Source: Dehalococcoidales bacterium (GTDB lineage Bacteria > Chloroflexota > Dehalococcoidia > Dehalococcoidales > UBA2162). Taken from it: 64,000 nucleotides of DNA. The stretch lies in contig DAOUCV010000021.1 in assembly GCA_034432095.1 (NCBI GenBank), positions 4,262-68,261 on the forward strand, in the 5' to 3' direction. Positions within the stretch are counted from its first letter, which is position 1. Each line of letters begins with the position of its first letter. Shown piece after piece: positions 1 through 64,000 of this stretch. Both the position numbers and the translations under genes were made by a program. The notes beneath the pieces are model-generated. The model did not search any database. It saw only the letters and a list, made by a program, of their open reading frames with translations, and was not told the DNA's origin.

Positions 1-516
1 GAAAAAGAAGCCACCGATGGTGCCAGGAGGCAGACCGCCATCGAAAAACTCGTCTCTGAAAGGGTCAAGAAGCGGGACGAACTCTTTGAGCGGACTAGCA
101 AAGAGGTTAGCGGAGTTGAGAACTTGCTCCGCGCCTTTGCCAGATGTATTGGCTGCCACAATTGCCGGGACGTGTGCCCTATTTGTTACTGCCGTGAGTG
201 CCTGTTTGACTCGCCTACCTTTGAATGGGAGGCGGATAAGTACCTGGACTGGGCATCGAGAAAAGATGCCCTGAGGATGCCCACCGATACACTGCTCTTT
301 CACCTCACCCGGTTGAACCACATGGCAAGCTCCTGCGTAGGCTGTGGACAGTGCCAGGAGGCATGCCCCAATGACGTCCCTGTGTTCGGCATCTTCCGTA
401 TGGTCGGGGACAGGGTACAGAGAGTTTTTGACTACGTTCCCGGTCGAAGTCTTGAGGATGAGCTACCTGTATCTACCTTCAAGGAGGATGAATTACAGGA
501 GGTGGGCTACGAGTAG
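1..516 (+). CDS. Fe-S cluster-binding oxidoreductase subunit, C-terminal part (5' end lies outside the window)
   Basis: Frame 1 is open from nt 1 to TAG at 514-516. Two Cys-rich cluster motifs are present: CIGCHNCRDVCPICYCREC and CVGCGQCQEACP. It lies immediately upstream of hdrC/hdrB-like genes. Confidence 0.6.
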   Translation, partial: EKEATDGARRQTAIEKLVSERVKKRDELFERTSKEVSGVENLLRAFARCIGCHNCRDVCPICYCRECLFDSPTFEWEADKYLDWASRKDALRMPTDTLLFHLTRLNHMASSCVGCGQCQEACPNDVPVFGIFRMVGDRVQRVFDYVPGRSLEDELPVSTFKEDELQEVGYE

Positions 517-1096
517 CATTCAGTTTGCTGACCGGACCGGTGCTCAATCAATAGATGTTGCCTTTGCTCAGCAGGTGAAACGGGTGAGCGGAGAGAAACT
601 TGAGCGTTGCTATCAGTGTTCTACCTGCACTCTGGGGTGCCCCGTGTCCCCGGCGATGGATTATCACCCTGACCAGATAATCAGGATGGTTCAACTGGGG
701 TTGAAGGAGCTGGTGCTGAATAGCTCGGCGATATGGTTGTGCCTTGGCTGTGAGACCTGTGTCGCCCGGTGTCCCAACGAGATCGACATCCTGAGGGTAA
801 TGGACACTCTGAGGGAGATGTCACTTCAGGAGAAAAGGAAAGGCAAGGAAAGAATTATTCCGGCTTTTCATCGGGCTTTCCTTTATCCCATCAAGGTGCT
901 TGGTAGGCAGTATGAGCTGGGCTTGATTCTTTACCTCAAGCTGAAAAGCGGGGACCTTTTCGGTGACCTTGGGCTGGGTCTAAGGATGATTCTGAAGCGT
1001 AAGCTCCCGTTCATTCCAACTCGGATCAAAGGAGCAAAACGGGTGGGAGAGATTTTTAATAAGACTAAAGGTATTTCAGGAAGGGAGGGGGATTGA
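488..1096 (+). CDS. hdrC: heterodisulfide reductase subunit C-like protein (2x[4Fe-4S])
   Basis: Motifs CYQCSTCTLGCP and CLGCETCVARCP with HdrC-like spacing. The stop TGA overlaps the TTG start of the next gene. The start is uncertain: ATG 488 abuts AAGGAGG, and an in-frame GTG at 575 is an alternative. Confidence 0.75.
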   Translation: MNYRRWATSSIQFADRTGAQSIDVAFAQQVKRVSGEKLERCYQCSTCTLGCPVSPAMDYHPDQIIRMVQLGLKELVLNSSAIWLCLGCETCVARCPNEIDILRVMDTLREMSLQEKRKGKERIIPAFHRAFLYPIKVLGRQYELGLILYLKLKSGDLFGDLGLGLRMILKRKLPFIPTRIKGAKRVGEIFNKTKGISGREGD

Positions 1097-1947
1097 AGTA
1101 CGCTTACTACCCGGGTTGCAGTCTGGAAGCTGCCCTGGCTAAAGAGTATGACCTTTCGGTAAGGGCGGTTTCAGAGCGCCTCGGTATAGGGATGGAAGAA
1201 CTACCTGATTGGAACTGCTGCGGTGCCTCCTCCGGGCACAGCACCAGTTATCTGCTGAACCATGCCATTGTCGGGCGGAACCTGGCTATTGCGGAAAAGC
1301 AGGGTCTGGATATAGCTGCCGCCTGCCCTGCCTGCTACGTGCGACTGAAACACACCCGGCGCGAACTCAAAGAAAATGCTGAATTGAGGGAAAAGGTTGT
1401 AGAATCCGTTGGCTTGCCGTATGAGGCAAAGTATGATGTAAGACACATACTGGATGTACTGGTTAAAGACATAGGGATTGAGACAATAAAGAAGAAGGTA
1501 ACGAAACCTCTAACCAGTCTTAGACTGGTATCCTACTACGGCTGTTTCCTGGTTCGGCCGCCGAAGGTTGTTGCCTTCGACGACCCGGAGAACCCGCAGT
1601 CTATGGATACGCTGCTGGCAGCCCTGGGAGCTGAGGTTTTGGACTGGTCGGGCAAGGTGGACTGCTGCGGGGGGAGCCTCGCCCTGACCAAAAGAGACAT
1701 TGTCATCAGGCTGGTAAGCGAACTGGTGGAGATGGCACGAGGCGTGCGGGCAGAGGCGCTGGTGGCTGCCTGCCCTCTATGCCAGATGAATATCGATGGC
1801 AGACAGGATTTTGCCGCCGACCCGCTTCCTGTGTTCTACTTCACCGAGCTGATGGGGCTGGCCATGGGCGAGCGCAATGCCAGAAGCTGGTTCAAAAAAC
1901 ACTTGGTCTCACCGATGAAATTGCTGACCTCACACGGTTTACTGTGA
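1093..1947 (+). CDS. hdrB: heterodisulfide reductase subunit B-like protein (two CCG domains)
   Basis: N-terminus MKYAYYPGCS. CCG motifs DWNCCGAS and KVDCCGGS plus PACY/CPLCQ motifs. TTG start overlaps the hdrC stop (TTGA) and follows GGAAGGGAGGGGG. Confidence 0.85.
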   Translation: MKYAYYPGCSLEAALAKEYDLSVRAVSERLGIGMEELPDWNCCGASSGHSTSYLLNHAIVGRNLAIAEKQGLDIAAACPACYVRLKHTRRELKENAELREKVVESVGLPYEAKYDVRHILDVLVKDIGIETIKKKVTKPLTSLRLVSYYGCFLVRPPKVVAFDDPENPQSMDTLLAALGAEVLDWSGKVDCCGGSLALTKRDIVIRLVSELVEMARGVRAEALVAACPLCQMNIDGRQDFAADPLPVFYFTELMGLAMGERNARSWFKKHLVSPMKLLTSHGLL

Positions 1948-2012
1948 GCTTTTACCAATGTAGAACATTCATGAGCCACTGACCTTTTTGTCAATCCTTT
2001 ATGGCTTTTTGT

Positions 2013-3053
2013 TCAACTACAGGTCAATATGCGCCGTCCCGACAGGTAGAAAAAGGCTAAGCCCACGGCGATGGGCAGTATCATATAGAGAGCGAAGCCA
2101 AGGATGCTTATGTTTGGTGCTCCCGAAGATAGCTTGATAAGAAGCTCAAGTGGCGACGGGTCTAGAAAATAGGATGCGGCACCCACGGCGATGAGTGTCA
2201 TGGAATAGGTAAACTGGGCCCGCTGCCTGTCTTTGAAGAATAATGCGATAATAGCCGCACCTAATGATATGGTCACCGCATAACTTGCTGCCAATGGTAG
2301 TACCAGAGTCAACCTATCTATGCTGACACCGTTCCACTCTAAAAGCCCTGCCCACATCACTATCTGGATGAACGCCGTAATAATAGCGGCTGATATCTTG
2401 GCACCAAAGACTTGACCAGCCGATATAGGCGCAGATATCAGCGTATCGAGAGTCTTGCTCTCGAACTCCTCCGATATTGCGTCAATCACTATACTGCCAG
2501 CAATCAGCGCAGGAAACAGCATAAGGATTGGAATGAGAACGGTATAGAGAAATTCATAGGTGGAAAAGGGTTTGCTATCAAAGTCCTTATAATTGACCAT
2601 TACCCCGTTAGCCTCACGCAGATAGTCCTCGTACCTCCTCAAGGGTTTATCCAGCATGACCAGTATAACTGTCCTCTTAGCTTCCATCTTCGGCAGGATG
2701 AGCTTCATGTTGACCAGGCCTGACTGGCTCTCGGGAACAATTAATATCGTGTCAATCTGACCGGAGCGAAACGCCGCTTCAGCAGTTGCCAACTCAGGGA
2801 ACGACCTTGTACTTATTTTTTCATCCCTAAGATACGTGAGCATCGGACTGTCCGTCTGCCCAACAAACCCCGCCCTGATGATTACGTTGGTGCTCCAACC
2901 AATGGAACCAGGGTCATAGAATGCCATAACTCCCTCCAGGATAACCGAGGAAAGCGAGGCAATTAAGAACTGCACCATAATGGCGAGCATTATTGTCTTC
3001 TCTCTGGTTATTGACCTCAATTCCTTTTTCAGCAGGACAAAAAATTCACTCAC
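2013..3053 (-). CDS. ABC-2 type transporter permease
   Basis: N-terminus MSEFFVLLKKELRSITREKT and the ABC-2/NatB-like motif EEFESKTLDTLISAPIS, with multiple hydrophobic spans. GTG start overlaps the upstream stop (GTGA). Confidence 0.8.
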   Translation of the reverse strand: MSEFFVLLKKELRSITREKTIMLAIMVQFLIASLSSVILEGVMAFYDPGSIGWSTNVIIRAGFVGQTDSPMLTYLRDEKISTRSFPELATAEAAFRSGQIDTILIVPESQSGLVNMKLILPKMEAKRTVILVMLDKPLRRYEDYLREANGVMVNYKDFDSKPFSTYEFLYTVLIPILMLFPALIAGSIVIDAISEEFESKTLDTLISAPISAGQVFGAKISAAIITAFIQIVMWAGLLEWNGVSIDRLTLVLPLAASYAVTISLGAAIIALFFKDRQRAQFTYSMTLIAVGAASYFLDPSPLELLIKLSSGAPNISILGFALYMILPIAVGLAFFYLSGRRILTCS

Positions 3054-4849
3054 CCGAGTACCCCTACGAAGTATAGGTTATAGGCAGCATGAACTATAGA
3101 GCCAATGGTGATGGCTAACGGATAATATTTTGTGCCTAGGTGCTGCGTTATCAGGCTCACAACGGAAGTGCTGACGGCATGGAGGACAAGGGGCATTACC
3201 CACAACCCACCTCCAAAGACCGCAGAGATAAAAGCTGACTTAGAGACCACGGCTAATGCCAACAAGAGGAGCATCTTCTCGCCGGAAAAGAACCCCAGTG
3301 CCGAAAGTGCTGATAGCCTCAATACTTCTATCTTCGTCTTAACAATCCCGTTCTTCAGGAGGACGAATACGACGGCCGACTTGGCCAGCTCTTCTATCGT
3401 GGCTGATATGATGACCAGGAACCATAAGGAGGAGGGTATCGGCATATTACTGGCAAAGACAATTGATGTCAACTGCGCTATGAAGACTACGGGCAACAGA
3501 AAGAAATTTGATAGAAAGGTAGAAAGGTTCAGATGATTTCTGTCTACCACCAGGTCTATTGCCTCTGCTATCTTTACGTGTAACGGTTTGAAACCCATTA
3601 GGTATTCTTCGTTTAAGACACGTGTCCCGATGAACATTGCCTGGAGGAATATCAGGTACAATGGCACGGTAGCTAGAAAGTACTCTTTGGCGGCTATTGC
3701 CTCACCCCGGTACATTTCTACGGCAAGGGTCAGGGGTGAAATGTAGCTGAGGTTGCTAACCCCGGTAAGCAGAGCCGGGACGACCAGGTAAGCCATAATG
3801 ACTGAGATCACCAGAACCGAGAAAAGAGTCAGGTCTCTGAAGGTTCGGTACATTAAGGCTACCACCATATAGGCCGAAAAGATAAGCAGTGCCACGGGTG
3901 TGAATATAGCCAGGCTCAGCAGAATGTTTCCCCCCATTATCAGTGTCATCACAGTAATGACAATCCACGAGTACACCAGATAAGGAAGCATCTTGCCTAG
4001 AATGACCTGTAAGTGTGAGACCGGGGCAGATAATAGGATGACGAGTTTTCGACTTACCCGTTCCTCAGTGAAACTGCTGGCAAAGAACACGGCAACGAAT
4101 AGAATCGGCACGACGTAAGAAAAGACTAACATCACCTGAGCCAGAGGCATCGGCGGGGGCGTCAGCGATGGGATAATAATGTCCGGTTCCGACAGTACAA
4201 CTTCTTTCAGTTTTGCTAAGCCTCCATTCTCAAGAGTATCCAGCTGTTGCCTGACTTTGGCATCTATTACATCAGGCGCTGATAATGCCGGCTCCGACAG
4301 ACCAACGGAAACGGCGGGTGCCGATTCACCGCTTGCGGGCGGTTCTGGCGATAGTGGCGCCTGAGTATCTTCTTGCGGCGGTTCCCCGCCGATACTCAGG
4401 CCGGGCTCAGGTCTGTCAAGTGAAACGACTTCAACGCGAAGAGGAAAGGCGCGCTCACGCTGGTATTGTTTGGCTATTCTGAGTAAGTCCTGCTTTGCCA
4501 GGTATTCTAGCAGGGTCTCTTTGACATATTGCGACCGTCCGTCATCTCGAGCAGTAACCCCGTTTTCATCAACATATGCATCCAGAGTCCGTTGGTTCAG
4601 CATGACATGACCCTGTTCAGGGTCAAGCCTAATTACCTGAAACCGCTGGTCAACAATAGCCGGGGCATCGAAGGATATACCAACAGTATAAAGTGTCTTG
4701 CCAGGAACCATACCCTGATGATAGACTAGGTAGGAGGTAATGATGGCTAGCAGGACTATGGCTAGTATTACAAACTTCGAACGACCACCGAAGCGGAGCC
4801 TCAGGCGGGTGAGTTCCCATTTCGAAATCGTCAAGATACCCTTAATCAT
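3050..4849 (-). CDS. ABC-2 type permease fused to a C-terminal PrsW-like intramembrane protease domain
   Basis: The N-terminal part has ABC-2 features (WELTRLRLRF, TEERVSRKLVILLSAPVSHLQVILGKML). The last ~155 aa carry the four PrsW (M82) motifs in order: IEELAKS, GFFSGEK, HAVSTS, HAAYNLYF. Confidence 0.7.
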   Translation of the reverse strand: MIKGILTISKWELTRLRLRFGGRSKFVILAIVLLAIITSYLVYHQGMVPGKTLYTVGISFDAPAIVDQRFQVIRLDPEQGHVMLNQRTLDAYVDENGVTARDDGRSQYVKETLLEYLAKQDLLRIAKQYQRERAFPLRVEVVSLDRPEPGLSIGGEPPQEDTQAPLSPEPPASGESAPAVSVGLSEPALSAPDVIDAKVRQQLDTLENGGLAKLKEVVLSEPDIIIPSLTPPPMPLAQVMLVFSYVVPILFVAVFFASSFTEERVSRKLVILLSAPVSHLQVILGKMLPYLVYSWIVITVMTLIMGGNILLSLAIFTPVALLIFSAYMVVALMYRTFRDLTLFSVLVISVIMAYLVVPALLTGVSNLSYISPLTLAVEMYRGEAIAAKEYFLATVPLYLIFLQAMFIGTRVLNEEYLMGFKPLHVKIAEAIDLVVDRNHLNLSTFLSNFFLLPVVFIAQLTSIVFASNMPIPSSLWFLVIISATIEELAKSAVVFVLLKNGIVKTKIEVLRLSALSALGFFSGEKMLLLLALAVVSKSAFISAVFGGGLWVMPLVLHAVSTSVVSLITQHLGTKYYPLAITIGSIVHAAYNLYFVGVLG

Positions 4850-4861
4850 TGGGTACCGCGT

Positions 4862-5755
4862 ATGAATCCAGCCATCAAACTGAAATCGGTTACCAAATTA
4901 TATGGTAATATCACTGCCGTCAACAACCTTACCCTCGAAGTAAGCCAGGGCGAAATATTAGGCATGATTGGGCCTAACGGTGCCGGCAAGACCACCACAT
5001 TAAAGATGATAGCAGGATTGCTCACACCAACTACCGGCACAGTGGAGGTCATGGGGCAGAATGTGACCAAAGACGGTAAGCACGTCAGGAGACACATCGG
5101 CTACCTGCCCGAGGAAGACCCGCTCTACGAGAATATGACCGTCCGACAGTATCTAGGCTTCTTTTCAGAATTGTACAGCATATCAAAACCGCAGGCTAAT
5201 GAGCGTATTGATTCTCTCATCCGCTCGCTGAAACTTACGGATGATACGAAGCATAACGGCGAACTCTCTAAAGGCATGAAGAGAAAGGTTGCTGTTGCTC
5301 GTACCCTGCTTCATGACCCTTCCATACTGGTTCTCGACGAGCCCAATTCCGGTCTTGACCCACTGACATCGTTCTTTGTCAATGATTACTTAAAGAAGCT
5401 CAGTCTCCGTGGTAAAACGATTGTACTCAGTGCCCACAACCTCTTTCATATTGAGTCCGTTTGCGACCGGGTTGCCGTCATGAATAATGGAGAATTGTAT
5501 GTTTGTGATACCATCAGCTCAATCAGGGAGAGGCTGGGTAAACGAGAGTATGAGGTTGTCTTCAATGCTGATGCTGACTTAAATTATGAGATACGGGGTG
5601 GTAACTATGTACTCCGTACAGAGAGTATCAAGCAGATTGCCTCGCTATTACAGGAGATCTCCGAGCGAAACTGGACTTTGATTGACCTCTCAGTACAGCA
5701 GCCCGTTCTTGAAGAGGTGTATCTCAAACTCATAAACGATATTACCACTCACTGA
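4862..5755 (+). CDS. ABC transporter ATP-binding protein (NatA-like)
   Basis: Walker A GPNGAGKTT, signature LSKGMKRKV, Walker B LVLDEP. Divergent from the permease genes. Confidence 0.9.
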   Translation: MNPAIKLKSVTKLYGNITAVNNLTLEVSQGEILGMIGPNGAGKTTTLKMIAGLLTPTTGTVEVMGQNVTKDGKHVRRHIGYLPEEDPLYENMTVRQYLGFFSELYSISKPQANERIDSLIRSLKLTDDTKHNGELSKGMKRKVAVARTLLHDPSILVLDEPNSGLDPLTSFFVNDYLKKLSLRGKTIVLSAHNLFHIESVCDRVAVMNNGELYVCDTISSIRERLGKREYEVVFNADADLNYEIRGGNYVLRTESIKQIASLLQEISERNWTLIDLSVQQPVLEEVYLKLINDITTH

Positions 5756-5857
5756 GCAGAACGAGACTACTTTCTAAACTGGAAGGAGAATAACCGTTCG
5801 GCTCTGGCAAGGCATTGACAGATGGTATAGGCATTAGTGAAGCAGATACACAACGAT

Positions 5858-5902
5858 AATGGAGGAGGGGAGTGAAGAATTTATGTTCTCCCCTCCTCCA
5901 TT
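5858..5902. terminator. perfect 15-bp stem hairpin between convergent genes
   Basis: aatggaggaggggag (5858-5872) pairs with ctcccctcctccatt (5888-5902), followed by tt. It lies between the ABC ATPase (+) and SBP1 (-). Confidence 0.6.
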
Positions 5903-5926
5903 TTAGTCCCTCCATGGTAACCGGGC

Positions 5927-7756
5927 TTAGTAGCCCATGGACTTCCTCAGGTCTTTGTCAATCCAGACAAACTGATTCCAGTGGTAGTTCCCCCAGTAGC
6001 CTATAAAGACTTCACCAGAGTAGTTCTTCAGCCAGGGCCACCACATAGTATAAGTTGGGTAAAAGGGGGTCGGAATACAATATGCCTGCTCAATCAAATA
6101 CATACACAGCGGCCGGCATAATTCCATGGAGGCCCGGAAGTCAGTAATAGCCAGTGATTTTACTTTCTTGGCTGTTTCGTCTACGTAAGGCTCATTGATA
6201 AGACTGGCGTTCACCCAGTTTCTCGCAGCATAGAGTGACTGCTCCGGATATGAGGAATTCGGGGAGGTACCGATAGCAATCATTTCGTAAGTAATGCTGA
6301 AAGCGCGGCCTATAAGTGCGCCGAAATCTGGAACAACATCCATCTCCAGGTTAATATTGACCTTAGCCCACAGGTCCTTGATTATCGAGTAGTAGTCGAC
6401 TGCGTCCTGAGTGAGAGTCAGTTTGGCTTTGAAGCCGGTGGGATAGCCTGCCTCGGCCAGCAGTTTTTTTGCTTTCTCCGGATTATAGGTGTACAGTTCT
6501 TTTATCAGGTCGGTGCAATCCGGGTCATCGACACTGACATAGAGCGGCTCATAACCTTTAACATTAAAATAAGGCCAGCTGATGATATCGCCAAGGCCCT
6601 GGTATAAGGTTTTGTTTATCGTGTTAAAGTCCGTAGCCATCAGCAGCGCCCGGCGGACCCGGACATCATTATAAGGTGCCTGAGTTGTCTTCATGAATAT
6701 CGGATTAACACGCCATTTGCCGCGTGGCGCGGACTTGAGTTGGGGGGCGGTCTTCAGCATCAGGTCTTTATCTTCCATATTGAGACCACCGAGCTGGTCG
6801 ATCGTGCCTGTCCTCAACGCTGCCTGTGTAGTAGAAGCATCTGGCACAATGATGAACTTGAAAGTATCAACGTAGGGTAACTGGTTGCCCTTGCCGGGAC
6901 CAACCGGGTCTTTCATCCAGTAATTGGGATTCCTGTCCATTCGAACCATGTTACCGGGAATGTAATCGGTAACCACGAAGGGTCCCGTACCGACGGAATA
7001 CCTCCAGTTCGTGCAGGACTCATATCCGTATTTATTCCACAGTTCCGGTGGCATAACACGACAGCAGAGGTTCTCCCTCATTATCGCATCAAGGTGGTCT
7101 TCATACTTGTGAGTGACTTCGAACGTGTTTGGCCCAGTCTTGACTGCCGTTGGGTAGCGGACATTCGGATATAGCTGCCAGTTCTGGGCGTTCTCGTTTT
7201 TGATAATCAGGTTCCAAGTCCAGACACAGTCATCGACGGTCATTTCCCTGCCACCGACCATGCGGCTGGCTTCGCTGTCGAAAAGGGCATAGTGGACACC
7301 CTTACGAATCGTGAAACGTGTGGTAACTTCTTTGCCATCGGGACTGATTTCCCACGAATAATCTTCGGCTAGATAGCCTGTGTTAAAAGCAGGAATGTTG
7401 GTGCTCATACCCCAGTCTGTTAAACCCTCACCGTAACCGCCAGCGGGTCCTTTTGCCCAGTTTCCATCAACCATTCTCTGGTGGTCTTGTTCCTGGGGCC
7501 AGGAGGCACCGAAACTGATTAAATCCCAGTTTGGGTCGCCCACCAAGGCGACGGTAATCGTGCCACCATACTTTGGCACTTCCGGCCCGGCTGACACCAC
7601 CTCTTTCTCTTCCGCTACTTTTTCTTCCTCGGCTTTTACTACCGTTGTCTTCCCAATTTCCTCTTCCTTCGCCACTTGCTTTGGGGCACAGGATGCTATC
7701 ACCAATGATAATGCCATCAGACAACTCACTATCACCCAGGTAAAGTTCTTTTTCAA
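5927..7756 (-). CDS. ABC transporter substrate-binding lipoprotein, family 5 (peptide/nickel/opine type), paralogue 1
   Basis: Signal peptide plus lipobox (LSLVIASCAPK), an acidic EEEKVAEEKE linker, and a DppA/OppA-like body. C-terminus KSMGY is shared with the two paralogues. TTG start after GAGGTG. Confidence 0.85.
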   Translation of the reverse strand: MKKNFTWVIVSCLMALSLVIASCAPKQVAKEEEIGKTTVVKAEEEKVAEEKEVVSAGPEVPKYGGTITVALVGDPNWDLISFGASWPQEQDHQRMVDGNWAKGPAGGYGEGLTDWGMSTNIPAFNTGYLAEDYSWEISPDGKEVTTRFTIRKGVHYALFDSEASRMVGGREMTVDDCVWTWNLIIKNENAQNWQLYPNVRYPTAVKTGPNTFEVTHKYEDHLDAIMRENLCCRVMPPELWNKYGYESCTNWRYSVGTGPFVVTDYIPGNMVRMDRNPNYWMKDPVGPGKGNQLPYVDTFKFIIVPDASTTQAALRTGTIDQLGGLNMEDKDLMLKTAPQLKSAPRGKWRVNPIFMKTTQAPYNDVRVRRALLMATDFNTINKTLYQGLGDIISWPYFNVKGYEPLYVSVDDPDCTDLIKELYTYNPEKAKKLLAEAGYPTGFKAKLTLTQDAVDYYSIIKDLWAKVNINLEMDVVPDFGALIGRAFSITYEMIAIGTSPNSSYPEQSLYAARNWVNASLINEPYVDETAKKVKSLAITDFRASMELCRPLCMYLIEQAYCIPTPFYPTYTMWWPWLKNYSGEVFIGYWGNYHWNQFVWIDKDLRKSMGY

Positions 7757-7874
7757 TTGTTATTTCACCTCGCTAATAAGTCTTTTCTGCATATTTTAGT
7801 GTATTTGACCCTCGTCTTTTGCCATTTTCAGTTGCCTATCTCAACGGCGCACCTCCTTCTCTCTATCAGACTGG

Positions 7875-7925
7875 AAAAGGGGATGAACGACCGCTGTATG
7901 AATTAGCGGTTCAAATGCCCCTTTA
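7875..7925 (-). promoter_or_regulatory. terminator-like hairpin inside the SBP1 5' leader (candidate attenuator)
   Basis: The sense strand reads AAAGGGGCAttTGAACCGC...GCGGTcgttcatCCCCTTTTcc. The same two-helix architecture recurs in the SBP2 leader, with the outer helix changed on both strands. Confidence 0.5.
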
Positions 7926-7993
7926 TCCACAACGTCCTTTCTCTCCATCTTTATGTGATTCCCACTTTTTCTATGCATGTAGAGTACTCTAGT

Positions 7994-8023
7994 ATTATCC
8001 CTATTATCCCTGAAATTTGTCAA
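7994..8023 (-). promoter_or_regulatory. sigma70-like promoter of SBP1
   Basis: On the minus strand: TTGACA (8023-8018), 18-nt spacer, GATAAT (7999-7994). It lies about 240 nt upstream of the start codon. Confidence 0.5.
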
Positions 8024-8095
8024 GAATAGTCAAGCCCCCATAATCCGTGGATTTTTGAAAAAGGTAGGGATCAGGAGGATAAAGGTGGAGGCCAT

Positions 8096-9598
8096 CTACG
8101 GTCTCGTGGCCCAGTCACGGGCACGCTCCACTGCTCGTTTCCAGTCCGCGTAAAGGGTCTCCCGTTTATCCGGGGACATTTTAGGCTCGTAGCTGGTGGA
8201 GCTCTGCCATTGCTGTGCGATTTCATCGGTGCTGTGCCATAGCCCCACGCTCAGACCGGCCAGGTAGGCGGCCCCCAGCGCGGTAGTCTCGGCCAGACAA
8301 GCCCGCTGTACAGGGATACCTAATATATCTGCCTGGAACTGCATTAGCAGGTTGTTGCTGCTACCACCGCCATCCACACGTAATACCGGGACTTCCAAGT
8401 GTGCCTCGGCTTTCATGGTATCAATGACGTCGCGGGCCTGGTAGGCAATGGACTCCAGCACCGCCCGGGCGATGTGTCCCTTTTGGCTGCCTCTAGTAAT
8501 GCCTACCATAGTACCCCGGGCGTACATGTCCCAGTAAGGGGCTCCCAGCCCTACCAGGGCGGGGACGAAGTAAACCCCACCGTTGTCCGGTACACTCGCA
8601 GCTAGGGTTTCCACTTCAGCGGCTGTCTTTATCAGCCCGAGTCCGTCGCGCAACCACTGGACGGCTGCTCCTGTAATGAAGATGCTCCCTTCCAGGGCAT
8701 AGGCCACCTTATCTCCCAGACCCCAGGCGGGAGTAGTTATCAGTCCGGCACGGGAAAAGACCGGCCTATCACCAGTGTTGACGAGGACGAACGAGCCAGT
8801 GCCGTAAGTGTTCTTGGCCATGCCCTTTTGATGGCAGGCCTGGCCGAAGAGCGCTGCCTGCTGGTCGCCAGCGATACCCGCGATGGGAATGCGGGCATTT
8901 CCCAAAAGCCCGGCGTTGGTTTCCCCAAAAATCCGACTGGAAGACAGGACTTCAGGCAGCATCACCTTCGGGATGTCCAGCAGGTCAAGGAGCTCTTGGT
9001 CCCATTGCAATGTATTGATGTTGAACAGCATGGTACGGCTGGCATTGCTGTAATCGGTAATATGGGTCCTGCCCCCGGTGAAGTTCCAGACAAGCCAGCT
9101 ATCAATCGTCCCGCAGACCAGGTCACCCCTTTCGGCGCGGTGCTGTCCGTCGGGGATATTATCCAGCAGCCAGCGGATTTTCGTGGCAGAAAAATAGGCA
9201 TCAATAGGGAGTCCCGTCCTCTGCTGGATGAAGGGCTCTAGTCCTTTTTGTTTGAGCTCCTCACACAGTGCCGCGGTACGCCGGCATTGCCAGACGATGG
9301 CGTTGTAAACCGGCCTACCGCTACTACGCTCCCAGACCACGACTGTCTCGCGCTGGTTGGTGATGCCCAGCCCTTTGACGGCGGCAATCGGCACGCCTGC
9401 CTGGCGCATTACTTCCCCGGCCAGGGCGATGCAGTTCTGGAGAATCTCAATAGGGTCGTGCTCCACCCAGCCCGGCCGGGGAAAAATCTGGCGTATCTCG
9501 CGATAAGCGCGGGAGACTACCCTGCCGCTGGCATCGAAGAGCAAGACCGTGCTGCCTGTGGTCCCTTGGTCGATGGCCAAAATGTAGCCTGTTGACAT
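8096..9598 (-). CDS. glpK: glycerol kinase
   Basis: 500 aa. N-terminus [18 protein letters not shown] and GlpK-typical blocks throughout ([31 protein letters not shown]). Confidence 0.95.
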
Positions 9599-9704
9599 AA
9601 TATTCGCCCTATTTATTACTCTCTAAAACGTTGCCCCGAGGCGGCGTGTGCGATAACTTTCCGCTGTTAGGGCGCTGAAAATCTCTTTTCAAGTGTTTAT
9701 CTTC

Positions 9705-10493
9705 CTAGTGGTGTGCTTTCAGCCATGTCTCTAGGTCGGCCATGACCTGCTGGTGCTCCGGCTCGTTGAAGATTTCGTGCAGCAGACCATCGTAGAGTTT
9801 CAGGGTCTTATCCCGGGAGCCGATGCGCTCGTGTAGCACCCGGCTGCGGGCACCGTCCGGGCCACCGTTACCGGCCATGATGAGCACGGGCAACTTGATT
9901 TGCGGGACTAGGTCATAAAGCTTGGCGGTCACACTGCCCATGGCGAACCCGGTGGGTATCGGGCCATGGTAGACAAGAGGGTCGTTCTCATAGGCTTTGA
10001 TGACTGCCGGGTCGCGGCTAAGCATGGCTGTGGGTAAAGGCTCACCGGGTTTACGCGGTGGCAAGGGTGGTTCGCCAGGTCGGGCTAGACCACCGCCGGA
10101 GGTGACCAGACCAGCCAGTTCCTGCTGATATTGGACTGAATAAAGCAGGGCGATGACCGACCCCATGCTGTGTCCGATGAGAAATATCCTGTCCTCGGGG
10201 TTCTCTTTACGCACGATATTGAAAAAGGTCTTGAGGTCTTTGACGTAATCTTGAAAATCATCCACCTGGACACGCTCGCCGTCCGAGCGGCCATGCCCCC
10301 GGTGGTCGAGGGCGTATACGGGATAACCTTTGGGGACGAAGTAGTTGACCACGTTACCGTAGCGTCCACTGTGCTCGGCAAAGCCGTGGGCGATAAGTAG
10401 CACCGCCCCGGTTTTCTTTTCTGGCAACCAGCACTGGTAATAAATGTTGAAATTTTTCAGCCCTTTGAAGTTGCCCTCTTTGTGTCGCATCAA
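9705..10493 (-). CDS. alpha/beta hydrolase (monoacylglycerol lipase / lysophospholipase-like)
   Basis: HGFAEHSGRY, nucleophile elbow GHSMGS, and C-terminal LYDGLLHEIFNE (His of the triad). Adjacent to glpK. Confidence 0.8.
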   Translation of the reverse strand: MMRHKEGNFKGLKNFNIYYQCWLPEKKTGAVLLIAHGFAEHSGRYGNVVNYFVPKGYPVYALDHRGHGRSDGERVQVDDFQDYVKDLKTFFNIVRKENPEDRIFLIGHSMGSVIALLYSVQYQQELAGLVTSGGGLARPGEPPLPPRKPGEPLPTAMLSRDPAVIKAYENDPLVYHGPIPTGFAMGSVTAKLYDLVPQIKLPVLIMAGNGGPDGARSRVLHERIGSRDKTLKLYDGLLHEIFNEPEHQQVMADLETWLKAHH

Positions 10494-10729
10494 TACCTGC
10501 CTCCACTTTTTATAACATCCGGGATGACAACTAATATTACGACAATAGCGTGACAGTGTTCAAGGGAAAGGGGAAATTGTAACCTTCAACCGTTGGTCGG
10601 TAAGAGTCCCGAAGGCTAACCAAGTTAATCTCCAAATCATTCGTCAGCAAGGAGAACCAGAGAAGCCCGGGATTGAATTTTCGCTAAAAGTTGCGATAGA
10701 CTTATCTTGTCAGTCTCATGCTTCTCCTG

Positions 10730-10759
10730 TTGGCAACCAAGGAGCTATCAGTATATAAT
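10730..10759 (+). promoter_or_regulatory. sigma70-like promoter upstream of the molybdopterin oxidoreductase
   Basis: TTGGCA (10730-10735), 18-nt spacer, TATAAT (10754-10759). Confidence 0.45.
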
Positions 10760-10833
10760 CGGGCCATTGGGAAAATGCTGAGGGCGCAACGGCAACACAA
10801 TGTTGCTTGGAAAGAGTACCAAGGAGGATGTTA

Positions 10834-12915
10834 GTGACCGACCAAACCACTAAAGGCGTGGCCAGAGACAGTACTTGCAGGATGTGCGATAGCGGCTGCC
10901 CTATCAAGGTATATGTTGAAAATGGGCAAATCTCCAGGATAGAAATGACGAGAGAGGCAGTAGCTAACCTCTGCCCCCGGTGGAAAGCACAAAGAGAATT
11001 CGTCTACCATCCTGACCGGCTGCTTTACCCGTTAAGACGCAGTGGTAAGAGAGGCGAAGGAAAGTTCAGCCGCATTTCTTGGGACGAGGCACTGGATACA
11101 GTTGCCCGGAGCTTGCTGGATATTAAAGCGAAGTGGGGACCCGAAGCGGTGGTCTTTTACATTGCTTATCCCAAGGAGCCCCGCCCTTATTTTAAGAGAC
11201 TGGCACATGCTTTTGGTTCCCCCAACTACTGCACCGAAAGCAGTAACTGTGCTACATCGGCGGCGCTGGCTACTGCGGTGACCTATGGCCAGGGCTTTAT
11301 GATGATAGACCCTGGTGCAGACCCAAGATGCCGGTGTAAGCTCATCTGGAGCTCCAGCATCAGGAACTCTATGCCACCTGCCTGGAAAACGTACCTGGAC
11401 ATTAAGTCCAGCGGAGTGAAGCTAATCGTAGTGGACCCGTGTCGGACCAGACTGGCGGAGATGGCAGATATTCACCTTCAGTTACGACCTGGCACTGATG
11501 GTGCTTTAGCTCTGGGCATGCTTAATGTCATCATCGAGAATAATCTTTATGATGCCGATTTCGTCGAGCGGTGGACGGTAGGCTTCGATGAGCTGAGGGA
11601 ACTGGTGAAGGAATATACTCCAGAAAAGGCAGCTCAGATTACGGATGTGCCGGCGAAGCTGATTATTGAAGCTGCTAGAATGTATGCCACCAATAAGCCG
11701 TCTCAGATCAGAACAAGCGCCAGTGCCACTACCCACAGTTCCAATGGCTTTCAGAATCACCGCGCCATCCTGATGCTGCCGGCAGTGACTGGCAATATTG
11801 ATGTCCCGGGCCGGGGTTCTGTTATGGCAGGCTGGCTGCACACCAATGATGTAACTCTGCATGAAAGGGTAGCCAGCATGCCGATCGGGCTGGGAGCAGA
11901 CCGGTTCCCTCTGTGGACGTCTTATCACCGTGAGATGCAATCTAATGTCCTCGCCGACAGGATTGAAACGGCTAAGCCATATCCGATAAAAGCGCTGTTC
12001 GCCGCCGGATTCAATGTAACTTTCTTTCCCAATACTCGCCGGTTCATGGACAATCTTAAGAAACTCGATTTCATCGTAACTACGGAGTACTTCCCCAATG
12101 AGGGTACGGCTATGGCTGACATAGTGCTTCCTATCTCGTCCTGGCTGGAGCGCCCGGTGCTTACCATCTTCCCCGGACGGCCGATTAAGCTGCAAGAACC
12201 GGTCATCGCACCACTGGGCGAGACCAAACCAGAATGGGATATTTATGCCGAGTTGGCGATTAGAATGGGGTTCGGCAGTGAATTCTGGAACGGCGATTTT
12301 GAAAAATGTCTGGATTATGTTTTGGAGCCAACGGGCGTTACTGTCGCAGAACTGAAGCGGCACCCGGAAGGTATTGAGCCAAAACAGACCGCACGACCTG
12401 AAGAAGCCAGCGAAAAGGTTGGCTTCCGGACACCGTCGGGGAAGGTCGAAATTAAATCGTCGATACTAGCCCAATATGGCTATGAACCATTACCAGTTTA
12501 TCGGGAACCCGCTGAAAGCCCTTTGAGTCAACCGGAGCTTGCCCGAACCTATCCTCTCGTCCTGACCAGCGGAGCGCGCACAGTGGTCTATACGCATTCG
12601 CAGTATCGCCAGATTGAGAGTCTACGGCGGATGATGCCATACCCACTGGCGGATATTAATCCGGTTGACGCGAGGGAGCGCGGAATTAAGTCCGGAGATG
12701 ATATTGAAGTTAGCACAAAGAGAGGGACTGCACGTTTCAAAGCACGGGTAACGGATGAAATTAAAGCTGGCGTGGTCAGTTTGCTGCATCACTGGCCTGG
12801 AGAAGCGAACGTCAATATACTGATTGATGATAGCGCCCTTGACCCTGTATCTGGCTTTGCTCCCTTCAAAGCCCAGCTATGCCAGGTAAGACTAGCGCGG
12901 AGGGAAAGCGGTTAG
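10834..12915 (+). CDS. molybdopterin (Mo/W-bisPGD) oxidoreductase, cytoplasmic, DMSO-reductase superfamily
   Basis: N-terminal [4Fe-4S] motif CRMCDSGC...C(PRW) and typical MopB blocks (LIVVDPCRT, LRPGTDGAL), with a C-terminal molybdopterin-binding barrel. No twin-arginine signal. GTG 10834 is preferred as the start (AAGGAGG 6 nt upstream); the ORF is open from 10807. Confidence 0.85.
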   Translation: MTDQTTKGVARDSTCRMCDSGCPIKVYVENGQISRIEMTREAVANLCPRWKAQREFVYHPDRLLYPLRRSGKRGEGKFSRISWDEALDTVARSLLDIKAKWGPEAVVFYIAYPKEPRPYFKRLAHAFGSPNYCTESSNCATSAALATAVTYGQGFMMIDPGADPRCRCKLIWSSSIRNSMPPAWKTYLDIKSSGVKLIVVDPCRTRLAEMADIHLQLRPGTDGALALGMLNVIIENNLYDADFVERWTVGFDELRELVKEYTPEKAAQITDVPAKLIIEAARMYATNKPSQIRTSASATTHSSNGFQNHRAILMLPAVTGNIDVPGRGSVMAGWLHTNDVTLHERVASMPIGLGADRFPLWTSYHREMQSNVLADRIETAKPYPIKALFAAGFNVTFFPNTRRFMDNLKKLDFIVTTEYFPNEGTAMADIVLPISSWLERPVLTIFPGRPIKLQEPVIAPLGETKPEWDIYAELAIRMGFGSEFWNGDFEKCLDYVLEPTGVTVAELKRHPEGIEPKQTARPEEASEKVGFRTPSGKVEIKSSILAQYGYEPLPVYREPAESPLSQPELARTYPLVLTSGARTVVYTHSQYRQIESLRRMMPYPLADINPVDARERGIKSGDDIEVSTKRGTARFKARVTDEIKAGVVSLLHHWPGEANVNILIDDSALDPVSGFAPFKAQLCQVRLARRESG

Positions 12916-13047
12916 AAATCCACCAGAGGACAATGAATACCAGAATCCTTAACACTCTGGGTGCCCCATCGGCCAGCTGACTCGGCAACCCGTAGTGATG
13001 CGGGAACCCGCTGAAGTAAAGTATTAAACAAAAGGAGGGGCTATCAA

Positions 13048-13497
13048 ATGGCAGAGACAAAGTACGGGAAGTATATCGTCTATGATGCAAGACCCCCTAT
13101 ACCTAAGGGTGCGCCACCGCCACCGCCTCCTGGCGAAAGAAACGGGGCTATGGTGCTGTATGTGGATGATACCATCATTAAGGGGGCTTTCTACTTGAAC
13201 TGTGCCCTGATATGGAAAGCATCGGACAGGGGTAGCCCCGGCGTTGTCCATTCTCACGAGGATTACGACGAATATGTTGGATTTATGGGAAGCAACCCGG
13301 AAGACCCTCACGATTTATGCGGTGAAGTCGAGTTCTGGCTCGGCGGCGAAAAGCACATTCTCACCAAAAGTTGCGCTGTCTTTATCCCCAGGGGACTATT
13401 GCATTGCCCGATATATTTCAGGAGAGTGGACAGGCCTATTTTCTATTTCAGCACGGCACCCTCTACAACATATGGTAAAGACCTGCCCAAGAAATGA
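13048..13497 (+). CDS. small cupin-fold protein, paralogue 1
   Basis: Cupin motif VHSHEDYDEYVGFMG ... LHCP. Strong RBS AAAGGAGGGG. Contains a PPPPPP run. Paralogous to 15235-15681. Confidence 0.7.
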   Translation: MAETKYGKYIVYDARPPIPKGAPPPPPPGERNGAMVLYVDDTIIKGAFYLNCALIWKASDRGSPGVVHSHEDYDEYVGFMGSNPEDPHDLCGEVEFWLGGEKHILTKSCAVFIPRGLLHCPIYFRRVDRPIFYFSTAPSTTYGKDLPKK

Positions 13498-13587
13498 ACT
13501 TTGTGCGGGGGTAAGGCAGTCTGGTTAAAGTAAGCAAGACCGTTAACCATAGTTAGCTATAAGACTACGGTGTTGACGGAGGAACAG

Positions 13588-14367
13588 ATGCAGTTGTATG
13601 TCGGCGGGCTTTCCGAAAACATAGTTGAAGATGAGGTGCTTGAGCTTTTCTCCAGGATAGGCACAGTGGAGTTAGTTCGAGTTATCAGAGATGTCTCCGG
13701 CAAGTCCAGGGGATTCGCTATAGTCAGGATGCCGGACAACACCGAGGGTGAGAACGCTATCAAGAAGCTGAACGGTCTCATGCTAGCTGACCGACGACTG
13801 CAGGTCGCCAGAATGCATGAGACCTTACCCGGGGAAATGGAGTTCAGAGAGTGGCTCAGAGATAACGCATACCAAGTCCTCAAGAAAGTGGGAGTCAGCC
13901 GTGGGCAGACAGTGCTCGACTTTGGTTGCGGTCCCGGTCTGTTCTCGATAGCTGGCGCCACCATAGTTGGGCACGGAGGTAAGGTATATGCCCTCGATGT
14001 CCGTCCCGATGCCCTTGAGCACCTCAGAGAAGCTGCCAGAAGAAAAGGATTGGACAATATAGAGACCATGCTCCTGAACAGGTCCACAATGTCCATCGCT
14101 CTGGAAAATGAGAGCGTGGACGTTGTCCTGCTCTATGATGTGATACAGGAAATAGCGGATAAGCCGGGGCTGCTCAGGGAATTGCACAGGCTATTGAAAC
14201 GTGGTGGTCTTCTCTCTGTCTTTCCCATGCACCTGGGAACGGACAAGTTCTTGAGTATGATTAATCCTCTCGGTCTGTTCCGCTTTAGGGAACGCTACAG
14301 CCCACCGGGACTACAGTCGGCAAGTGAGGTTATCAATCTCACCAAAGATATGCCGTCAGCGAGGTAG
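13588..14367 (+). CDS. RRM (RNA recognition motif) domain fused to a class I SAM-dependent methyltransferase
   Basis: RNP-2 LYVGGL, RNP-1 RGFAIVRM, then AIKKLNG...RRLQVA. The MTase part has motif I VLDFGCGPG, then VYALDV and LLKRGGLL. ATG 13588 is preferred (GGAGG 5 nt upstream); the ORF is open from GTG 13570. Confidence 0.8.
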   Translation: MQLYVGGLSENIVEDEVLELFSRIGTVELVRVIRDVSGKSRGFAIVRMPDNTEGENAIKKLNGLMLADRRLQVARMHETLPGEMEFREWLRDNAYQVLKKVGVSRGQTVLDFGCGPGLFSIAGATIVGHGGKVYALDVRPDALEHLREAARRKGLDNIETMLLNRSTMSIALENESVDVVLLYDVIQEIADKPGLLRELHRLLKRGGLLSVFPMHLGTDKFLSMINPLGLFRFRERYSPPGLQSASEVINLTKDMPSAR

Positions 14368-14393
14368 CAGAAGATTACAAGTGGAGGAATATT

Positions 14394-15110
14394 ATGGCAG
14401 AAAAAGACATGATGGTGAACTGCGCCAAGTGTCCACGGCCGGTATGTAACAGCCCAGCGTGGCAAGAAGGACCGGAAAACTGCCCGAGGAAGGTGATGCC
14501 AGACGTCATAGTCAAAGCTACGGAGAAATGCTTTAGCCCCGAGTTCCGGGACTTTGCGATGAAGGCGTCCAAGCAAGAGGGGTCAGGGTACATGAGGCTT
14601 CCTCATTCGCCCAACAGCCCTTCTCCGGTGAAGAGCAGACTTGAAGAAGTGATGGAGTTCGCTCACAGGATGGGGTACAAAAGGCTAGGTGTTGCCTACT
14701 GTGGTGGAGTCCAGTTCGAGGCTGGCCTCTTAATACCTATTCTGGAGAACCGGGGATTTGAGGTGATATCAGTGGCGTGCAAGTGCGGCTCGGTGCCTAA
14801 AGAGGAGCTGGGGATTCAAGACTGGGAGAAAGTCTCCCCTGGGCACTTTGAGGCGATGTGTCATCCAATAGCTCAAGCCGAGATTCTGAATAGCTACAGG
14901 ACAGACCTTAACGTGATGGTATGCCTGTGTGTAGGCCACGATTCCCTTTTTCTGAGACACAGTGAAGCCCCGTGCACCGTGCTCGCTGCCAAGGATAGAG
15001 TCTACGGGCATGCCCCACTGATGGCATTATACCAATCTAGGTCGTATCACCGCCGGGTCATGGCAAAGCAGAGCATACCCGATGCGGCTAAGGAAATGGA
15101 AAAAGGGTGA
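14394..15110 (+). CDS. Cys-rich metal-binding protein (DUF1847-like)
   Basis: N-terminal CAKCPRPVC...CP motif and internal Cys pairs (CKCG, CLCVGHD). The family assignment is from memory of the DUF1847 pattern. Confidence 0.55.
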   Translation: MAEKDMMVNCAKCPRPVCNSPAWQEGPENCPRKVMPDVIVKATEKCFSPEFRDFAMKASKQEGSGYMRLPHSPNSPSPVKSRLEEVMEFAHRMGYKRLGVAYCGGVQFEAGLLIPILENRGFEVISVACKCGSVPKEELGIQDWEKVSPGHFEAMCHPIAQAEILNSYRTDLNVMVCLCVGHDSLFLRHSEAPCTVLAAKDRVYGHAPLMALYQSRSYHRRVMAKQSIPDAAKEMEKG

Positions 15111-15234
15111 CAGCTTTAGGGTAGTACTGATAATTACCAGCCGCTTTATCTTCGCAGGCTCCTTGCTCGATTGGTTTGTTTGCTGGTGTTTTACACCTGC
15201 TCTCTAGTTGTCAAGTCATTTGCTAATCCGTTAG

Positions 15235-15681
15235 TTACTCTTTTCGGGGCATTGGTGGCGGCCCTTCCCCCACGAATTTTGTTTCAAATTTACGTGTAAG
15301 CGATATTTCTAGAAATACCACGGGTCTATCCGGGTCGCATTTCTTGATGATTAATGGACAGTGGATTAACCCCGGCGGGACAGAGACAATTGTGGTAGAG
15401 TTGATAATATGTTTTTCCTGTTCCTCGCCTAAACACATCTCTATTTCTGCCCCGAAATCGTTTATATCTTTGGGGTTACCCCCGATGAAGCAAAGGAGCT
15501 CGTGGTAATCGTGTGTGTGGGGATACAGGGCTTTGTATTCCGCATTGGCCAGGCAGTGGTAACCAATGCAGACATCGGCGCCGTACTCACCTCCGTGTGC
15601 GACTATTGAAGTTCCAGTATAATGTGGTATGGTCACAAAAGGCCCCTGTATCAAATATTTCCCGTACTTTGTCTTTGCCAT
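15235..15681 (-). CDS. small cupin-fold protein, paralogue 2
   Basis: It shares MA(E/K)TKYGKY, H-x-H-(D/E)-Y-x-E, NP-D, E-E-LG, KHI, GL-HCP and DRP with 13048-13497. RBS GAGGAGGA. Confidence 0.7.
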   Translation of the reverse strand: MAKTKYGKYLIQGPFVTIPHYTGTSIVAHGGEYGADVCIGYHCLANAEYKALYPHTHDYHELLCFIGGNPKDINDFGAEIEMCLGEEQEKHIINSTTIVSVPPGLIHCPLIIKKCDPDRPVVFLEISLTRKFETKFVGEGPPPMPRKE

Positions 15682-16076
15682 TTTACGATTCCTCCTCTCT
15701 TATCCCGGTATGGGGCCGGAATAGCTACAGAATATTACAACAGTCTTCTAGGTATAACGGGAGCGCCGGGTTTTATCTCGCCCCGTTCCGAGTGTAATTT
15801 CATCTTGTCTTTTATAAAGTGTAGCACTGGCCCCAGAGGTTGAAAAGAAATATGACGGCGCTCCCAAGAATATCAAATCATAGTCTGGCTGAGCCCCGTA
15901 TTGCCTCAATAGAAACTGTTAGCGGAGCGGTCATAGCCAATGAGCCACCTCACTACCGACCAGTCTTTCTTATAGGAGTGGGTGAAGGTGATTTTCTTAC
16001 GCCGGTAGTAGGTGCAAAGGTGCTGATTGATAACTTCACCGTCTTCGGTAGCAAGAATTATGAGTCAATTCGCATT

Positions 16077-16105
16077 CTTGACAACAATCGAAGATGGTGA
16101 TAACA
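16077..16105 (+). promoter_or_regulatory. sigma70-like promoter flanked by ATTCGCATT repeats
   Basis: TTGACA (16077-16082), 17-nt spacer, TAACAT (16100-16105). ATTCGCATT occurs at 16067-16075 and 16104-16112. Confidence 0.4.
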
Positions 16106-16462
16106 TTCGCATTGAATTGTTACTGGGAATAAAGTAAGCAGAAGGGTGAAGTTAATACGGCTCATTCATCCCAAGTGGTGGCATAGTTGGTTTAGGCGGT
16201 TCTGGTAGGGGGCGGCCAGTCGTCTAAGGCAAAAGGTAAACTTCAATTCATTATTAAACGAGACCGAAATCACCCGTTTCTATTAATTGCTACCATCAAG
16301 GCATCGCTGTGGATTAAAGCATATAAAAGCGGAGGTAGCAAAGCAAGATATTGGACGTTAGTAAATTTGACCACGTGGGGGTGTTGTTATGGCTGTACCC
16401 TCAGATGCAGGCGGAAGTATTATTGCCAGCGAATATTACCTTCGGGGAAACGGGAGTATGAT

Positions 16463-17470
16463 ATGAAAAAGAACAGAATTTGTGAGTTGTTATCAATCAA
16501 GTATCCTGTGCTCCAAGCTCCTATGTCATGGATAACTGATGCTAAGTTAGCAGCCGCCGTATCAAATGCTGGCGGTCTGGGTATTATCGGACCCAATGCC
16601 GGTGCAAAAACCCTGACGACAGATGTAATAGAAACCGGGGAGCGTTTACGTAGCGAGATTAGGAGAGCAAAATCACTAACCGACAAACCCTTTGGGGTCA
16701 ATGTTTTATCTTATAAAGGTGACCTTTTTCAATTCAGCGATCAATGCGTCAAAGTCATCCTAGAAGAGGGCGTCGCCGTGGTAGCTTTATGTGGTGACCA
16801 ACCAGAAAAATATGCGAAACAACTGAAAGATGCTGGGATAAAGCTATTACACCGAGCATTACCAGTAAATAATGTTGAAGCTGCCAGGAGAGCGGAACAG
16901 GCAGGAATAGACGCTTTTATCGCTACGGGTTTTGAGGGTGGCGGACATGTGGGTCTTGATAGGATTCCCACTTTTGTATTGATTCCCCAGATTGTGGATG
17001 CCATCAAAATCCCGGTTATTGCTGGGGGTGGCATTGTGGATGGGAGAGGCATGGTCGCGGCCATGGCTCTGGGAGCTGAAGGCGTTTATATGGGCACTAG
17101 ATTCATTGCCACCACAGAGTGTCCGGCGCATCCAACTTATAAACAAGCTATTATAAATGCCAACGATACCAGCACGGTGACATTTACCAGTATGGTTGGT
17201 TTGTGTCGAGCCTTGAAAACGCCACCGGTAGAGCGATATGTTCAAATGGAATTGAATGGTACGGCTACCTATGAGGAAATGGTGAAGTTACACCGTCACG
17301 AAAGCCGGCCCTGGCTAGAGGGGGACTGGGCTACCACTGTTTTCCCGGTCGGTGCTGGTGCTGGTTTGATAAAAAAGGTTACAAGCGCCGCTGAAGTAGT
17401 AACTAGTATCATTGAGGAAGCTGACAGGATACTAAAGAATATGTGTAATTTAGGGCTGATGATGGAATAG
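16463..17470 (+). CDS. nitronate monooxygenase / enoyl-ACP reductase II (FabK-like) family FMN oxidoreductase
   Basis: YPVLQAPMSWITDAKLAAAVSNAGGLGIIG, GFEGGGH and IPVIAGGGI. ATG 16463 is preferred (GGGAG upstream); the ORF is open from 16367. Confidence 0.85.
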   Translation: MKKNRICELLSIKYPVLQAPMSWITDAKLAAAVSNAGGLGIIGPNAGAKTLTTDVIETGERLRSEIRRAKSLTDKPFGVNVLSYKGDLFQFSDQCVKVILEEGVAVVALCGDQPEKYAKQLKDAGIKLLHRALPVNNVEAARRAEQAGIDAFIATGFEGGGHVGLDRIPTFVLIPQIVDAIKIPVIAGGGIVDGRGMVAAMALGAEGVYMGTRFIATTECPAHPTYKQAIINANDTSTVTFTSMVGLCRALKTPPVERYVQMELNGTATYEEMVKLHRHESRPWLEGDWATTVFPVGAGAGLIKKVTSAAEVVTSIIEEADRILKNMCNLGLMME

Positions 17471-17747
17471 AAGAACAATTTGTTCGAATTGACCGCCACC
17501 GCAGTTATCCAGCCCGTGTCTTTTTAATGGCAAACGTGGTAGGCTGGCAGCGTTATCCTCGTATGCTTTTCCCTTCCGGGCCACTGATTTCCATCTGGTC
17601 TATGGCGTGGATGGTTTTTAGAGCCATTTTATCACCGAATGTGTGAGTAGGTTTGCACGGAAAAGCTCAACGAAAACGGCTACCACTTAAATAGAATCAG
17701 CTTACGTATTCCCCGTCCATTATAGATTGACGGTCGTCCTTAATTGG

Positions 17748-18905
17748 CTAAATTATCTTCTCTCTCCGCAATTCAGCAATCTTTGCTTCCGAATACCCGA
17801 GAAGCTGAGACATTACTTCTTCGGTGTGTTGACCCAAAGTGGGTGGCGATTTGTATTCCTGCTCCACCCCAGACACCTTTATGGGATTTCCCGCTAACCA
17901 TATCGGGTCTTCCAGAACCCAGTCAACAGGGACTACCATTTTTTGGTGAAGTACCTGGGGGTCAGTAAGGGCTTTATCTATGGTATTTACCGGCCCAGCA
18001 GGTACCCCCTCACTAACAAAGCGTTCCATCCACTCTTCGGTGCTCCTGCTGAGAATGATTTCCTGGATAATGGAGGTCAGTTCCCCCGCATTTTCGTTTC
18101 TCTTAGAAACGGATTCAAATCTTGGGTCTGTAGCTAATTCTTCACGACCAAGGCCTCTACATAGGGCTGGCCAGAACCTATCGCCACCGATGGCGGCGAT
18201 TACGATATGCCCATCACTCGTCTTGTAAGTCCGATAGGTGGGCCTAGGCATATCTGGTCCCTCAGTGACCTTTCCCGAGTAAAAAAAAGCGGGCACGCGA
18301 GCGTACAAGAGCGCTATTTGACCGTCCAACAAGGAGACCTCCACCTTGTAGCCTATGCCAGTATGCTCACGCGAGTAGAGTGCCGCTACAACACCCTGAG
18401 CAGCCCACATCCCTCCGACGCAGTCGGTGATTGAAAGCCCGGACCTCGCCGGAGGAGGATTCCCGGTGATGCTCATTGCCCCTGACATAGCCTGAAGTAC
18501 TAAATCGAAGGCTGGTCGGTCTCTATAGGGGCCTGTTGAGCCAAAGCCAGTAATAGAACAAGATATTATTCTTGGATTTAGGCTCCTTAGACTTGCATAA
18601 TCAACGCCCAGCCTCTCTAGAGTGCCAGGGCGGTAGTTGTCAAGGACAACATCCGCTTTTTTAGTGAGGTCGTAGAAAACCTCTTTGCCCTGTGGAGCTT
18701 TGAGATTTAAGATAATACTCTTTTTGTTCCGGCAGGTCGCAAGAAACACGAAATCGTCCGAATTTAAGCCACCTTCCCCTATTTGTCTCTGTCCTGGTGG
18801 CTCAATTTTGATTACCTCTGCCCCCAAGTCAGCCAATATCATGGAGGCATAGGGTCCTGCCAAGAACTGTGAAAGCTCCAAAACCCTTACCCCTTCAAGC
18901 AACAT
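17748..18905 (-). CDS. family III CoA-transferase (CaiB/BaiF), copy 1
   Basis: LEGVRVLELSQFLAGPYASMILADLGAEVIKIE, a catalytic-Asp block SITDCVGG, and C-terminal LGQHTEEV. Confidence 0.9.
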   Translation of the reverse strand: MLLEGVRVLELSQFLAGPYASMILADLGAEVIKIEPPGQRQIGEGGLNSDDFVFLATCRNKKSIILNLKAPQGKEVFYDLTKKADVVLDNYRPGTLERLGVDYASLRSLNPRIISCSITGFGSTGPYRDRPAFDLVLQAMSGAMSITGNPPPARSGLSITDCVGGMWAAQGVVAALYSREHTGIGYKVEVSLLDGQIALLYARVPAFFYSGKVTEGPDMPRPTYRTYKTSDGHIVIAAIGGDRFWPALCRGLGREELATDPRFESVSKRNENAGELTSIIQEIILSRSTEEWMERFVSEGVPAGPVNTIDKALTDPQVLHQKMVVPVDWVLEDPIWLAGNPIKVSGVEQEYKSPPTLGQHTEEVMSQLLGYSEAKIAELRREKII

Positions 18906-19224
18906 CGCTACTTACTCACCCCCTTAACAACTTTAGTGGCAATTTTGTTTTGACAGGCTCAACTTTCTAGCACCAGACCCGAGGCTTTTGAACCCCTGTG
19001 TTGAATCTTCATCTCCAGCTACACGGTAGAATTAACCATATAGCTCGGCAGTTAGACACATGAGAAATAACCTTTCAACTGACCCTTGTCACCTGTGAAG
19101 CTTCTCCTAAGGTCAATCCAAGTCATCCTGTTAACTGTCTTCCTTCTTCTGGTTCTTCCCGCCTTATGCTATCACTACTCTCTAAAACAGCGCCGAATTT
19201 GGAAATAACCGTAGTGACGTGACA

Positions 19225-20448
19225 CTAGTTTATTGCCCCTAGTTTTCGCAGTTCTGAGATGTCCTTTTCACTGTAACCCAAGCTTTTGAGAATTTCTTCC
19301 GTATGTTGACCGGGGAGAGGAGCTACCCCTCTAATCCGTCCTGGCGTCTCTGACAACTTTATGGTAATTCCGGGATGTTTTATCTTCCCCAGAGTTGGGT
19401 GGTCGACTTCCACGATCATCTTCCGGTGAAGCAGGTGAGGGTCAGAGAGTACTTCGTCAAACCTGTAGACCGGGCCAACGCACGTATCCGCCTCCCGCAG
19501 GATATGCAACCATTCATCCCTTGTCTTCGTGCGAAAAACCTCCTGAAAGGCGGAAAGTATTTGGTGCCGTTTTTCAAGCATCTCCTGTGTGTCGGGGGCG
19601 TACACTCCTATCGCTCTATGGTACGGCAGGAATTCTTCTAAACCCAGCGCTTTACAAAGCCGCTCCCAGAACCAGGGCTCTCCGGGGGCAATATTGATAT
19701 ATTTGCCGTCCTTAGTTTCGAAAACGAGTGCCGGTCTTTCACCTAACTGTGGCTGCCTCCCGCTCATAAAGAATTGAGGTCCGTGACGTATCATCATGAA
19801 CAAAACGAGAGCGTCGACCATGGATGTGTCGACAAATTGCCCCTTCCCGGTCTTTTCTCTGGCAATAAGTGCCAGAAGGATTCCGATGGCGGCCTGCATA
19901 CCTCCTCCGGCGAAGTCACCTATCGGAATACCTGGTATAACGTGGCGACCGTCAGGAGTGCCAGTAATGCCTAAAATACCGGCCATTGATATGTAGTTAG
20001 TATCGTGTCCGGGGAAGAACCGATAGGGACCATCATGCCCATAGCCGGTAACGGAACAACAAATAATTCTTGGATTAATCACCTTAAGAGTATCATAGTC
20101 TACGCCAAGGCGCTTTGTTACCCCCGGCCTGAACTCGTCGATAACAATGTCCGCTGTTTTGGCAAGCTTGTAAAAAATATCCCTACCCTGTTGCGTCTTC
20201 AGGTTTAGACATATACTCCTCTTCCCGCGCTCATCAAATTGGTAAGCAGCGGCTATTTCCCTTCTTCTTTCTTCCTCTTTGGTGATTCTGTTACTATCTG
20301 CCGCAGTCGCTCTTAGCCCAAGACGAGACTGAGGTTGTTCAATTTTGATTGCATCAGCTCCCATGTCAACCAGAAACATCACAGCCAGCGACCCGGTCGG
20401 GAATGTGGTTAAATCTAGCACCTTTATGTGGTCTAGAACTAGCATCAA
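19225..20448 (-). CDS. family III CoA-transferase (CaiB/BaiF), copy 2
   Basis: IKVLDLTT...DMGADAIKIE, Asp block PIGDFAGG, and PGQHTEEIL. Confidence 0.9.
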   Translation of the reverse strand: MMLVLDHIKVLDLTTFPTGSLAVMFLVDMGADAIKIEQPQSRLGLRATAADSNRITKEEERRREIAAAYQFDERGKRSICLNLKTQQGRDIFYKLAKTADIVIDEFRPGVTKRLGVDYDTLKVINPRIICCSVTGYGHDGPYRFFPGHDTNYISMAGILGITGTPDGRHVIPGIPIGDFAGGGMQAAIGILLALIAREKTGKGQFVDTSMVDALVLFMMIRHGPQFFMSGRQPQLGERPALVFETKDGKYINIAPGEPWFWERLCKALGLEEFLPYHRAIGVYAPDTQEMLEKRHQILSAFQEVFRTKTRDEWLHILREADTCVGPVYRFDEVLSDPHLLHRKMIVEVDHPTLGKIKHPGITIKLSETPGRIRGVAPLPGQHTEEILKSLGYSEKDISELRKLGAIN

Positions 20449-20737
20449 ATCACTCCTGTTTATGAAGTTTTATGAAATCAATTGCTATTCTGCCCCTACC
20501 CAGGGTTGTGTTTTGATGGCGGAAGTCGTTTACTTGACAAGTCACTCAGCAGTGGTAAACCTATCCGGTTCAAGTAAACAACCGTTAGTCCCTGCACTCT
20601 AGAGCAATATCACAATTGCATCGCCCACCGGCACAAACAAACGTGATTGTATCACGTTGCTGGACGTTACGTCAACAGGCAGAGCATAGTAAGGGCGTAA
20701 ACGTGAGGATACTAAACACCAAACAGGGACGGGGGAC

Positions 20738-20766
20738 TTGACAGCATAGTCACGCGAATGTATAGT
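20738..20766 (+). promoter_or_regulatory. near-consensus sigma70-like promoter, ~460 nt upstream of the dppB-like gene
   Basis: TTGACA (20738-20743), 17-nt spacer, TATAGT (20761-20766). Confidence 0.55.
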
Positions 20767-21228
20767 TTCAGACAAGGTCACAATAGGATTGAAGGGCGAG
20801 CAAAGTTATGGGACCGGGCTTTCTGTGGTGAGAGGCATCTCCGGTGATAGAAAAGGAGCTGGCAAGCGGTATCCTGAGGTCAACTTTGTAGGTCATGAGG
20901 TATTCGGCCAAGCCGTGGGGCAGATGAAAGAGAAGTGCTCGTGGCCCTTCTGGGTTAAGATTAAGCAAAATAGGTGTGACGCAGTCACATCTGGAGTCGG
21001 TTGCTGAGGGAGCGCATGCGTGCAGTTACACGAGCAAGCATTGCGGTTGGGAAGTTAGGCGCTCTTTCTGAAACTCTCGTTTCTGACGGTTTCGCCGGAC
21101 AAGCGTACTTTACATGGTACCCAGTGTCGTAATAAAGGTGACGGGGATGGACTCCGGTCAAGACAGCAGGGCTCCGGGTGAGCTTTCGCCAGACTAATTA
21201 ACAGAACCATTTAGGTAAGGGGAATGAT

Positions 21229-22218
21229 TTGATAACCTATGCCATTAGGAGATTACTGCTAATAATACCGACTCTCATCATAATAACTGCTATTGTCTTT
21301 CTCATTGTACGCTTCGTTCCGGGCAGTGTCATCGACCTGATACAGGCTGAGATGGCACAGGCGAGCGGGACCGGCGTGTTTGACCGTGCCGCGGTTGAGC
21401 GCGAGCTGGGGCTGGACGTGCCTATTTATGTTCAATATGGGCGGTGGATGGGGTTTCTCCCTTTCCCCGAGAAGGGTTTTAGTGGTGTTCTTCAGGGCGA
21501 CCTCGGGACTTCCATTCGTAGCCACCAGTCCGTGACCGAGGAGTTATTGCGCAGATTGCCAGTAACAATTGAACTTGGCTTGCTGGCTATGCTGTTCGGG
21601 GCATTGGTAAGCCTGCCCGTAGGTGTATTCTCAGCGATACGGCAGGATACCATCGGTGACTATCTCGGGCGTACCGTTGCCATAATCGGTATCTCCCTTC
21701 CCGCCTTCTGGGTGGGGACTTTAGTGATGTTGTATCCCTCAATCTGGTGGGGTTGGTCGCCACCGATGGCGCTCATCTCCTTTACCGAGAATCCGATAGG
21801 AAACCTGGGGATGTTCATAATACCAGCGATGATTACGGGCTTGGCGCTCGCGGGAGCAAGTATGAGAATGACGCGGACCATGATGCTCGAGGTGCTGAGA
21901 CAGGATTACATTAGGACAGCCTGGTCAAAGGGACTCAGCGAGAGAATGGTCATTGCGAGGCACGCCTTGAAGAATGCGTTAATCCCGGTGGTCACCATAG
22001 TTGGGCTTCAGTTACCCCTTTTGGTTGGAGGCGCGGTTATCGTAGAACAAATATTTTGCCTGCCCGGAATAGGTCGTCTGATGTTGACTGCTATCAATCA
22101 AAGAGACTACCCCATGGTTTCCGGACTAAATCTGTTTATCGCTGGGTTTGTGTTGGTAGTCAATCTGGCTGTTGACCTGACCTACGGCTTTTTAGACCCT
22201 AGAGTCCGTTACAAGTAG
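21229..22218 (+). CDS. ABC transporter permease, DppB/OppB-like
   Basis: N-terminus ITYAIRRLLLIIPTL and an EAA-type loop (DYIRTAWSKGLSERMVIARHALKNA). TTG start. Confidence 0.9.
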   Translation: MITYAIRRLLLIIPTLIIITAIVFLIVRFVPGSVIDLIQAEMAQASGTGVFDRAAVERELGLDVPIYVQYGRWMGFLPFPEKGFSGVLQGDLGTSIRSHQSVTEELLRRLPVTIELGLLAMLFGALVSLPVGVFSAIRQDTIGDYLGRTVAIIGISLPAFWVGTLVMLYPSIWWGWSPPMALISFTENPIGNLGMFIIPAMITGLALAGASMRMTRTMMLEVLRQDYIRTAWSKGLSERMVIARHALKNALIPVVTIVGLQLPLLVGGAVIVEQIFCLPGIGRLMLTAINQRDYPMVSGLNLFIAGFVLVVNLAVDLTYGFLDPRVRYK

Positions 22219-22231
22219 AGAAGAATAAAGG

Positions 22232-23188
22232 GTGAGGAAAATGGCTTACGGGGTTACAGATTCACTCGGCGGGACGATAGTCAAGCTAAAGAGATACCCC
22301 TTTGTCCTTGATTTACTCAGACGGCTGGTGAAAGAGAAGCCAATGGGCACTTTCGGCGGGGCTTTAGTCCTGATACTGCTTTTGAGCGGCGTCTTTGCCG
22401 ACCTTTTAGCCCCTTATGGCATGAACGAAGTTCACCTAGTAGATAGACTGCTTCCGCCATCACCCCAGTACGTCCTGGGCACGGATCAACTAGGGAGAGA
22501 TTTGTTGAGTAACATTATCTACGGGGCTCGTATTTCGGTGATTATCGGCCTGTCCTGCGCTTGTTGTGCCACGCTTATCTCTATAGCTATAGGAGCTGTT
22601 TCAGGGTTGATTGGTGGCAAATTTGACATGGCGGTACAGAGGTTTGTCGACGCCTGCATGTGCATCCCGACGTTACTACTTACCATAACTATCATGTCTT
22701 TAGTGGGGAAGGGCATGCCACAGGTAATAGCTGTTATATCAATAACCATGGGTATTGCCGGCTCAAGGGTAATAAGAAGTGCTGTTATCGGCATCAAAGA
22801 GAATACCTACGTGGAAGCAGCGTACGCTCTTGGTTGTTCCACTTGGAGATTACTTGTCCGGCATATCCTGCCCAATATTCTGGCGCCCGTAATTATCAAT
22901 TTCACACTAATTGTGGGACAGGCGATTATGATCGAAGCCAGTTTGAGCTTCCTTGGTTTTGGTGTTCCTCCCGGGGTTCCTAGCTGGGGGAGCATGCTGA
23001 GTGCAGGAGGACGCCAATTCATGGAGAGGGCACCGCAACTGGCTTTATATCCCGGTCTGGCCTTGGCTTTGACGGTCTACGGTATCAACATGTTTGGCGA
23101 CGCGCTGAGAGACTTAATGGACCCGAGGTTGAGAGGCGGTGTGGGCCGATACAAAAGGGTGGAGAAAATGATAAAGAAAACTAATTGA
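22232..23188 (+). CDS. ABC transporter permease, DppC/OppC-like
   Basis: LGTDQLGRDLLS and EAAYALGCSTWRLLVRHILPN. The start is GTG 22232 or ATG 22241. Confidence 0.9.
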   Translation: MRKMAYGVTDSLGGTIVKLKRYPFVLDLLRRLVKEKPMGTFGGALVLILLLSGVFADLLAPYGMNEVHLVDRLLPPSPQYVLGTDQLGRDLLSNIIYGARISVIIGLSCACCATLISIAIGAVSGLIGGKFDMAVQRFVDACMCIPTLLLTITIMSLVGKGMPQVIAVISITMGIAGSRVIRSAVIGIKENTYVEAAYALGCSTWRLLVRHILPNILAPVIINFTLIVGQAIMIEASLSFLGFGVPPGVPSWGSMLSAGGRQFMERAPQLALYPGLALALTVYGINMFGDALRDLMDPRLRGGVGRYKRVEKMIKKTN

Positions 23189-23392
23189 TCAAGAAGGTGA
23201 GCAAAAAGATAAGTCAGATTAATCCTTATCTCATGACCAAGGGTGGTTCGTTTCCCCACACAGGACAGTAAGCATCGCTTCTAGGCTCGATGAGATCCTT
23301 CCCGAGGACATCCAAAAAAAGGTCATGCACCTAAAACTCGGGGGATTATGTGGTGATTCTTTGATTACTTGTGTCTTGGCACTTAAGCCTAC

Positions 23393-24271
23393 TCACACTG
23401 AAGCCCAGTGCTTGTCTCCAACAGGGAATCTACAATGCAGACTTGGACATCCTTGACAGCTGCGGAGACGTAATGGTGGTAGTTTGGCTCCCTTAGACTG
23501 CTCGACAAAATTGATTGCCTTTTTGACTTGTTCCTCATTGCCCCTTATGATTAAAGTTATCGCTCCCTCTGCCCCGCCTAATCCACCGGCAGCTATAGGC
23601 ACGGCAATAGCTCCACTTAAGATTCCGATAGCATCCATTTCAGTTACCGTTTCCCCGCCCGGACAGGGGAATAGCCCGGTGGCTAAGCCCATGGCATAAT
23701 CATACATAGCCGGTTTTGCCTCCTTCGAAGCCTGGCTTATGGGGATAGGTATCAATTTCTCCAATCCAACGGGGAAGACCAAATGAAATGATATTTTTCT
23801 CCAAGTAGACAGTATTAGGCCTAATGACCCCCCTGCCGCAGGATCACCTATTAGGATACCCACGTTACCCTGGGGGTCCAAGGCATTTACTCCTTTGATA
23901 AAAACATCCGCGGGTCTCATCTGTTCCAATAATTCTGAAATCTCCTCTTCTCCTGTTGAAAGCTTCCCATTTCTAATCACCCACCAAGAGCGGAACCCTC
24001 TCGGACCGCTGGGGGTACTGGTACTCCGTGGAGGAGAGTCTAGCATTCCCATTTCGACGCAGTTTCCCCTAGGAGTCACCACGCCGCAAACCCAGTAATT
24101 AGTCTTGGGCTTAGTCCCGGTGATCTCCTCGACAATGAAGTACGTACTACTACTAGGATGCAACACAATCATTCCCTCTGTTGCTGCCTTTCTGACGATA
24201 TCCATATTGGCAACGCCTTTGGCAATCAGTTTTTTCGATTCGGCAGGAATAAGGGTGACCTGGGCTAACAT
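23393..24271 (-). CDS. hypothetical protein, 292 aa, with a C-terminal Cys cluster
   Basis: Good RBS (AAAGGAGGA) and an uninterrupted ORF with a protein-like composition. C-terminal C-x2-C-x4-C (SCQGCPSLHC). I cannot assign a family. Confidence 0.55.
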   Translation of the reverse strand: MLAQVTLIPAESKKLIAKGVANMDIVRKAATEGMIVLHPSSSTYFIVEEITGTKPKTNYWVCGVVTPRGNCVEMGMLDSPPRSTSTPSGPRGFRSWWVIRNGKLSTGEEEISELLEQMRPADVFIKGVNALDPQGNVGILIGDPAAGGSLGLILSTWRKISFHLVFPVGLEKLIPIPISQASKEAKPAMYDYAMGLATGLFPCPGGETVTEMDAIGILSGAIAVPIAAGGLGGAEGAITLIIRGNEEQVKKAINFVEQSKGAKLPPLRLRSCQGCPSLHCRFPVGDKHWASV

Positions 24272-24305
24272 ATGCTCCTCCTTTACAACGGGTTATGTTA
24301 ATTGG

Positions 24306-24584
24306 TTATGGGGTAAAGCTCACCCCATAACTTGATTGTTTTCCCTGGAATATCTCCCAATCGTCTCGATTATACCACGGAGTCCCTGGTTTGGGTAGAT
24401 TATTGACCTCTTCCCTAGTCCAGCTTATGAAGTGTTTCGTAAAACCGCCGCCGATAACCACGAGGTATCGTCCTCGCATCGCTTCAACATATTCCACTGC
24501 GCCGGCTCGTCTCACGTCGCCTCCCCCGGTAACCCTTTTTCTGAGGCAACAATAATTAATTAGGTCAATTCGCTGATTTGACAA
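24306..24584 (-). CDS. hypothetical small protein (start uncertain)
   Basis: ORF lying 34 nt upstream of 23393-24271 on the same strand. An internal GTG (the V of GDVRRAG) is preceded by GGGGGAGG. No recognisable motif. Confidence 0.3.
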   Translation of the reverse strand: MSNQRIDLINYCCLRKRVTGGGDVRRAGAVEYVEAMRGRYLVVIGGGFTKHFISWTREEVNNLPKPGTPWYNRDDWEIFQGKQSSYGVSFTP

Positions 24585-24839
24585 TACTTGGATTAAATAT
24601 ATAAAATGAATCGCCGTCGCACTAAAAGTGGATTCAATAGATCCCGGCTATACCAGCAGTTATATGAATCAGGGATGCGCAAAGCGGAGTAGCTACGGGC
24701 TATCTCCAATTTCCCGAAATGCATTTTGACCGGTTGCATAGATAAAGTGCATAAATGGAAAGGAGGAAATGGGAACGCGAGTTTGTAGCAATTGAAAGAA
24801 GAAATCCCAGCGTAGAATATAAAAAAGGAGAGAAGAATC

Positions 24840-25922
24840 ATGAAGTACGTGGATTTTGAAAGTCCTGAACAGTACCAAGATATCAAATATGAACCAGGGA
24901 GGGTCACTCGAATAATACTGAATAGGCCACGATATCTGAATGCCATCAGCCACCCCATGTATGCCGAGATCGACGATGCCTTCGAACGCTTCGCCGCTGA
25001 CCCAGAGTGCAAAGTAGCTGTCATTTCCGGAGCGGGCCCATGTTTCTCCGCTGGGCACGATGTTATGGGGCTTACACCAGAGTCAGCACCCATGTTGGCA
25101 GACAGGAGAACTCCTGAGCAATTAATGAAGCAATTCGGGTCCGAAAAGAAGGTCTGGCTACAGTATGACGAGGAACACCGTTACTTCTTGTTCGATTTGC
25201 ACCTCTATAAATTGCACCGCATTCCAAAGCCGACTATCGCCATGGTGCACGGGTATTGCATATATGGGGGATTTGCCCTAGCCGGAATAATGGACGTAAT
25301 CTTTGCTTCCGAGGATGCCTTGTTCCTGGGCGTGACCGGTCAGACTGACCCAGGAACATGGGACATGGGTGTGCGTAAAGTGATGGAGGTCATGTTAGAG
25401 CACCGCTTTATGACTGCCCGTGAATGCTACGAATATCACTTTATCAACCGCATCTTCCCTGACTACGAAACTCTGGAGAGGGAGACCCTCGCCTTTGCAG
25501 ACCGCGTCGCTGACAATGTTGGAGAGGGGAATCCAAAGATAGCTTTATATCATACGAGAGACATCCAGGGCTACACCAGGGCATTGGAGGAAAACTGGGC
25601 ACGCAGTGACTGGAAGAAAGGGGGGCGCATTCCATATTCCGGGTCGGCACAACACGGTATGAGATATGAAGGAAGAGGCGTTGCTCGGGCCCCTCGGGCT
25701 TTGGCCAACCTAAAGGCAAAGCTCGAGTCAGAAGGAAAGGAAGTGCCCAAGCTGGTCCTTGAGGCGTTAGCTAGAGCCAGTTCTAGGGATGATAAGGCAG
25801 TCTGGCAGAGGGCACTCCATCAGGAGTGGAGAGAGAAAGAGCGGATAGCCAGAGCGGAAAAAGAGGCTAAGGAATGGGAGGAAAAGGAGAGAGGAAAAAG
25901 TAGTCGCAAAGCCTCAAAATGA
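24840..25922 (+). CDS. enoyl-CoA hydratase/isomerase (crotonase) family protein with a Lys/Glu-rich C-terminal tail
   Basis: ILNRPRYLNAIS...VAVISGAGPCFSAGHD. RBS AAAAGGAGAG. About 90 aa of charged low-complexity tail (EKERIARAEKEAKEWEEKERGK). Confidence 0.8.
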   Translation: MKYVDFESPEQYQDIKYEPGRVTRIILNRPRYLNAISHPMYAEIDDAFERFAADPECKVAVISGAGPCFSAGHDVMGLTPESAPMLADRRTPEQLMKQFGSEKKVWLQYDEEHRYFLFDLHLYKLHRIPKPTIAMVHGYCIYGGFALAGIMDVIFASEDALFLGVTGQTDPGTWDMGVRKVMEVMLEHRFMTARECYEYHFINRIFPDYETLERETLAFADRVADNVGEGNPKIALYHTRDIQGYTRALEENWARSDWKKGGRIPYSGSAQHGMRYEGRGVARAPRALANLKAKLESEGKEVPKLVLEALARASSRDDKAVWQRALHQEWREKERIARAEKEAKEWEEKERGKSSRKASK

Positions 25923-26113
25923 GCTCCTGAACTCAGAAAACAGAGCCGCGCAAAGAAGAGGGTTAATGAACTGCCTGGGGACTACCATTAGGGTGCTCTA
26001 GCAATACCTCAAGGGCGGCTCTGTTAAATAAGAGAGAAACTAGGTGAAAGGCTAATTTGTTGTATAGGGGTTACATCTTAAACTATCTGATGTAGGGAAA
26101 GGAGGGAGTGGGG

Positions 26114-27394
26114 ATGAGTCAAAAGAAAGAGGTTGGCAACTCAAGAAGCTCGTCCGCGAATGCTAGCAATGGTGCCCTTTCTGGGCTGAAAGTTAGAGAG
26201 ATAGGTAACAATGTGGCTGTAGCCTATTGTTGCAAGCTTTTGGCTGACATGGGTGCAGAGGTGATAAAGGTGGAGGACCCTGCGACCGCCAACCTTGATA
26301 GACAGGAAGGGTCTATCTGGTGTGATGACAGGGAGGGTGGGGATGTGGGATGCTTATTCGCCTATGTGAACAGTAACAAGCTTGGGGTCACTTTGAACCT
26401 GGAGACTGAGTTAGGGAAAAGCATACTGTATGACTTGGTGCGGGATGCTGATATTCTGGTGGAAGGTAACTCCCCACGAAAAGCTAAGGAGATGGGATTG
26501 GGCTACGAACGTCTCAGCCAGATTAATAATATGCTGGTGGTGACCTCAATAACACCCTTTGGCCAAACTGGCCCATATCGGGAGTACAAAGCCTATGCTA
26601 TTAATTGTAGCGCTGCAGGCGGTGCTAGCAAGTCAATAGGGGAGCTCGGCCGCGAGCCGTTGTCTGTACCGCTGTATCAGCCCCATTTTCAGAGCGGCCT
26701 TATGGCAGCAGCCGCGACGCTTGGGGCTATCCTTGCTCGCGACTCTATTGGTCGTGGGCAACATATTGATATCGGTGAGACTGAGGTTTGGCTTACACAT
26801 CTGGCTGGGTATGGACTGCATGGTTTTGTTTTCTACGAGCAAAAAGTGATAAGAAAAGGCCGTACAATGGCGGGCCTCTTCCCCAACGGGATTCTTGAGT
26901 GTAAAGACGGAGAAGTTTCCTTTAGCACCAACACAGGGCGCCAGTGGAAACACTTTTTGGAGATCGTGGGTGATGGTGAGATACCGAGCTGGTATTCTTC
27001 AAATCCTGTATATACTAACACAAACTTTCAGGAGCTCCATAGAAAGTATGGGGACGAGCTGAGAGCCCGTTTGGAGCCACTATTGAAGCGTAAAACGAGG
27101 GATGAACTCATGGCGCTTGGCCAGGAGAAGCATGTCGCTCTTGCCCCCCTCCGAACCATCGCCGAAGTATTGGAAGACCCTCATCTTAACGCGAGGGGGT
27201 ATTTTGTGGAGGTGGACGACCCCCGGTTGGGTAGAGTTAAATTCCCCGGGCCGCCTTTCAGACTTGCCAAAACTCCTTGCCGTATTGAGCGTCCAGCGCC
27301 CGTGCCAGGCCAACATAACGAGGAGGTCTACTGTGGCCGTTTGAGCTACTCAAAGAAATATTTAACCGAGCTCAGGCGACAGGGGGTAATATAA
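26114..27394 (+). CDS. family III CoA-transferase homologue, copy 3 (His at the catalytic Asp position)
   Basis: LLADMGAEVIKVE, TSITPFGQTGPY and PGQHNEEV. The block aligned to GTDFMSG of copy 6 reads QPHFQSG. ATG 26114 follows AAGGAGGGA. Confidence 0.85.
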   Translation: MSQKKEVGNSRSSSANASNGALSGLKVREIGNNVAVAYCCKLLADMGAEVIKVEDPATANLDRQEGSIWCDDREGGDVGCLFAYVNSNKLGVTLNLETELGKSILYDLVRDADILVEGNSPRKAKEMGLGYERLSQINNMLVVTSITPFGQTGPYREYKAYAINCSAAGGASKSIGELGREPLSVPLYQPHFQSGLMAAAATLGAILARDSIGRGQHIDIGETEVWLTHLAGYGLHGFVFYEQKVIRKGRTMAGLFPNGILECKDGEVSFSTNTGRQWKHFLEIVGDGEIPSWYSSNPVYTNTNFQELHRKYGDELRARLEPLLKRKTRDELMALGQEKHVALAPLRTIAEVLEDPHLNARGYFVEVDDPRLGRVKFPGPPFRLAKTPCRIERPAPVPGQHNEEVYCGRLSYSKKYLTELRRQGVI

Positions 27395-27583
27395 ATATGG
27401 GGAGTTGTCGAGCGGAGGCCGTTTAAAAATGAAGGGGTATCTGGCGGCTTTTCAGGGTGTCTCTGGAGCTGGAAGATGTCAAAACTCACCAAAAAGGTGG
27501 AGGTGAAGCGTTTTCAAATTGGCCGAAAATGAAGCTAAAATCAAAACTAAACGGCCTCGAGCGGATAAGGAGGTGATAATCAT

Positions 27584-28798
27584 ATGGAAAAGATGATGTA
27601 TCCGCTCAGTGGTTTTCGGGTGGTGGATTTTGGATGGGTAGCTGCAGGCGCTGCCGCCGGCAAGATTTTGGCCGATATGGGTGCCGAAGTGATTAAGGTG
27701 GAGACAAGGACGCGCTTAGATACTACCAGATTCTCGCCAGACAATGTTGAACGGTCTCCGGAGACCGACCCAGGGTTTCACGCCATGAATCGCAATAAGT
27801 TAGGCATTACTGTAGACATGACCAAACCTGAGGGTGTTGAGCTATTGAAAAAACTGGTAAAAGTCAGTGACGTAGTACTTGAGAATTTCGCTCCCGGAGT
27901 AATGAAAAGGTTTGGCTTGGATTATGAGTCTCTACGCCGTGAAAAGCCTGACCTCATTATGGTCTCGATGCCAGGCCTTGGCAGCTGGGGTCCCCAATGG
28001 AACACGATTGCCTATGCGCCGGGTTTAGCTGCCCTCTCTGGACTAACGGGGATGATTGGGTACTATGGCGGAAGAGCCGTGGGCATACACGTAGCATATT
28101 CAGATTTCAATGCTGCTACCAACGCCGCTCTGGCAGTCCTTGCTGCTCTAATCCACCGTAGGCGTACCGGAGAAGGACAATATATTGAGGTGGCACAGCT
28201 TGAGGCCTTAGTCAGCTGCCTCGGCGAGGCGCTGTTGTATTATCAAGTGACAGGCAGGAACCCCGGGACTCAGGGCAATCGACATCCTACGATGGCACCG
28301 CATAACAATTATCGGTGTAAGGGCGAGGACAAGTGGGTATCAATTGCGGTGAAGACAGAGGAAGAATGGAAAAAGCTAGTCCAGGCAATGGGTGACCCAC
28401 CTTCACTGCGAGCGGAGATATTTAACAGCAGGGAGGGCAGGCTTAGTCACCTAGAAGAGTTGGACAGCATCATTACCTCCTGGACGGTTAACTATACGCC
28501 AGATGAGGTCACTGATATCCTCCAAAGTGTTGGTGTAGCCGCCTGTCCCGTTATGGATATCGGGGAGTGTTACCTTAACCCTCATTTCCAGGAAAGGGAA
28601 GATTTTACTTGTGTGGAGCACCCTGCCACAGGGACTGATTTTATCGTTAATCTGCCTTGGAGAATGAGCGAGACGTCAGGCGGAATCTATCGCCCCGCGC
28701 CCATGCTGGGTCAGCATAACCAGTACGTTCTGGGAGATATCCTGGGCTTATCAAAAGACGAGGTCGCAGCTCTCGAGGAGAAGGGGGCACTAAAATAA
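27584..28798 (+). CDS. family III CoA-transferase, copy 4
   Basis: FRVVDFGWVAAGAAAGKILADMGAEVIKVE, Asp block AYSDFNAA, and LGQHNQYVL. Confidence 0.9.
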   Translation: MEKMMYPLSGFRVVDFGWVAAGAAAGKILADMGAEVIKVETRTRLDTTRFSPDNVERSPETDPGFHAMNRNKLGITVDMTKPEGVELLKKLVKVSDVVLENFAPGVMKRFGLDYESLRREKPDLIMVSMPGLGSWGPQWNTIAYAPGLAALSGLTGMIGYYGGRAVGIHVAYSDFNAATNAALAVLAALIHRRRTGEGQYIEVAQLEALVSCLGEALLYYQVTGRNPGTQGNRHPTMAPHNNYRCKGEDKWVSIAVKTEEEWKKLVQAMGDPPSLRAEIFNSREGRLSHLEELDSIITSWTVNYTPDEVTDILQSVGVAACPVMDIGECYLNPHFQEREDFTCVEHPATGTDFIVNLPWRMSETSGGIYRPAPMLGQHNQYVLGDILGLSKDEVAALEEKGALK

Positions 28799-28851
28799 AA
28801 GGCCAAAGTTTCGCCAAGCCTGATCAATAAAAGATAAAGAGGAGGGAAAAG

Positions 28852-30057
28852 GTGCAACAGCTACCTCTTGAAGGCGTAAGGGTTGTTGATTTTACTACAG
28901 CCCAAGCCGGCGCTCATTGCACCCAGTGGCTCGGGGTGATGGGGGCAGAAGTTATTAAGATTGAGAGTAGGGTGCGCCCCGATGTTACCCGGCTCTCGTC
29001 TCGAGCTGAGACGCTGGACCAGAGCGCGTCGTTTGTTTCATTCAACAGCGGTAAGAAGAGTATTACCCTTAATATGAATCAGCCCAAGGCGGTGCAGATT
29101 GTCAAGGAGCTGGTCAAGCTCAGCGACGTAGTAACTGAGAACTTTGGCGGAGCAACGATGGAGCGCTGGGGGTTGGGATATCCGGAATTGAAGAGGCTTA
29201 AACCCGATATCATTGTCTTCGCAACCTCAGGTTACGGCAGAACCGGTCCCCGCAAGGAGTCCCCCGCCTTTGCCCCTGTTGTTGATGCCTTCTCCGGGTT
29301 ACTCTCGGTGAACGGTTATGTTGGCGGCATTCCCAATGTTGTAGGAAACAGGGGGTGGACAGATGCGATGGCGGCTGTGCACGGAGCGTTTGTTATTCTG
29401 GCTGCTCTGTATCACCGCTCAAACACAGGTGAGGGACAATACATAGACGCATCCATGACCGAACTGAATGCTAACGTACTCGGTGAACTGGTTATTGATT
29501 ACGCTATGAATGAGAGAGTGGCTCAACCTGTAGGGAATCGGGATAATATTATGGCTCCTCACGGTTGCTACCGTTGCCTTGGAGAAGACAAATGGGTAGC
29601 TGTTGCGGTCTCAAGTGAGCAGGAGTGGCAAGCCTTCTGTAATGCCCTGGGCAATCCCGAGTGGACAAAGAAAGAAGAGTTCAGTGATGGGCTGAGTCGG
29701 CTGAATAATCAGGAGGAACTGAACAGGCTGATAGAAGAATGGACAAAGCAGCATAGTCATTACGAAGTAATGGAGATATTGCAGAAGGTAGGCGTTATGG
29801 CAGGAGCGTGCCTTACTTTGGAGGAGTTAAAGAGTGACCGTCAATTGAGGGAGAGGGAGTTCCTGCTCGACATTGAGCAACCACTTATCGGGAAGCTATG
29901 CTTGTCCCGCATGCCTTGGAGGCTGAGCGGTACTCCTGGAGGAAATTACTACCGCGCCCCATTACTCGGCGAGCACAATAATTATGTTTTTGGTGAGTTA
30001 CTAGGCATGCCCGAGCAGGAGATAAGACGGCTGGAGGAAGAGAAAGTCATTTACTAA
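28852..30057 (+). CDS. family III CoA-transferase, copy 5
   Basis: VRVVDFTTAQAGAHCTQWLGVMGAEVIKIE, Asp block GWTDAMAA, and LGEHNNYVF. GTG start after GAGGAGGG. Confidence 0.9.
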   Translation: MQQLPLEGVRVVDFTTAQAGAHCTQWLGVMGAEVIKIESRVRPDVTRLSSRAETLDQSASFVSFNSGKKSITLNMNQPKAVQIVKELVKLSDVVTENFGGATMERWGLGYPELKRLKPDIIVFATSGYGRTGPRKESPAFAPVVDAFSGLLSVNGYVGGIPNVVGNRGWTDAMAAVHGAFVILAALYHRSNTGEGQYIDASMTELNANVLGELVIDYAMNERVAQPVGNRDNIMAPHGCYRCLGEDKWVAVAVSSEQEWQAFCNALGNPEWTKKEEFSDGLSRLNNQEELNRLIEEWTKQHSHYEVMEILQKVGVMAGACLTLEELKSDRQLREREFLLDIEQPLIGKLCLSRMPWRLSGTPGGNYYRAPLLGEHNNYVFGELLGMPEQEIRRLEEEKVIY

Positions 30058-30062
30058 TCAGC

Positions 30063-31307
30063 TTGGGAATAACGACTGGAAAAAGAGCGACTGGCATGAA
30101 CAGGCAAGCACTCACCGGTTTAAAGGTTCTCGAATACAGCCAGTCCGTGGCTGGTGATTACTGCGGAAAGCTTCTGGCTGATTTAGGTGCTGAGGTAATT
30201 AAGGTGGAAGAGCCTGGCTCTGGCGATAAGGTCAGAAGCTGGGGCCCCTTCCCGAAGGACATACCTCACCCGGAGAAAAGCGGCATGTTTCTGTTGCTTA
30301 ACACCAATAAGCTGGGGGTGACTCTCAATCTTAGGACGGCGACAGGGCTGAAGATTTTCAGGGAACTGGTACAGCGGGTTGACATTTTGGTGGAGAGCAA
30401 TCTGCCCCGTGAGATGAAACAGCTCGGTCTCGACTATGAAAGCCTCCACAAGCTCAATCCTGCGCTGGTGATGACCTCAATTACCGCCTTCGGTCAGACA
30501 GGACCCTACCGGGACTATAAAGGCTGTGACCTTATCAACTACAGTATGGGTGGAGGTGCTTATTACAACCCCGCGGAGGGGGTGGATAACGTTGAGGAGT
30601 TCCCCCCGTTAAAGGTGCCAGCCCACGGCACCGATTTTATGAGCGGGGCTAGCGCCGCGGTAAGTACAATGTCGGCGGTTATTGCCCGGAAGACATCTGG
30701 TCTGGGACAGCATGTGGACGTTTCGCAGCAAGAAGCTCTGACTTCCGTAGCGCGTAACCAAATTATTTCCTATTCCCAGACAGGTATGCTTACCTTCAGT
30801 AGGGCGAAACGAGGCGGGTCCAATCTGTTTCCCTGCAAGGACGGCTATGTGTGCCTGTATCTGATGGAGGATCTATTTTGGCCAAGCCTAAAGAAGATGC
30901 TGGGCAATCCAGATTGGACTAAGGAGGAGTGGTGCCAAGACCCCGCCAGACGCGCCCAGAATGCCAAAAAGTTCCATGAAGTATTGGTAGAGTGGACGAG
31001 TCAGCACACAATGGATGAGGTGTACCAGGCAGCGATTGCTAATCGCATTCCCTGCTCCCCGGTTCGCAGCGTAAAAGACCTGTTCACTGATGAGCAGTTG
31101 ACGGCACGGGATTTCTTTGTGGAGATTGACCACCCAGCAGCGGGCAGGCTTAAATATCCTGGAGCACCCTACAAACTTTCGGCAACCCCCTGGACAGTAA
31201 AGCGTCCTGCCCCTCTCCTCGGCGAGCACAATGAGAAAGTGTACTGCCAGATGCTAGGCTACACTCGGCAGGATTTGGTGAAGATGAGGGAGACCGGGGT
31301 AATCTAG
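30063..31307 (+). CDS. family III CoA-transferase, copy 6
   Basis: LLADLGAEVIKVE, TSITAFGQTGPY, Asp block GTDFMSG, and LGEHNEKVY. The start is uncertain (TTG 30063 or ATG 30096). Confidence 0.9.
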   Translation: MGITTGKRATGMNRQALTGLKVLEYSQSVAGDYCGKLLADLGAEVIKVEEPGSGDKVRSWGPFPKDIPHPEKSGMFLLLNTNKLGVTLNLRTATGLKIFRELVQRVDILVESNLPREMKQLGLDYESLHKLNPALVMTSITAFGQTGPYRDYKGCDLINYSMGGGAYYNPAEGVDNVEEFPPLKVPAHGTDFMSGASAAVSTMSAVIARKTSGLGQHVDVSQQEALTSVARNQIISYSQTGMLTFSRAKRGGSNLFPCKDGYVCLYLMEDLFWPSLKKMLGNPDWTKEEWCQDPARRAQNAKKFHEVLVEWTSQHTMDEVYQAAIANRIPCSPVRSVKDLFTDEQLTARDFFVEIDHPAAGRLKYPGAPYKLSATPWTVKRPAPLLGEHNEKVYCQMLGYTRQDLVKMRETGVI

Positions 31308-31548
31308 CAGACCATCAAGTCTAAGGAGGGTGGGACCGGCTCGGCAATCCTCTCCGCGGCTTTTGTCCGCCGCTAGAGCCAGGTGATTTTGCCCCTGAGC
31401 CACATCATTAAGACTCAGCTCCAATAGCCCCTACGCACGTGTCCTCGGTTTCATAAGTATTCTTTCCCCTAAGTGACCGGCGTCCCTTATTTCGGCTTTC
31501 CCATTCACAAGGTTAAGTTTGATGATAGGGGGATTTTTAATCATGCCC

Positions 31549-32517
31549 TTAAGCCTGGATACTGCACATAAATCCGTACGATTCTACCAGCCGTTTCATA
31601 TCCTGTAAGACACTGTCCGGAACGAGGGGAATGTGAGCTATAGGGTAGGGGCGGTTTAAGCTATCGTATCTTGTCTTCCCCAGATGGTGCAAAGGTATAA
31701 GGTGCACCTCAACTACTGAAGATAAACCCTGAGCAAACTCACAGATAGCTCTGATATTCTCTTCTGAGTCGTTGTAACCCGGGATTACCGGTACCCTTAT
31801 ATAGAGGGGGATATTTCTCTGGGAAACCGCCCGAGCGTTACTCAGAATTAGCTTGTTTGAGACGCCTGTCAATTCCTTATGTCTTTCTGGGTCCATATGC
31901 TTTATGTCCCAGAGAAAGAAATCGATGTAGGGCAACATCTGCTCAATGCTTGCCCAGGGGACATGACCGCAGGTATCAATTCCGACATTGATACCTTCTT
32001 CTTTCAAGCCCTGAAGCAATTTCAGCGTGAAGTCCGGGTTCAATAAGGGCTCTCCCCCCGAAAGGATGACTCCACCACCGGAGTGTCTATAAAAAGCTAT
32101 ATCCTTTTTCGCCTCCTCAAGCAACTCTTCAACAGTCATAGGTCGTCCCAGAAGCTTTATGGCTTCTGAGCTGCAGACTTCAGCACACTTGCCACAGTTG
32201 TTGCATAGAGACCGGTCAATACTTATTGTCCCATCTGCTAAGCTAATAGCATTCAGGGGGCATGCCGGGACACACTGGTCACAATGGATACATTTGCTCG
32301 GGTAGATAGCAATCTCAGGTTCAGCCTTTTGAGACTCTGGCGTCGAGCACCACAAACAGCGCAATGGGCACCCTTTGAAGTAGATGACGGTTCGTAGTCC
32401 AGGGCCATTATGAATAGTCATCCTGCTTATGGTCAGAACAAGCCGCTTTTGAGTAGCACTTTTTGACCTCATGATGGCCTGGTTCCAAATGCTGTTACCC
32501 GGTAAATGACGGGACAT
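31549..32517 (-). CDS. glycyl-radical enzyme activating enzyme (radical SAM, with two auxiliary ferredoxin-type clusters)
   Basis: GPGLRTVIYFKGCPLRCLWCSTPE (CX3CX2C), CIHCDQCVPACP, CNNCGKCAEVC and GGGVILSGGEP. ATG 32517 lies 1 nt after the GRE stop; the ORF is open to 32592, and ATG 32472 is an alternative. Confidence 0.85.
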   Translation of the reverse strand: MSRHLPGNSIWNQAIMRSKSATQKRLVLTISRMTIHNGPGLRTVIYFKGCPLRCLWCSTPESQKAEPEIAIYPSKCIHCDQCVPACPLNAISLADGTISIDRSLCNNCGKCAEVCSSEAIKLLGRPMTVEELLEEAKKDIAFYRHSGGGVILSGGEPLLNPDFTLKLLQGLKEEGINVGIDTCGHVPWASIEQMLPYIDFFLWDIKHMDPERHKELTGVSNKLILSNARAVSQRNIPLYIRVPVIPGYNDSEENIRAICEFAQGLSSVVEVHLIPLHHLGKTRYDSLNRPYPIAHIPLVPDSVLQDMKRLVESYGFMCSIQA

Positions 32518-32518
32518 T

Positions 32519-35047
32519 CTACCAGCCTTGGTGCTCTGTACGACTAATAATGTCCAGCTGTGCCGCTTCATCGAGGTCGACAAAGTAGGCAACGGTGCTA
32601 GCTACTCGAACCATCAGGTCCCTGTAGTTCTCTGGCTCCTTCATCGCCTTGCGCAATAGATCGCTTGAAATTACATTGAACTGGAAGTGATATACGCCCA
32701 GTTCCTCGACAGTTCTGAGAAAGGCTACGAAGTTGTCTATATCGCGATCAGTGGCAAGTAGCTGGGGACTTAGCCTCATATTCATTGGGCCGCCCAGGGC
32801 AAGCCGGTGCGTTGGCAGTTTGCTTACCGACTTCATAACGGCCGTGGGGCCATTCCTGTCCACGCCCTGGGACGGGGACATGGTATCAGCCAGAGGCTTT
32901 GGGTGGATATGGCCGTTGGGTAAAGCGCCAACTGTTCGCCCTGCGATAACGTTACCTCCCGCAACCACAGTTTTACCAAGCCACTTGCCGCCCCACCACG
33001 GAAGCAGGTTTGCCTGCGTGTTAACCCAATCTACGGCGTCCTGCCAAGTGTCCATCACCCAGGCTGCCCAGCTATCGGCAAAGTCATCGTCATTACCATA
33101 CTTGGGCACACTATTGATGCAGAGTTGCCTTAGGTCCTCATAGCCCTCCCAGTTAGCCTTGATTGCCTCAAGCAACTGGTCCCAGGTGACCTTTTTGTCA
33201 CGGTAGATTAACTTGTCAATCACTCCCAGAGAGTCGGCAGTGTCAGCTAGGCCGGAGAGTAATATGCCATACGTTGTGTACCATGCGCCGCCCTGAGTAA
33301 TGTCGCGACCCCTCTGCAAAGGCCCTTCCGCAAGTGCAGAGCTAAATGGGGCGGGAAACCACATAGACTGAGCCTCTTTCAAATACTTCACGCCTTCAAC
33401 ATAATACTTTACCCAGTAGAACACCTGTTCCCGGAAAGCCCGCCGCACCGCTTCTATTGATTCAAAAGTCCTGGGATCGCCAGTCGCGGGTCCTATTTGT
33501 CTGCCGCATATGGCGCACTTCCCGTTGTTCAGTACTAGCTCCACGAACTTTGGTACAATATTATCTCCCTCCCAGTTATGAGCCATAGTAATGTGAGGCA
33601 GGTCGGTTGCTGAACACCCTATCAGAACATACTCTCGCCAATCCTCAATGGTCAAATCAGGGTAGCCCTTGGATAACATCTGGATCGCTTTGCGGTCACC
33701 ACAGAACTTGGGCTTGCCCCGACCAAGACGGATTACTTCAGCGGCTTTTCTTAAATACTTGTCGGGTGTGCCCTCCCATATCCTCATCGCTGTTTCTGGC
33801 TGGATTATGCTCAGTTGCTCCTCAGCTTCCAGACAGAGCATGGTAACTTCGTTACAGGCATCTTTGCCATCACGAGTTTGCCCCCCGATGGTTAGGGACT
33901 GGGTTGCCTCTCTGGCACAGTCAAGCTTGGTATAAAAACACATCAGGAGTTCCAGAGCCTCTTCATGAGTCATTGTCTTATCGTCGATAACCGATTTTTT
34001 GTAGAAGGGGTACATATACTGGTCAAAGCGTCCAAAGGAGTTTACCTCTCCAGCGAGTTCACAATTAACGATGACGTGTATCATCCAGTTGGACTGCACT
34101 GCTTCCCACCAGTCTCGGGCGGGGTTTGCCGGTACCCAGTCACAAACCTCGGCGATACGCTCGAGCTCACGCCTGCGTACGGGATTGACCTCTTTTGCCG
34201 CCATCTCTCGTGCTAGGTCGGCATACCGCTTGGAATATGCCATAGCCGCGTCTAGTGTGATAAGGACTGCTTTGTAGAAGTCTCTTCTCTCTTGCACTTC
34301 GAAGTGCGTATATGGCTCGTCAAGTTGAGCCAAGTACCACTCTACCTCTTCCTTTATGCCTTTGAGACCTTTGTGAAGAACCTTTTCATTGTTGGGCATC
34401 TGATGGCCAGCGTCTCTCCACATTGATACACCGGCGTGATTAGGAATATGCGAGCAAGAAGAAGTCGTTGCAAAAGATTTTTCCAGTAGTTCGGGATTGA
34501 GATTTTTCAGATTGTAGTCGAGCAGGGTCTTTCCTTTGAAGTAGGGGAAAAGCACTTCCCGGATCTCTTTCTTCTCTTCGGGATGAATTACGCAGTTGAA
34601 CCGGGTCTCAAAATTCTTGATTGCCTCATCAGCGTCAAGTTCCACCGTCGGGTCAAGTATGGGAGGTGCACACTCCGCCCGATGCTGGCCTGTGAATGAC
34701 TCCTGGATATCCCAAATGCTGGCCCCCGTCGGATGGCTAGTCAAACCGGAAATGGTAATACCCCGAACCTTGCTATTCACATTGCCTACAATGAGTTCCT
34801 CGTCCAGTATGTAGATGGTCTTATCTCTTAGATATGTCTCCAGGAAACGTGCGCGCTGAATGATTCTGGGCTCATCCTTATATTGCTCTAGGGTCTTCAT
34901 CTCAGCGCGAGCACGCTCCAAGCAGATCTCTGGCGTTTGGAGAGCACGTTGCTTTGCTTTCTTGATGCGCTCAGAATAGGTCGGCACGAAGAACTCCTGC
35001 CAGCTACCTACATCTTGAACCTTTGTGTTGCCTAATACAATCGCCAT
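32519..35047 (-). CDS. PFL2-type glycyl radical enzyme homologue lacking the conserved radical glycine
   Basis: 842 aa. GRE blocks are present: LTIGGQTRDGKDACNE, thiyl-loop candidate LIGC(478)SAT, VGALPNGH...PLADTMSPSQGVDRNGPTAV, and a C-terminal glycyl-radical domain ending DIISRTEHQGW. That domain reads RVAS(817)TVAYF instead of RV[AS]GY[ST]A. Confidence 0.85.
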   Translation of the reverse strand: MAIVLGNTKVQDVGSWQEFFVPTYSERIKKAKQRALQTPEICLERARAEMKTLEQYKDEPRIIQRARFLETYLRDKTIYILDEELIVGNVNSKVRGITISGLTSHPTGASIWDIQESFTGQHRAECAPPILDPTVELDADEAIKNFETRFNCVIHPEEKKEIREVLFPYFKGKTLLDYNLKNLNPELLEKSFATTSSCSHIPNHAGVSMWRDAGHQMPNNEKVLHKGLKGIKEEVEWYLAQLDEPYTHFEVQERRDFYKAVLITLDAAMAYSKRYADLAREMAAKEVNPVRRRELERIAEVCDWVPANPARDWWEAVQSNWMIHVIVNCELAGEVNSFGRFDQYMYPFYKKSVIDDKTMTHEEALELLMCFYTKLDCAREATQSLTIGGQTRDGKDACNEVTMLCLEAEEQLSIIQPETAMRIWEGTPDKYLRKAAEVIRLGRGKPKFCGDRKAIQMLSKGYPDLTIEDWREYVLIGCSATDLPHITMAHNWEGDNIVPKFVELVLNNGKCAICGRQIGPATGDPRTFESIEAVRRAFREQVFYWVKYYVEGVKYLKEAQSMWFPAPFSSALAEGPLQRGRDITQGGAWYTTYGILLSGLADTADSLGVIDKLIYRDKKVTWDQLLEAIKANWEGYEDLRQLCINSVPKYGNDDDFADSWAAWVMDTWQDAVDWVNTQANLLPWWGGKWLGKTVVAGGNVIAGRTVGALPNGHIHPKPLADTMSPSQGVDRNGPTAVMKSVSKLPTHRLALGGPMNMRLSPQLLATDRDIDNFVAFLRTVEELGVYHFQFNVISSDLLRKAMKEPENYRDLMVRVASTVAYFVDLDEAAQLDIISRTEHQGW

Positions 35048-35135
35048 TTCCGCCTCCTTTTCAGTTAAAAAATGCCTGCAATTGCAACCGAATCTTGAAC
35101 CAACACGTGATAATTTCCTGTCAGTTCTTACTTAC

Positions 35136-35166
35136 ATTATACAGCACAACAAACTCACACAGCCAA
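35136..35166 (-). promoter_or_regulatory. candidate promoter of the GRE operon
   Basis: On the minus strand: TTGGCT (35166-35161), 19-nt spacer, TATAAT (35141-35136) preceded by TG. A perfect palindrome TGCAATTGCA (35077-35086) lies between it and the RBS GGAGGCGG. Confidence 0.4.
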
Positions 35167-35443
35167 CCTACCACGAGTTCATAGTTACCCTCCAAGGTCG
35201 GTTATTCTTAAGCCCACCTGAAAAAAATCTATAGTTACTTGACGTGTAGCCTTCCATATACTTTGTTGCCCTCTGCTTGTTGCAACTCCCAAATGCCCTT
35301 TTCACCGTGACTAAGTAACCGACAATTTCTTCAATTGTTAGTAGCATGTTAAAGAGCTAACATTTTTTCCTCGTGCAGCTTACCGCCACTGGGAACTTTG
35401 CCTAGTCCTCCACACTATATGGTAAGTCTGTACGATGCTGGGC

Positions 35444-37297
35444 CTAGTATCCCATAGACTTCTTCAGGTCCTGGTCAATCCAGCTGTACAGGTAGTAGTC
35501 AGCTCCGTTCCACAAACCTATTGACGTTTCACCGCTGTAACCCTTTAACCACGGCTGCCAGGCCCTGTACACATATGGTGTTGCGATCGGTATTATATAG
35601 CTCTGGTCAACAATGTATGGATAGACCTCCTTGATCAATCTGGCCTCTTCGGCCTTGTCGAACCAAGCGGCGGTGACATCCTCAAATGCCTTATCAATAC
35701 GTGGGTCATAAATATTGCCAGCGTTCACGGGCATTCCCGTCCTCCAAACGTAGAACTCGTATGGTGCCTCAGTCATCGTGTTCTGGAAGGCACATCCTGG
35801 ATATGTCCTCTTCGCGCCCACCAGCATAGACATATAGATACCATAGTCCAGCACTTGAATTTCCGCGTCAACGCCGATTTTAGCCCAGTCGGCTACAATT
35901 ATGGACAAGAAGTCCGCCTGGCCCAAGGTGCAAATTATACTGGTCTTAAAGCCATTGGGATAACCGGCTTCAGCCAGGAGCTGCTTTGCCTTATCCGGGT
36001 GATACTCAAATAGCTCCCTGGCTGACTGGGGATACTCCTCAAACGGGATGAACCACTGCTTAAGTTCTGGCAGTATTGGATAGGCGAATGTCTCAGCACG
36101 ACCCTTATAGTATTGGTCTTTTATTACCTGCCTATCTATAGCCATAGATAAGGCCCGCCGGACCTTGATGTCACTAAAAGGCGTCTGGTCCACCCTCATG
36201 TATATCGTCGAGGTCGCTTCAGCCAGATACTCTCGCCATTTCAGTTGTGGGGCAGTCCTCTTTAAAGACTCTGCAGTGTCAAATGCAAACTCCTCTTTGC
36301 CCAAACCGTCAACCGCGCCGGTGCGCAGGGCGGCTTGTCGGGTAGACGCATCTGGTATGACCAGTATCTTAGCGCCATCCGGATAGGGCATGGTGTCCTC
36401 TGGAAAAAGAGGATGCTTCCGCCAGTAGTTAGGATTCCTGACAAAGGTTGCCACAGAACCTCGGACGTAATCCGTCAGTATATATGGCCCAGTACCAACG
36501 TTATTTCTCCAATCACGCATGTCTCCGTATTTATCAATCACTTCATGCGGAATTACAAAGATACAATCACCAACTCTAAGCCATACTCTTGAGAACCATC
36601 CCGGCTTAGTCTTCACGACAACCGTCCACTTGTCAGGTGCTGTTACCGATTCTACAGACTGGTCATAGGGACAAAACATAGCTTGCGGACTCATGGGGTT
36701 TTTCCACATGCGCAGGAGGGAAAACACCACATCCTCAGCGTTCACCTCCCTACCACCCACCAGTCGGCTCGCCTCGCTGGCCGGGTTAAGTGCAAAGTGA
36801 ACCCCTTTGCGCATGTGGAGGACAATGGTGGTTTGATCCGGCCACTCCCAGCTTTCAGCCAAAAGGGGAGCCGGATAGAATCGGGGCTCCGAAGAACGGA
36901 GAAAAGGGAATTCACCAGTGCCTGATGGCCCCCTTGTATAGTCACCGGTGAGTGGTTCCTCACAAGTGAGAGAATTGGCAGTACACTGTACATTCAGGCG
37001 GTAAGCATCATCAAAGTGCTCTGGGTCTGATGCCAACGCCCACTTCAATATTCCGCCATATTTAGGCTTTTCCACCAATTTCTCAACTACTGTCCCATCC
37101 CCTTTCTTCAGCCTCAACTTCACCATCTCCGGTCCCGCTTCCTCTTCGACTGCTTCTTCCACTGGTTTTTCTTCCGCTACTACTACTTCTGCTTTCCCGA
37201 CCTCTACTTTTTTCGCCGCTTCTTTCGGGGCACAGGATGCTATCACCAGAGATAGCACCATCAGACTGCTCACCACCACCCACACGACCTTTTTCAT
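35444..37297 (-). CDS. ABC transporter substrate-binding lipoprotein, family 5, paralogue 2
   Basis: MKKVVWVVVSSLMVLSLVIASCAPKE lipobox, an acidic linker, and C-terminus DLKKSMGY. RBS GAGGAGG. Confidence 0.85.
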   Translation of the reverse strand: MKKVVWVVVSSLMVLSLVIASCAPKEAAKKVEVGKAEVVVAEEKPVEEAVEEEAGPEMVKLRLKKGDGTVVEKLVEKPKYGGILKWALASDPEHFDDAYRLNVQCTANSLTCEEPLTGDYTRGPSGTGEFPFLRSSEPRFYPAPLLAESWEWPDQTTIVLHMRKGVHFALNPASEASRLVGGREVNAEDVVFSLLRMWKNPMSPQAMFCPYDQSVESVTAPDKWTVVVKTKPGWFSRVWLRVGDCIFVIPHEVIDKYGDMRDWRNNVGTGPYILTDYVRGSVATFVRNPNYWRKHPLFPEDTMPYPDGAKILVIPDASTRQAALRTGAVDGLGKEEFAFDTAESLKRTAPQLKWREYLAEATSTIYMRVDQTPFSDIKVRRALSMAIDRQVIKDQYYKGRAETFAYPILPELKQWFIPFEEYPQSARELFEYHPDKAKQLLAEAGYPNGFKTSIICTLGQADFLSIIVADWAKIGVDAEIQVLDYGIYMSMLVGAKRTYPGCAFQNTMTEAPYEFYVWRTGMPVNAGNIYDPRIDKAFEDVTAAWFDKAEEARLIKEVYPYIVDQSYIIPIATPYVYRAWQPWLKGYSGETSIGLWNGADYYLYSWIDQDLKKSMGY

Positions 37298-37413
37298 CTT
37301 GAGTTAACCTCCTCTCTTGGCACTGTAATGTCCTTGACTATTATCCTTTACCATTTCAGTTGTCTTGTCTCAGTAATGCACCTCCTTTGCCAAGAGATTG
37401 TCTCCATTAAACC

Positions 37414-37462
37414 AAAAGGACACCGGCAACCGCCATAATACTTAGCGGTTCTGATGTCCTTT
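37414..37462 (-). promoter_or_regulatory. terminator-like hairpin inside the SBP2 5' leader (candidate attenuator)
   Basis: The sense strand reads AAAGGACAtcaGAACCGC...GCGGTTgccggTGTCCTTTTggttt. The inner helix is identical to the SBP1 copy, and the outer helix is changed on both arms. Confidence 0.5.
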
Positions 37463-37521
37463 ATTGCATCGTCCTACCTCTCCGTCTTTAGGTGATTTTT
37501 ACCTTTTCTACTTGTGGCACC

Positions 37522-37550
37522 AGTTTAACCTTGTTCTCGGGATTTGTCAA
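37522..37550 (-). promoter_or_regulatory. sigma70-like promoter of SBP2
   Basis: On the minus strand: TTGACA (37550-37545), 17-nt spacer, TAAACT (37527-37522). Confidence 0.5.
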
Positions 37551-37802
37551 GCAGAGTTAGTCCCCGAACGGCCGAGCAATTCTGGCTTCGACTGCACAAA
37601 ATGAGTAAACGTTTCCTCCCCCTTCTGTCAATAATCACCCCTGCTGCCTTGATAATGTGGCGGTAAGGCTCACAGGCGCTCGGTGAGCCGGTGGGCATTG
37701 TGGCCGGTTTTGGATGCGCGCAAACAAATTGTAGAAAATAAGCTAGAAAGGTGCTATGATAAAAGACGGTGTCAAAAAAAGCCAGAAGGAGGTAGTATTT
37801 AA

Positions 37803-39029
37803 ATGGAGTTTAGAATGTCGCGAGAGCAGGAACTCTTCAAGAGGGCTTTGCGAGAGTACTGCCAGAAGAATGTTGAGCCCAGGGCCAGAGCCATAGACGA
37901 AGCCGAGGCTGGCATCCCTGATGACATCATAAAGGGGTTAGCTGAACTAGGTGTTTTCGGCTGCACTATCCCCGAGAAGTATGGCGGTTCGGCTTTGCCG
38001 GGTGAGGAGATGCAATATGCCAACATCGCCATCCAGGAATTGGGCTATGCTGAACTGAGCATGTCTCTCCCGGTTTACGCGTTGCTTACCATTGGTTGGG
38101 GAGGGATGTTCCTGAGTCTTTATGCTAACGAGGAAGTGAAAAGGGAAATATTACCCAGAATAGCTTCGGGTGAGTGGTCCTGGGGAATCAACGTTACTGA
38201 ACCAGGGGGAGGCTCGGATGTAGCCGCTATCAAGACTACAGCCATCAGAAAAGGAGACAAGTTCATCATAAATGGTGAGAAAGCCTATATCAGTTCGGTA
38301 GCCGAGTGTCAGGTGAGGGGAGGGGGACACTGTAGTCTCTTCGTTACCGACCCTGCCAAGGGTATCAGGGGCGGGATGACCCTTTTTGCCACAATACCAA
38401 ACCAGCTTAAGGGTATAACCAGCACCACCTACAAGGATATGGGGCGGATGGGTCTCTCTACCGGGGGATTCACCTATAAAGACACGGAGATTTCGGATAA
38501 GTATATCCTTGGCGAGGAAGGGAGGGGCTTCTACCGTTGTATGGAGGGCTTTAATATCGCCAGAGCCGTGGTTTCGGCTGCCTGTCTGGGTGGTGCTGAG
38601 AAAATGCTGGAAATAGCCGTTGAGTACGCTAGGCAGAGAAAGGCATTTGGTCGGCCGATAGGCAAGTTTCAAGGTGTATCTTTCATTCTAGCTGAGCTCC
38701 AGACCCGTCTGGACATGCTCAAACTCCTGCTGCAAAAGGGATGCTGGATGATAGATAAGTACTACAGCGACCCGGGCAGCTTCACCCAGAAAGAGATAAA
38801 TGTGGTCATTGCCCAGTGCAAGTGGCTGGCTCCCGAGCTGGCGGTGGAGGTTGCCAGGAGAGCCATCCAGATACTCGGTGGCTTTGGCTATACCAAAGAA
38901 TCTCCCCTCGAGATGGGCATGAGAGGGGCTATGTCCTACGTTGCCGGGGCTGAAGGAGCCGAGAATATCATGAAGCAGATTATTGCCAGAGACGCTTTTG
39001 GTGAAGAGTTCGTCGCCACCCGTCTATAA
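37803..39029 (+). CDS. acyl-CoA dehydrogenase
   Basis: 408 aa with an ACAD-typical N-terminus (REQELFKRALREYCQKNVEPRARAIDE...GIPDDIIKGLAELGVFG) and C-terminal QILGGFGYTKE. RBS AGGAGG. A TGcTATGAT extended -10 lies at 37751-37759. Confidence 0.9.
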   Translation: MEFRMSREQELFKRALREYCQKNVEPRARAIDEAEAGIPDDIIKGLAELGVFGCTIPEKYGGSALPGEEMQYANIAIQELGYAELSMSLPVYALLTIGWGGMFLSLYANEEVKREILPRIASGEWSWGINVTEPGGGSDVAAIKTTAIRKGDKFIINGEKAYISSVAECQVRGGGHCSLFVTDPAKGIRGGMTLFATIPNQLKGITSTTYKDMGRMGLSTGGFTYKDTEISDKYILGEEGRGFYRCMEGFNIARAVVSAACLGGAEKMLEIAVEYARQRKAFGRPIGKFQGVSFILAELQTRLDMLKLLLQKGCWMIDKYYSDPGSFTQKEINVVIAQCKWLAPELAVEVARRAIQILGGFGYTKESPLEMGMRGAMSYVAGAEGAENIMKQIIARDAFGEEFVATRL

Positions 39030-39071
39030 GGGGGTTAGCCGAAATCTCCGAAAATTCAGCGAGGATAATGC

Positions 39072-40361
39072 GTGGAGAAGTTTGATGTCATCGTAGTTGG
39101 AGGTGGGTTGGCGGGACTTTCAGCCGCTTACTGTTTGGCTAAAGACGGAGCTGGAGTTCTGGTTGTAGAGAGAGGGGATTACTCAGGAGCCAAGAATGTT
39201 ACCGGTGGCAGACTTTACCTGAATCCGGTTAGAGAGGTCCTACCAGATATCTGGGAGCAGGCTCCTCTTGAGAGATATGTCGCCAGAGAGAGAATAAGCC
39301 TGATGGGGGCAAGCTCCTCGGTCTCCATTGAGTTATCAAGCGAAAGGTTCAGGCAGAAACCCTATCACAGCTATACCATCCTCCGTGGCAGGTTTGACCG
39401 ATGGCTTGCGGACAAAGTTGCCAAAGCCGGCGGTATGGTGGTAACGAAGAACAAGGTCGATGACCTGATATTAGAGGATGGAAAGGTCAAGGGGATAGTC
39501 GCCGGGGGAGACAATGTCTATGCCGATGTAGTCCTTGCCGCCGATGGCGTTATGTCTCAAATGGCGGAGAAGGCGGGCTTGAGGGCAAGCCGTAACCCCA
39601 GGGACTTTGCCGTCAGCGTAAAGGAGGTTATTGAACTTGCCCCTCAAACGATAGAGGCACGGTTCAATCTGAAAGAGGGTGAGGGGCTGGCAGAAACATT
39701 CGTTGGTTCCCTGACCAAAGGGATGTTCGGGGGAGGCTTTTTATATACCAATATTAGTAGCCTCTCTCTCGGCATCGTGGTAAGAATACTGGACTTGATG
39801 GCAAAAGACCCTCCCGTTGAATTGCCCCAGCTACTGGAGGACTTCAAGCTCCGTCCTGAAATCAGCCGTCTCATCGCCGGGGGAGAGACCATTGAATACT
39901 CCGCTCATGTGATTCCTGAGGGTGGCATTAACACTCTGCCTCGTCTTTATTCTGATGGCATCTTGCTCGCCGGGGATGCGGCTGGTTTTGCCCTCAACAC
40001 CGGGCTCACGGTTAGGGGGATGGAGTTTGCTATAGCCTCCGGTGTTCTGGCAGCCAAAGCCATCAAAATAGCCCGCAGCAAAAATGATTTCTCCAGTGAG
40101 TCTCTCTCCAGTTATGAAAGCCTGCTGAGGGAAAGTTTTGTCTTAAAGGACCTGCATACTTTTAAGAATGCCCCCCGCTTCTTTGACAATCCCAGGCTCT
40201 TTACCCTTTATCCCCAAACGGTCTGCGATGTTATGGAAAAACTTATGCTTATCGAGGACAAACCGAAGAAGAAAATGTCAAGCACGGTGTTCCGTGAAAT
40301 CAGAAGCAAACTGGGTCTTCTTCCAGTATTGAAGGACGCCTTGCGAGCTTTCAGGATATAA
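39072..40361 (+). CDS. fixC: FAD-dependent oxidoreductase FixC (ETF:quinone oxidoreductase-like)
   Basis: FDVIVVGGGLAGLSAAYCLAKDG dinucleotide fold, 429 aa. Followed by fixX, etfB and etfA. Confidence 0.85.
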   Translation: MEKFDVIVVGGGLAGLSAAYCLAKDGAGVLVVERGDYSGAKNVTGGRLYLNPVREVLPDIWEQAPLERYVARERISLMGASSSVSIELSSERFRQKPYHSYTILRGRFDRWLADKVAKAGGMVVTKNKVDDLILEDGKVKGIVAGGDNVYADVVLAADGVMSQMAEKAGLRASRNPRDFAVSVKEVIELAPQTIEARFNLKEGEGLAETFVGSLTKGMFGGGFLYTNISSLSLGIVVRILDLMAKDPPVELPQLLEDFKLRPEISRLIAGGETIEYSAHVIPEGGINTLPRLYSDGILLAGDAAGFALNTGLTVRGMEFAIASGVLAAKAIKIARSKNDFSSESLSSYESLLRESFVLKDLHTFKNAPRFFDNPRLFTLYPQTVCDVMEKLMLIEDKPKKKMSSTVFREIRSKLGLLPVLKDALRAFRI

Positions 40362-40363
40362 AA

Positions 40364-40642
40364 ATGGCGGTAAACATAAAAGCAAAACTGGGTCTGGATA
40401 CCATCAAGGCTGATACCCAAAAGCACATCAGCATTGACCGAAAGATATGTAAGGGCTGTAAAGAGCGTTATTGTCTCTATGTATGCCCGGCAAAGGTCTA
40501 TACCTTGAACAGGGATGGTGAGATTGAGCTGGACCTCGATGGATGTCTGGAGTGTGGAACTTGCAAGATTGCTTGTGTGAGAAATGCGGTGGACTGGAAT
40601 TACCCCAGGGGCGGGTTCGGCGTCCAGTACAAGTATGGCTAG
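40364..40642 (+). CDS. fixX: ferredoxin-like protein FixX
   Basis: 92 aa with CKGCKERYCLYVCP and CLECGTCKIAC. Confidence 0.85.
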   Translation: MAVNIKAKLGLDTIKADTQKHISIDRKICKGCKERYCLYVCPAKVYTLNRDGEIELDLDGCLECGTCKIACVRNAVDWNYPRGGFGVQYKYG

Positions 40643-40669
40643 TAAAACCAGAAAGGAAGGGCAAAGAAT

Positions 40670-41452
40670 ATGGACTTAATTGTATGTTTAAAACAGAATG
40701 TTGATATGAAACAGATTCGGATTAAAAAGGATACCAGAGAGCCGGTATTGGAGGGGCTGCCGCTCGTGTTTGGCGATATGGACAAGAACGCCCTTGAGGA
40801 AGCGGTAAGAATTAAGGAGAAGGAGGGGGGCAAGGTAATCGCACTATCCGTAGGCTCGCCAAAACTCAGGGATACCATTAAGGATGCCCTGGCTGCCGGA
40901 GCCGATGAAGCCGTTATTCTCATCGACCCGCTGTTCAGTAACCTCGATTCGGCGAGAACGGCTAAGGTCTTGGCTAAAGCCATAAAGAAAATTGGAAAGT
41001 ACGACCTTATCCTTCTGGCTGAGGGCTCCACCGACAATTACTCCGGTCAGATGGGCTCAAGATTGGCTGAGCTTCTGGATTTACCGGCGATTACCTATGT
41101 CCGACAATTGGAGCATACTGGTAGTAAAGTGAGGGCGACCCGAAATATGGAGGAGAGTTTTGAGGTCGTAGAGGCTGAGCTCCCGGCGTTGATTACCGTC
41201 ACCAGCGGCATAAACGAGCCGAGGATTCCCTCCTTAATGCAGATTTTGCGGGCGGCAAAGAAGCCGGTACAGGAATGGAAGAGTTCTGATATCGGTATTA
41301 CTGACACAGAGCTTGGAGATATGGATACGGAAATACTGAGTAATCTAGCCCCGGTGGAACAGAGAAAGAAGGTCATCTTCGAAGGTAAGCTGGATGAAGA
41401 TATTGTTAGTCTGGTCAATTCGCTTATCAAGGAGGGAGTACTGGGAGGCTAA
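40670..41452 (+). CDS. etfB: electron transfer flavoprotein beta subunit (FixA/EtfB)
   Basis: IVCLKQ...DKNALEEAVRIKE...DLILLAEGSTDNYSGQMGSRLAELLDLPAITYV. Confidence 0.9.
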   Translation: MDLIVCLKQNVDMKQIRIKKDTREPVLEGLPLVFGDMDKNALEEAVRIKEKEGGKVIALSVGSPKLRDTIKDALAAGADEAVILIDPLFSNLDSARTAKVLAKAIKKIGKYDLILLAEGSTDNYSGQMGSRLAELLDLPAITYVRQLEHTGSKVRATRNMEESFEVVEAELPALITVTSGINEPRIPSLMQILRAAKKPVQEWKSSDIGITDTELGDMDTEILSNLAPVEQRKKVIFEGKLDEDIVSLVNSLIKEGVLGG

Positions 41453-41454
41453 CT

Positions 41455-42411
41455 ATGAGGGAGATGCTAGTTTTTTGTGAGAAAGATGAGGTTGCCTTTG
41501 AGCTTTTGTCCTGGGGTAGCAAGGTTAAAGACAGCCTGAAGGCTAAGCTTTCAGCGGCAGTCTTGGGGAAGGGTGGACAAGAAAAGGTAACTGACTACCT
41601 TGCCTACGGTGCTGATAAAGTATATCTAGCCAAGGACGCCTTGCTCACCGACTTCTACGCTGATGTCTACACCGAAGCCCTTTGTCAGATAGTGAGTAGC
41701 TATGGGCCGGAGATTATACTCATCGGTTGCACACGGAGAGGTAAGGAGCTGGCGCCCAGGGTAGCTCAGAGATTGGGAGCGGGCTACGTTAGCAGTGCCA
41801 CTGGCATCCAGGTCAAAGATGGAGAATTATTGATAGATAGATACATGCTGGGGGGAAACACCGTGTCGTCCCAGCTCATCAAGACAGCAAAAAAGGTGGT
41901 CTCGGTGATGCCGAAGACCTTTGAGCTGGGTAAGAAAGAAACGAGGCAGGGCGAAGTTATTGAGGTTCCTCTGAAGCTTAAAGAGCCGAGGCTTAAAATA
42001 GTGGAGAAAAAGCCAAAGGGAGGTGAAACGGTCAGTCTGGAGGAAGCCCAGACTCTGGTCTGTGTCGGCAGAGGGCTGAATAAGAAGGAGGACCTGCCCC
42101 TTATTGAAGCGCTGGCGAAAGCCTTGAAGGCTGAGATAGGCGGTACTCGACCACTTACCCACGAATGGCAATGGTTATCCGAGGAGAGGGAGGTGGGTCT
42201 ATCAGGTAAGAAGTGTAAACCCCGCCTCTACGTCTCCATCGGAATTTCCGGCCAGATTCAGCATACGGTGGGGATTCGCGATGCCAAAATTATCGTAGCC
42301 ATCAATAAAGACAAGAACGCCCCCATATTTGACATAACTGACTACGGGATAGTGGGAGACCTTTATCAGGTATTACCCAAGCTCACCGAGAAAATCCAGA
42401 GCGCCTCGTAG
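41455..42411 (+). CDS. etfA: electron transfer flavoprotein alpha subunit (FixB/EtfA)
   Basis: VGRGL...GGTRPL...GLSGKKCKPRLYVSIGISGQIQHTVGIRDAKIIVAINKDKNAPIF. Confidence 0.9.
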   Translation: MREMLVFCEKDEVAFELLSWGSKVKDSLKAKLSAAVLGKGGQEKVTDYLAYGADKVYLAKDALLTDFYADVYTEALCQIVSSYGPEIILIGCTRRGKELAPRVAQRLGAGYVSSATGIQVKDGELLIDRYMLGGNTVSSQLIKTAKKVVSVMPKTFELGKKETRQGEVIEVPLKLKEPRLKIVEKKPKGGETVSLEEAQTLVCVGRGLNKKEDLPLIEALAKALKAEIGGTRPLTHEWQWLSEEREVGLSGKKCKPRLYVSIGISGQIQHTVGIRDAKIIVAINKDKNAPIFDITDYGIVGDLYQVLPKLTEKIQSAS

Positions 42412-42432
42412 GCTGTTTAGCCCGGGTCATTT

Positions 42433-42466
42433 AGAGAGGGCAGGGGATGAATCCCCTGCCCTCTCT
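42433..42466. terminator. perfect 15-bp stem / 4-nt loop hairpin between convergent etfA and the crotonase gene
   Basis: agagagggcagggga tgaa tcccctgccctctct. Confidence 0.65.
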
Positions 42467-42571
42467 TGCTGTCGGGGGCACACTCTAGCTAATCAACGGA
42501 CTTGAACAGCCGGGTAAGCCCGCCCGGCGTTCTCGGCTTATAGATGCGGACGGCATTACCACCAGCCGCTC

Positions 42572-43423
42572 TTACTTATATTTTTTCTCTGACCAGTGTC
42601 TTTCCCCCGGTGCACCCTTAAATTGTGGTGCTCTCTTCTCGATGAAAGACATTACTCCTTCTTTCATGTCGTCACGAAATTGGGTCATCAGTATCTCATC
42701 GGCTTGCATTTCAGCCCGCCCGACGGCTTCTATGCTCATCGAAAGGCCTTCATTCACCAGCCTCTTAATCAAACTTATTGCCTTGGCCGGGCCCCGGGCG
42801 AGCTTTTCGGCAAATTCCTTTACCCTCTCCTCAAATTCATCGGCGGGATAGACGTGGTTCACCAGTCCCCACTCCTGGGCTTGCCGGGCATCAATAAGCT
42901 CGCCCAGCATCAGCATTTCCTTGGCCCGGTGTGGACCTATAAGCCGCGGTAGCAACCATTGCCCGTAGCCGGAAGAGACGAACCCTCTCCTGATGAAGAA
43001 TTCACCGAAAGAGGCATTCTCGGAAGCCAATATTATGTCGCTCTCCAGCACAATGCTTAAGCCCCCGCCGACTGCCACACCATTAACGGCGGCTATCACC
43101 GGCTTGGGTAAATCCCATAACTCAAGACCAATCTCCCAGGGTGACCCGCTGGGAGCGCCCTCCTCTCCTCTGGGTCCACCTCTAAATTCCCCCCGGACCG
43201 CTTGAGCCTGTTCGCGCACATCCCTCCCGGCGGCAAAGCCGCGCCCTTTCCCGGTTACCACCATCACTCTCACTTCGTCATCGTAGCGTACCTGTCTAAT
43301 TGCCCGGTGGAATTCTACGTGTAACGCCTGGCTTAATGCGTTCAGCACCTCAGGACGGTTAAAAATTACCCAGGCTACGCCATTCTCTTTTTTGAAAATT
43401 AGGTCTTTATATTCGTATGCCAT
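42572..43423 (-). CDS. enoyl-CoA hydratase/isomerase family protein
   Basis: VAWVIFNRPEVLNALS...VMVVTGKGRGFAAGRD...PVIAAVNGVAVGGG. Confidence 0.85.
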   Translation of the reverse strand: MAYEYKDLIFKKENGVAWVIFNRPEVLNALSQALHVEFHRAIRQVRYDDEVRVMVVTGKGRGFAAGRDVREQAQAVRGEFRGGPRGEEGAPSGSPWEIGLELWDLPKPVIAAVNGVAVGGGLSIVLESDIILASENASFGEFFIRRGFVSSGYGQWLLPRLIGPHRAKEMLMLGELIDARQAQEWGLVNHVYPADEFEERVKEFAEKLARGPAKAISLIKRLVNEGLSMSIEAVGRAEMQADEILMTQFRDDMKEGVMSFIEKRAPQFKGAPGERHWSEKKYK

Positions 43424-43687
43424 GCTATTCCCTTCTTTCCTCTAATTAAATTTCTTTAAAAAGTTCTGCTTAACTTTGCCTCTCTCACCTCCTTGTCTGA
43501 TGTGGTGGACATGCAAACGCTATCAACCTGAGTGTAATTCGTCCTTTTGGTAGATAGCTATGTTAACATTTCCCTCCCGGGTTTTCAATGAATATCCAGA
43601 GGGGGTTAAAGAGGGGTGCTCGCCCTTCTTCAAAAACTTCCCCCTCTCCTTTTAAGGAACTGGTTACTGGAGAGTTGCCCGGCAGGT

Positions 43688-43717
43688 TTGACAAGCTAAT
43701 GTAGTTCCTGTTACAGT
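43688..43717 (+). promoter_or_regulatory. sigma70-like promoter of the aorA/aorB-like operon
   Basis: TTGACA (43688-43693), 18-nt spacer, TACAGT (43712-43717). This leaves only ~10-15 nt of leader and no SD before ATG 43735. Confidence 0.45.
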
Positions 43718-43734
43718 ATTTAACCAGATAAATT

Positions 43735-44286
43735 ATGGAAGAGAAGATTATCGTATTTGACCCGGTTCTATGCACCGGGTGTATGCGTTGCATGACCACC
43801 TGTTCCACCTATAATGTTGGTGCGACAAGCCTATCCAAATCCCGCATTCATATTGTGAGACACGAGGGGCACGCTATTACTAGGATAGATGAAGAGGATG
43901 AGCTCATCTTTGAAGCTCTTACCTGTCGGCAGTGTGATAAGCCATATTGCCTGTATTTCTGTCCGGTGCAGGCTATTGAGAAAAACAGGGACACAGGAGC
44001 CATAACCATCAACTACGATAGATGCATCGGTTGCCGGATGTGTATGGTCGGCTGCCCTTTTGGTGCGGTTCTCTACGATGCCGGCAGAAAACGGGTTATG
44101 AAATGCGAGTTCTGCGGTGGAGACCCGCAGTGTGTGAAGTTTTGTCCCACCGGTGCCCTACAGTTCCTGCCCAAAGGTCTTGCCCAGATACCCAAAATAG
44201 ACCGCCTGGCTAGAAAAATAATTGAGCTTCGGCCGAGAGCCACCGAAGAAATCCCTGCTGGAGAGAGGAAAAATGTCAGTCCCTAA
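43735..44286 (+). CDS. poly-[4Fe-4S] ferredoxin-type electron-transfer subunit (AorA / DmsB-like)
   Basis: Four Cys groups: CTGCMRCMTTC, CRQCDKPYCLYFCP, CIGCRMCMVGCP and CEFCGGDPQCVKFCP. Confidence 0.85.
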   Translation: MEEKIIVFDPVLCTGCMRCMTTCSTYNVGATSLSKSRIHIVRHEGHAITRIDEEDELIFEALTCRQCDKPYCLYFCPVQAIEKNRDTGAITINYDRCIGCRMCMVGCPFGAVLYDAGRKRVMKCEFCGGDPQCVKFCPTGALQFLPKGLAQIPKIDRLARKIIELRPRATEEIPAGERKNVSP

Positions 44287-46276
44287 GGGATATGCGGGAA
44301 ATGTAGCCCTAATAGATTTGGGAAAGCAGGAAGCGCAGGTATTGCCTACTGAGAAGTTCTGGAGGGACTACCGTATTGACCCCAGGCTCTGGCTGGGGGG
44401 TGACGGTTTTATCACCAAGGTTCTCTGGCAGGATTTCCCCATGGCGATAGACCCCCTCAGTCCGGAAAATGAAATCATCATTGCTACCGGTCCGTGGACG
44501 GCTACCGCCGCCCCTCAGGCAGGACGAGCCATGCTGGGCTGCGTCAGCCCCGAGACCGGCGGCTTTTCTTCAGGGGCGTTCGGGTGGTACTTCCCCGCAG
44601 CTGTTAAGTATGCCGGGTTTGATATGGTGATTATCCGGGGTAAGGCCAAAGAGCCGGTTTATATTTTCATTGATGACAGGGACATAACATTCCATGACGC
44701 TTCTCACATCTGGGGGAAGGAGACCGGCGAAACGGTCAAAATGATTAGGGAGGAGTTGGGCGAGCGCTACGAGAGCGAAATCCGTGTTTTAAGTATTTCC
44801 ACCGCCGGGGAGAACTTGGTCAAGTATGCGGCACCGTGTGCTGATGGTACTTCCTGCCCCGGGCGGTCGGGCGGTGGTGCCGTCATGGGGTCAAAGAACC
44901 TCAAGGCAATCGCCGCTCGGGGCACAGGCGAAATCTCAGTATATGACTCTCGTGGGCTGCTGGAGTCCTCTTATAACGCCGTCAAATTCTTCCTCGAAGA
45001 GGAACCAACCATAAAGCTATGGCAGGAGCAGGGGAGCTCCACAAGTATGTCAACGACCACTAACTGGCCGCTCCACGGAGGGATGCTGGCGGAAAACCGC
45101 AAAGCGGCTGACTATCCTCACCTGAAGAATGCGGGGTGCCTTAACTGTTTCGCACCCTGTTACCACTGGCTTCAAATCAAAGAGGGGAAATACGCCGGAC
45201 TGAGGCAGCTCGGCGGTCATATGACCTTCCTTACCACCGCTCTGCGCAATCTTGACATTAAAGAGTTTAATGACTGGATCTACTACGAGCGGTTGATGCA
45301 AGAGCTTGGTATAGACCCTGCCTCGTTTTCTATGGCTTTTTCTTTTGCTGTTGACCTATTTGACAAGGGGTTTCTCAAGACTGGCGATACTGATGGTCTG
45401 ACGCTGAGACGTGGTGACGCCGACTTAATATGGGAGGTAGCACGGAAAGTAGCCCACCGTGATGGAAAGCTGGGCAACCTATTAGCTGACGGCGTGGCTG
45501 AGATGGGCAGAAAATTTGGTTCTGAAGCAGAAGCAATTATGCCCCAGACAGTGAAGGGTAAACCCTCCATACAGCGGGATTCAAAGCTTCAGGCATTAAT
45601 CTGGTCTTTTGGCGCCCTGACCAACCCGCGGGGAGGCGATTGGCTCCGCCTCCACAATGTCTGGGAGCTGGCTTTCCTGCCCGAAAACAGAGATACCTAT
45701 CCCAAGTACATCGGTAAAAGCAACCTTGAAATGTACCAGAGATGTGTAGAATTGCTGGATATGCCCGATGACTTGAAGAAGGAAATATTCGGCGACCCTC
45801 CTAAAGTTGACGCCGATTGGGTGAGAGGCACCAGGGGGAAGGCCCGGTTCTCGGTATGGTCGGAGGACTTTGTCTCACTCTTCAACACGCTGGTAACCTG
45901 TATGTTTGGTGCTGCCACCCAGTTTATGATGGTAGGCTTTGGTCCCACAACTTATGCCGAGATCCTAAACAAGATTACCGGCTGGGATGTAACCTATGAA
46001 GAGCTGATGAAGGTGGGGGAGAGGGTTTTTAACCTGCAGCGGGTATTCAACTACAGATTAAAGGGGTGGGACTACCGGGATGACAGGTTTGCTGACCGGC
46101 TATCCTACGAGCCAGGAACAATTGGCATATATCGAGGGAAATTAGTGCCCTGGGATGCCGTCCTGAAGGAATACTATTCAATTCGAGGCTGGTCAAGCGA
46201 TGGGATTCCCACGAGGACCAAAATAAGTGAATTAAAATTAGACGACGTCGTTGAGGCAGTAAAACTACCAGACTAA
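44273..46276 (+). CDS. aor: aldehyde:ferredoxin oxidoreductase family tungstopterin enzyme
   Basis: GYAGNVALIDL..., LGGDGFITKVL, ATGPWTAT, PGRSGGGAVMGSKNLKAIAARG. ATG 44273 follows GGAGAGAGG; the ORF is open from 44222. Confidence 0.9.
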   Translation: MSVPKGYAGNVALIDLGKQEAQVLPTEKFWRDYRIDPRLWLGGDGFITKVLWQDFPMAIDPLSPENEIIIATGPWTATAAPQAGRAMLGCVSPETGGFSSGAFGWYFPAAVKYAGFDMVIIRGKAKEPVYIFIDDRDITFHDASHIWGKETGETVKMIREELGERYESEIRVLSISTAGENLVKYAAPCADGTSCPGRSGGGAVMGSKNLKAIAARGTGEISVYDSRGLLESSYNAVKFFLEEEPTIKLWQEQGSSTSMSTTTNWPLHGGMLAENRKAADYPHLKNAGCLNCFAPCYHWLQIKEGKYAGLRQLGGHMTFLTTALRNLDIKEFNDWIYYERLMQELGIDPASFSMAFSFAVDLFDKGFLKTGDTDGLTLRRGDADLIWEVARKVAHRDGKLGNLLADGVAEMGRKFGSEAEAIMPQTVKGKPSIQRDSKLQALIWSFGALTNPRGGDWLRLHNVWELAFLPENRDTYPKYIGKSNLEMYQRCVELLDMPDDLKKEIFGDPPKVDADWVRGTRGKARFSVWSEDFVSLFNTLVTCMFGAATQFMMVGFGPTTYAEILNKITGWDVTYEELMKVGERVFNLQRVFNYRLKGWDYRDDRFADRLSYEPGTIGIYRGKLVPWDAVLKEYYSIRGWSSDGIPTRTKISELKLDDVVEAVKLPD

Positions 46277-46323
46277 GCAAAATTCCGGACGACTAACTTG
46301 AATAACAAAGGAGGACGAGTGAG

Positions 46324-47448
46324 ATGGAAAGGTTCCAAAAATTGCTGGAAGACCCTCACAAATACGCTAAAGAATGGAAAGCGAAGACCGGCGGTAAGGT
46401 AATAGGCTACTTTTCCCACTACTTCCCTGAAGAGATTGTTTATGCAGCGGGAGTCCTTCCGGTCAGCATCTTTAGCCAGCCTGACATTGAGGGTATAGCA
46501 CAGCGGTATTTATATGGCGCTTTTTGCCCGTATACACTGGGCATCCTGGCACAGGGATTGAAGGGTAACTATGATTATCTTGACGGAATTGCCCACGCTG
46601 AGAGTTGTATGCCAATACGTGGGGCGGTGGCTAACTGGTGGGACCTGTTGCCCACTCCTTACAAGTACTACATAGCGATGCCTTCCCAACTGGATGAGCC
46701 TAGCGCGAAGAATATGCTGTATTCGGAACTAATGTCTTTCAAGAAAAGCGTAGAAAAGTGGACAGGAAAGACTATCACTGATGAAGCTCTTGACCATGCT
46801 ATAGAAGTCTACAATACCAACCGTACCTTGATGCGACAGGTATACGAACTCCGGCGGATTGATAACCCACCCGTTTCCGGGACAGAAGCCCTGGCTATGG
46901 TGCTATCCAGCCAGATAATGGATAAAGAGGAACATAACAAACTCCTTAAGGATGCCATTAGCAAGCTGTCCCGGCGAAACTTAAAGCATACGGGTCCACG
47001 GTTGATGCTATTAGGTAGCGAAATAAGTGACACCAGGCTGGTAAGTTTGATAGAATCATTAGGGGCGACTGTTGTTATTGATAGGGTCTGTAACGGTAGT
47101 AACTATTTCTGGAACAATGTCATTCCCCAGCATGACCGGATACTTGCCCTTACCTTCAGATATCTGGACAAGCCCCGCCACCCGGTGAAGGACGAATCAT
47201 TCCGGCGTAGAGTAAATGAAATTGTGGCAACGGCTATAGACTACAATGTCCAGGGAGTTGTCTATGCCATAGAGAGGTTCTGCTTGCCACACCAGCAGGA
47301 CCGTCCTCCTATTGTGAAGACGTTCAAGCAAAGGCTTATCCCATTCCATGAAATCGAATATGATGGTACTATCCCTATGGGGGAATTTCAGACTCGTATT
47401 GAAGCCTTTGTTGAGTCAATAAAAGTACCAATAAAGGTAACGGTATAA
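46324..47448 (+). CDS. BcrC/BadD/HgdB family protein (2-hydroxyacyl-CoA dehydratase / benzoyl-CoA reductase D-component-like)
   Basis: GGKVIGYFSHYFPEEIVYAAGVLPV, with conserved Cys positions (FCPY, ESCMP, DRVCNG). Confidence 0.75.
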   Translation: MERFQKLLEDPHKYAKEWKAKTGGKVIGYFSHYFPEEIVYAAGVLPVSIFSQPDIEGIAQRYLYGAFCPYTLGILAQGLKGNYDYLDGIAHAESCMPIRGAVANWWDLLPTPYKYYIAMPSQLDEPSAKNMLYSELMSFKKSVEKWTGKTITDEALDHAIEVYNTNRTLMRQVYELRRIDNPPVSGTEALAMVLSSQIMDKEEHNKLLKDAISKLSRRNLKHTGPRLMLLGSEISDTRLVSLIESLGATVVIDRVCNGSNYFWNNVIPQHDRILALTFRYLDKPRHPVKDESFRRRVNEIVATAIDYNVQGVVYAIERFCLPHQQDRPPIVKTFKQRLIPFHEIEYDGTIPMGEFQTRIEAFVESIKVPIKVTV

Positions 47449-47497
47449 CGGGGAGGATTTCTAAAACCCGGAGAGAAATTTTAGAGGAGGTGTACAG

Positions 47498-48844
47498 ATG
47501 GTGTTAGTACAAAAACCTGAAAGGAGATGGGAGACAAGACCTCTTCAATTCTGGGCAAAGGCTAAGGAGTTAAGGGCCAAGTTCTATCAGACCGAGCAGG
47601 AAGCCAAGAAACAAAAGGTATTTCTTATTGGAGGTGGGGATGGTCCTCAGCAGGGGCTGGGTCCTGGTTTTGGTAATCTCCACTTCGTACATCCTCATCC
47701 TGAAGCCGCCAGTATAGCGAATGTGGGTGACGCTTACTCCAGGCAGTGCCGGGGGGCGACCGAGGCTTATGGCTATGGGCGTAATCTTTGTGGTTACCAG
47801 TTGGATTATATCGGTGCCCTGCTAACTAACCGTCACTTCTCGGGTGGGGAGATGCCCCGGCGAGACCTGGTGTGTCAGGGCAATGACCTCTGTGCTATGT
47901 TCCCCAAGCTCGGTCAGCTAGAAGCCGAGTTCTGGGGCGTTCCGGACCACCACACGGATGCTACGGGGTATTATGGTGAATGGGACGAAGAAAGAGCCAA
48001 AGCAGCAACGCAGTATATGATTGACCAGTATATCGGGACGATAGAGTGGCTGGAGAAGGCTACCGGTACAAAGTTCAACGTAGAGGCTCAGGTCGAGTAC
48101 ATGAAAAGACAGCGACGTATGCAGGCGCTACGGGGAGAAGTGATTGAGATGCTGACCCATATCCCGTGCCCTCTGGACCAAAAGTCAGCATACTCCGTTC
48201 TTGTCCTCGGCAGTCTGGTAGGTAGTGACCCGGAAGAGACAGAAAAGTTGTGGGAAATGATAAGAGACGAGATAAAATGGCGGGTGGAGAATAACATCGC
48301 CGGTGTGGCTACTGAGAGATACCGCTGGACAGAGAATGAGCCACCACCGTGGTTTTTCCTCAAGTACTACCGGTATATGGAGCAGTATGGCGCTGTCTGT
48401 ATCCAGACCTTTTACCACGGAGTGCGTTTGGAGGAGCAACCTGATGGTAGCTGGAAAGCACCTAAGGTTCCTTTAGAACCGGAAGTAGAGATTAAGACTG
48501 TAGAGGATTTTGTCCGAGCTCAGGTTGAGACGATGAGGATGGGTGGCAGACGTCGTAGCGGCTGGGCAGGACATGGTCCGCTGCCTGAGGATTACTATCA
48601 GAACCTAATGTATGCCGTCAGGGCTTTCAAATGTGATGGGGTAATCCTCCCGCTTCACCGGGCTGGTATCGGCTGTGTCTTCAGTATGAAAGCAGCGGCC
48701 ATGAAGCTGATGGAGCAGGGAATACCGGTTATGCACTATGAGACATCTCACCCCGGAGACAGGACCGATTTTGATGAGAACCGGCTGCTTGACCAGCTTG
48801 ATACCTTCATGGAGACCCAGGGGCTGAGGAAGCTTGAAGACTAG
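47498..48844 (+). CDS. BcrB/BadE/HgdA family protein (partner D-component subunit)
   Basis: Blocks resemble BcrB, recalled from memory: RYRWTENEPPPWFFLKYYRYMEQYGAVCI and CDGVILPLHRAGIGCVFS...HYETSHPGDRTDFD. Confidence 0.7.
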   Translation: MVLVQKPERRWETRPLQFWAKAKELRAKFYQTEQEAKKQKVFLIGGGDGPQQGLGPGFGNLHFVHPHPEAASIANVGDAYSRQCRGATEAYGYGRNLCGYQLDYIGALLTNRHFSGGEMPRRDLVCQGNDLCAMFPKLGQLEAEFWGVPDHHTDATGYYGEWDEERAKAATQYMIDQYIGTIEWLEKATGTKFNVEAQVEYMKRQRRMQALRGEVIEMLTHIPCPLDQKSAYSVLVLGSLVGSDPEETEKLWEMIRDEIKWRVENNIAGVATERYRWTENEPPPWFFLKYYRYMEQYGAVCIQTFYHGVRLEEQPDGSWKAPKVPLEPEVEIKTVEDFVRAQVETMRMGGRRRSGWAGHGPLPEDYYQNLMYAVRAFKCDGVILPLHRAGIGCVFSMKAAAMKLMEQGIPVMHYETSHPGDRTDFDENRLLDQLDTFMETQGLRKLED

Positions 48845-48946
48845 ACCCGAGGCTGGAGATAATACTTAGGGCACCGCTAGATGATGCGGTGCCTTGGGTA
48901 TCAGGACGGTATTAACCAAGAGGCTGATTATCACCCGGCGGATTCT

Positions 48947-50137
48947 CTAGATTGCCTTCCGGGCAATCTCGGCGACGTCGTAAATTTGAATCTGCTGTCC
49001 GCATTCTCTAGCAGCGTCTTTGAAGTTCCTTTCACACCAGGGACAGCTGGTGACCAGCGCCGTAGCTCCAGTAGCCTTTGCCTCTTTCAGCCTTTCGTTA
49101 GCTGTCCATAGGGCCAGTTCGGGGTTTGCCTGGCTTACCCCAGCGCCAGCCCCACAACACCACGCATTTTCTCTGGTGCGCTCCATCTCTACCAGCTCTA
49201 TCCCCGGTATGCTCCTGAGTATGTTTCGCGGAGGCTCGTACACACCAGCTTGAGAGAGATGCCGCCCCAGATGGCAGGGGTCGTGATAGGTGACCTTCAT
49301 CGGGACCTTTCTTTTGAACTTGATGCTGCCCTCATTTACGAGCTGGTCAAGATACTCCACCATGTGGAGCACCTCGAACCTCATTTCAATATTGACCCTG
49401 GGGTAGAGTGTTTTGAAGGTGCTGTAACCATCGGAGCAGGAAGTTACTACCTTGCTCACGCCCAGGGAATTGAAAGTTTCCACACAGTGCTGAGCATATT
49501 TGGTGAATTCACCAAGATAGCCTATCTCGTAAGCGCGCCCCCCGCAGCAGGCTTCTTCCATGCCCATAATGCCCACATCCACGCCCGCCGCCCTCATCAG
49601 GCTTATCGCACTTCTGGGCACTTCCCAGAGCTCGGGGTCAAATGAGAGCATACACCCGGCATGATAGAGGATGTCCACTTTATCCTGAGTGGCATATTTT
49701 ACTCCCCGGTCCTTAGCCCAGTCCCCCCTTTCTGACTTGGGTTTACCGAACACATTGTCGTCCTTTCTCAAGCCATAATACATCACCATATAGGCGGGAT
49801 TTAGGAGCCCCTGTGTCACCGCTTCGGTACGAAGGGTCCGGACAATCTCAAAAATGTGCTGGTGATGATAGACGCCGCACTGCTGTTCACAGGAAAGGCA
49901 GCCGGTGCAGGCGTAAATTCTCTCCCGTATTTCGTCATCAGCCAGGGACAGTATCCCTTTAGAAACCGCTCTGGCAATGGATACCTGTCCCGAAGGGAAG
50001 TAGGACTCAAGCTGGAACCTTTCTCCAGCAGGACAGGCGGGAATAAATAAATTAAGGACGTCCTTACAGGTGCCACAGCGCGTGCATCCATAGAGCCATT
50101 CTTTCACATCGTCAAGACCCACTATTTCCTCCTTCAT
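48947..50137 (-). CDS. (Fe-S)-binding oxidoreductase with two CCG domains (GlcF/GlpC/HdrD-like)
   Basis: CTRCGTCKDVLNLFIPACP and CTGCLSCEQQC, then EEACCGG, HDPCHLGRH, AWCCGAG and SCPWC. Confidence 0.85.
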   Translation of the reverse strand: MKEEIVGLDDVKEWLYGCTRCGTCKDVLNLFIPACPAGERFQLESYFPSGQVSIARAVSKGILSLADDEIRERIYACTGCLSCEQQCGVYHHQHIFEIVRTLRTEAVTQGLLNPAYMVMYYGLRKDDNVFGKPKSERGDWAKDRGVKYATQDKVDILYHAGCMLSFDPELWEVPRSAISLMRAAGVDVGIMGMEEACCGGRAYEIGYLGEFTKYAQHCVETFNSLGVSKVVTSCSDGYSTFKTLYPRVNIEMRFEVLHMVEYLDQLVNEGSIKFKRKVPMKVTYHDPCHLGRHLSQAGVYEPPRNILRSIPGIELVEMERTRENAWCCGAGAGVSQANPELALWTANERLKEAKATGATALVTSCPWCERNFKDAARECGQQIQIYDVAEIARKAI

Positions 50138-50153
50138 CTAATTTGAATGCCAG

Positions 50154-51599
50154 CTACTCCTGGGGCGCACCCCACCGCCCAGGGTTAAGGATATTATTAG
50201 GGTCAAGCATCTGTTTAATCCTTCGATGCAGTTTCACCCAGTTGGGGTCAGCCCGTTCTTCCAGCTTTCTTATTGCCCAGACAGGCGTCTTATAAGGAAT
50301 AAAACCCGTATCCAAAACCAACTCAAGCTGTTCTGCGCATAGGGCTTCTACCCTCTTTACGGTCTCGGGGTCTTCTTTGTCATAAGGCAGCATCCACCTC
50401 AGACCGACGAAGTGCCCCTCATTCATCACCCGGGTATAGCAACTCCGGGTAATATTGTATTTGTCCTGAAGCTCACAGCCCTTCTTGGCGGTCTCAAGCC
50501 AGCGGCTCATCGGGCCATAGGTGCCCACCCAGGTAAGCCCTCCTCCCCCGCTCAGCACGGGTAGGGCCTGCATCGGGAAACCAGCATAGGCACCAGGTGA
50601 ACGCCGGGGTTCAATTGGCTTAATACCTTTAAGCTCCTCGTTGACCACTTCTTCAATGACTTTCATTTTGGCGTCGAGCTCATCTTTGGTATTACCCGAA
50701 ATCTCCACCGATACATTGAATTCGGGCTCATCGGGACGGCGAGGTTGTGCGGGATAAATGGACGCCTTCTTATGCTCCATAGCCGTCTGCGAAACCCTGC
50801 CCAGGGCATAGGAGGTGCCGATAATATCGTCAGGAATCCGAGTTCGCGATAGTACCCGCAGCAGCTCGTAGGCACTTTCCATGTCCATCAACTGAAAGTG
50901 CAGCCCACCGGTATGTTTTGGCTTGGGCCAGAGGCTCACTGCCATCTTGGTGATGATGCCGGTTGTGCCCTGCCAGCCCAGAAAGAGACCAGCCAGTTCG
51001 GGGAAAGGGACAATTGCCTGCCACGTTTTACTGACTGCGCAGGAGCCGATTCTCACTAGCTCCGCCGTGGGCAGGACTACTTCCAGTCCGCTGACCCAGT
51101 GTGAGGCTGCCCCATATCTGAATGATAGATTATCCAGCCCCTGCACGAGGGCGTTAGTCATAACACCGGTGGAAGGTGGTGAAAAGGCATAGGTATACAT
51201 GAGATTGGGGTGGTGCTTCTCAAGGTAGGCTTTCATGTGTCCAAAGGTTACCCCGGGTTCGACTACGGCGTACATATCAATATCATTCACTTCGATGATG
51301 CGGTCCATCCTTTTCAGGTCAAGTACTATGCCGCCCTTAAGGGGGATAGTCAGCCCCCCGATATTGCCTCCGGCAACGTAGGGAGTAACCGGTACCTTCT
51401 CTTTGTTGGCGAGACGGACAATCGCCTGCACCTCCTCCAACGACTTCGGCAGGACTACAATATCGGGCCAGCTCGGCTCAGCCTGTGTCATGTCGTACGA
51501 GTAGATATAAAGGTCTGCCTGATTGGTGGAAACAAACTCGCTCCCCACAATCTTAGCTAGCTCTTCTGCAACCCCGCTTTTGACCGATGCTTCTAGCAT
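50154..51599 (-). CDS. FAD-linked oxidase (GlcD / D-lactate dehydrogenase-like)
   Basis: 481 aa with an FAD_binding_4-type N-terminal half (PDIVVLPKSLEEVQAIVRLANKEKVPVTPYVAGGNIGG) and C-terminal KQMLDPNNILNPG. Confidence 0.85.
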   Translation of the reverse strand: MLEASVKSGVAEELAKIVGSEFVSTNQADLYIYSYDMTQAEPSWPDIVVLPKSLEEVQAIVRLANKEKVPVTPYVAGGNIGGLTIPLKGGIVLDLKRMDRIIEVNDIDMYAVVEPGVTFGHMKAYLEKHHPNLMYTYAFSPPSTGVMTNALVQGLDNLSFRYGAASHWVSGLEVVLPTAELVRIGSCAVSKTWQAIVPFPELAGLFLGWQGTTGIITKMAVSLWPKPKHTGGLHFQLMDMESAYELLRVLSRTRIPDDIIGTSYALGRVSQTAMEHKKASIYPAQPRRPDEPEFNVSVEISGNTKDELDAKMKVIEEVVNEELKGIKPIEPRRSPGAYAGFPMQALPVLSGGGGLTWVGTYGPMSRWLETAKKGCELQDKYNITRSCYTRVMNEGHFVGLRWMLPYDKEDPETVKRVEALCAEQLELVLDTGFIPYKTPVWAIRKLEERADPNWVKLHRRIKQMLDPNNILNPGRWGAPQE

Positions 51600-51771
51600 T
51601 TCTCTAACCTCCCTCTTGTTCGATAGCTCGTTTGATGGGCTTCTTCCATTTACACTGGTTACACTGGGTATTATTTAGCCGGTTCTCCCTTGTTGTCTAC
51701 ATCGGGACGGGGGTCTACCTGCGCTTAAATAGTTCCTGGGACGGCTTTTCGCCCAGAGAAACGAGCTAATG

Positions 51772-51811
51772 CTCAAAGGGAACGGGGATGAGAATCCCCG
51801 TTCCCTTTGAG
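51772..51811 (-). terminator. perfect 17-bp stem hairpin 10 nt downstream of SBP3
   Basis: ctcaaagggaacgggga tgagaa tccccgttccctttgag. There is no clear U-tract on the minus strand. Confidence 0.55.
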
Positions 51812-51820
51812 TTTGCTACC

Positions 51821-53659
51821 CTAGTAGCCCATGGACTTCTTCAGCGCCTGGTCTACCCAGATGTAGTAAAGGTGCAGTTGCTGGTCGTCACAACCGATGC
51901 TCCATTCACCTGAGTAGTTCTGCACCCAGGGCCACCACATGCGGTAAACCCGTGGGACTGGTAGCCATATTGCCACGCATTGCTCAAGAATGAAGGGCAC
52001 GACGGCTTTCAGCGTTGCGGCGTATTTTGCGTCATCCTTGCAAACGTACTTTCGCTGCTCGTTGTAGGCTGCCCTGGTAACCGGGTGCTCATAGTAGCTG
52101 AAGCAGTCAAAGCTCTCTTTACGGGTATTATGCATATCGTAGGGGAAGGGCGCTGTGGGTGACATGGTATAGATACCTTCATCATAAGACCTTGAACGCC
52201 TCATGCCGGTGAAAATGCTTATTTCAATTGGCTGAATCTCCAGGGTAACATTGACCTTAGCGAAGTATTCTTTAATTAGAGCGAGAAAGTCTGCATCACC
52301 GGGAGCGCAGACTATCTTGCATTTGAAGCCATTGGGGTAGCCGGCTTCTTTCAGCAATTGCTTTGCCTTGGTCAGGCTCTCCGGAGTATAGTAAAACAGT
52401 TCCTGGACGCCGCATCTTGAGTCGGGAGTTGTTGGCTCCTTTGGCATCTCCTCAAGCGGAGTATAGAAAGGCTCCCACGCCTTGTCTGGTGGGTATATCG
52501 CGGCTTGCAGGTCGGCATATCCACGATAGTAATCTTTTATCAGCTCCTGTTTGTTTATCACCAGGGTCATTGCCTGCCGGACCCGCAGGTCGTGCCAGGG
52601 CAGCTCCGGCTTGTCAACCCGGAAATACAGGTGGTTAGCCGAACCGGGGACTGTAGTGTACTTTAAGCTGGGGCACTGCTTCATAAGCGTCTCCCCGTCT
52701 TCCCAGGTCAGGGTTGCGCCTAGCGAGTAATCAAGCTTGCCGGTGCGAAATGCCGCCAGTTGAGTAGATTTGTCGGTTATGACGAGACCGTTAAGCGTGT
52801 CTATATAGGGTAGCTGATTCTCCGGGTGGAGTGGGTCGTACTGCCAGTAGTTTGGGTTCTTCTTATAAGTCAGTTGACTGTTCGGGATGTAGTCCGTCAG
52901 TATATATGCTCCAGTCCCGCAGACATTACGCCAGTCCCTCATATCCCCGTAAGTATCAACTACCTCTTTGGGATAATGGTATAACCAGCTAGCAGTATAG
53001 ATAACCTGTAACCCCTGTGACTGTGGGGGCACTTTAACCTGGAGGGTATACTTGTCAAGAGCAGTGGCAACAGGAGGGGGTTCCCCCGGGTCAAGTTTGG
53101 CCTTATGTGCCGTCGCTACGGCATCGGGTGACCACATGCGGTTGATGGTCCATGCCGCATCATAGGCGGTGAACTCCCGGCCATTTACCGGCGGCTTGTT
53201 CCACCAGTGGACTCCCTTTCGGATCTTGAATAGCAGGGTCTTATCATCGGGCATGCTCCAGCTTTCAGCCAACTGACCCGTCAACCGGCTGGAATAGCCG
53301 AGAAAACCGCCAATGCCAGCCTCTCCGGTTCCCTGAGGTGTCTGCTTCCAGTCTCCCATCAGCAACTCTTCGTTGCAGAGATAGAGCGTTGAACACTGCA
53401 CCATAAAAATGTAATAGGGGTCAAACCCCATCGGGTCAGAAGCTATAAAAGTGAACGTTCCTCCATACTTCGGCACTTCTGGAGGCAGAAGCTCCTCCTT
53501 TTCCGCCACCTTTTCTTCCGCCACTTTCTCCTCCTCCGCGGTTACTACTGTTGCTTTACCTACTTCCATTTCTTTCGCCGCTTCTTTCGGGGCGCAGGAG
53601 GCTATCACCAGGGATAGCACCATCAGGCCGCTCACCAGTATCCAGGTAATCTTCTTCAC
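51821..53659 (-). CDS. ABC transporter substrate-binding lipoprotein, family 5, paralogue 3
   Basis: MKKITWILVSGLMVLSLVIASCAPKE lipobox, an EEEKVAEEKVAEKE linker, and C-terminus ALKKSMGY. GTG start after AAAGGAGG. Confidence 0.85.
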   Translation of the reverse strand: MKKITWILVSGLMVLSLVIASCAPKEAAKEMEVGKATVVTAEEEKVAEEKVAEKEELLPPEVPKYGGTFTFIASDPMGFDPYYIFMVQCSTLYLCNEELLMGDWKQTPQGTGEAGIGGFLGYSSRLTGQLAESWSMPDDKTLLFKIRKGVHWWNKPPVNGREFTAYDAAWTINRMWSPDAVATAHKAKLDPGEPPPVATALDKYTLQVKVPPQSQGLQVIYTASWLYHYPKEVVDTYGDMRDWRNVCGTGAYILTDYIPNSQLTYKKNPNYWQYDPLHPENQLPYIDTLNGLVITDKSTQLAAFRTGKLDYSLGATLTWEDGETLMKQCPSLKYTTVPGSANHLYFRVDKPELPWHDLRVRQAMTLVINKQELIKDYYRGYADLQAAIYPPDKAWEPFYTPLEEMPKEPTTPDSRCGVQELFYYTPESLTKAKQLLKEAGYPNGFKCKIVCAPGDADFLALIKEYFAKVNVTLEIQPIEISIFTGMRRSRSYDEGIYTMSPTAPFPYDMHNTRKESFDCFSYYEHPVTRAAYNEQRKYVCKDDAKYAATLKAVVPFILEQCVAIWLPVPRVYRMWWPWVQNYSGEWSIGCDDQQLHLYYIWVDQALKKSMGY

Positions 53660-53751
53660 TCTGCTTTAACCTCCTTTCTCAGTCTGGCTGTAGTCTCTTG
53701 CGATTTTGTAACTCTTATCTCATCGGTGCACCTCCTTTTTTTTTGTTGAAT

Positions 53752-53781
53752 AGTCTAGTTTTTATTGTGGGGATTTGTCAA
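53752..53781 (-). promoter_or_regulatory. sigma70-like promoter of SBP3
   Basis: On the minus strand: TTGACA (53781-53776), 18-nt spacer, TAGACT (53757-53752). Confidence 0.5.
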
Positions 53782-53873
53782 GTGAAGTTAATCCATTCGA
53801 ACAGTCTGAGCAAATTATGACTTCAACTGCGCAATCTGGTCCATTACTATACGAATAGCCGGGCGCAAAGAGA

Positions 53874-54551
53874 CTAAGTAACGAAAGTGCCGTCGCTCAA
53901 CTGCCTGGTCACGTCAGCAATCTCGGCCATAGCTACATCATGGGTAGCCACCACTACACCCACATTCTCTCTGGACGCAATCTCCTTAAGCAGGGTAAAA
54001 ATGGCTTTACCGGTAGCTAAATCCAGCTCGCCCGTGGGCTCATCAGCCAGAATAAGCGAAGGGCGGTGAACCAGTGCCCGGGCGATAGCCAGCCTTTGTT
54101 GTTCCCCGCCTGATAGTTCGTAGGGTCGATGACGAGCGCGGGCAGTCAGACCAACTAACTCAAGACATTCCTCGGTTCGCCGGTGTCGCTCCGTTCTGTC
54201 CCACTCACCGATGCGCAGGGGTAGCTCGACATTCTCATAGGCTGAAAGTAAAGGAAGTAACCCGAAGGACTGAAACACAAAGCCAATATGACGACGTCTC
54301 AGTTGTATTAATTCCCATTCCGTGAGCTTGGACAGGTCTTGACCCTGAAAATAGACGGTGCCGGAGGTAGGGCTGTCAAGTCCGGCCAGCAGGTTGAGGA
54401 GGGTGGTCTTTCCCGAGCCTGACCGTCCGGTTACCACCAGCAGCTGGCCAGAATGGACCTCCAGGTCGACATCATGGATGGCTCTTATTTTATCGGGACC
54501 CAAGCTGAATATCCTCTCCAATTTGTGAGCCGAGACCAGCGGCTCAGTCAT
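53874..54551 (-). CDS. ABC transporter ATP-binding protein (LolD/MacB-type)
   Basis: GRSGSGKTTLLNLLAGLD, LSGGEQQRLAIARAL and LILADEPTGELD. Confidence 0.9.
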   Translation of the reverse strand: MTEPLVSAHKLERIFSLGPDKIRAIHDVDLEVHSGQLLVVTGRSGSGKTTLLNLLAGLDSPTSGTVYFQGQDLSKLTEWELIQLRRRHIGFVFQSFGLLPLLSAYENVELPLRIGEWDRTERHRRTEECLELVGLTARARHRPYELSGGEQQRLAIARALVHRPSLILADEPTGELDLATGKAIFTLLKEIASRENVGVVVATHDVAMAEIADVTRQLSDGTFVT

Positions 54552-55449
54552 CTCTGGTCCTCCCCTTGTTAACTTCCTCTGGCCAGATGGTGATATGGTC
54601 TTCAGCCAGAAGGACCCTCACTCGTCCTTTCAGTTTCAGTTTGTCTACATATTCCCGGGGAATCTGGAGGCGTCCGGCACCATCCAGGACGACAAACTCT
54701 TCAAAGACTTCTTGCCGCTCCGCCTGAAGCAACTTAGGTCCCCGGACGGCTTCCAGACTGGTTCTTCCGTCACGGATGGTCACCACTCGCTGAACCTTGC
54801 CGGTGATAGAGGTGTCATGAGTTACTATGACAATAGTAACCCCGTAAGTCTCATTTAAAGAGCGGAACACATCAAGAATACCTGACGCTGATTGACTGTC
54901 CAGTTCGCCGGTGGGTTCATCAGCCAGCAGGAGCGGCGGGTTATGAGCCAGCGCCACGGCGATAGCTACCCGCTGTTGCTCTCCACCCGATAAACGTTCC
55001 GGTCGATGGTGCATCCGACCTGCCAGTCCCACTGCCGCCAGCATTTCCTTTGCACGTTGTGCCCTCTTTTTTTGAGGCCACCCCAGCAGAGCGAGAGGCA
55101 GTTCCACGTTCTGAAACGCCGTAAGGTAGGGCACCAGGTTTCTCCCCGTCTGTTGCCAGACAAATCCCACGTCCCGCCGTCTATACTTGACTAGGTCACG
55201 GGGCTTCATCTTAAGTAAGTCTTTTCCCCCGACAATGACCTGCCCTGCCGTGGGAGTATCCAGCCCGCCAAGGATATTGAGCAGGGTGCTCTTACCACTG
55301 CCGCTAGCGCCGACGATAGCTACCAGCTCACCTTTCTTTACCCTAAGGTCCAGACCCCGCAGGGCTACTACCTCCAGGTCGGCTATCTTATAAATCTTGA
55401 ACACGTCTTCACAGTTTATATAGTAGCTATCATCTTTAGAGCCAGCCAT
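54544..55449 (-). CDS. ABC transporter ATP-binding protein (LolD/MacB-type) with a C-terminal AbrB/SpoVT-like extension
   Basis: GASGSGKSTLLNILGGLD, LSGGEQQRVAIAVAL and LLLADEPTGELD. The ~60-aa tail reads GRLQIPREYVDKLKLKGRVRVLLAEDHITIWP. Confidence 0.85.
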   Translation of the reverse strand: MAGSKDDSYYINCEDVFKIYKIADLEVVALRGLDLRVKKGELVAIVGASGSGKSTLLNILGGLDTPTAGQVIVGGKDLLKMKPRDLVKYRRRDVGFVWQQTGRNLVPYLTAFQNVELPLALLGWPQKKRAQRAKEMLAAVGLAGRMHHRPERLSGGEQQRVAIAVALAHNPPLLLADEPTGELDSQSASGILDVFRSLNETYGVTIVIVTHDTSITGKVQRVVTIRDGRTSLEAVRGPKLLQAERQEVFEEFVVLDGAGRLQIPREYVDKLKLKGRVRVLLAEDHITIWPEEVNKGRTRDD

Positions 55450-55459
55450 TTTTTAAACC

Positions 55460-58400
55460 TCACGCTTCCCCCATCCTTAACGTACGGTGGATAGCCACTC
55501 GGGAAAAGAATAGAATGACCAGAGAAATAGTAATGATGAATGCCATAGCCAAAATAGCATAGGCTATACCGATGGTGCCCCAATTAATGGTCAGGATAAA
55601 GGAAGGCACTACCCTTTGTCCCTGTTCCGTAAGCTGGAGGAAAGGCATCATCACGTAGCTGAGTCTCTCGCCGATGAGCGTACCTATCCCCAGGCCAGCC
55701 ACAATAATAAAGATTTGCTCAAAACAGACCAGCCCGATTATCTGACGCAGGGAGAACCCCAGCGTCCTGAGGATAGCGAAATCCAGTTGCCGTGCTTGGG
55801 CAGAGAGATAAGAATACACCACAAACCCCAGACTGCTTATGAGAACCACGCCAAGGAAAGCAATCATCAACATCCCTCCCCACCCGGCTGCCGCCAGAGG
55901 GTCAGTTCTTAATTGTGATATCATCGCCTCCCTATCATAAAGTGTATGGGCACCGTACCTTCCTGCCCCAAGGACATTAAGTGTAGCCTGCCGTTGTTCT
56001 TTATCACCGGTAACTTTGAGCCACACCTCGTTGGGGTAAATGGGCGCAGCCAATTGCCGGTTTCTAATGCTGATCAGGCGGTCCAGATTGGCAATAAGGA
56101 ACCCCTTCTGGGCAGGGTCAAGAGTTGGGAAATAGTCCACCACATCCTCGATTGACACCAGAATGAATTGCCCCGGCAGACGGACCTGAACCAGCCTGCC
56201 TACCGAGATTTTGGCGCTATCCAGCAGAGAGCGGCTAGCTATGACCACCAGAGGTCGGCTGTCCAGGTTAGGATAGACAGTCCTAGAAGTAACACCGCGA
56301 GCTGCCCAGCCGAAGCGTGCTGAAGTGTTGCCGCTATGGACCACAAGCATATTCTTGGCAAAGGTGTCCGTGGCTGCCGGTGCCCCTGAGAACGACGCGG
56401 ACGCCTCTTCCGGTGAGACTGTCCATTCACTTACGTCTTCAAAGTCCTCGATTACCACCGGTTCGGAAGAGAAAGAACCCCGAACCTGAAGGTCATCAAA
56501 ATAGACACCCTGTCGGCTACCAAATAATCCGGTCATTCCAATAGGTCTCACATAAAGGCAGACCAGGGTCACAGGGGAGGGAAGTGGTGCATCGGTTCCC
56601 GGAGCCGTGAGCTTTGCCTCCAGGTACTGCCAGCCCTCAGCCTGGGTTGTACCAATTAGACGGTCGACGTAGTGCCCCAGACCATCTTTGACCTTGGCAT
56701 GGACTTCTACTTTGAGATTTCCCTCCTCGGGGTAAACCCAGATGCCAAGCGCTTCAGTTCCGTCGGGCAGCTCTAATCCCTCCTTAATGGGTGTGTCCTT
56801 GGTCAACAGATTCATGAGTTCTGGCAGTGGTTTATCGGCAAAGTCATCACGGTACCAGGCAATCTGACTCAAATTCTGGGGTTCCACAGCCAGTAAGGTC
56901 AATTCCGTCTGGGTAAACATGGTGCCTACCGTTCCGTTGCTGCGGTAGGCGATGTTAACACGTTCCACCCCCGGCACGCTTGAATACCGCTCGTATAGAG
57001 TGTCCTTTGATGCCGACTGGTCATTTAACTGCTCCAGACGCACATCGCCTCCTGAGGAGTACAGAGTTCGCTCATTGTAGTTGCGCTCCAGGGTGCCGAG
57101 AAAAGTAGCCGAAAACATCCCCACACTGGCAGCCATTATCAGCAGGAGAATCAGGCGGCCATAATGGACGGGGTTTCGCGCCATGTACCACAGACCGAGT
57201 ACCACCGGTGCGTTTCCAACATATCGGCTGAGTCTTGTTGCCAGGCTAATAATGATGGGGAAGAGACGGAGAAAAACGATGGCTACAGCGAGCATAAAAA
57301 GCATCGGCGTTACCAGTAGCAAGGGGTCTACCCCCATCTCGCCGAACATTTTGATGGTAAGGAGCGTGCCACGCTCCCTTAATTCCCAGTAGAGTACCCC
57401 ACCAAAGACCAAGGCCACCAGGTCCAGGTAAAAGCGCTGCCACAACGGTGCCGATGGTGGGCGGGCAGCCTGCTGTCGGTGGTGCACCACTCCACGGCGT
57501 GCTGCCTGAATGGCAGGCACCAGAAGAGCCAGCAGACAGAGTACTGCCGCCGTTATCGCCAGCACTAATACCGTGCCCGAGAACCTGATAGGGAGAAGCC
57601 CTCCCCCGGTCAGGGTTCTAAAGGCACCAGTCTTGCCTAACAGGCTGAAGACAAAGGCGCCAAGAAAGGGGCCCACGGCGGCACCGATGGCGCTGATTAA
57701 CACGCCTTCCATAAAATAGATGCCGATGATATGCCAGGTGCTGGCACCCCGACTCCTAAATAGAGCGATTTCTCCTGATTCCCGCTCTATCAGCATGTTG
57801 GCCACCGTAATCAGGTAGTACAGGATAATAGCCACAATCTGGGAAACGATAAGGAAAAGGGGAATCTGGGTGTACATTAGTTTGCCCTGATACTCCGTAA
57901 TGACACTAGCTAGAACGGTAAACAGTCCGGAGCGAGGCAAGCTTGACAGGAGCTGGCGCTCCATGCGCCGGATTGCGTTCTTGATAGTCTCGGCGTTTTG
58001 CGAGTTCACTTTATCGATATCTACATAATAGAACCAGTGATATGAGGCGGTCATACCGGGGAACATCTGCCCGACAGCCTCAAAAAGGGATTGTTCCGGG
58101 ATGAAGATAGGAGCGACCCGCCCCTGGTCCAGTGGCACCGCGAATATATCAGTGTTAAGAAACCAAAATTCCTCGCTGGGGTCAATAGGTTCAATGATTG
58201 CCGTAATCTCAATGGTAACCTCGTTTGCGTACTCACCGTAGCCGCCGATGAAAACCAGCCGGTCGCCAACCCCAATACCAAAATTCTTTGCCGTCTCACT
58301 GCCAATCATCCCCTCGATGTAGAAACCCGGGTCTTCCAGTTCCTCTCGGGTGGGACTGTAAGGAGCAGGCTCAGCATAGTGTCCCTCTAGCACTTTTATG

Positions 58401-58972
58401 TGTTTTTCCAGATTGGTGAAGACATGAAAGTGACCTGTGGGCTGGTCCGAACCACCCGGGGTAGGGCGGTCAGTATAGTACGCGTAGAAGGTCTGGCTCT
58501 TTAGCCACCTCTCTTGCTGGCGAATGATCGACTTAATGTTTTGTGATATTAGCTGGTCAACGATTCCCTGCGCTGTATCGTATTCCTGACGAGTGACGAA
58601 ATAGTTTGGGGCATATATGTCCAGGTCAAGTAGCTCGGTTCGCTTGGTACGGAGGGCGTGTTTCAGTCCTAAATCGTTTATGGCATTGGAGTATAAAGGA
58701 GCGCTGGAGAGAAGGGCAACGGCGACAACCGCCCCTGCCACCACGGTCGAGAGAAGGCGCCAGTTAGCCAGGCTTCTTCTAAGGGCGATCTGCCAGGCAG
58801 AGAGAAAGAGCGACATTGCGACGATAACTATATCGTATGGAAAAAGTAAAGTCAATAGTTTATAGGGTTCTACTTGGTAACGGTTGATTTTGTTGTCATT
58901 TCTGTTCATAATGTTCTGTTCATAATGTAGTCCGTGTGAGTTATCCAGTGAATGCCGACTTTCACATCCCAT
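55460..58972 (-). CDS. large FtsX/MacB-type ABC transporter permease (two FtsX modules)
   Basis: Up to 1170 aa. It has two TM bundles with FtsX-like loops (ERESGEIALFRSRGAS, RQLDFAILRTLGFS) and large extracytoplasmic segments. The start is more likely ATG 58909 (MNRNDNK), because the longest ORF overlaps the divergent larA-like start. Confidence 0.8.
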   Translation of the reverse strand: MGCESRHSLDNSHGLHYEQNIMNRNDNKINRYQVEPYKLLTLLFPYDIVIVAMSLFLSAWQIALRRSLANWRLLSTVVAGAVVAVALLSSAPLYSNAINDLGLKHALRTKRTELLDLDIYAPNYFVTRQEYDTAQGIVDQLISQNIKSIIRQQERWLKSQTFYAYYTDRPTPGGSDQPTGHFHVFTNLEKHIKVLEGHYAEPAPYSPTREELEDPGFYIEGMIGSETAKNFGIGVGDRLVFIGGYGEYANEVTIEITAIIEPIDPSEEFWFLNTDIFAVPLDQGRVAPIFIPEQSLFEAVGQMFPGMTASYHWFYYVDIDKVNSQNAETIKNAIRRMERQLLSSLPRSGLFTVLASVITEYQGKLMYTQIPLFLIVSQIVAIILYYLITVANMLIERESGEIALFRSRGASTWHIIGIYFMEGVLISAIGAAVGPFLGAFVFSLLGKTGAFRTLTGGGLLPIRFSGTVLVLAITAAVLCLLALLVPAIQAARRGVVHHRQQAARPPSAPLWQRFYLDLVALVFGGVLYWELRERGTLLTIKMFGEMGVDPLLLVTPMLFMLAVAIVFLRLFPIIISLATRLSRYVGNAPVVLGLWYMARNPVHYGRLILLLIMAASVGMFSATFLGTLERNYNERTLYSSGGDVRLEQLNDQSASKDTLYERYSSVPGVERVNIAYRSNGTVGTMFTQTELTLLAVEPQNLSQIAWYRDDFADKPLPELMNLLTKDTPIKEGLELPDGTEALGIWVYPEEGNLKVEVHAKVKDGLGHYVDRLIGTTQAEGWQYLEAKLTAPGTDAPLPSPVTLVCLYVRPIGMTGLFGSRQGVYFDDLQVRGSFSSEPVVIEDFEDVSEWTVSPEEASASFSGAPAATDTFAKNMLVVHSGNTSARFGWAARGVTSRTVYPNLDSRPLVVIASRSLLDSAKISVGRLVQVRLPGQFILVSIEDVVDYFPTLDPAQKGFLIANLDRLISIRNRQLAAPIYPNEVWLKVTGDKEQRQATLNVLGAGRYGAHTLYDREAMISQLRTDPLAAAGWGGMLMIAFLGVVLISSLGFVVYSYLSAQARQLDFAILRTLGFSLRQIIGLVCFEQIFIIVAGLGIGTLIGERLSYVMMPFLQLTEQGQRVVPSFILTINWGTIGIAYAILAMAFIITISLVILFFSRVAIHRTLRMGEA

Positions 58973-60210
58973 ACGGTGACTCTTTTTTAAGGTTTCGCAT
59001 TCCAGCGGGAAACGTTTCTTTTGTTCTGGAGAAACGTCAACTCAATGGTATTGAGAATGAACAGGAAGCTATCACCCGGAGCCTCAGACTGCCAATAGGA
59101 TGCCCGCCGCTCAATGAACGTATCAATAAGAATGACCGTGTTGTCGTAATAGTTACGGATAATACGAGAGCCTGTCCTGATGACAGGCTGCTTCCTCCCA
59201 TATTGACTGAACTGGAACAGAAGGTCCCTAGAGACAACATCACCATAATAATCGCCCTTGGCCTGCACCCTCCTTTGCAGAAAGAAGCCCTAATCAAAAA
59301 ACTTGGTAATTATATTGTTGAAAACTACCGGGTACTCAATCACGATGTTAACGATACGGTGTACCTAGGCACAACCTCCAGGGGTACTCCTGTTGAAATA
59401 AACAGGCGGGTAATCGAAGCCGATTTTCGCATCAGTACCGGGTTGATTGAGCCGCACTTCTTTGCCGGTTTTTCCGGGGGGAGAAAGAGCATCGCGCCCG
59501 GGGTGTTCAGCGTCAGGTCGGCATATAAAAATCATGGGTACAAAATGATTGAGCATCCATTGGCCAGAGCGGGCATCCTTAAGGGGAACCCGATACATGA
59601 AGATATGGTGGAACAAGCAAGGATGGCTAAACTCAATTTCATCGTAAATGTACTCTTGAACAGGAGGAGAGAGATTACCCATGTCGTGGCTGGAGATTTC
59701 GTTCAAGCCCATGAGAAGGGGTGTGAGATGGAGAAAGAAATTGCCGGGGTTAAAGTAGACCACAAAGTTGATATCACGATTACCTCAAATGGCGGCGCTC
59801 CTCTGGACCTAGACCTGTATCAGACCTGCAAAGGGATAGATACTGCCTCACAGATAACCCGGGATGGAGGGATTATCATCATAGCTTCTTCCTGTACCGC
59901 AGGTGTAGGACCAGGAGAGTTCTTGGGTCTACATAAATCCGCTCATTCTCCCGGGGAAGTGCTGGAGAAAATCAGGCGTGAAGAGCCAATCGGTGTTCAA
60001 TGGCAAAACCAGATTCTGGCGCGTGCTCAGTTAAGGAACGATGTCTACCTGGTATCAGGCCTTGAAGACAGTGTGGTTCGGGATATGATGATGGTGCCGG
60101 TTCCTACTATTGAAGAAGGTCTCGAAAAGGCTTTTCAGGTCTTGGGCAGGGATGCTGAAGTGGCCATCATTCCGGAGGGGCCTTTGGTGCTTCCGATACT
60201 GGATGAGTAA
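58936..60210 (+). CDS. larA: LarA-family (lactate racemase-like, nickel-pincer cofactor-dependent) 2-hydroxyacid racemase/epimerase homologue
   Basis: VVVIVTDNTRACP, GLIEPHFFAGFSGGRKSI and the overall length match LarA/DUF2088 hallmarks. GTG start. Confidence 0.8.
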   Translation: MSYPVNADFHIPYGDSFLRFRIPAGNVSFVLEKRQLNGIENEQEAITRSLRLPIGCPPLNERINKNDRVVVIVTDNTRACPDDRLLPPILTELEQKVPRDNITIIIALGLHPPLQKEALIKKLGNYIVENYRVLNHDVNDTVYLGTTSRGTPVEINRRVIEADFRISTGLIEPHFFAGFSGGRKSIAPGVFSVRSAYKNHGYKMIEHPLARAGILKGNPIHEDMVEQARMAKLNFIVNVLLNRRREITHVVAGDFVQAHEKGCEMEKEIAGVKVDHKVDITITSNGGAPLDLDLYQTCKGIDTASQITRDGGIIIIASSCTAGVGPGEFLGLHKSAHSPGEVLEKIRREEPIGVQWQNQILARAQLRNDVYLVSGLEDSVVRDMMMVPVPTIEEGLEKAFQVLGRDAEVAIIPEGPLVLPILDE

Positions 60211-60293
60211 GAATGGCGCTCTATAGAAGATTTGGCACGCCTTACCGTTCTATTATACAATTCATGTAATTGAAATTGTGGAAGGAGGTAAGG

Positions 60294-61265
60294 ATGAACG
60301 TATTGGTTATCGGCGGGAGTGGCCTGTTTGGCCGCAAGACGATTGTCCACTTGCTTCAAGACCCGGAAGTGTCCAGCGTTACCTCAATGGACTTGGCTCC
60401 ACCAAACGAATGGTTTCTGAAGACCATCGACGAGTATAAGGACAAGTTCCACTTCGTCCGTGGAGACGTTTCCCAGCTCGAAGATATCCTGAACGCCATG
60501 AAGCTGCACTCTATCGACAGGGTGGTCAACTGGGCTTTTATTATGGGCATGGAGGTTAACACCAACCCTCGACTCAGCACCAAGGTGAATGCACTGGGTA
60601 TGTGTAATGCCTTTGAGGCAGCCCGTCTTATGGGGGCAAACCGTGTGGTCTATGCCAGTTCCGAAACGGTGTATGGACCGCAGGAGATGTACGGGGATCG
60701 GGAGGTAACCGAGGATGACCAGTTATACCCCAGCCATTCCTACGCGATATGCAAGCGTTTTGCCGAGATACTGGCCGAGCAGTATAGTCAGCAATACGGC
60801 ATGAGCATCACTGGTGTACGTCCGACTATTGGCTATGGTCATGGCGGACGGTCACCAGCACAATATTGGTCGGATATGCCCTCAATGGTAGCTCTAGGTA
60901 AACCATACTATTTTCCGATGGATGGCAAGGCTCTGTCTTCCCTCGTAGCCGCTGATGACCTGGGTGAATTTACCAGAATCCTGATAAAAGCCACGTCATC
61001 TCCCCACCCGGTATACAATGTCGGCGGCCCCCCTACCAGCATGAGAGATTTAGCTGAGGTAGTGCGTAAATACATACCAGACGCCAAGATAGAATTCGGC
61101 ACCCAGGCTCCACCATTTGGAGGGAGGGGCGGGCTACCGTGGAGGGTGAGCATGGCGAGAGCCAAGGAGGACTTCGGCTTCTCCTGTATGCCAATTGAGA
61201 AAGCGGTGTTAATACATATCAATGATGCCAGGCTAGAAGCGGGGCTGCCCCCCATAACAGGTTAG
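60294..61265 (+). CDS. NAD-dependent epimerase/dehydratase family SDR
   Basis: MNVLVIGGSGLFG Rossmann motif and YAICK (YxxxK). ATG 60294 follows GGAAGGAGG. Confidence 0.85.
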   Translation: MNVLVIGGSGLFGRKTIVHLLQDPEVSSVTSMDLAPPNEWFLKTIDEYKDKFHFVRGDVSQLEDILNAMKLHSIDRVVNWAFIMGMEVNTNPRLSTKVNALGMCNAFEAARLMGANRVVYASSETVYGPQEMYGDREVTEDDQLYPSHSYAICKRFAEILAEQYSQQYGMSITGVRPTIGYGHGGRSPAQYWSDMPSMVALGKPYYFPMDGKALSSLVAADDLGEFTRILIKATSSPHPVYNVGGPPTSMRDLAEVVRKYIPDAKIEFGTQAPPFGGRGGLPWRVSMARAKEDFGFSCMPIEKAVLIHINDARLEAGLPPITG

Positions 61266-61362
61266 CAGATTGCGAGTAATAGTAAGGGAAGGGCAAATAC
61301 CGCGTTCCCCATAGAGCCCTTGTTTTTGTGGAGTGAAAAGCCCTTCCCTTACTCGTTTTTGC

Positions 61363-62367
61363 TTAGCGGCTTCGCTTCCTGGACTTCAGGCTGTCCCTTT
61401 TAGCGATACATTCCTTGACTGATACTGCCAAATCTTCAGCACCGAGGGCAAAGTGGATCTTAAGGTCATCCCTCTCGGGAGTGATTTGACCAGACTGGCT
61501 GAACTCGTCTTCTATGCCAACTCTTACCAGCGATGCCGGCATATTCTCAGCCAGAACTGCGGCCACACCTTCACCCAGACCACCAATTATGCTGCCATTT
61601 TCGGCGGTAACGATGGCCCCGGTCTCCTCAGCTGCTTTGATTATCGCCTCCTCATCCAGTGGCTTAAGTGTGCTCATATTGATTATGCCTACATCGAGTC
61701 CGTCTTTCTCCAGAAGGTCTATAGCTCTTATTGCTTCTGTCACCATATAGCCTGTGGCAATGATGGTGGCATCCTTGCCATCCTTTATGGCATAGGCCTT
61801 GCCGATATCAAATGGGTAGTCTTCAGTAAATATGCTCATCATAGGTGGGCTCATCTCCTGCCTGTAGAATACCGGTCCGATGTAGTCAGCCATGGCAATA
61901 ATTGCTTTTGCGCTCTCAACAGCGTCCGCCGGGTTCAGGATGACCAGATTAGGCATGACACGTGTCATACCTATTCCTTCAACGTGGTTGTGAGATATGC
62001 CTGTTTCTCCCCAAGCCCCCTCACGACCGAATATTTTCACATTGAAGCGGTCTACCAGAATGCTCTGCCTGATAGAGTTGTAAGCCCGACCGATGGCGGC
62101 GAAGACGAAGCTATTGAGAAACGGTACGAACCCTTCAGCGGCTAGTCCTGCCGCTACCACGGCGGCATTAGCCTCAGCGATGCCACATTCAATAATTCTC
62201 TCCGGCGCATTCTCTTTGAACCAGCCAATTGCCGGAAAGCCCATATCCGACAGCACCGCCACTACCTTATCATTTTTCTGCGCCACCTTTATCATGGCAT
62301 CATTCATCGCCGTCATAGCGGCGGGGGATGGCGGACCAATCTTAACGTACTTGTTATACTTTGGCAT
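61363..62367 (-). CDS. transketolase, C-terminal (pyrimidine-binding) subunit
   Basis: ECGIAEANAAVVAAGLAAEGFVPFLNSF. Overlaps the N-terminal subunit gene by 14 nt. Confidence 0.9.
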   Translation of the reverse strand: MPKYNKYVKIGPPSPAAMTAMNDAMIKVAQKNDKVVAVLSDMGFPAIGWFKENAPERIIECGIAEANAAVVAAGLAAEGFVPFLNSFVFAAIGRAYNSIRQSILVDRFNVKIFGREGAWGETGISHNHVEGIGMTRVMPNLVILNPADAVESAKAIIAMADYIGPVFYRQEMSPPMMSIFTEDYPFDIGKAYAIKDGKDATIIATGYMVTEAIRAIDLLEKDGLDVGIINMSTLKPLDEEAIIKAAEETGAIVTAENGSIIGGLGEGVAAVLAENMPASLVRVGIEDEFSQSGQITPERDDLKIHFALGAEDLAVSVKECIAKRDSLKSRKRSR

Positions 62368-63256
62368 ATCTCTCTCTCCCTTCTTTAACCCCCCTGGCTA
62401 TCCCCTCTCCTCTAGCCAGGTGGGTGTGTTCCTGCTCCCATAGGGGGATTCCGTGACCTTTCACGGTGTGGGCTATCAGGCATTTGGGCTTGCCATCACC
62501 GTAAAGGTTGCTGGCTAAGTCGAGTGCATCAACTAGCTCTCTCAGGTTATGACCGTCAATCTCCTTCACCCACCAGCCAAAGGCCTTGAACTTTTCATCA
62601 AGGGGGGCTAACGGCATTATCTCCTCGGTTGGTCCATCAAGGCTGAATTTGTTGTAGTCAATTATGGCTATTAGATTATCAAGCTTATACTTTGCCGCAC
62701 ACATGATAGCTTCCCATATCTGACCTTCATTGCATTCACCATCGCCGACAATGCAGTAAACCCGGTACATAGGGTTATACTTGACGAGGAATCTGGGCAA
62801 GAATTGCGGGAAAGGAGTAGGCGGCGGGTTCATTGCTGTTTTTATTTTTTCCGCTATAGCCATTCCCACCGCGAAGGAGAGACCCTGCCCCAGTGAACCG
62901 CCTGAATAATCAATCCCTGGGGTGCACCACCGGTCAGCATGCCCCTGAAATGGTGAGCGATAACAGTAGTAGGTATCAAGCGCTTCACTTGGGACATAGC
63001 CAATTTCCGGCAGGACTGCATAGATAGCCTCACAACAGTGCGCCTTGGACAGCACTACCCGGTCTCTTTCCGGCCAATCGGGGTTTCCATATTGAAGCTT
63101 GAGATGGTGGAAGTAAAGAGCGGTGACTATTTCGACTATTGACATTGTCCCGCCGCAATGACCCCCCTGGCTTGAATCAAATATGCGAAAAATGTTGTGA
63201 CGGACTATGTTAGCCTTTTTCTCTAGTTCTTGTATTAACTTGTCGTCGTGTGCCAT
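62354..63256 (-). CDS. transketolase, N-terminal (TPP-binding) subunit
   Basis: GGHCGGTMSIVEIVTALY and the GDGECNEGQIWEA TPP motif. Confidence 0.9.
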   Translation of the reverse strand: MAHDDKLIQELEKKANIVRHNIFRIFDSSQGGHCGGTMSIVEIVTALYFHHLKLQYGNPDWPERDRVVLSKAHCCEAIYAVLPEIGYVPSEALDTYYCYRSPFQGHADRWCTPGIDYSGGSLGQGLSFAVGMAIAEKIKTAMNPPPTPFPQFLPRFLVKYNPMYRVYCIVGDGECNEGQIWEAIMCAAKYKLDNLIAIIDYNKFSLDGPTEEIMPLAPLDEKFKAFGWWVKEIDGHNLRELVDALDLASNLYGDGKPKCLIAHTVKGHGIPLWEQEHTHLARGEGIARGVKEGRERYAKV

Positions 63257-63447
63257 TTCTTGCGTCCTTTCTTTTCTATTTTTACTGTACTCAGGGATAG
63301 TTCATTGCCACACCGCGGGCAGGTATTTTTGTAAAAGCCCAGGACAGTTTCTTCCGATGGTATCGCCCGCATATAGAGACGCCGGTTTATCTCCTCACCA
63401 TAATACAGCAGCATATTACATTTACCGCAAAGTATCTTTTCCGTCAT
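63235..63447 (-). CDS. small zinc-ribbon protein (hypothetical)
   Basis: 70 aa with CGKC ... CPRCG. GTGAGG lies upstream of the ATG. Its 3' end overlaps the transketolase start by 22 nt. Confidence 0.45.
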   Translation of the reverse strand: MTEKILCGKCNMLLYYGEEINRRLYMRAIPSEETVLGFYKNTCPRCGNELSLSTVKIEKKGRKKWHTTTS

Positions 63448-63518
63448 ATAACCTCACTTTTTGCTAGAATTTGTAAATCGGCTATATCGACCATCTCAAG
63501 TTATCTTGTTCGCAGCAT

Positions 63519-64000
63519 TTACGGCTGAAGCATTATCTTTATCCCTTTGCCTGCCTTAAAGTCGGCAAACGCTTTGACTACATCCTTGAGTGGATAAACC
63601 GTGATAAGGGGCTTGAGGTTTAGCTTGGGCAGCATATGCAGAGCCCTGGGAAATGAATACGGAGATACCAGGATAGAGCGAATGGTTAATTCTTTTTGGT
63701 ACATGTAGAAAGGCGGCACGCCAACCTCGGCATCCCTGGGATAGACCGCACACCAGACGATGGTGCCGCAATTTTCCGCCAGATAAATGAGCTGTCTAGC
63801 CACAGCAACCTTTCCGCTTGCCTCGAGACAGACATTGAAGCCCCTGCCGTCAGTTAGTTTTTTGGCGGCTTCCTCCAGGTTCTCGTTTACTGGGTCCACC
63901 ACAACATCAGCGCCCAATTGCTTAGCCAGTTTCCTCTTCTCGGCAACTGGTTCAGAGACGAGAACCTTCGCTGCCCCAGACCTGATAGCCAGCTGGAGTA
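63519..64000 (-). CDS. zinc-dependent (MDR family) alcohol/polyol dehydrogenase, C-terminal part (5' end lies outside the window)
   Basis: The frame is open to the window edge: ...LQLAIRSGAAKVLVSEPVAEKRKLAKQLGADVVVDP...GFNVCLEASG... Confidence 0.8.
   Translation of the reverse strand, partial: LQLAIRSGAAKVLVSEPVAEKRKLAKQLGADVVVDPVNENLEEAAKKLTDGRGFNVCLEASGKVAVARQLIYLAENCGTIVWCAVYPRDAEVGVPPFYMYQKELTIRSILVSPYSFPRALHMLPKLNLKPLITVYPLKDVVKAFADFKAGKGIKIMLQP

What the first reader, a model, noticed from the sequence alone, without database searches (positions are those of the whole stretch)
13588..14367. RRM RNA-binding domain fused to a class I SAM methyltransferase
The first ~80 aa are a canonical RRM: RNP-2 LYVGGL, RNP-1 RGFAIVRM, and the AIKKLNG...RRLQVA tail. 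The remainder is a class I SAM MTase: VLDFGCGPG, VYALDV, VDVVLLYDV, LLKRGGLL. The bacterial RRM proteins I know of are ~90-100-aa stand-alone proteins. RRM-MTase fusions are known from eukaryotes (TRMT2A, ALKBH8). A bacterial fusion implies an RNA-targeted methyltransferase of unknown substrate. It sits inside a catabolic cassette rather than a translation-related locus.
Basis: partly seen in the sequence, partly recalled or inferred. Interest (0 to 1): 0.6.

Follow-up and report, generated by a model that had tools for sequence, protein, structure and literature searches.

The report
RRM-fused methyltransferase of Dehalococcoidia bacteria
A real, conserved gene of uncultured Chloroflexota (Dehalococcoidia) joins a classic RNA-binding RRM domain to a small SAM-dependent methyltransferase; it is most likely an RNA-directed methylase of unknown target, an architecture known in eukaryotes (TRMT2A, ALKBH8) for which I found no description in bacteria.

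Summary
ORF 13588-14367 (+) encodes a 259-aa protein with a bona fide RRM (Pfam RRM_1, E 9e-16, aa 3-71) and a class I SAM methyltransferase (Methyltransf_31/11/25, E 1e-18 to 1e-15).

It is not an assembly or frameshift artefact. At least 118 clusters of ~255-260-aa homologues share the architecture. The junction (ETLPGEMEFREWL) is the most conserved segment, and its codons vary synonymously.

The fusion is a narrow clade. Every taxonomically named locus is Chloroflexota/Dehalococcoidia. The catalytic module derives from a widespread, uncharacterised family of ~175-aa stand-alone MTases of anaerobic bacteria and archaea. Many of those sit in NifX-like / DUF5320 / MinD-ferredoxin ATPase / radical-SAM operons.

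The RRM keeps its nucleic-acid-binding signature (Y4, R/K41, F43, R/K34, R/K47, R/K75). It is as constrained as the enzyme domain.

The best reading (confidence about 0.5) is an RRM-tethered RNA or RNP methyltransferase. Substrate and chemistry are unknown. The local "catabolic" context is not conserved. The only recurrent partner is a Cys-rich DUF1847 protein directly downstream (5 of ~25 assessable loci, one subclade).

It is a new bacterial variant of a known kind and of moderate interest.

The parts
13578..13583 (+). Shine-Dalgarno sequence GGAGGA, 4 nt upstream of the ATG
   Evidence: Read directly from the sequence. Most homologues have a purine-rich GGAG/AGGA-like stretch just upstream of their ATG.
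13588..14367 (+). Complete CDS of the RRM-methyltransferase fusion (259 aa plus stop)
   Evidence: ORF list and sequence. Pfam domains. The identical protein P0001 occurs on 6 contigs.
13588..13815 (+). RRM domain (aa 1-76) with a beta-alpha-beta-beta-alpha-beta fold
   Evidence: Pfam RRM_1, E 9e-16. AF2 secondary structure E2-6, H14-22, E29-34, E40-47, H51-61, E72-75. PDB profile hits to PABP, HuR, HuD and Sxl RRMs.
13594..13611 (+). RNP-2 motif LYVGGL (aa 3-8)
   Evidence: In 118 homologues position 4 is aromatic or His in 89% (Y84, H12, F9). L3 is conserved in 111/118, G7 in 114/118 and L8 in 109/118.
13708..13731 (+). RNP-1 motif RGFAIVRM (aa 41-48)
   Evidence: R/K41 in 97%, G42 in 94%, F/Y43 in 97%, R/K47 in 79%. 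Position 45 is always aliphatic (I/L/M/V), never aromatic.
13816..13857 (+). Inter-domain junction HETLPGEMEFREWL (aa 77-90). L80-P81-G82 are specific to the fusion. E83-L90 begin the N-terminal helix of the catalytic module.
   Evidence: This is the most conserved segment: 86% mean pairwise identity against 53% for the RRM and 57% for the MTase. L80, G82, E83 and W89 are invariant in 118 sequences. Codons vary synonymously under invariant amino acids.
13834..14346 (+). Class I SAM methyltransferase module (aa 83-253): N-terminal helix plus seven-stranded Rossmann fold
   Evidence: Pfam Methyltransf_31/11/25. AF2 strands at 108-112, 132-137, 158-162, 177-183, 203-212, 231-237 and 248-253. Best PDB match is 3dh0.
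13912..13938 (+). SAM-binding motif I VLDFGCGPG (aa 109-117)
   Evidence: D111, G113, G115 and G117 are invariant and C114 is present in 116/118 fusions. In the 51 stand-alone relatives D111, G113 and G117 are invariant, C114 is 94% and G115 88%.
14215..14241 (+). Family signature SVFPMHLGT (aa 210-218) after strand 5; putative substrate or catalytic loop
   Evidence: S210, P213, M214, H215 and G217 are invariant in 118 fusions. H215 is kept in 90% of stand-alone relatives. G217 and T218 are fixed only in fusions. Its role is inferred, not tested.
14394..15110 (+). DUF1847 gene (238 aa, Cys-rich putative metalloprotein), 26 bp downstream on the same strand; a facultative, possibly functional partner
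   Evidence: Pfam DUF1847, E 5.5e-53. It lies directly downstream of the fusion (26-35 bp, once 273 bp) in 5 independent loci with otherwise unrelated flanks. All 5 fall in one subclade. It is absent from about 20 other assessable loci.

Best explanation
The gene encodes an RNA-tethered SAM-dependent methyltransferase.

Shown:
- It is a single translated polypeptide with an N-terminal canonical RRM and a C-terminal minimal class I MTase.
- The two are joined by an almost invariant junction.
- The fusion is conserved under purifying selection in a clade of Dehalococcoidia.
- The catalytic module was recruited from a widespread family of ~175-aa stand-alone MTases. It shares with them the SAM site (D111/G113/C114/G115/G117, D137) and the presumed active-site residues (D184, H215, R201, W89, R/K87).

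Inferred:
- The RRM binds a single-stranded RNA segment through its beta-sheet face (Y4, R34, R41, F43, R47, R75).
- Because the junction fixes the two domains relative to each other, a nearby nucleotide (or a group or protein carried on that RNA) is presented to the pocket formed by helix 83-101, the YD motif after strand 4 and the PMH loop after strand 5.
- Methyl transfer from SAM occurs there, with H215/D184 as likely base.
- The residues fixed only in the fusions (R139, G217, T218 and the S246-E247 insert) would be the adaptation of the pocket to the new, RNA-borne substrate.
- In one subclade, including this window, a co-transcribed Cys-rich DUF1847 protein may act as an accessory subunit.

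The identity of the RNA, the atom methylated and the role of DUF1847 are unknown.
For: - **Domains.** The RRM and MTase are both called well above the curated cut-offs.
- **Architecture.** It is conserved in 118 of the 120 best hits and in 31 independent loci.
- **RRM face.** The nucleic-acid-binding face is conserved in 118 members. Position 4 is aromatic or His in 89%, R/K41 in 97%, F/Y43 in 97%, R/K34 in 99%, R/K75 in 97% and R/K47 in 79%. This pattern of conserved aromatic plus basic surface residues is that of RNA-binding RRMs, not of degenerate protein-binding RRMs (established knowledge of the fold).
- **Constraint.** The RRM is as constrained as the enzyme (53% vs 57% mean pairwise identity). 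The junction is the most constrained part at 86%.
- **Model.** The AF2 pTM of 0.87 for a two-domain protein suggests a fixed mutual orientation.
- **Remodelling.** Positions near the SAM and substrate site are fixed only in fusions: R139, G217, T218, S246 and E247.
- **Genomic behaviour.** The fusion left the operon context of the wider family; only 1 of 29 fusion loci has the MinD-ferredoxin ATPase. Like its closest stand-alone relative P0128, it sits as a solitary gene in variable contexts. This is typical of RNA-modification genes.
- **Precedent.** RRM plus MTase acts on tRNA in TRMT2A and ALKBH8.
- **Fold neighbours.** They include tRNA enzymes with a small N-terminal domain (TrmI) and CmoM.
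Against: - No RNA substrate, binding or activity has been shown.
- The MTase module is slightly acidic (mean net charge -2.5) and no more basic than its stand-alone relatives. Many RNA MTases are basic.
- By sequence the nearest solved enzymes are mostly small-molecule MTases: phosphoethanolamine N-MT, ArsM, glucose O-MT and alkaloid N-MTs.
- The wider stand-alone family is embedded in NifX-like / DUF5320 / MinD-ferredoxin / radical-SAM operons, which point to cofactor or small-molecule chemistry. The presumed active-site residues are shared with them.
- RNP-1 positions 5 and 8 are never aromatic.
- No neighbour is related to translation or RNA processing.
- An RRM on a methyltransferase does not prove an RNA substrate. 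Set1 carries an RRM but methylates histone H3 (own knowledge).
- I could not inspect model coordinates, so I could not see whether the RNP face points at the active site.
Confidence: 0.5

Rival explanations
1. It is a small-molecule or cofactor methyltransferase that keeps the ancestral substrate class of its family, for example a metabolite, metal(loid) or metallocluster-linked group. The RRM is a regulatory add-on that lets the enzyme bind mRNA, either to regulate itself or other genes or to be sequestered by RNA. RNA is not what gets methylated.
For: - The catalytic residues D184, H215, R201, C114 and W89 are shared with stand-alone relatives.
- Those relatives lie in NifX-like / DUF5320 / MinD-ferredoxin / radical-SAM operons.
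- The nearest solved enzymes are mostly small-molecule MTases, and the nearest NCBIfam models are ArsM, UbiE and CpaM-like.
- The MTase domain is acidic.
- Neighbours are metabolic. The recurrent ones are a Cys-rich metalloprotein (DUF1847), MBL-fold hydrolases, a phosphotriesterase family protein and Fur.
Against: - The junction is invariant and rigid, which is unexpected for a loosely appended regulatory domain.
- The fusion lineage and its closest stand-alone relative have left the metallocluster operon.
- Pocket-proximal residues were re-fixed after fusion.
- The fusion genes share no conserved 5' leader motif that could be an autoregulatory target, and there is no Rfam element.
Confidence: 0.24
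2. It is a protein methyltransferase that is recruited by its RRM to a ribonucleoprotein, such as the ribosome, and methylates a protein there. This would be analogous in logic to PrmA or to RRM-bearing Set1.
For: There are weak Pfam and NCBIfam similarities to PrmA, PCMT and lysine MTases (PF06325 29.8 bits, PF10294, PF01135). The RRM face is conserved. An acidic catalytic domain would suit basic ribosomal-protein substrates (inference).
Against: These similarities cover only the generic SAM-binding half of the fold. The NCBIfam PrmA score is 35 against a cut-off of 183. There are no ribosomal or translation neighbours. No member of the stand-alone family is known to be a protein MTase.
Confidence: 0.1
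3. The RRM-fold domain no longer binds nucleic acid and serves as a protein-protein, dimerisation or partner-docking module (for DUF1847, for example), as in UHM-type RRMs.
For: RNP-1 positions 5 and 8 are non-aromatic. The domain is rigidly packed to the enzyme (pTM 0.87). A recurrent partner gene exists in one subclade.
Against: - Conserved exposed-type residues on the sheet are aromatic plus basic (Y4, F43, R34, R41, R/K47, R/K75). That is the opposite of the UHM pattern (knowledge of the fold).
- The strongest profile matches are to genuine RNA-binding RRMs: PABP, HuR, HuD, Sxl and the bacterial Rbp model.
- DUF1847 is absent from most loci.
Confidence: 0.08
4. It is an artefact: two separate genes (an rbp gene and an MTase gene) merged by a frameshift, sequencing error or assembly join.
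For: None was found.
Against: - 118 homologues have the same length and architecture.
- The identical protein occurs on 6 contigs held under several sources.
- The junction is the most conserved segment, with synonymous codon variation across it.
- There is no compositional break.
- The AF2 model is confident across the junction.
Confidence: 0.01

Closest known systems
TRMT2A / yeast Trm2 (tRNA m5U54 methyltransferase with N-terminal RRM)
   Same: The order is the same: an N-terminal RRM followed by a C-terminal SAM-dependent MTase in one polypeptide. The RRM presumably helps engage the RNA substrate.
   Different: The TRMT2A catalytic domain is of the TrmA/RumA type (tRNA_U5-meth_tr), with a catalytic Cys nucleophile. 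No such Pfam match is found here. This catalytic module is a minimal ~175-aa Methyltransf_11/25/31-type domain. TRMT2A is eukaryotic and this family is bacterial, so the fusion arose independently.
ALKBH8 (RRM + AlkB dioxygenase + Trm9-like MTase; needs TRM112)
   Same: It has an RRM in the same polypeptide as a Methyltransf_11-type class I MTase. The MTase works with a small metal-binding accessory protein, TRM112. That loosely parallels the DUF1847 gene downstream here.
   Different: There is no AlkB domain here. No specific similarity to Trm9 appeared among solved structures at E<=1e-5. DUF1847 is unrelated to TRM112 in size and has no solved relative. It is present in only about a fifth of loci.
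Bacterial stand-alone RRM proteins (cyanobacterial Rbp, Bacteroides RbpB, Acinetobacter AbElavl, Vibrio RtmR)
   Same: The domain family is the same. The NCBIfam 'Rbp_regulator' model matches at E 2.6e-16. These proteins have confirmed RNA binding.
   Different: They are ~80-110-aa single-domain proteins, or membrane-anchored in the case of RtmR, that act as post-transcriptional regulators. None carries an enzyme domain.
Uncharacterised stand-alone small MTase family (e.g. P0128, 175 aa; distant solved relative 3dh0 of Aquifex aeolicus)
   Same: The catalytic module is homologous: 43-57% identity to the closest members. The EFRxWL helix, DxGCGxG, LLYDV and (F/Y)PMH motifs are shared.
   Different: They have no RRM. 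Many members lie in NifX-like / DUF5320 / MinD-ferredoxin / radical-SAM operons. They lack the fusion-specific residues R139, G217, T218 and S246-E247. 3dh0 lacks the C114, YDV and PMH signatures and has no assigned function.
DbpA/YxiN-type DEAD-box helicases (bacterial enzymes with an RRM-fold RNA-targeting domain)
   Same: They set a bacterial precedent for an RRM-fold domain tethering a catalytic core to a specific RNA site, hairpin 92 of 23S rRNA (own knowledge, not tested here).
   Different: The enzyme class is different (helicase). Their RRM-fold domain is C-terminal and belongs to a different Pfam family (DbpA).
Arsenite methyltransferase ArsM
   Same: It is the best-scoring NCBIfam model for the catalytic domain (64.5 bits), with a similar DxGCGxG motif. 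ArsM structures are among the nearer PDB hits.
   Different: The score is far below the cut-off of 263. Only one Cys (C114) is conserved in the family, whereas ArsM needs several As(III)-binding cysteines (knowledge of ArsM).

Membership tests
RRM (Pfam PF00076, RNA recognition motif) | Profile match above the curated gathering score | tested here: met
   RRM_1 E 9e-16, 58 bits against 20.7, covering model positions 1-69 of 70.
RRM (Pfam PF00076, RNA recognition motif) | beta1-alpha1-beta2-beta3-alpha2-beta4 fold | tested here: met
   AF2 model: E2-6, H14-22, E29-34, E40-47, H51-61, E72-75, with pLDDT about 90-96.
RRM (Pfam PF00076, RNA recognition motif) | RNP-2 hexamer [ILV]-[FY]-[ILV]-x-N-L and RNP-1 octamer [RK]-G-[FY]-[GA]-[FY]-[ILV]-x-[FY] | tested here: inconclusive
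   RNP-2 LYVGGL matches 5 of 6 positions. RNP-1 RGFAIVRM matches 6 of 8; positions 5 and 8 are aliphatic or Met and never aromatic in 118 homologues. Two of the three classical aromatic positions (Y4, F43) and the basic R41 are conserved.
RRM (Pfam PF00076, RNA recognition motif) | Binds single-stranded RNA | not testable with these tools
   This needs EMSA, anisotropy or CLIP.
Class I (Rossmann-fold) SAM-dependent methyltransferase | Profile match above the curated cut-off to class I MTase families | tested here: met
   Methyltransf_31 67 bits (cut-off 27), Methyltransf_11 59.8 (21.2), Methyltransf_25 57.2 (27).
Class I (Rossmann-fold) SAM-dependent methyltransferase | Seven-stranded sheet, GxGxG motif I, acidic residue at the end of strand 2 | tested here: met
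   Seven strands in the AF2 model. D111-x-G113-C-G115-x-G117 is invariant. The acidic residue D137 is nearly invariant in alignment A2 of fusions plus stand-alone relatives.
Class I (Rossmann-fold) SAM-dependent methyltransferase | Binds SAM and transfers a methyl group | not testable with these tools
   This needs biochemical assay.
Arsenite methyltransferase (ArsM, NF008823) | Score above the NCBIfam cut-off; several conserved As(III)-binding cysteines | tested here: not met
   64.5 bits against a cut-off of 263. C114 is the only conserved Cys in the family.
UbiE/MenG quinone C-methyltransferases | Full-length match to equivalog models | tested here: not met
   NCBIfam scores of 38-49 bits against cut-offs of 158-420. 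The Pfam Ubie_methyltran match covers only model positions 38-152 of 233.
CpaM / DVU_1556-type methyltransferases | Score above the NCBIfam cut-off | tested here: not met
   CpaM 46.8 against 180. DVU_1556 38.4 against 155.
TRMT2A/Trm2 family | TrmA/RumA-type m5U catalytic domain downstream of the RRM | tested here: not met
   No match to the tRNA_U5-meth_tr family among 20 Pfam hits. Only the domain order is analogous.
ALKBH8 family | AlkB 2OG-Fe(II) oxygenase domain between the RRM and a Trm9-like MTase | tested here: not met
   The protein is 259 aa with no AlkB domain. No Trm9 structure appears among PDB profile hits at E<=1e-5.
PrmA (ribosomal protein L11 methyltransferase) | Full-length match including the N-terminal L11-binding domain | tested here: not met
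   The Pfam PrmA match covers only model positions 159-244 of 296. TIGR00406 scores 35.2 against 183.
Stand-alone small MTase family (P0128-like; no curated name) | EFRxWL N-terminal helix, DxGCGxG, LLYDV, (F/Y)PMH, ~175 aa | tested here: met
   The catalytic module shares all four signatures. It is 43-57% identical to the closest stand-alone members.

The most novel reading that the evidence does not exclude
The family is a bacterial RRM-guided RNA methyltransferase that installs a modification not made by any known bacterial enzyme. Its chemistry would be inherited from a metallocluster-operon MTase family of unknown reaction, for example methylation of a heteroatom on a pre-modified nucleoside. 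In one subclade it would work as a two-subunit enzyme with the Cys-rich DUF1847 metalloprotein, analogous to Trm9-Trm112. It would then be the first enzyme-linked RRM described in bacteria and a handle on the function of two uncharacterised families: DUF1847 and the NifX-associated small MTases.
Probability: 0.15. Interest if true: 0.75.

Novelty: new variant of a known kind. Interest (0 to 1): 0.45.

Why it matters
Bacterial RRM proteins are only now being studied, and so far they are known only as small regulators. An RRM covalently and rigidly joined to an enzyme would show that bacteria also use this domain to target catalysis.

It would also define a candidate new RNA-modification enzyme in Dehalococcoidia, a lineage whose RNA-modification machinery has, to my knowledge, hardly been studied.

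Because the catalytic module is a recent offshoot of a large uncharacterised MTase family of anaerobes, finding its substrate could also illuminate that family and its NifX-like / MinD-ferredoxin / radical-SAM operon.

If the substrate instead turns out to be a small molecule, the protein would be a rare bacterial case of an RNA-binding metabolic enzyme.

Either way the claim is directly testable with a 259-aa soluble protein.

Tried and rejected
- **Frameshift or assembly chimera.** Rejected.
- **Alternative GTG start at 13570.** Rejected, because all homologues start at the ATG with MQL and an SD lies upstream.
- **Internal translation start at conserved M84 preceded by GGNGAR.** Rejected. 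G82 codons show no bias to SD-like GGA/GGG (GGT 13, GGG 6, GGC 4, GGA 2).
- **DUF1847 as an obligate partner.** Rejected. It is adjacent in only 5 of ~25 assessable loci, and DUF1847 also occurs without the fusion.
- **DUF1847 function by homology or fold.** Nothing found. No PDB sequence hit at E<=1 and only weak generic alpha/beta fold matches. No literature.
- **The two flanking cupin-like ~149-aa paralogues as partners.** Not recurrent.
- **RRM fusions in other phyla.** Apparent N-terminal extensions of MT-only hits are over-extended ORF calls without an RRM.
- **Conserved 5' leader motif or known RNA element.** None.
- **Promoter and terminator scan.** No more sites than in shuffles.
- **Defence-system or viral origin.** Only generic MTase similarity to PADLOC mad2 and to viral contigs at <=35% identity, with no RRM.
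- **Assigning the substrate by nearest curated family or solved structure.** No model reaches its cut-off, and neighbours mix small-molecule and tRNA MTases.
- **The NifX/MinD operon as the context of the closest stand-alone relatives.** Not so. P0128 and P0400 are solitary and only the more distant members are in the operon.
- **AFDB fold survey.** The library was unavailable.
- **Literature.** No paper on this fusion, on DUF1847 or on the operon.
Full report
**1. The observation**

The + strand ORF 13588-14367 encodes 259 aa. A GGAGGA Shine-Dalgarno sequence lies at 13578-13583, 4 nt before the ATG. All 28 homologous genes I located start with ATG and M-Q/L-L/I, and most have a purine-rich stretch just upstream.

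Pfam finds RRM_1 at aa 3-71 (E 9e-16, 58 bits, cut-off 20.7). It finds Methyltransf_31/11/25/12 at aa 105-211 (E 1.9e-18 to 9e-14). All are above their curated cut-offs.

An AlphaFold2 model built on a 33-sequence alignment is confident (pLDDT 93.6, pTM 0.87). It shows a beta-alpha-beta-beta-alpha-beta RRM (aa 2-75), a long helix (aa 83-101) and a seven-stranded Rossmann MTase.

**2. Is the fusion real?**

Yes. The evidence is as follows.
- The identical protein is on 6 contigs held under several sources, including JGI 3300022548 and NCBI GCA_964597165.1.
- Of the best 120 hits in a 5.8-billion-protein database, 118 are 252-272 aa and carry both RRM_1 and the MTase domains. Their identities run from 83% down to 52%.
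- The inter-domain junction HETLPGEMEFREWL is the most conserved part of the protein. Its mean pairwise identity is 86%, against 53% for the RRM and 57% for the MTase. L80, G82, E83 and W89 are invariant in 118 sequences.
- Across 25 genes the junction codons vary freely at synonymous sites while the amino acids stay fixed.
- There is no compositional break at about 13830.

**3. Distribution**

In one genome for each of 185,579 species, full-length fusions were found in 12 loci, all from Dehalococcoidia or 'Chloroflexia' MAGs. Fifteen more came from metagenome contigs and two from contig look-ups.

An exhaustive HMM search of 1.84 billion 50%-identity representatives gives only three or four full-length representatives plus fragments: P0121, P0123 and P0124. 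The fusion is thus a narrow clade.

Apparent N-terminal extensions in other phyla are ORF over-calls without an RRM. None is on viral contigs. Named members are annotated only as 'methyltransferase domain-containing protein' or 'hypothetical protein'. I found no paper describing the architecture. The literature on bacterial RRM proteins covers only small stand-alone proteins and one membrane-anchored case.

**4. Origin of the catalytic module**

Residues ~84-240 match a large family of 165-195-aa stand-alone proteins from anaerobic bacteria and archaea. The phyla include Bathyarchaeota, Asgard archaea, KSB1, Zixibacteria, Aminicenantes, Desulfobacterota, Planctomycetota and others.

These proteins share several signatures with the fusion:
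- the N-terminal EFRxWL helix;
- DxGCGxG, with D111, G113 and G117 invariant, C114 94% and G115 88%;
- D178, L181 and D184 (90%), R201 (82%) and H215 (90%);
- in the closer members, the (F/Y)PMH loop.

No NCBIfam model reaches its cut-off for either the fusion or ten stand-alone members. The best is ArsM at 58-75 bits against 263.

The best solved relative is 3dh0, an uncharacterised Aquifex protein that lacks the family signatures. The remaining PDB neighbours mix small-molecule MTases (PEAMT, ArsM, glucose O-MT, MitM, alkaloid N-MTs) with tRNA enzymes (CmoM, TrmI, MnmM/YtqB). Homology therefore does not fix the substrate class.

The closest stand-alone protein, P0128 (175 aa), is more similar to the fusions (52-57%) than to any other stand-alone cluster outside its own close variants (<=49% among full-length proteins). 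It represents the sister or ancestral form.

**5. Genomic context**

Among 133 stand-alone loci, the following neighbours recur (Pfam-confirmed):

| Neighbour | Loci | Usual position |
|---|---|---|
| CbiA/MinD-type ATPase with inserted 2x[4Fe-4S] ferredoxin | 32 | +1 on the same strand in 27 |
| Nitro_FeMo-Co (NifX-like) protein | 22 | -1 or -2 |
| DUF5320 protein | 12 | -1 |
| Radical-SAM protein | about 9 | +1 or +2 |

P0411 is flanked by three NifX-like genes. This operon is uncharacterised.

It belongs to the more distant subgroup, however. P0128 and P0400 are solitary genes, and only 1 of 29 fusion loci has the ATPase.

The fusion genes sit in highly variable contexts. The window's neighbours are a molybdopterin oxidoreductase, cupin-like proteins, an NMO-family protein, CoA-transferases and ABC peptide transport genes. 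They are not conserved elsewhere.

The only recurrent tightly linked neighbour is DUF1847, directly downstream on the same strand. The gap is 26 bp here, 33-35 bp in L008, L166 and L167, and 273 bp in L006. The flanks of these loci are otherwise unrelated. That is 5 of ~25 assessable loci. All five fall in one of the two major subclades (5 of 10 there, none among the assessable members of the other subclade).

DUF1847 also occurs without the fusion. It has 10-11 invariant Cys and 4 invariant His. It has no solved relative by sequence or fold.

Weaker recurrent neighbours of fusions are MBL-fold hydrolases (5 loci), a phosphotriesterase-family protein (4) and Fur (2). None is related to translation.

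**6. Is the RRM functional as a nucleic-acid binder?**

In 118 members the residues of the beta-sheet face are conserved in the way expected for RNA binding:

| Position | Residues | Share |
|---|---|---|
| 4 (RNP-2 position 2) | aromatic or His | 89% |
| 41 (RNP-1 position 1) | R/K | 97% |
| 43 (RNP-1 position 3) | F/Y | 97% |
| 47 | R/K | 79% |
| 34 | R/K | 99% |
| 75 | R/K | 97% |
| 2 | Q | 96% |

RNP-1 positions 5 and 8 are aliphatic or Met, so one of the three classical aromatic residues is missing.

The profile's best PDB matches are genuine RNA-binding RRMs: PABP, HuR, HuD, Sxl and chloroplast cS22. The bacterial Rbp model matches at E 2.6e-16. The RRM is as constrained as the enzyme domain.

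**7. Changes that accompanied the fusion**

Several positions are fixed in fusions (>=93%) but variable in 51 stand-alone relatives. They are L80-P81-G82 in the junction, R139 (two residues after the ribose-binding D137), G217-T218 (just after the PMH loop) and S246-E247 in a ~10-residue insert.

These changes are consistent with remodelling near the substrate site and with a new inter-domain interface. The MTase part did not become basic, however. Its mean net charge is -2.5, against -1.7 for stand-alone proteins.

**8. Interpretation**

The best-supported model (about 0.5) is an RRM-tethered methyltransferase acting on RNA, or on something carried by an RNA. The RRM supplies substrate recognition, and the invariant junction fixes the geometry between the bound RNA and the active site.

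Shown: the architecture, its conservation, the homology of both halves, the conserved RNP face, the rigid junction and the departure from the ancestral operon. Inferred: RNA binding, RNA as the methyl acceptor, H215/D184 as catalytic residues and DUF1847 as an accessory subunit.

The main rival (about 0.24) is that the enzyme keeps a small-molecule or cofactor substrate and the RRM is regulatory. The family's operon context, the nearest solved enzymes and the acidic catalytic domain favour it. The invariant junction, the remodelled pocket and the absence of a conserved leader motif argue against it.

Lesser rivals are an RNP-directed protein MTase (about 0.1) and a non-nucleic-acid RRM (about 0.08). 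The artefact reading is excluded.

**9. Comparison with known systems**

Functionally the protein resembles TRMT2A/Trm2 (RRM plus m5U MTase) and ALKBH8 (RRM plus AlkB plus Trm9-like MTase needing TRM112). It is a member of neither, because the TrmA-type and AlkB domains are absent.

It is not ArsM, UbiE/MenG, CpaM, a DVU_1556-type enzyme or PrmA. All are far below their cut-offs or match only partially.

It is a member of the RRM_1 and class I MTase superfamilies. It also belongs to an unnamed small-MTase family.

**10. Verdict**

This is a real feature.

Novelty: a new bacterial variant of a known kind (an RNA-binding-domain-MTase fusion). The sequences are already in public databases, but I found no characterisation of them in the curated family libraries or the literature searched.

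Interest is moderate (0.45). It is a clean, testable candidate for a new bacterial RNA-modification enzyme and the first enzyme-linked bacterial RRM. The substrate is unknown and a non-RNA substrate cannot be excluded.

Noticed in passing
Loci L018-L085 and L102-L165 (e.g. L067:5174-5947, L109:5501-6394, L047:6492-7526); L175:4518-7628: Stand-alone relatives of the catalytic module sit in a conserved, apparently uncharacterised operon of anaerobic bacteria and archaea. Its order is NifX-like (Nitro_FeMo-Co), DUF5320, small MTase, MinD/CbiA ATPase with an inserted 2x[4Fe-4S] ferredoxin, then radical SAM. It resembles a split metallocluster-maturation system that includes a SAM methyltransferase. 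No literature was found.
   Followed up: partly
window 14394-15110 (+): This is a DUF1847 protein with 10-11 invariant Cys (an N-terminal CX2CX4CX11C plus others) and 4 invariant His. Identity is 70-91% across 120 Chloroflexota-type homologues, which is more conserved than the RRM-MTase. It has no solved relative by sequence or fold and no literature.
   Followed up: partly
window 13048-13497 (+) and 15235-15681 (-): Two paralogous ~149-aa cupin-like genes (E about 1e-14 to each other, weak Cupin_2 match) bracket the RRM-MTase/DUF1847 pair in inverted orientation. A member of the same family lies about 3 kb from a DUF1847 gene in L169. They are not found in the other fusion loci.
   Followed up: partly
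L168:4001-7692: In a Chloroflexota MAG a DUF1847 gene without an RRM-MTase lies next to a PALP enzyme and an RtcB RNA ligase plus Archease pair. L008 also has a PALP gene after DUF1847. This may be coincidental, but it is the only RNA-related neighbour seen.
   Followed up: no
L014:620-1387, L015:451-1230, L016:1-660 (MAG CAZPQB01): One Dehalococcoidaceae MAG carries three RRM-MTase copies that are 76-87% identical to each other. They are either true paralogues, which would be unusual for a housekeeping RNA MTase, or a mixture of strains in the bin.
   Followed up: no
window 10807-12915 (+), 16367-17470 (+), 17748-20448 (-): The surrounding genes form a catabolic-looking cluster: a molybdopterin oxidoreductase, an NMO-family flavoenzyme and two family III CoA-transferases. 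Upstream are an ABC peptide-type transporter, an FGGY kinase and an alpha/beta hydrolase. This cluster is not conserved next to other members of the fusion family.
   Followed up: partly
L097:825-1523 and three other fusion loci; L008:9090-9926 and four other fusion loci: Two weak recurrent neighbours of the fusion gene were seen. A phosphotriesterase-family (PTE) gene lies directly downstream in 4 loci. An MBL-fold hydrolase lies within three genes of the fusion (mostly at +1 or -1 on the same strand) in 5 loci. Their significance is unknown.
   Followed up: no

Follow-up and report, generated by a model that had tools for sequence, protein, structure and literature searches.

A predicted serinyl radical enzyme without the CXE glutamate, encoded beside BbsEF-like CoA-transferase genes in a Dehalococcoidales bacterium

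In a 64,000-nucleotide stretch of Dehalococcoidales DNA (contig DAOUCV010000021.1; here, the window), a gene for a putative glycyl radical enzyme (GRE) lies among genes for CoA-transferases, crotonases, an acyl-CoA dehydrogenase (ACAD) and an electron-transfer module. An earlier note read positions 24840-43423 as following bss/bbs-like logic, headed by a BssA-type GRE. This raised the question of what kind of radical enzyme is encoded here, and which of its neighbours belong to it. By open reading frames and Pfam matches, every gene named in that note is present where it had been placed. The radical enzyme and its immediate neighbours were assigned as follows.

31549..32472, minus strand: radical-SAM activating enzyme (activase), 307 aa in the JGI gene call; TIGR02494, 343 bits against a cut-off of 174
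32519..35047, minus strand: radical enzyme, 842 aa, PFL-like barrel plus radical domain; Pfam PF02901 and PF01228
32597..32599, minus strand: AGC codon of Ser817 at the radical-glycine position (RVAS versus RVAG); translation and CutC alignment
32972..32974, minus strand: Lys692, in a strand (688-693) predicted in the AF2 model; group comparison
33608..33616, minus strand: Cys loop C478-S479-A480, thiyl-radical Cys kept and CXE Glu replaced by Ala; alignment
35444..37297, minus strand: family 5 solute-binding protein (SBP_bac_5), directly upstream of the radical enzyme; Pfam

The segment MVRVASTVAYF around Ser817 aligned to IVRVAGYSAYF of CutC, and the radical Gly of HpzG also fell opposite Ser817. 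The family alignment had Ser at the radical site in 117 of 117 full-length relatives covering it, and family members in the genome collection all had Ser there (AGC or AGT), except for tandem paralogues bearing Ala. The identical 842-aa protein was recorded on 6 contigs, which excludes an assembly artefact. As it reads RVAS817 for RVAG, the supposed GRE is, judged by its sequence, a serinyl radical enzyme (SRE), belonging to a sub-clade without the CXE glutamate. The serine had been overlooked in the earlier note.

SREs are one class of aminoacyl radical enzymes (AAREs; Fu et al., J Am Chem Soc 2024, PMC11528403). The tested member, DaSRE from Dethiosulfatibacter aminovorans, forms a C-alpha serinyl radical (PMC11528403), and Table S2 of the same paper includes an SRE from Dehalococcoidia MAG W403, the source of the closest relative in our genome collection (locus L001, 89% identity). 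The window enzyme resembles DaSRE and other SREs in its Ser for the radical Gly, encoded by an AGY codon one step from GGY, in its conserved Cys, in its adjacent cognate radical-SAM activase and in its PFL-like fold. Identity to DaSRE appears to be only ~35-47% over the readable stretches of the supplement text (PMC11528403), and the CXE loop of DaSRE reads GCTES there, whereas in the window enzyme and its 15 relatives the loop is C-S/A-A/S/G and Lys692 is present. In the literature to mid-2026, a reaction is known for no member of the SRE class.

For comparison with enzymes of known function, phmmer was run against the PDB, where 1,2-eliminases scored 344-424 bits and the X-succinate synthases BssA and MasD 243-300 bits. 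Foldseek with the AF2 model (pTM 0.84, with low confidence in the radical domain, residues 792-842) placed eliminases at ranks 1-44 and X-succinate synthases at ranks 45-48, the latter with 24-27% identity. PD, HpzG, GD, CutC and HypD were the top matches in both sequence and fold. Both measures, sequence and predicted fold, thus bring the SRE closer to eliminases than to X-succinate synthases; the SRE reached none of the NCBIfam equivalog cut-offs, and it fell outside any clade of known function, in keeping with the earlier note. Besides these scores, it shares with the GRE 1,2-eliminases (CutC, B12-independent glycerol/propanediol dehydratases, HypD, HpzG, IslA) a predicted fold at TM 0.82-0.85 and 28-32% identity, a single Cys on the Cys loop, and an activase with two extra ferredoxin-type clusters. 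Unlike them, it has neither the radical Gly nor the CXE glutamate, and its locus carries CoA-transferases, crotonases and an aldehyde:ferredoxin oxidoreductase (AOR) rather than microcompartment or aldehyde dehydrogenase genes.

In the alignment, A480 fell opposite the Glu of CutC (GCVEP) and HpzG (GCVET). All 16 close relatives carry A, S or G at position 480, where all 99 other SREs carry E; position 692 is K throughout the sub-clade (16/16) and A in 86 of the 99 others. Residue offsets to HpsG R672 and IslA R678, together with the predicted strand, would put Lys692 in the active site. Positions 206 and 210, acidic in other SREs (D206, D210), are non-acidic in this sub-clade. With the CXE Glu lost, 206 and 210 no longer acidic and Lys692 gained, the enzyme would therefore not perform hydroxyl-assisted elimination. 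The combination of C478-S-A480, invariant Lys692 and a missing CXE glutamate in this enzyme and 15 close relatives appears to be new.

We think it unlikely that the enzyme works as a 1,2-eliminase or isomerase after all, with another residue or a substrate carboxylate in place of Glu and with an oxo-acid product that passes through AOR to a dicarboxylate and on to CoA activation. Such chemistry would suit the best sequence and fold matches, the eliminase-like reactions proposed for AAREs by Fu et al. (PMC11528403), the enrichment of AOR genes near SREs (below) and the conserved His200, His215 and Glu493 near the pocket region. All characterised 1,2-eliminases and isomerases, however, retain CXE, and Glu491 of CutC is essential (PMC13450708); D482, the only acidic candidate nearby, is conserved in just 9 of 16 members, and the pocket loses acidic residues while gaining Lys692.

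The activase contains the motifs CPLRCLWC, two CX2CX2CX3C and GGEP, and an activase lay ≤2.5 kb from the SRE in 40 of 82 dereplicated related loci. The SBP gene has the same layout upstream of the SRE in L001, where it is 81% identical and the SBP-SRE gap is just ~200 bp, against 396 bp in the window. The earlier note had called this SBP dedicated, which is not obviously so since the window carries three SBP_bac_5 genes; across related loci SBP5 genes became no sparser further from the SRE, so that these genes look like genomic background. Small ORFs flanking the SRE (a 37-aa ORF without Cys after the activase, and ORFs of ≤69 aa in the 396-bp gap) included no candidate for a GRE small subunit, as the earlier note had also found.

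Convergent with the SRE operon, and a separate unit, is the operon of a crotonase and four CoA-transferases, listed here with the genes upstream of it.

17748-18905, minus strand: family III CoA-transferase; Pfam
19225-20448, minus strand: family III CoA-transferase; Pfam
21229-23188, plus strand: two Opp/Dpp-type ABC permeases; Pfam
24840..25922, plus strand: crotonase ECH1, 360 aa, heading the ECH1-CoAT1-4 unit; Pfam ECH_1
26114..27394 (alternative start 26108), plus strand: CoAT1, family III, like chain A of PDB 9fn0, without the catalytic Asp (QPHFQ); 9fn0_A best PDB match, 145 bits
27584..28798, plus strand: CoAT2, 9fn0 chain B-like, catalytic Asp kept; 9fn0_B 213 bits, next 178
28852..30057, plus strand: CoAT3, 9fn0 chain B-like, catalytic Asp kept; 9fn0_B 221 bits, next 194
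30096..31307, plus strand (start from the JGI gene call): CoAT4, nearer 9fn0 chain A than B, Asp kept; 9fn0_A 167, 9fn0_B 147, SUGCT 173 bits

A promoter-like site (24578-24607) lies ahead of ECH1, and CoAT1-4 were assigned by Pfam CoA_transf_3. The two minus-strand CoA-transferases, absent from the earlier note, bring the family III total in the window to 6; L001 retains both close to its SRE, along with both permeases, at 77-82% identity. PDB entry 9fn0 is BbsEF, the succinyl-CoA:(R)-benzylsuccinate CoA-transferase, which likewise has two unlike family III subunits encoded side by side, one of them Asp-less. Its chains were the best PDB matches of CoAT1-3, and the missing catalytic Asp is common to CoAT1 and chain A in the alignment; the earlier claim of BbsEF-like CoA-transferases therefore stood. 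Unlike BbsEF, the CoAT3/CoAT4 pair has Asp in both subunits. That CoAT1-4 would form two pairs resembling benzylsuccinate CoA-transferase, in the order A-B-B-A, appears to be new. Among NCBIfam models, the CoA-transferases fit those for formyl-CoA, succinate-glutarate and mesaconate transferases better than CaiB.

To establish which neighbours recur, 56 SRE loci were compared with 60 Gly-GRE control loci. A/B CoA-transferase pairs adjoined 19 of the 56 and none of the 60 (p = 1.5e-7), an enrichment partly confounded by the richness of these families in Dehalococcoidia because the controls come mostly from other phyla; the same-phylum control, only four Chloroflexota Gly-GRE loci, had 0 CoA-transferases in 55 kb. 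AOR genes were found at 15/56 SRE loci versus 2/60 controls, and crotonases at 9/56 versus 0/60. CoA-transferase density was highest 2.5-7.5 kb from the SRE and lower beyond, and AOR and ECH genes were both enriched and nearest to the SRE. Fu et al. reported no common neighbourhood for SREs (PMC11528403), whereas BbsEF-like pairs, AOR and crotonases recur here; these associations appear new. The pairs lie beside Glu-type and Glu-less SREs alike and are therefore uninformative on any special chemistry of the Glu-less sub-clade.

L001 retains ECH1-CoAT1-4 beside SBP-SRE-activase despite an inversion, with an AOR-family gene directly after the activase. Locus L116 has a single-strand string of TRAP DctPQM, SDR, AOR, SRE, activase, CoAT A, CoAT B, ECH and more, and locus P0007 reads SRE-activase-PrpD-ECH-CoAT-CoAT-AOR; because of these two strings, the SRE substrate is probably a carboxylate. 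Glu-less relatives varied in context: L083 lies beside an almost full bbs-like set (thiolase, DUF35, two ACADs, MaoC, CoA-transferase, SDR), L085 beside FAD-oxidase/CCG genes, and L082 and L086 beside aconitase-like genes, where a Gly-type GRE forms the tandem partner of the SRE and the activase is missing.

The remainder of the block, and the genes just beyond it, are as follows.

37803-39029, plus strand: ACAD; Pfam
39072-40361, plus strand: FixC-like protein; Pfam, and NCBIfam FixC/YdiS-type models at 409-418 bits, under their cut-offs
40364-40642, plus strand: FixX-like protein; Pfam
40670-41452, plus strand: EtfB; Pfam
41455-42411, plus strand: EtfA; Pfam
42572..43423, minus strand: crotonase ECH2, its own transcription unit; Pfam ECH_1, 196 bits
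43735..46276, plus strand: Fe-S subunit and tungsten-type AOR; Pfam AFOR_N and AFOR_C

The Fe-S/AOR pair lies outside the block first described and had been overlooked; its family is one of those recurring beside SREs. A promoter-like site for ECH2 was found at 43588-43560.

The ACAD-FixCX-EtfBA unit adjoins the SBP gene and is divergent from it. ETF and FixC occurred at 0 of 56 related SRE loci, and both were absent within 10 kb of the SRE in L001. Since it is never beside other SREs, that portion of the block is probably coincidental. In E. coli, CaiABCD with FixABCX (and YdiO-YdiQRST) use an ACAD-type enoyl-CoA reductase alongside a crotonase, a family III CoA-transferase and an electron-transfer module of the FixABCX type. 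The window has the same classes (ACAD, FixC, FixX, EtfB, EtfA, crotonase, family III CoA-transferase), and its FixC approaches the YdiS/FixC subfamily, yet under equivalog cut-offs; unlike that system, its CoAT1-3 match BbsEF best in the PDB, and conservation with the SRE does not extend to its ACAD/Fix unit.

Comparison with BssABC and the bbs operon gave a divided answer. In both, a radical enzyme would start the pathway, with ACAD and crotonase close by, and the bbs-like downstream half of the earlier reading is borne out by the A/B pairs and by the L083 set. Its bss-like half is not: the enzyme lies outside the BssA clade, matches X-succinate synthases less well than eliminases, has Ser for Gly and lacks beta/gamma subunits. 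The block is also without a BbsCD-type dehydrogenase or BbsAB thiolase; as the earlier note had stated for the block, the ORFs scanned in the window yielded neither a thiolase nor a 3-hydroxyacyl-CoA dehydrogenase, and the sole SDR-type match among them is an NAD-dependent epimerase/dehydratase-family protein (60270-61265). A functional X-succinate synthase performing fumarate addition, followed by bbs-like CoA-transferase, ACAD and hydratase, is accordingly improbable. Loss of CXE together with a basic Lys692 could suit an enzyme that binds fumarate or a succinate derivative, a Glu-less relative does lie beside a full bbs enzyme set, and PrpD and aconitase-like neighbours act on substituted di-/tricarboxylates; but the other members of the family within which the enzyme nests retain CXE, ACAD and ETF are not conserved SRE partners, and genes for taking up polar solutes (SBP5 in the window, TRAP in L116) stand in place of hydrocarbon logic and speak against a hydrocarbon substrate.

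We consider it improbable that there is no pathway at all, only chance juxtaposition in a genome rich in catabolic paralogues (CoA-transferases, crotonases, SBP5, AOR) with the Glu-less protein perhaps a non-catalytic GRE partner: although gene orientation gives at least four transcription units, among which no common regulatory or operator motif was found, and although the unconserved ACAD/ETF, the flat SBP5 density, the 6 CoA-transferases and three SBP5 genes and the tandem arrangements of L082 and L086 would fit, the A/B pairs with their distance peak, the survival of ECH1-CoAT1-4 beside the SRE across the L001 rearrangement, the strings of L116 and P0007, and a Cys478, Ser817 and activase that are all intact and conserved argue against it.

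The reading that we favour, with confidence and doubt in about equal parts, sees here a catabolic locus in an uncultivated anaerobe of the Dehalococcoidia type; the locus would be centred on an SRE rather than a GRE and feed a CoA-dependent route. The functional core is probably SBP-SRE-activase plus ECH1-CoAT1-4, with AOR probably included. By analogy with the distant homologue DaSRE, the adjacent activase would generate a C-alpha radical on Ser817, which would pass to Cys478, and Cys478 would take a hydrogen atom from the substrate. The SRE would then probably carry out another radical change, making or breaking a C-C or C-X bond in an anionic, carboxylate-bearing substrate. Its product, possibly by way of AOR oxidation of an aldehyde, would be a substituted dicarboxylic acid, which CoAT1+2 and CoAT3+4, as two heteromeric BbsEF-like CoA-transferases, would convert to a CoA thioester, presumably from succinyl-CoA, for ECH1 to act on. 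In the source organism, oxidation of that acyl-CoA may fall to ACAD-FixCX-EtfBA and ECH2, although they are not conserved partners. The conserved neighbours suggest that the SRE channels a carboxylic acid into CoA-dependent breakdown.

The genes that the earlier note had listed for the block between 24840 and 43423 were recovered at its coordinates by ORF listing and Pfam scans, and are given here together with adjoining genes outside the block.

17748-23188: two further family III CoA-transferases and two Opp-type permeases, outside the block
24840-25922: crotonase ECH1 (ORF, Pfam)
26108/26114-31307: four tandem CoA_transf_3 (family III CoA-transferase) genes, CoAT1-4 (ORF, Pfam)
31549-32472, -: radical-SAM activase (AE), 307 aa in the JGI gene call
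32519-35047, -: PFL-like/Gly_radical protein of 842 aa, here called SRE (ORF, Pfam)
35444-37297: solute-binding protein SBP_bac_5, or SBP5 (ORF, Pfam)
37803-42411: acyl-CoA dehydrogenase (ACAD), FixC-like, FixX-like, EtfB and EtfA (Pfam)
42572-43423: crotonase ECH2 (ORF, Pfam)
43735-48844, +: Fe-S/aldehyde:ferredoxin oxidoreductase (AOR) pair, then a BzdN/BzdO-like pair, outside the block

The window ORFs that were scanned include neither a thiolase nor a hydroxyacyl-CoA dehydrogenase, as had also been said of the block; SBP5 genes number three in the window. The radical-enzyme protein is on record with identical sequence on six contigs, including JGI 3300022548 and SRR5216256, and is thus no assembly artefact. 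When intergenic regions (upstream of ECH1, SBP/ACAD, ECH2/Fe-S gene and others) were searched for a shared operator or palindrome, RBS-like matches only were returned, and a combined promoter and terminator scan was not above expectation (23, compared with 18.3 ± 5.1 for shuffled sequence). No RNA elements were detected by Rfam and tRNA scans across the entire window, nor was a second glycyl-radical fingerprint or spare radical domain seen in a six-frame motif scan. Matches of ECH1 and ACAD to the PDB were generic and so do not indicate the substrate.

The 842-residue protein has the PFL-like ten-stranded barrel and C-terminal radical domain of the glycyl radical enzymes, or GREs (PF02901, 531 bits; PF01228, 84 bits). 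The RVxG[FWY] fingerprint is absent, with R814-V-A-S817-T in its place; the C terminus, MVRVAS817TVAYF, was aligned column for column by HMMER with IVRVAGYSAYF of CutC and VRVAGYTAFF of HpzG, and the codon of Ser817 is AGC. Relatives were taken as the best 120 proteins of a 5.8-billion-sequence collection (57-90% identity to the window SRE), giving a family alignment of 118 full-length sequences, window protein included. Serine occupies the radical site in every sequence covering it (117 full-length relatives), and Cys478 on the Cys loop is invariant. Relatives from the genome collection (54-89% identity), which come almost entirely from Dehalococcoidia metagenome-assembled genomes (MAGs), have serine encoded by AGC or AGT, or alanine where they are the leading copy of a tandem pair. 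Glycine is present in the GREs next in similarity (32-38% identity, at most about 38-40%), except for one Bathyarchaeia protein with alanine. CX3CX2C is retained in the adjacent activase, whose match to TIGR02494 reaches 343 bits.

Fu et al. (J Am Chem Soc 2024; PMC11528403) gave the name aminoacyl radical enzymes (AAREs) to homologues of GREs in which Ala, Ser or Thr replaces the radical glycine, and found by EPR, for DaSRE only, that enzyme and activase form a C-alpha serinyl radical. The same authors reported no informative shared neighbourhood and proposed eliminase-like chemistry (PMC11528403), and according to a June 2026 review no AARE function has been elucidated so far (PMC13450708). 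Table S2 of Fu et al. contains the SRE HEY95974 from Dehalococcoidia isolate W403 (PMC11528403). The protein of locus L001, from the Dehalococcoidia MAG W403, is 89% identical to the window SRE, and L015 comes from MAG AS06rmzACSIP_159, likewise in Table S2, both loci being matched by isolate name rather than accession. The W403 relative and the table entry from that MAG place the window enzyme in the published SRE class; as this class is known already, the enzyme is not categorically new. By analogy with DaSRE, the activase encoded beside the window SRE would generate a C-alpha serinyl radical on it. The two differ in that DaSRE has a GCTES Cys loop, and identity to the window enzyme is about 35-47% over the readable stretches of an OCR-damaged supplement.

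Radical-site variants were also seen in tandem copies. At L010, L013 and L014 the gene directly upstream of a Ser copy (RVASY) is an Ala copy (RVAAY, codon GCC), with a single activase each at L013 and L014 and none detected at L010. With 52-60% identity to the window SRE, these Ala copies fall within or next to the SRE family; AREs form a separate clade in Fu et al. (PMC11528403). A Thr-type paralogue with a CIE loop lies near the SRE of the metagenome locus L140. At L082 (7460-9880) and L086 (3625-6042), a canonical Gly-type GRE (RVAGYSAYF), whose unusual Cys loop AGCLDAC has Asp in place of the Glu of CXE, is found immediately upstream of an SRE lacking the Cys-loop Glu, with aconitase-like large and small subunit genes alongside and no activase nearby; the L082 copy is frameshifted. 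This tandem may represent a GRE/SRE hetero-complex.

By overall sequence and fold, the GRE 1,2-eliminases and isomerases are the closest class to the window SRE. In phmmer searches of the PDB, solved 1,2-eliminases scored 344-424 bits, MasD 300 and TutD 243. An AF2 model of the SRE (pTM 0.84) matched solved GREs by Foldseek with TM 0.82-0.85; the top matches were PD, HpzG, GD, CutC and HypD (TM 0.84-0.85, 29-32% identity), with MasD and BSS at ranks 45-48 (24-27% identity). No conserved small ORF flanking the SRE could be assigned as a GRE small Fe-S subunit, in agreement with the earlier note: Cys is absent from the 37-aa ORF that follows the activase, and the window and L001 differ in the length of the gap before the SRE. 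That note had likened the radical enzyme to the BssA type, which is contradicted by the phmmer scores, the Foldseek ranks and the missing small subunits. In the same model, pLDDT is <50 over some 30 residues of the SRE, 105-136 (34640-34735). This segment, which may be a family-specific insertion, lies in a stretch (about 97-153) that is unaligned to solved GREs, whose main alignments begin at about residue 134-158.

The Cys loop of the window SRE, G-C478-S-A480-T, differs from the GCVE of CutC, HpzG and a 2025 propanediol dehydratase. The CXE motif, which is kept in all eliminases and isomerases and whose Glu491 is essential in CutC (PMC13450708), is thus absent. Among full-length sequences, the window SRE and 15 relatives at ≥66% identity were compared with 99 relatives that keep this Glu.

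Residues in the window SRE and 15 relatives, followed by those in the 99 relatives keeping Glu
Position 480: A, S or G; E in 99/99
Position 692: K in 16/16; A in 86/99
Position 689: W; Y
Position 669: Q; Y
Positions 206 and 210: non-acidic; D206 in 84/99, 210 mostly D or N

Lys692 lies on a strand predicted at 688-693 in the AF2 model. Judged by residue offsets, it would fall approximately within two residues of the sulfonate-anchoring Arg of HpsG/IslA, making it a candidate anion-binding residue only. The pocket of the Glu-less SREs seems to have been switched from acidic to basic, a change that speaks for an anionic substrate and makes hydroxyl-assisted elimination less likely. As the eliminase-defining Glu has been dropped and a Lys gained, a different reaction is predicted for this sub-clade. 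A third Cys-loop variant of SREs, G-C-T-V-C-C, was seen in the proteins P0103, P0113 and P0115; it has no Glu and two extra Cys, and recalls the two-Cys loop of PFL.

Gene neighbourhoods were compared by tblastn using loci from genome and metagenome collections, with 56 dereplicated SRE loci having ≥5 kb of flank set against 60 Gly-GRE control loci.

Genes near SRE loci and Gly-GRE control loci, with Fisher p values (control loci mostly from other phyla)
Adjacent A/B CoA-transferase pair: SRE 19/56; control 0/60; p 1.5e-7
AOR: SRE 15/56; control 2/60; p 4e-4
Crotonase: SRE 9/56; control 0/60; p 1e-3
ETF or FixC: SRE 0/56; control 0/60; p not given

Within the same phylum, the control consists of four Chloroflexota Gly-GRE loci only (55 kb, 0 CoA-transferases). 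The density of CoA-transferases peaks at 2.5-7.5 kb from the SRE and then falls, and that of AOR and crotonase is highest directly beside it. For SBP5 no such decrease away from the SRE was seen, so that it looks like background, and the "dedicated" binding protein of the earlier note was rejected as a family-wide rule; with three SBP5 genes in the window, the one beside the SRE is not obviously dedicated either. The gene orders of four related loci are as follows.

L001 (closest locus), one strand: SBP-SRE-AE-AOR-ECH1-CoAT A-B-B-A
P0007: SRE-AE-PrpD-ECH-CoAT-CoAT-AOR
L116: MarR, then on one strand DctPQM-SDR-AOR-SRE-AE-CoAT A-CoAT B-ECH-CoAT-ECH-MaoC
L083: SRE-thiolase-DUF35-ACAD-MaoC-ACAD-CoAT-SDR

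The window has the SBP-SRE-AE and ECH1-CoAT1-4 units of L001, but in convergent orientation, as the earlier note had described for the radical enzyme, activase and CoA-transferases. The TRAP transporter (DctPQM) of L116 implies a carboxylate substrate. In our interpretation, SBP-SRE-activase and ECH1-CoAT1-4 make up the linked core of the locus, probably together with an AOR.

The FixABCX-type ETF had been counted in the radical-enzyme block. FixC, FixX, EtfB and EtfA are indeed encoded together by Pfam, with FixC/YdiS-type models scoring 409-418 bits, under their cut-offs; however, co-localisation with the SRE is not conserved (0 of 56 loci), and in L001 no ETF or FixC lies within 10 kb of it. 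ACAD-FixCX-EtfBA and ECH2 are separate units and are not conserved with SREs; a role for them here is possible, though unsupported. A carnitine/CutC-like elimination of trimethylamine, considered because of the Cai/Fix-like gene set, was dropped because the CXE Glu and the equivalent of Asp216 are missing and the ACAD/Fix unit is not conserved.

A 292-aa protein (orf292; 23393-24271, -) recurs near several SREs, but has at least 1232 homologues, which are also found away from SREs, and gave no confident fold match; it was therefore rejected as an SRE-specific accessory. It has no Pfam or NCBIfam match and carries an invariant C-terminal C-x2-C-x4-C; the best 120 of the ≥1232 homologues are 62-100% identical and mostly from Dehalococcoidia-type metagenomes. 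Its AF2 model (pTM 0.81) bears only a weak likeness to an eIF2B/ribose-phosphate-isomerase-like fold. In one case it lies directly upstream of a CCG-domain protein, and it might partner CCG proteins in the manner of LutC.

The four CoA-transferases were compared with benzylsuccinate CoA-transferase BbsEF (PDB 9fn0). CoAT2 and CoAT3 matched chain B best (213 and 221 bits, with a clear margin over the next matches) and CoAT1 matched chain A best; CoAT4 also scored higher with chain A than with chain B, yet slightly higher still with SUGCT. Relative to the two chains the gene order is A-B-B-A, and by sequence CoAT1-4 are two BbsEF-like pairs. The TD of the catalytic subunits contains what we take to be the catalytic Asp, after Asp169 of the formyl-CoA transferase Frc. 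In this column CoAT1 has PH (QPHFQ) and 9fn0_A has QA (NQAYR); CoAT3 and CoAT4 both keep TD, unlike the CoAT1/CoAT2 pair, in which CoAT1 lacks the Asp. Among the A/B pairs examined at SRE loci, the B-like subunit always has the Asp and the A-like subunit usually does not.

In the stretch 43735-48844 (+), the AOR encoded with an Fe-S subunit is of the tungsten type, and the two HGD-D family proteins after it gave as best NCBIfam matches the benzoyl-CoA reductase subunits BzdN (312 bits, cut-off 454) and BzdO (206 bits, cut-off 449). An ATPase/activator subunit was not seen in the window ORFs that were scanned; the genes could form a separate module for the reduction or dehydration of CoA esters. 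A 2-hydroxy-acid module is hinted at by a FAD oxidase of GlcD type with a CCG/Fe-S partner (48947-51599, -) and by a LarA homologue (58936-60210, +; 448 against a lactate racemase cut-off of 460, and close to malate-racemase models). At L085 this FAD-oxidase/CCG pair is found again, directly upstream of a Glu-less SRE. Also present are a methyltransferase with a fused N-terminal RRM_1 followed by a DUF1847 protein (13570-15110, +), a combination unusual in bacteria, and an unusually long FtsX-like permease of 1170 aa followed by two ABC ATPase genes (53874-58972, -), which the third SBP5 gene (51821-53659) adjoins.

That Dehalococcoidia SREs occur beside heteromeric BbsEF-like CoA-transferases, tungsten-type AORs, crotonases and, once, a TRAP carboxylate transporter suggests that they act on carboxylic acids and that dicarboxylyl-CoA is produced. 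In the pathway we propose, a carboxylic acid would be taken up and transformed by the serinyl-radical enzyme, in the Glu-less sub-clade by a reaction other than CXE-type elimination. The product would be converted to, or already be, a dicarboxylate, which the BbsEF-like transferases would activate to a CoA ester for processing by the crotonase. The bss/bbs-like logic of the earlier note survives in this bbs-like downstream part, but not in the bss-like identity of the radical enzyme or the inclusion of the Fix module. It is conceivable, though we consider it improbable, that the CXE-less SREs (C-S-A loop, invariant Lys692) arose independently as a second lineage of radical enzymes forming or cleaving C-C bonds in succinate/fumarate derivatives. 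Such a serinyl-radical "hydroalkylase" of Dehalococcoidia would work without small subunits on polar carboxylated substrates and pass its products to benzylsuccinate-CoA-transferase-like enzymes; if true, an AARE would have a reaction assigned to it for the first time.

In the literature searched, we met no earlier account of the CXE-less sub-clade with Lys692 or of the recurrent context of BbsEF-like CoA-transferases, AOR and crotonase, and the window locus with about 80 related loci provides testable leads on AARE function. Single MAGs can encode two, three or more SRE paralogues (PMMG01 (fen_1014), L008, L009 and L019; JAZDPP01, L010 and L014; JBKQML01, L005 and L012), each with a separate neighbourhood and 56-68% identical to the window SRE, an expansion resembling that of catabolic families in Chloroflexota. 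SREs are common in peat, sediment and subsurface metagenomes and in Dehalococcoidia MAGs, and with three or more paralogues in some MAGs they may help these organisms to attack recalcitrant organic acids without oxygen.

Follow-up and report, generated by a model that had tools for sequence, protein, structure and literature searches.

The window, the whole 64-kb stretch of DNA analysed here, contains on its minus strand an 842-aa open reading frame (32519..35047) which probably encodes a serine radical enzyme (SRE), one of the aminoacyl radical enzymes (AAREs) within the superfamily of glycyl radical enzymes (GREs). This assignment is based on its PFL-like and Gly_radical domains, its place in a serine-bearing clade and dN/dS. 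Pfam detected the PFL-like domain (PF02901, E = 4.6e-159) and, at residues 720-822 (32582..32890, minus strand), the C-terminal radical domain (PF01228, E = 1.5e-23), and the protein ends in ...NYRDLMVRVASTVAYFVDLDEAAQLDIISRTEHQGW. A phmmer search of PDB chains gave a best E-value of 1e-125, and identity to the solved GRE eliminases was 31-41%. An AF2 model (pLDDT 85.6) gave a predicted structure with TM scores of 0.86-0.93 against 1,2-propanediol/glycerol dehydratase, HypD and CutC. The barrel, the C-terminal radical domain, the full-length homology to solved GREs and a conserved mid-protein cysteine, Cys478, place the protein in the PFL-like superfamily. An earlier note on this DNA had described the same architecture, which both Pfam matches and the gapless alignment to solved GREs bear out, and its coordinates and codons for the gene and the motif were all correct on re-checking. 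Every NCBIfam equivalog cut-off was missed, including that of TIGR01774 (534 bits against 678).

The gene directly downstream on the same strand (31549..32517) encodes a radical-SAM enzyme, the probable SRE activase, which scored 344 bits against TIGR02494 (cut-off 174). Its CX3CX2C motif (CPLRCLWC, 32347-32370), two ferredoxin-type CX2CX2CX3C motifs (32260-32292 and 32173-32205), GGGVILSGGEP (32047-32079) and an NGPG motif (Asn37, 32398..32409), which reads DGPG in Gly-type activases, all lie on the minus strand. Apart from NGPG, these motifs and the downstream position had been reported before and hold, but the start at TAGaATG is uncertain. The protein has 322 aa when read from the ATG at 32517 and possibly 307 aa from the ATG at 32472; in assembly L001, which carries an 89%-identical orthologue of the SRE gene, the activase begins at the counterpart of Met16, corresponding to the latter ATG.

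A Dpp/Opp-type substrate-binding protein of the SBP_bac_5 family (35444..37297, minus strand; PF00496, E = 7e-61) is encoded directly upstream of the SRE gene, and its gene has the same position in L001 (76% identity). Convergent with the SRE operon are four tandem family III CoA-transferase genes (26108..31307, plus strand; PF02515, E = 1e-84 to 1e-107), possibly linked to it in function. The second of these has the benzylsuccinate CoA-transferase subunit 9fn0_B as its best PDB match (E = 4e-62), and in L001 all four still adjoin the SRE gene despite an inversion. Upstream of them lies a crotonase-family enoyl-CoA hydratase gene (ECH; 24840..25922, plus strand; PF00378, E = 4e-23), syntenic in L001 with 84% identity.

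The C-terminal radical domain contains the sequence RVASTVAYF (codons cga gta gct AGC acc gtt gcc tac ttt, 32582-32608, minus strand). In the comparison with PDB chains the segment dlmVRVASTVAYFVDL paired gaplessly with VRVAGYSAFFVEL of CutC and VRVAGYTAFFVEL of 8iof, and Ser817 (AGC, 32597..32599, minus strand) therefore occupies the column of the radical glycine. An alignment to characterised GREs, as the earlier note had proposed, puts a serine, and not a glycine, in this column. The protein is accordingly not a GRE in the strict sense, in which a glycine is found in the C-terminal RVxG[FWY]; here Ser817 is followed by Thr818. Ser817 was unchanged across 42 diverse clade members, and serine occupied the position in all of the approximately 116 sequences with an intact C-terminus among the best 120 homologues, which form over 100 separate clusters at 90% identity. 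At the level of genome loci, serine was present in 39 of 39 with at least 44% identity and glycine in every locus with 39% or less, and the serine codon was AGC or AGT in 40 of 40 cases. The replacement of the catalytic glycine is in other words conserved among the relatives and no singleton, which answers the question of conservation raised before. All three residues noted as deviating are present, but Ser817 is the one that defines the clade. Thr818 is limited to the nearest relatives, most clade members keeping Tyr or Phe there, and Val819 is within the usual C/V/T variation of the clade. That the present protein has Thr818 where most SREs keep the aromatic residue of RVx[G/S][FWY] counts against an SRE.

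AAREs were defined by Fu et al. (JACS 2024; PMC11528403), who found that dedicated activases give GRE homologues with Ser, Ala or Thr a stable Cα radical. With its own activase, DaSRE of Dethiosulfatibacter aminovorans gave an EPR signal that was ascribed to a Cα radical on Ser801, and among its S801 variants only S801G still formed a radical (PMC11528403). The published SREs use AGY codons for this serine (PMC11528403). In a neighbour-joining tree, distance-based and not maximum likelihood, the serine clade including the protein studied here had a bootstrap support of 100/100, and the Thr enzymes were its sister group, as also in Fu et al. (PMC11528403). The clade is monophyletic and includes published members: the MAGs Zod_Metabat.1351 (L005) and Clostridiales AS06rmzACSIP_159 (L024) carry clade members, and both are in SRE Table S2 of Fu et al. 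(PMC11528403). The DaSRE sequence was available as OCR-damaged, codon-optimised DNA from the supporting information, compared by frameshift-tolerant HSP chaining, and its identities of 70% to clade member L036_1 and approximately 41-47% to the 842-aa protein are lower bounds limited by OCR quality. Dethiosulfatibacter was not among the best 80 loci of the genome-contig search. An activase was found near the SRE gene in about 30 of 39 SRE loci, mostly directly downstream and in a few cases upstream.

Taken together, we consider with a probability of roughly 85% that the two genes encode an SRE of the AARE class and its dedicated, adjacent radical-SAM activase with CX3CX2C. The idea that the activase acts on a non-glycine site, raised in the earlier note, is therefore supported and, with DaSRE in the same clade, already published (PMC11528403); the statement that nothing of the kind was described for this family was wrong, since AAREs including DaSRE appeared in 2024 (PMC11528403). 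That GRE homologues can lack the radical glycine truly changed the paradigm when it was published, and with the Ser-for-Gly principle known since 2024 the present locus adds no new principle. By homology, the activase would cleave SAM reductively, and the 5'-deoxyadenosyl radical would take the Cα hydrogen of Ser817 to leave a stable backbone radical. This radical would reversibly oxidise Cys478 in the adjoining finger loop, and the thiyl radical so formed would in turn take a hydrogen atom from the substrate. Ser817 is a putative Cα radical site by gapless alignment, clade invariance and analogy with a characterised homologue less than about 50% identical.

Other explanations of the motif were weighed against the SRE reading. 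That 32582-32608 contains an error of sequencing or assembly has a negligible chance, with nothing but the rarity of the motif speaking for it: RVASTVAYF is present in three independent assemblies (L001, P0001 and P0111), with the serine codon AGT in L001 and AGC in the window, and serine is found throughout the clade. The loss of the canonical radical glycine could instead have ended radical chemistry and left a protein that is inert, repurposed or encoded by a decaying gene, and the missing post-radical aromatic residue and Cys+2 Glu, as well as the score under the TIGR01774 cut-off, agree with this. Both genes, however, are under strong purifying selection, with a dN/dS against L001 of 0.048 at dS ~1.3 for the SRE gene (dN 0.057 for residues 720-842) and 0.106 for the activase gene. 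The serine is invariant and always AGY-encoded over a large clade, Cys478 is invariant, the activase is co-conserved and DaSRE, a homologue, carries a radical on its Ser. A non-radical pseudo-enzyme is very improbable on this evidence, and a pseudogene is ruled out by dN/dS and conservation; the same observations contradict the earlier suggestions that the gene was inactivated recently or encodes a pseudo-GRE. The odd motif is real and probably functional, neither an error nor the mark of a pseudogene.

A radical delivered in trans by a small GrcA/YfiD-like protein encoded elsewhere, with the activase working on that protein, is scarcely credible. The C-terminal domain has a weak NCBIfam similarity to GrcA models, but such similarity is expected of any GRE C-terminus. 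GrcA/YfiD is a stand-alone protein of ~127 aa with a homologous, Gly-bearing radical domain, whereas the domain studied here is intact, carries Ser and is fused to a full-length enzyme of 842 aa, which thus possesses a complete radical domain of its own. When the 64 kb were searched by a motif scan in six frames and by tblastn, only noise came up, with neither a further RVxG-type motif nor a second GRE or GrcA-like ORF, which agrees with the earlier note on the first point and leaves its in-trans radical domain without support. Moreover, genetic coupling of activase and SRE is seen throughout the clade, and the DaSRE radical depends on Ser801 itself. The activase might also attack the serine side chain, with Cβ-H abstraction giving a formylglycine-type product or a Cβ radical as in anaerobic sulfatase maturases. 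The PFL activase removes the pro-S hydrogen of glycine, and such an attack is plausible because the side chain of an L-residue sits at the place of this hydrogen. This stereochemical argument, from established chemistry of the PFL activase, and the two auxiliary clusters of the present activase speak for such an attack, and Fu et al. remark that the accepted pro-S abstraction cannot be the stereospecificity in this case (PMC11528403). Their EPR simulation for DaSRE, however, describes a Cα radical with two inequivalent β-protons and not a Cβ radical, and two auxiliary clusters are found in most ordinary GRE activases as well (PMC11528403). Side-chain attack is for these reasons quite improbable.

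The Asn of the activase NGPG motif was present in 97% of 29 SRE-linked activases, and the Asp of DGPG in 30 of 30 Gly-linked ones. The SI DNA of Fu et al. encodes NGPG in DaSRE-AE, DGPG in DgARE-AE and DGYG in FpTRE-AE (PMC11528403). This serine- and glycine-type signature may be a new result, and the Asp-to-Asn switch in the substrate-binding motif may underlie the recognition of serine.

In the SRE itself, the thiyl loop differs. LIGCSAT pairs with LMGCVEP in the PDB comparison, so Cys478 (33614..33616, minus strand), aligned with CutC's catalytic Cys in GCVEP, is the putative thiyl-radical cysteine, and Ala480 (33608..33610, minus strand) replaces the Glu of GCxE. The Cys+2 Glu is the general base of GRE 1,2-eliminases, whose GCxE reads GCSAT here. 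Neither Gly477 nor Cys478 varies within the clade, and Cys+2 is the sole alignment column separating a 10-member subclade, to which the protein belongs, from both the other SREs and the Gly enzymes. The residue is Ala in 9 of the 10 members and Ser in the tenth (P0004); Glu is found in 47 of 47 other SREs and in 89% of the Gly enzymes. The earlier reading of this loop, Cys478 without the eliminase Glu, was thus correct, and the loss of Glu, confined to this subclade, may be a new result. Since Glu is replaced by Ala, the chemistry of the subclade may differ from that of the Glu-bearing SRE majority. Some of its members also have Thr, Asn or Ser instead of the post-radical aromatic residue, and two have no adjacent activase.

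Family III CoA-transferase genes were found near 15 of 40 SRE loci, with the window counted as one, and near 0 of 40 Gly loci; a taxon-matched test of the association gave p = 0.036. The recurrence of pairs of these genes near SREs may be a new result. SBP_bac_5 genes were near 8 SRE loci and no Gly locus, and on the P0007 contig an ECH gene adjoins the SRE-activase pair and CoA-transferase pairs. The window holds in total 6 family III CoA-transferases and 3 SBP_bac_5 genes, so its background is rich in both families. With this background, the p-value of only 0.036 and the differing neighbourhoods among subclade members, the link to a CoA pathway is weak. As neighbours specific to SREs, neighbourhood clustering gave a FAS1_DH hot-dog protein, DUF6282, a DHDPS-like protein, UGSC, MarR and a carboxylesterase; the window lacks most of them, so they say little about the gene studied here. 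According to Fu et al., AARE gene contexts are too varied for reaction prediction (PMC11528403), a review of June 2026 lists no elucidated function for any AARE, and a literature search on GRE/CoA-transferase pathways of Dehalococcoidia gave nothing useful.

The substrate, perhaps an organic (di)carboxylic acid, might enter the cell through the Dpp/Opp-type ABC system encoded next to the SRE gene. It, or the product, might become a CoA thioester via the BbsEF-like family III CoA-transferases and then meet enoyl-CoA hydratase and acyl-CoA dehydrogenase. That the GCS[A/S]T subclade has left 1,2-elimination for another radical reaction on a (di)carboxylic acid, forming or cleaving a C-C bond or decarboxylating, with the product entering a Bbs-like CoA-transferase/hydratase/dehydrogenase pathway, is doubtful but deserves mention: if true, the SBP, the SRE, its activase, the ECH and the paired BbsEF-like CoA-transferases would offer a concrete route to the first AARE reaction. 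The CoA-pathway association, the Glu-less subclade with its probably different chemistry and the Asp-to-Asn switch of the activase are leads on AARE function.

Among known systems, the best sequence and fold matches are the GRE 1,2-eliminases (CutC, glycerol and 1,2-propanediol dehydratases, HypD and IslA), which at 29-32% identity share the ten-stranded barrel, the Cys and radical finger loops and the activase type, and differ in having Gly as radical residue and the catalytic Glu at Cys+2 where the present protein has Ser and Ala. The X-succinate synthases (BssA and MasD) likewise have no Glu at Cys+2, and fumarate addition was considered because of this and of the BbsEF-like CoA-transferases. 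Besides the benzylsuccinate CoA-transferase match, subclade member P0005 adjoins a BbsA-H-like set of genes for a thiolase with DUF35, ACAD, a hot-dog hydratase, a CoA-transferase and an SDR. Identity to the X-succinate synthases is, however, 24-27% and TM 0.80-0.83, their structures rank below all eliminases, and small accessory subunit genes as in these synthases were not recognised in an inspection not specific to them. X-succinate synthase function was not adopted, since the eliminases are clearly the closer match in both sequence and fold.

The closest characterised system is DaSRE with DaSRE-AE. Both enzymes have an AGY-encoded Ser in the radical-Gly column and a conserved thiyl Cys followed by the LPHITM signature, and they share one monophyletic clade, whose sister group is the Thr enzymes; both activases are encoded by the adjacent gene and have CX3CX2C, two auxiliary clusters and NGPG. 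They differ, beyond the sequence divergence given above, in the loop, GCSAT with the Cys+2 Glu lost against GCTES in DaSRE, and in the residue that follows the Ser, here Thr and not an aromatic one, where the motif of DaSRE itself is only unreliably legible by OCR. The gene neighbourhoods differ as well, and DaSRE comes from a Firmicute, the present gene from a Dehalococcoidia-like environmental genome. Fu et al. listed 21 SREs with stress on the human gut (PMC11528403); SREs are also abundant and diverse in environmental Chloroflexota/Dehalococcoidia.

The 842-aa protein encoded at 32519..35047 (minus strand) and the activase encoded directly 3′ of it, a radical-SAM gene at 31549..32517 (minus strand), belong to the serine-type (SRE) branch of the aminoacyl radical enzymes (AAREs). 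The protein, which ends in ...MVRVASTVAYFVDLDEAAQLDIISRTEHQGW, contains a full PFL-like domain (Pfam, E 4.6e-159) and a Gly_radical domain (E 1.5e-23), and has the PFL-type architecture with a C-terminal glycyl-radical domain that an earlier note had described. When all PDB chains were searched with phmmer, its C-terminus aligned without a gap to those of CutC, VRVAGYSAFFVEL, and 8iof, VRVAGYTAFFVEL, which places Ser817 (codon 32597-32599, minus strand) in the radical-Gly column of characterised glycyl radical enzymes (GREs). In the same search LIGCSAT of the query protein paired with LMGCVEP, and hence the thiyl Cys is Cys478 (codon 33614-33616, minus strand), and Ala480 stands where the eliminases have Glu. 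The codons and both positions reported in the earlier note were all correct, its placing of Ser in the Gly column and its choice of Cys478 as a thiyl-loop Cys lacking the eliminase Glu were borne out, and its statement that the protein has no other RVxG motif was confirmed, as neither such a motif nor a further GRE or GrcA-like ORF was present within the 64-kb window. The name of PDB entry 8iof is misleading for annotation transfer.

An AlphaFold2 model of the protein, built on 42 relatives (pLDDT 85.6, pTM 0.89), matched the solved GRE eliminases with TM 0.86-0.93 and, more poorly, the X-succinate synthases with TM 0.80-0.83. Since the protein resembles the eliminases more in both sequence and fold, we do not favour a role in fumarate addition. 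The length of 842 aa compares with ~825-831 aa in the remaining clade, and a disordered insertion of ~15 residues within residues 105-136 (window 34640-34735, pLDDT <50) is otherwise found only in the database homologue P0001.

The non-Gly radical site is a conserved feature of a clade and no lesion, and purifying selection acts on both the protein and its activase. Among the best 120 database homologues, 57-90% identical to the query, Ser occupied the radical column of every one with an intact C-terminus, most frequently in the motifs RVASYCAYF, RVASFTVYF and RVASYCTYF. A sequence library clustered at 50% identity contained two or three representatives of the clade, scoring 908-958 bits; below these the scores fell abruptly to 512 bits (40% identity), and there the column contained Gly or, occasionally, Thr or Ala. 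Among the matches listed from species-representative genomes (79 loci), Ser was present in 39/39 loci at an identity of at least 44% and Gly in 40/40 at 39% or less. The clade was recovered in 100/100 bootstraps of a neighbour-joining tree of 146 sequences with Thr-bearing enzymes as its sister group, and Ser817, Gly477 and Cys478 were invariant in 42 diverse members. The SREs also differ from the Gly-bearing relatives in co-varying signature residues, with P576 in place of C, K357 of G, D611 of K, M802 of Q, W313 of F and T591 of N.

Four explanations had been offered in the earlier note for the Ser-Thr-Val found in place of the radical Gly-Tyr-Ser. One of these, a recently inactivated gene, is contradicted by the clade-wide Ser and the bootstrap support of the clade, as well as by codon use, selection and recurrence of the triplet, which together exclude a pseudogene. 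The Ser codons were AGC (n = 26) or AGT (n = 14) in 40/40 cases and never TCN, and dN/dS against the 89%-identical orthologue at locus L001, a Dehalococcoidia MAG, was 0.048 (enzyme) and 0.106 (activase). The exact S-T-V triplet occurred in three independent assemblies (L001 and the homologues P0001 and P0111), and the Ser codon of L001 differs from that of the query. A sequencing error is excluded by the same evidence, and the Ser is no singleton, being conserved in a clade under purifying selection. The supported explanation is an activase that works on a residue other than Gly, for which the SRE prototype DaSRE of Dethiosulfatibacter aminovorans is the precedent (Fu et al., JACS 2024, PMC11528403).

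Three paralogues with Ala (codon GCC) at the radical site (RVAAY[CS]AYF) were found at loci L019 (944-7222), L020 (7755-13825) and L012 (1587-10578); their tblastn identity to the query was 56-57%. They formed a 100/100-bootstrap group nested within the Ser clade, whereas the Ala enzymes of Fu et al., who found the activases to be residue-specific, form a separate clade (PMC11528403); judging from its position in the tree, the nested group seems to have arisen independently of them. The gene order at L019 and L020 is Ser enzyme, Ala enzyme and a single activase, which raises the question whether this one activase acts on Ser and Ala alike. At locus L080 a Gly-type GRE homologue (7460-9880, RVAGYSAYF) immediately 5′ of the Ser enzyme P0004 is in four pieces through apparent frameshifts, with no activase nearby.

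The gene 3′ of the query encodes a complete GRE-type activase (TIGR02494, 344 bits against a cut-off of 174) with the motifs CX3CX2C, two CX2CX2CX3C and GGGVILSGGEP, in agreement with its earlier description as intact-looking. Its start is ambiguous: the ATG at 32517, one base past the stop codon of the SRE, would give 322 aa, the orthologue at L001 starts at the residue aligned with Met16 (alternative ATG at 32472), and homology begins only at about residue 23-28. By homology to DaSRE and the GREs, the activase would cleave SAM, the 5′-deoxyadenosyl radical would take the Cα hydrogen of Ser817, and the stored Ser817 radical would be passed to Cys478, whose thiyl radical would start substrate chemistry. 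Abstraction of Cα-H from an L-residue implies a stereospecificity unlike the accepted pro-S abstraction on Gly (Fu et al., PMC11528403). A motif near the N-terminus of the activases reads DGPG in the published Ala-type, DGYG in the Thr-type and NGPG in DaSRE-AE (PMC11528403 SI). In the loci compared here, NGPG was found in 28/29 SRE-linked activases, including that of the window (32398-32409, minus strand; Asn37 codon 32407-32409), whereas the Asp was kept in 30/30 Gly-linked ones. Other signature positions of the Ser-linked activases, numbered by the 347-aa ORF, are G204, D206, F225/F226, W228, Y264 and R308. Since the DGPG motif presumably contacts the substrate loop in the PFL-AE-peptide structure, we infer that the Asp-to-Asn switch is a plausible determinant of Ser specificity.

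A single alignment column, position 480, cleanly splits the query's subclade of 10 members from the 47 other SREs. It holds Ala in 9/10 subclade members (in the query codon 33608-33610, minus strand) and Ser in P0004, whereas Glu is present in 47/47 other SREs and 89% of the Gly relatives, and GCxE has accordingly become GCS[A/S][T/S]. This Cys+2 Glu is the general base of the GRE 1,2-eliminases, and with its loss the chemistry of the subclade may, judging from sequence, have changed. The aromatic residue that follows the radical site is replaced by Thr in the query and its closest relatives.

In the window, genes for a substrate-binding protein, the SRE and the activase lie on the minus strand, convergent with an enoyl-CoA hydratase gene and four family III CoA-transferase genes that follow one another on the plus strand, and the second CoA-transferase has the benzylsuccinate CoA-transferase subunit 9fn0_B as its best match (E 4e-62). 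ABC permeases, an acyl-CoA dehydrogenase, ETF/ETF-QO, aldehyde:ferredoxin oxidoreductase and HgdAB-like genes are nearby, and at L001 the same genes adjoin despite an inversion. Family III CoA-transferases, mostly paired, were found no further than 8-10 kb from the enzyme in 15 of 40 SRE loci, a count that includes the window, against 0/40 Gly loci (Fisher p=1e-5), and within Chloroflexota in 12/29 against 0/8 (p=0.036). P0007 is flanked by PrpD-family genes, ECH, two CoA-transferase pairs and AOR, P0005 lies beside a Bbs-like set (thiolase and DUF35, two ACADs, hot-dog hydratase, CoA-transferase, SDR) with no adjacent activase, and the neighbourhoods of P0004 and P0002 differ again. The argument from association is weakened by the presence in 64 kb of six family III CoA-transferase genes (17748-20448, 26108-31307) and three SBP_bac_5 binding-protein genes (5927-7756, 35444-37297, 51821-53659), and a CoA-activated carboxylic acid as substrate or product of the SRE is therefore a lead, not a conclusion. 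At 43735-48844 two HGD-D (2-hydroxyacyl-CoA dehydratase / benzoyl-CoA reductase-like) subunits come after a ferredoxin and an aldehyde:ferredoxin oxidoreductase, and a LarA-like lactate racemase homologue is encoded at 58936-60210; together they suggest an anaerobic metabolism of (hydroxy)acids in this region. A DUF6282 gene immediately after the activase was seen in 13 SRE loci (e.g. L013, 13456-14325) against 0/40 Gly loci and is absent from the window; further neighbours specific to SRE loci were FAS1_DH hot-dog (15 loci), DHDPS-like (12), UGSC (11), MarR (7) and carboxylesterase (7) genes.

The earlier note held that nothing of this kind had been described for the family, which is wrong, as Fu et al. 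described the AAREs, GRE homologues in which Ala, Ser or Thr occupies the Gly site (PMC11528403), and a June 2026 review counts AAREs as a seventh GRE class, with function elucidated for none. The paradigm-breaking part, a non-Gly radical site, is thus already published; the locus gives usable leads on AARE function and activase specificity, and in environmental Chloroflexota the SREs far outnumber the 21 first listed by Fu et al. (PMC11528403). Two MAGs of their SRE table, Zod_Metabat.1351 and Clostridiales AS06rmzACSIP_159, are the sources of loci L005 (63% identical to the query) and L024 (54%), both with Ser. When paired with its own activase, DaSRE forms a radical, the four-line EPR signal of which fits a Ser Cα radical, and of the S801 variants only S801G kept radical formation (PMC11528403). 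The DaSRE coding sequence as printed in the SI, which is OCR-damaged, was 70% identical to the clade member L036_1 and ~41-47% to the query, and its 25/25 best matches were clade members. The Cys loop of DaSRE, GCTESFLPHITM, carries the LPHITM signature common to the query's clade, and both the AGY-only Ser codons of the clade and the position of the Thr enzymes beside the SREs in the tree agree with Fu et al. (PMC11528403).
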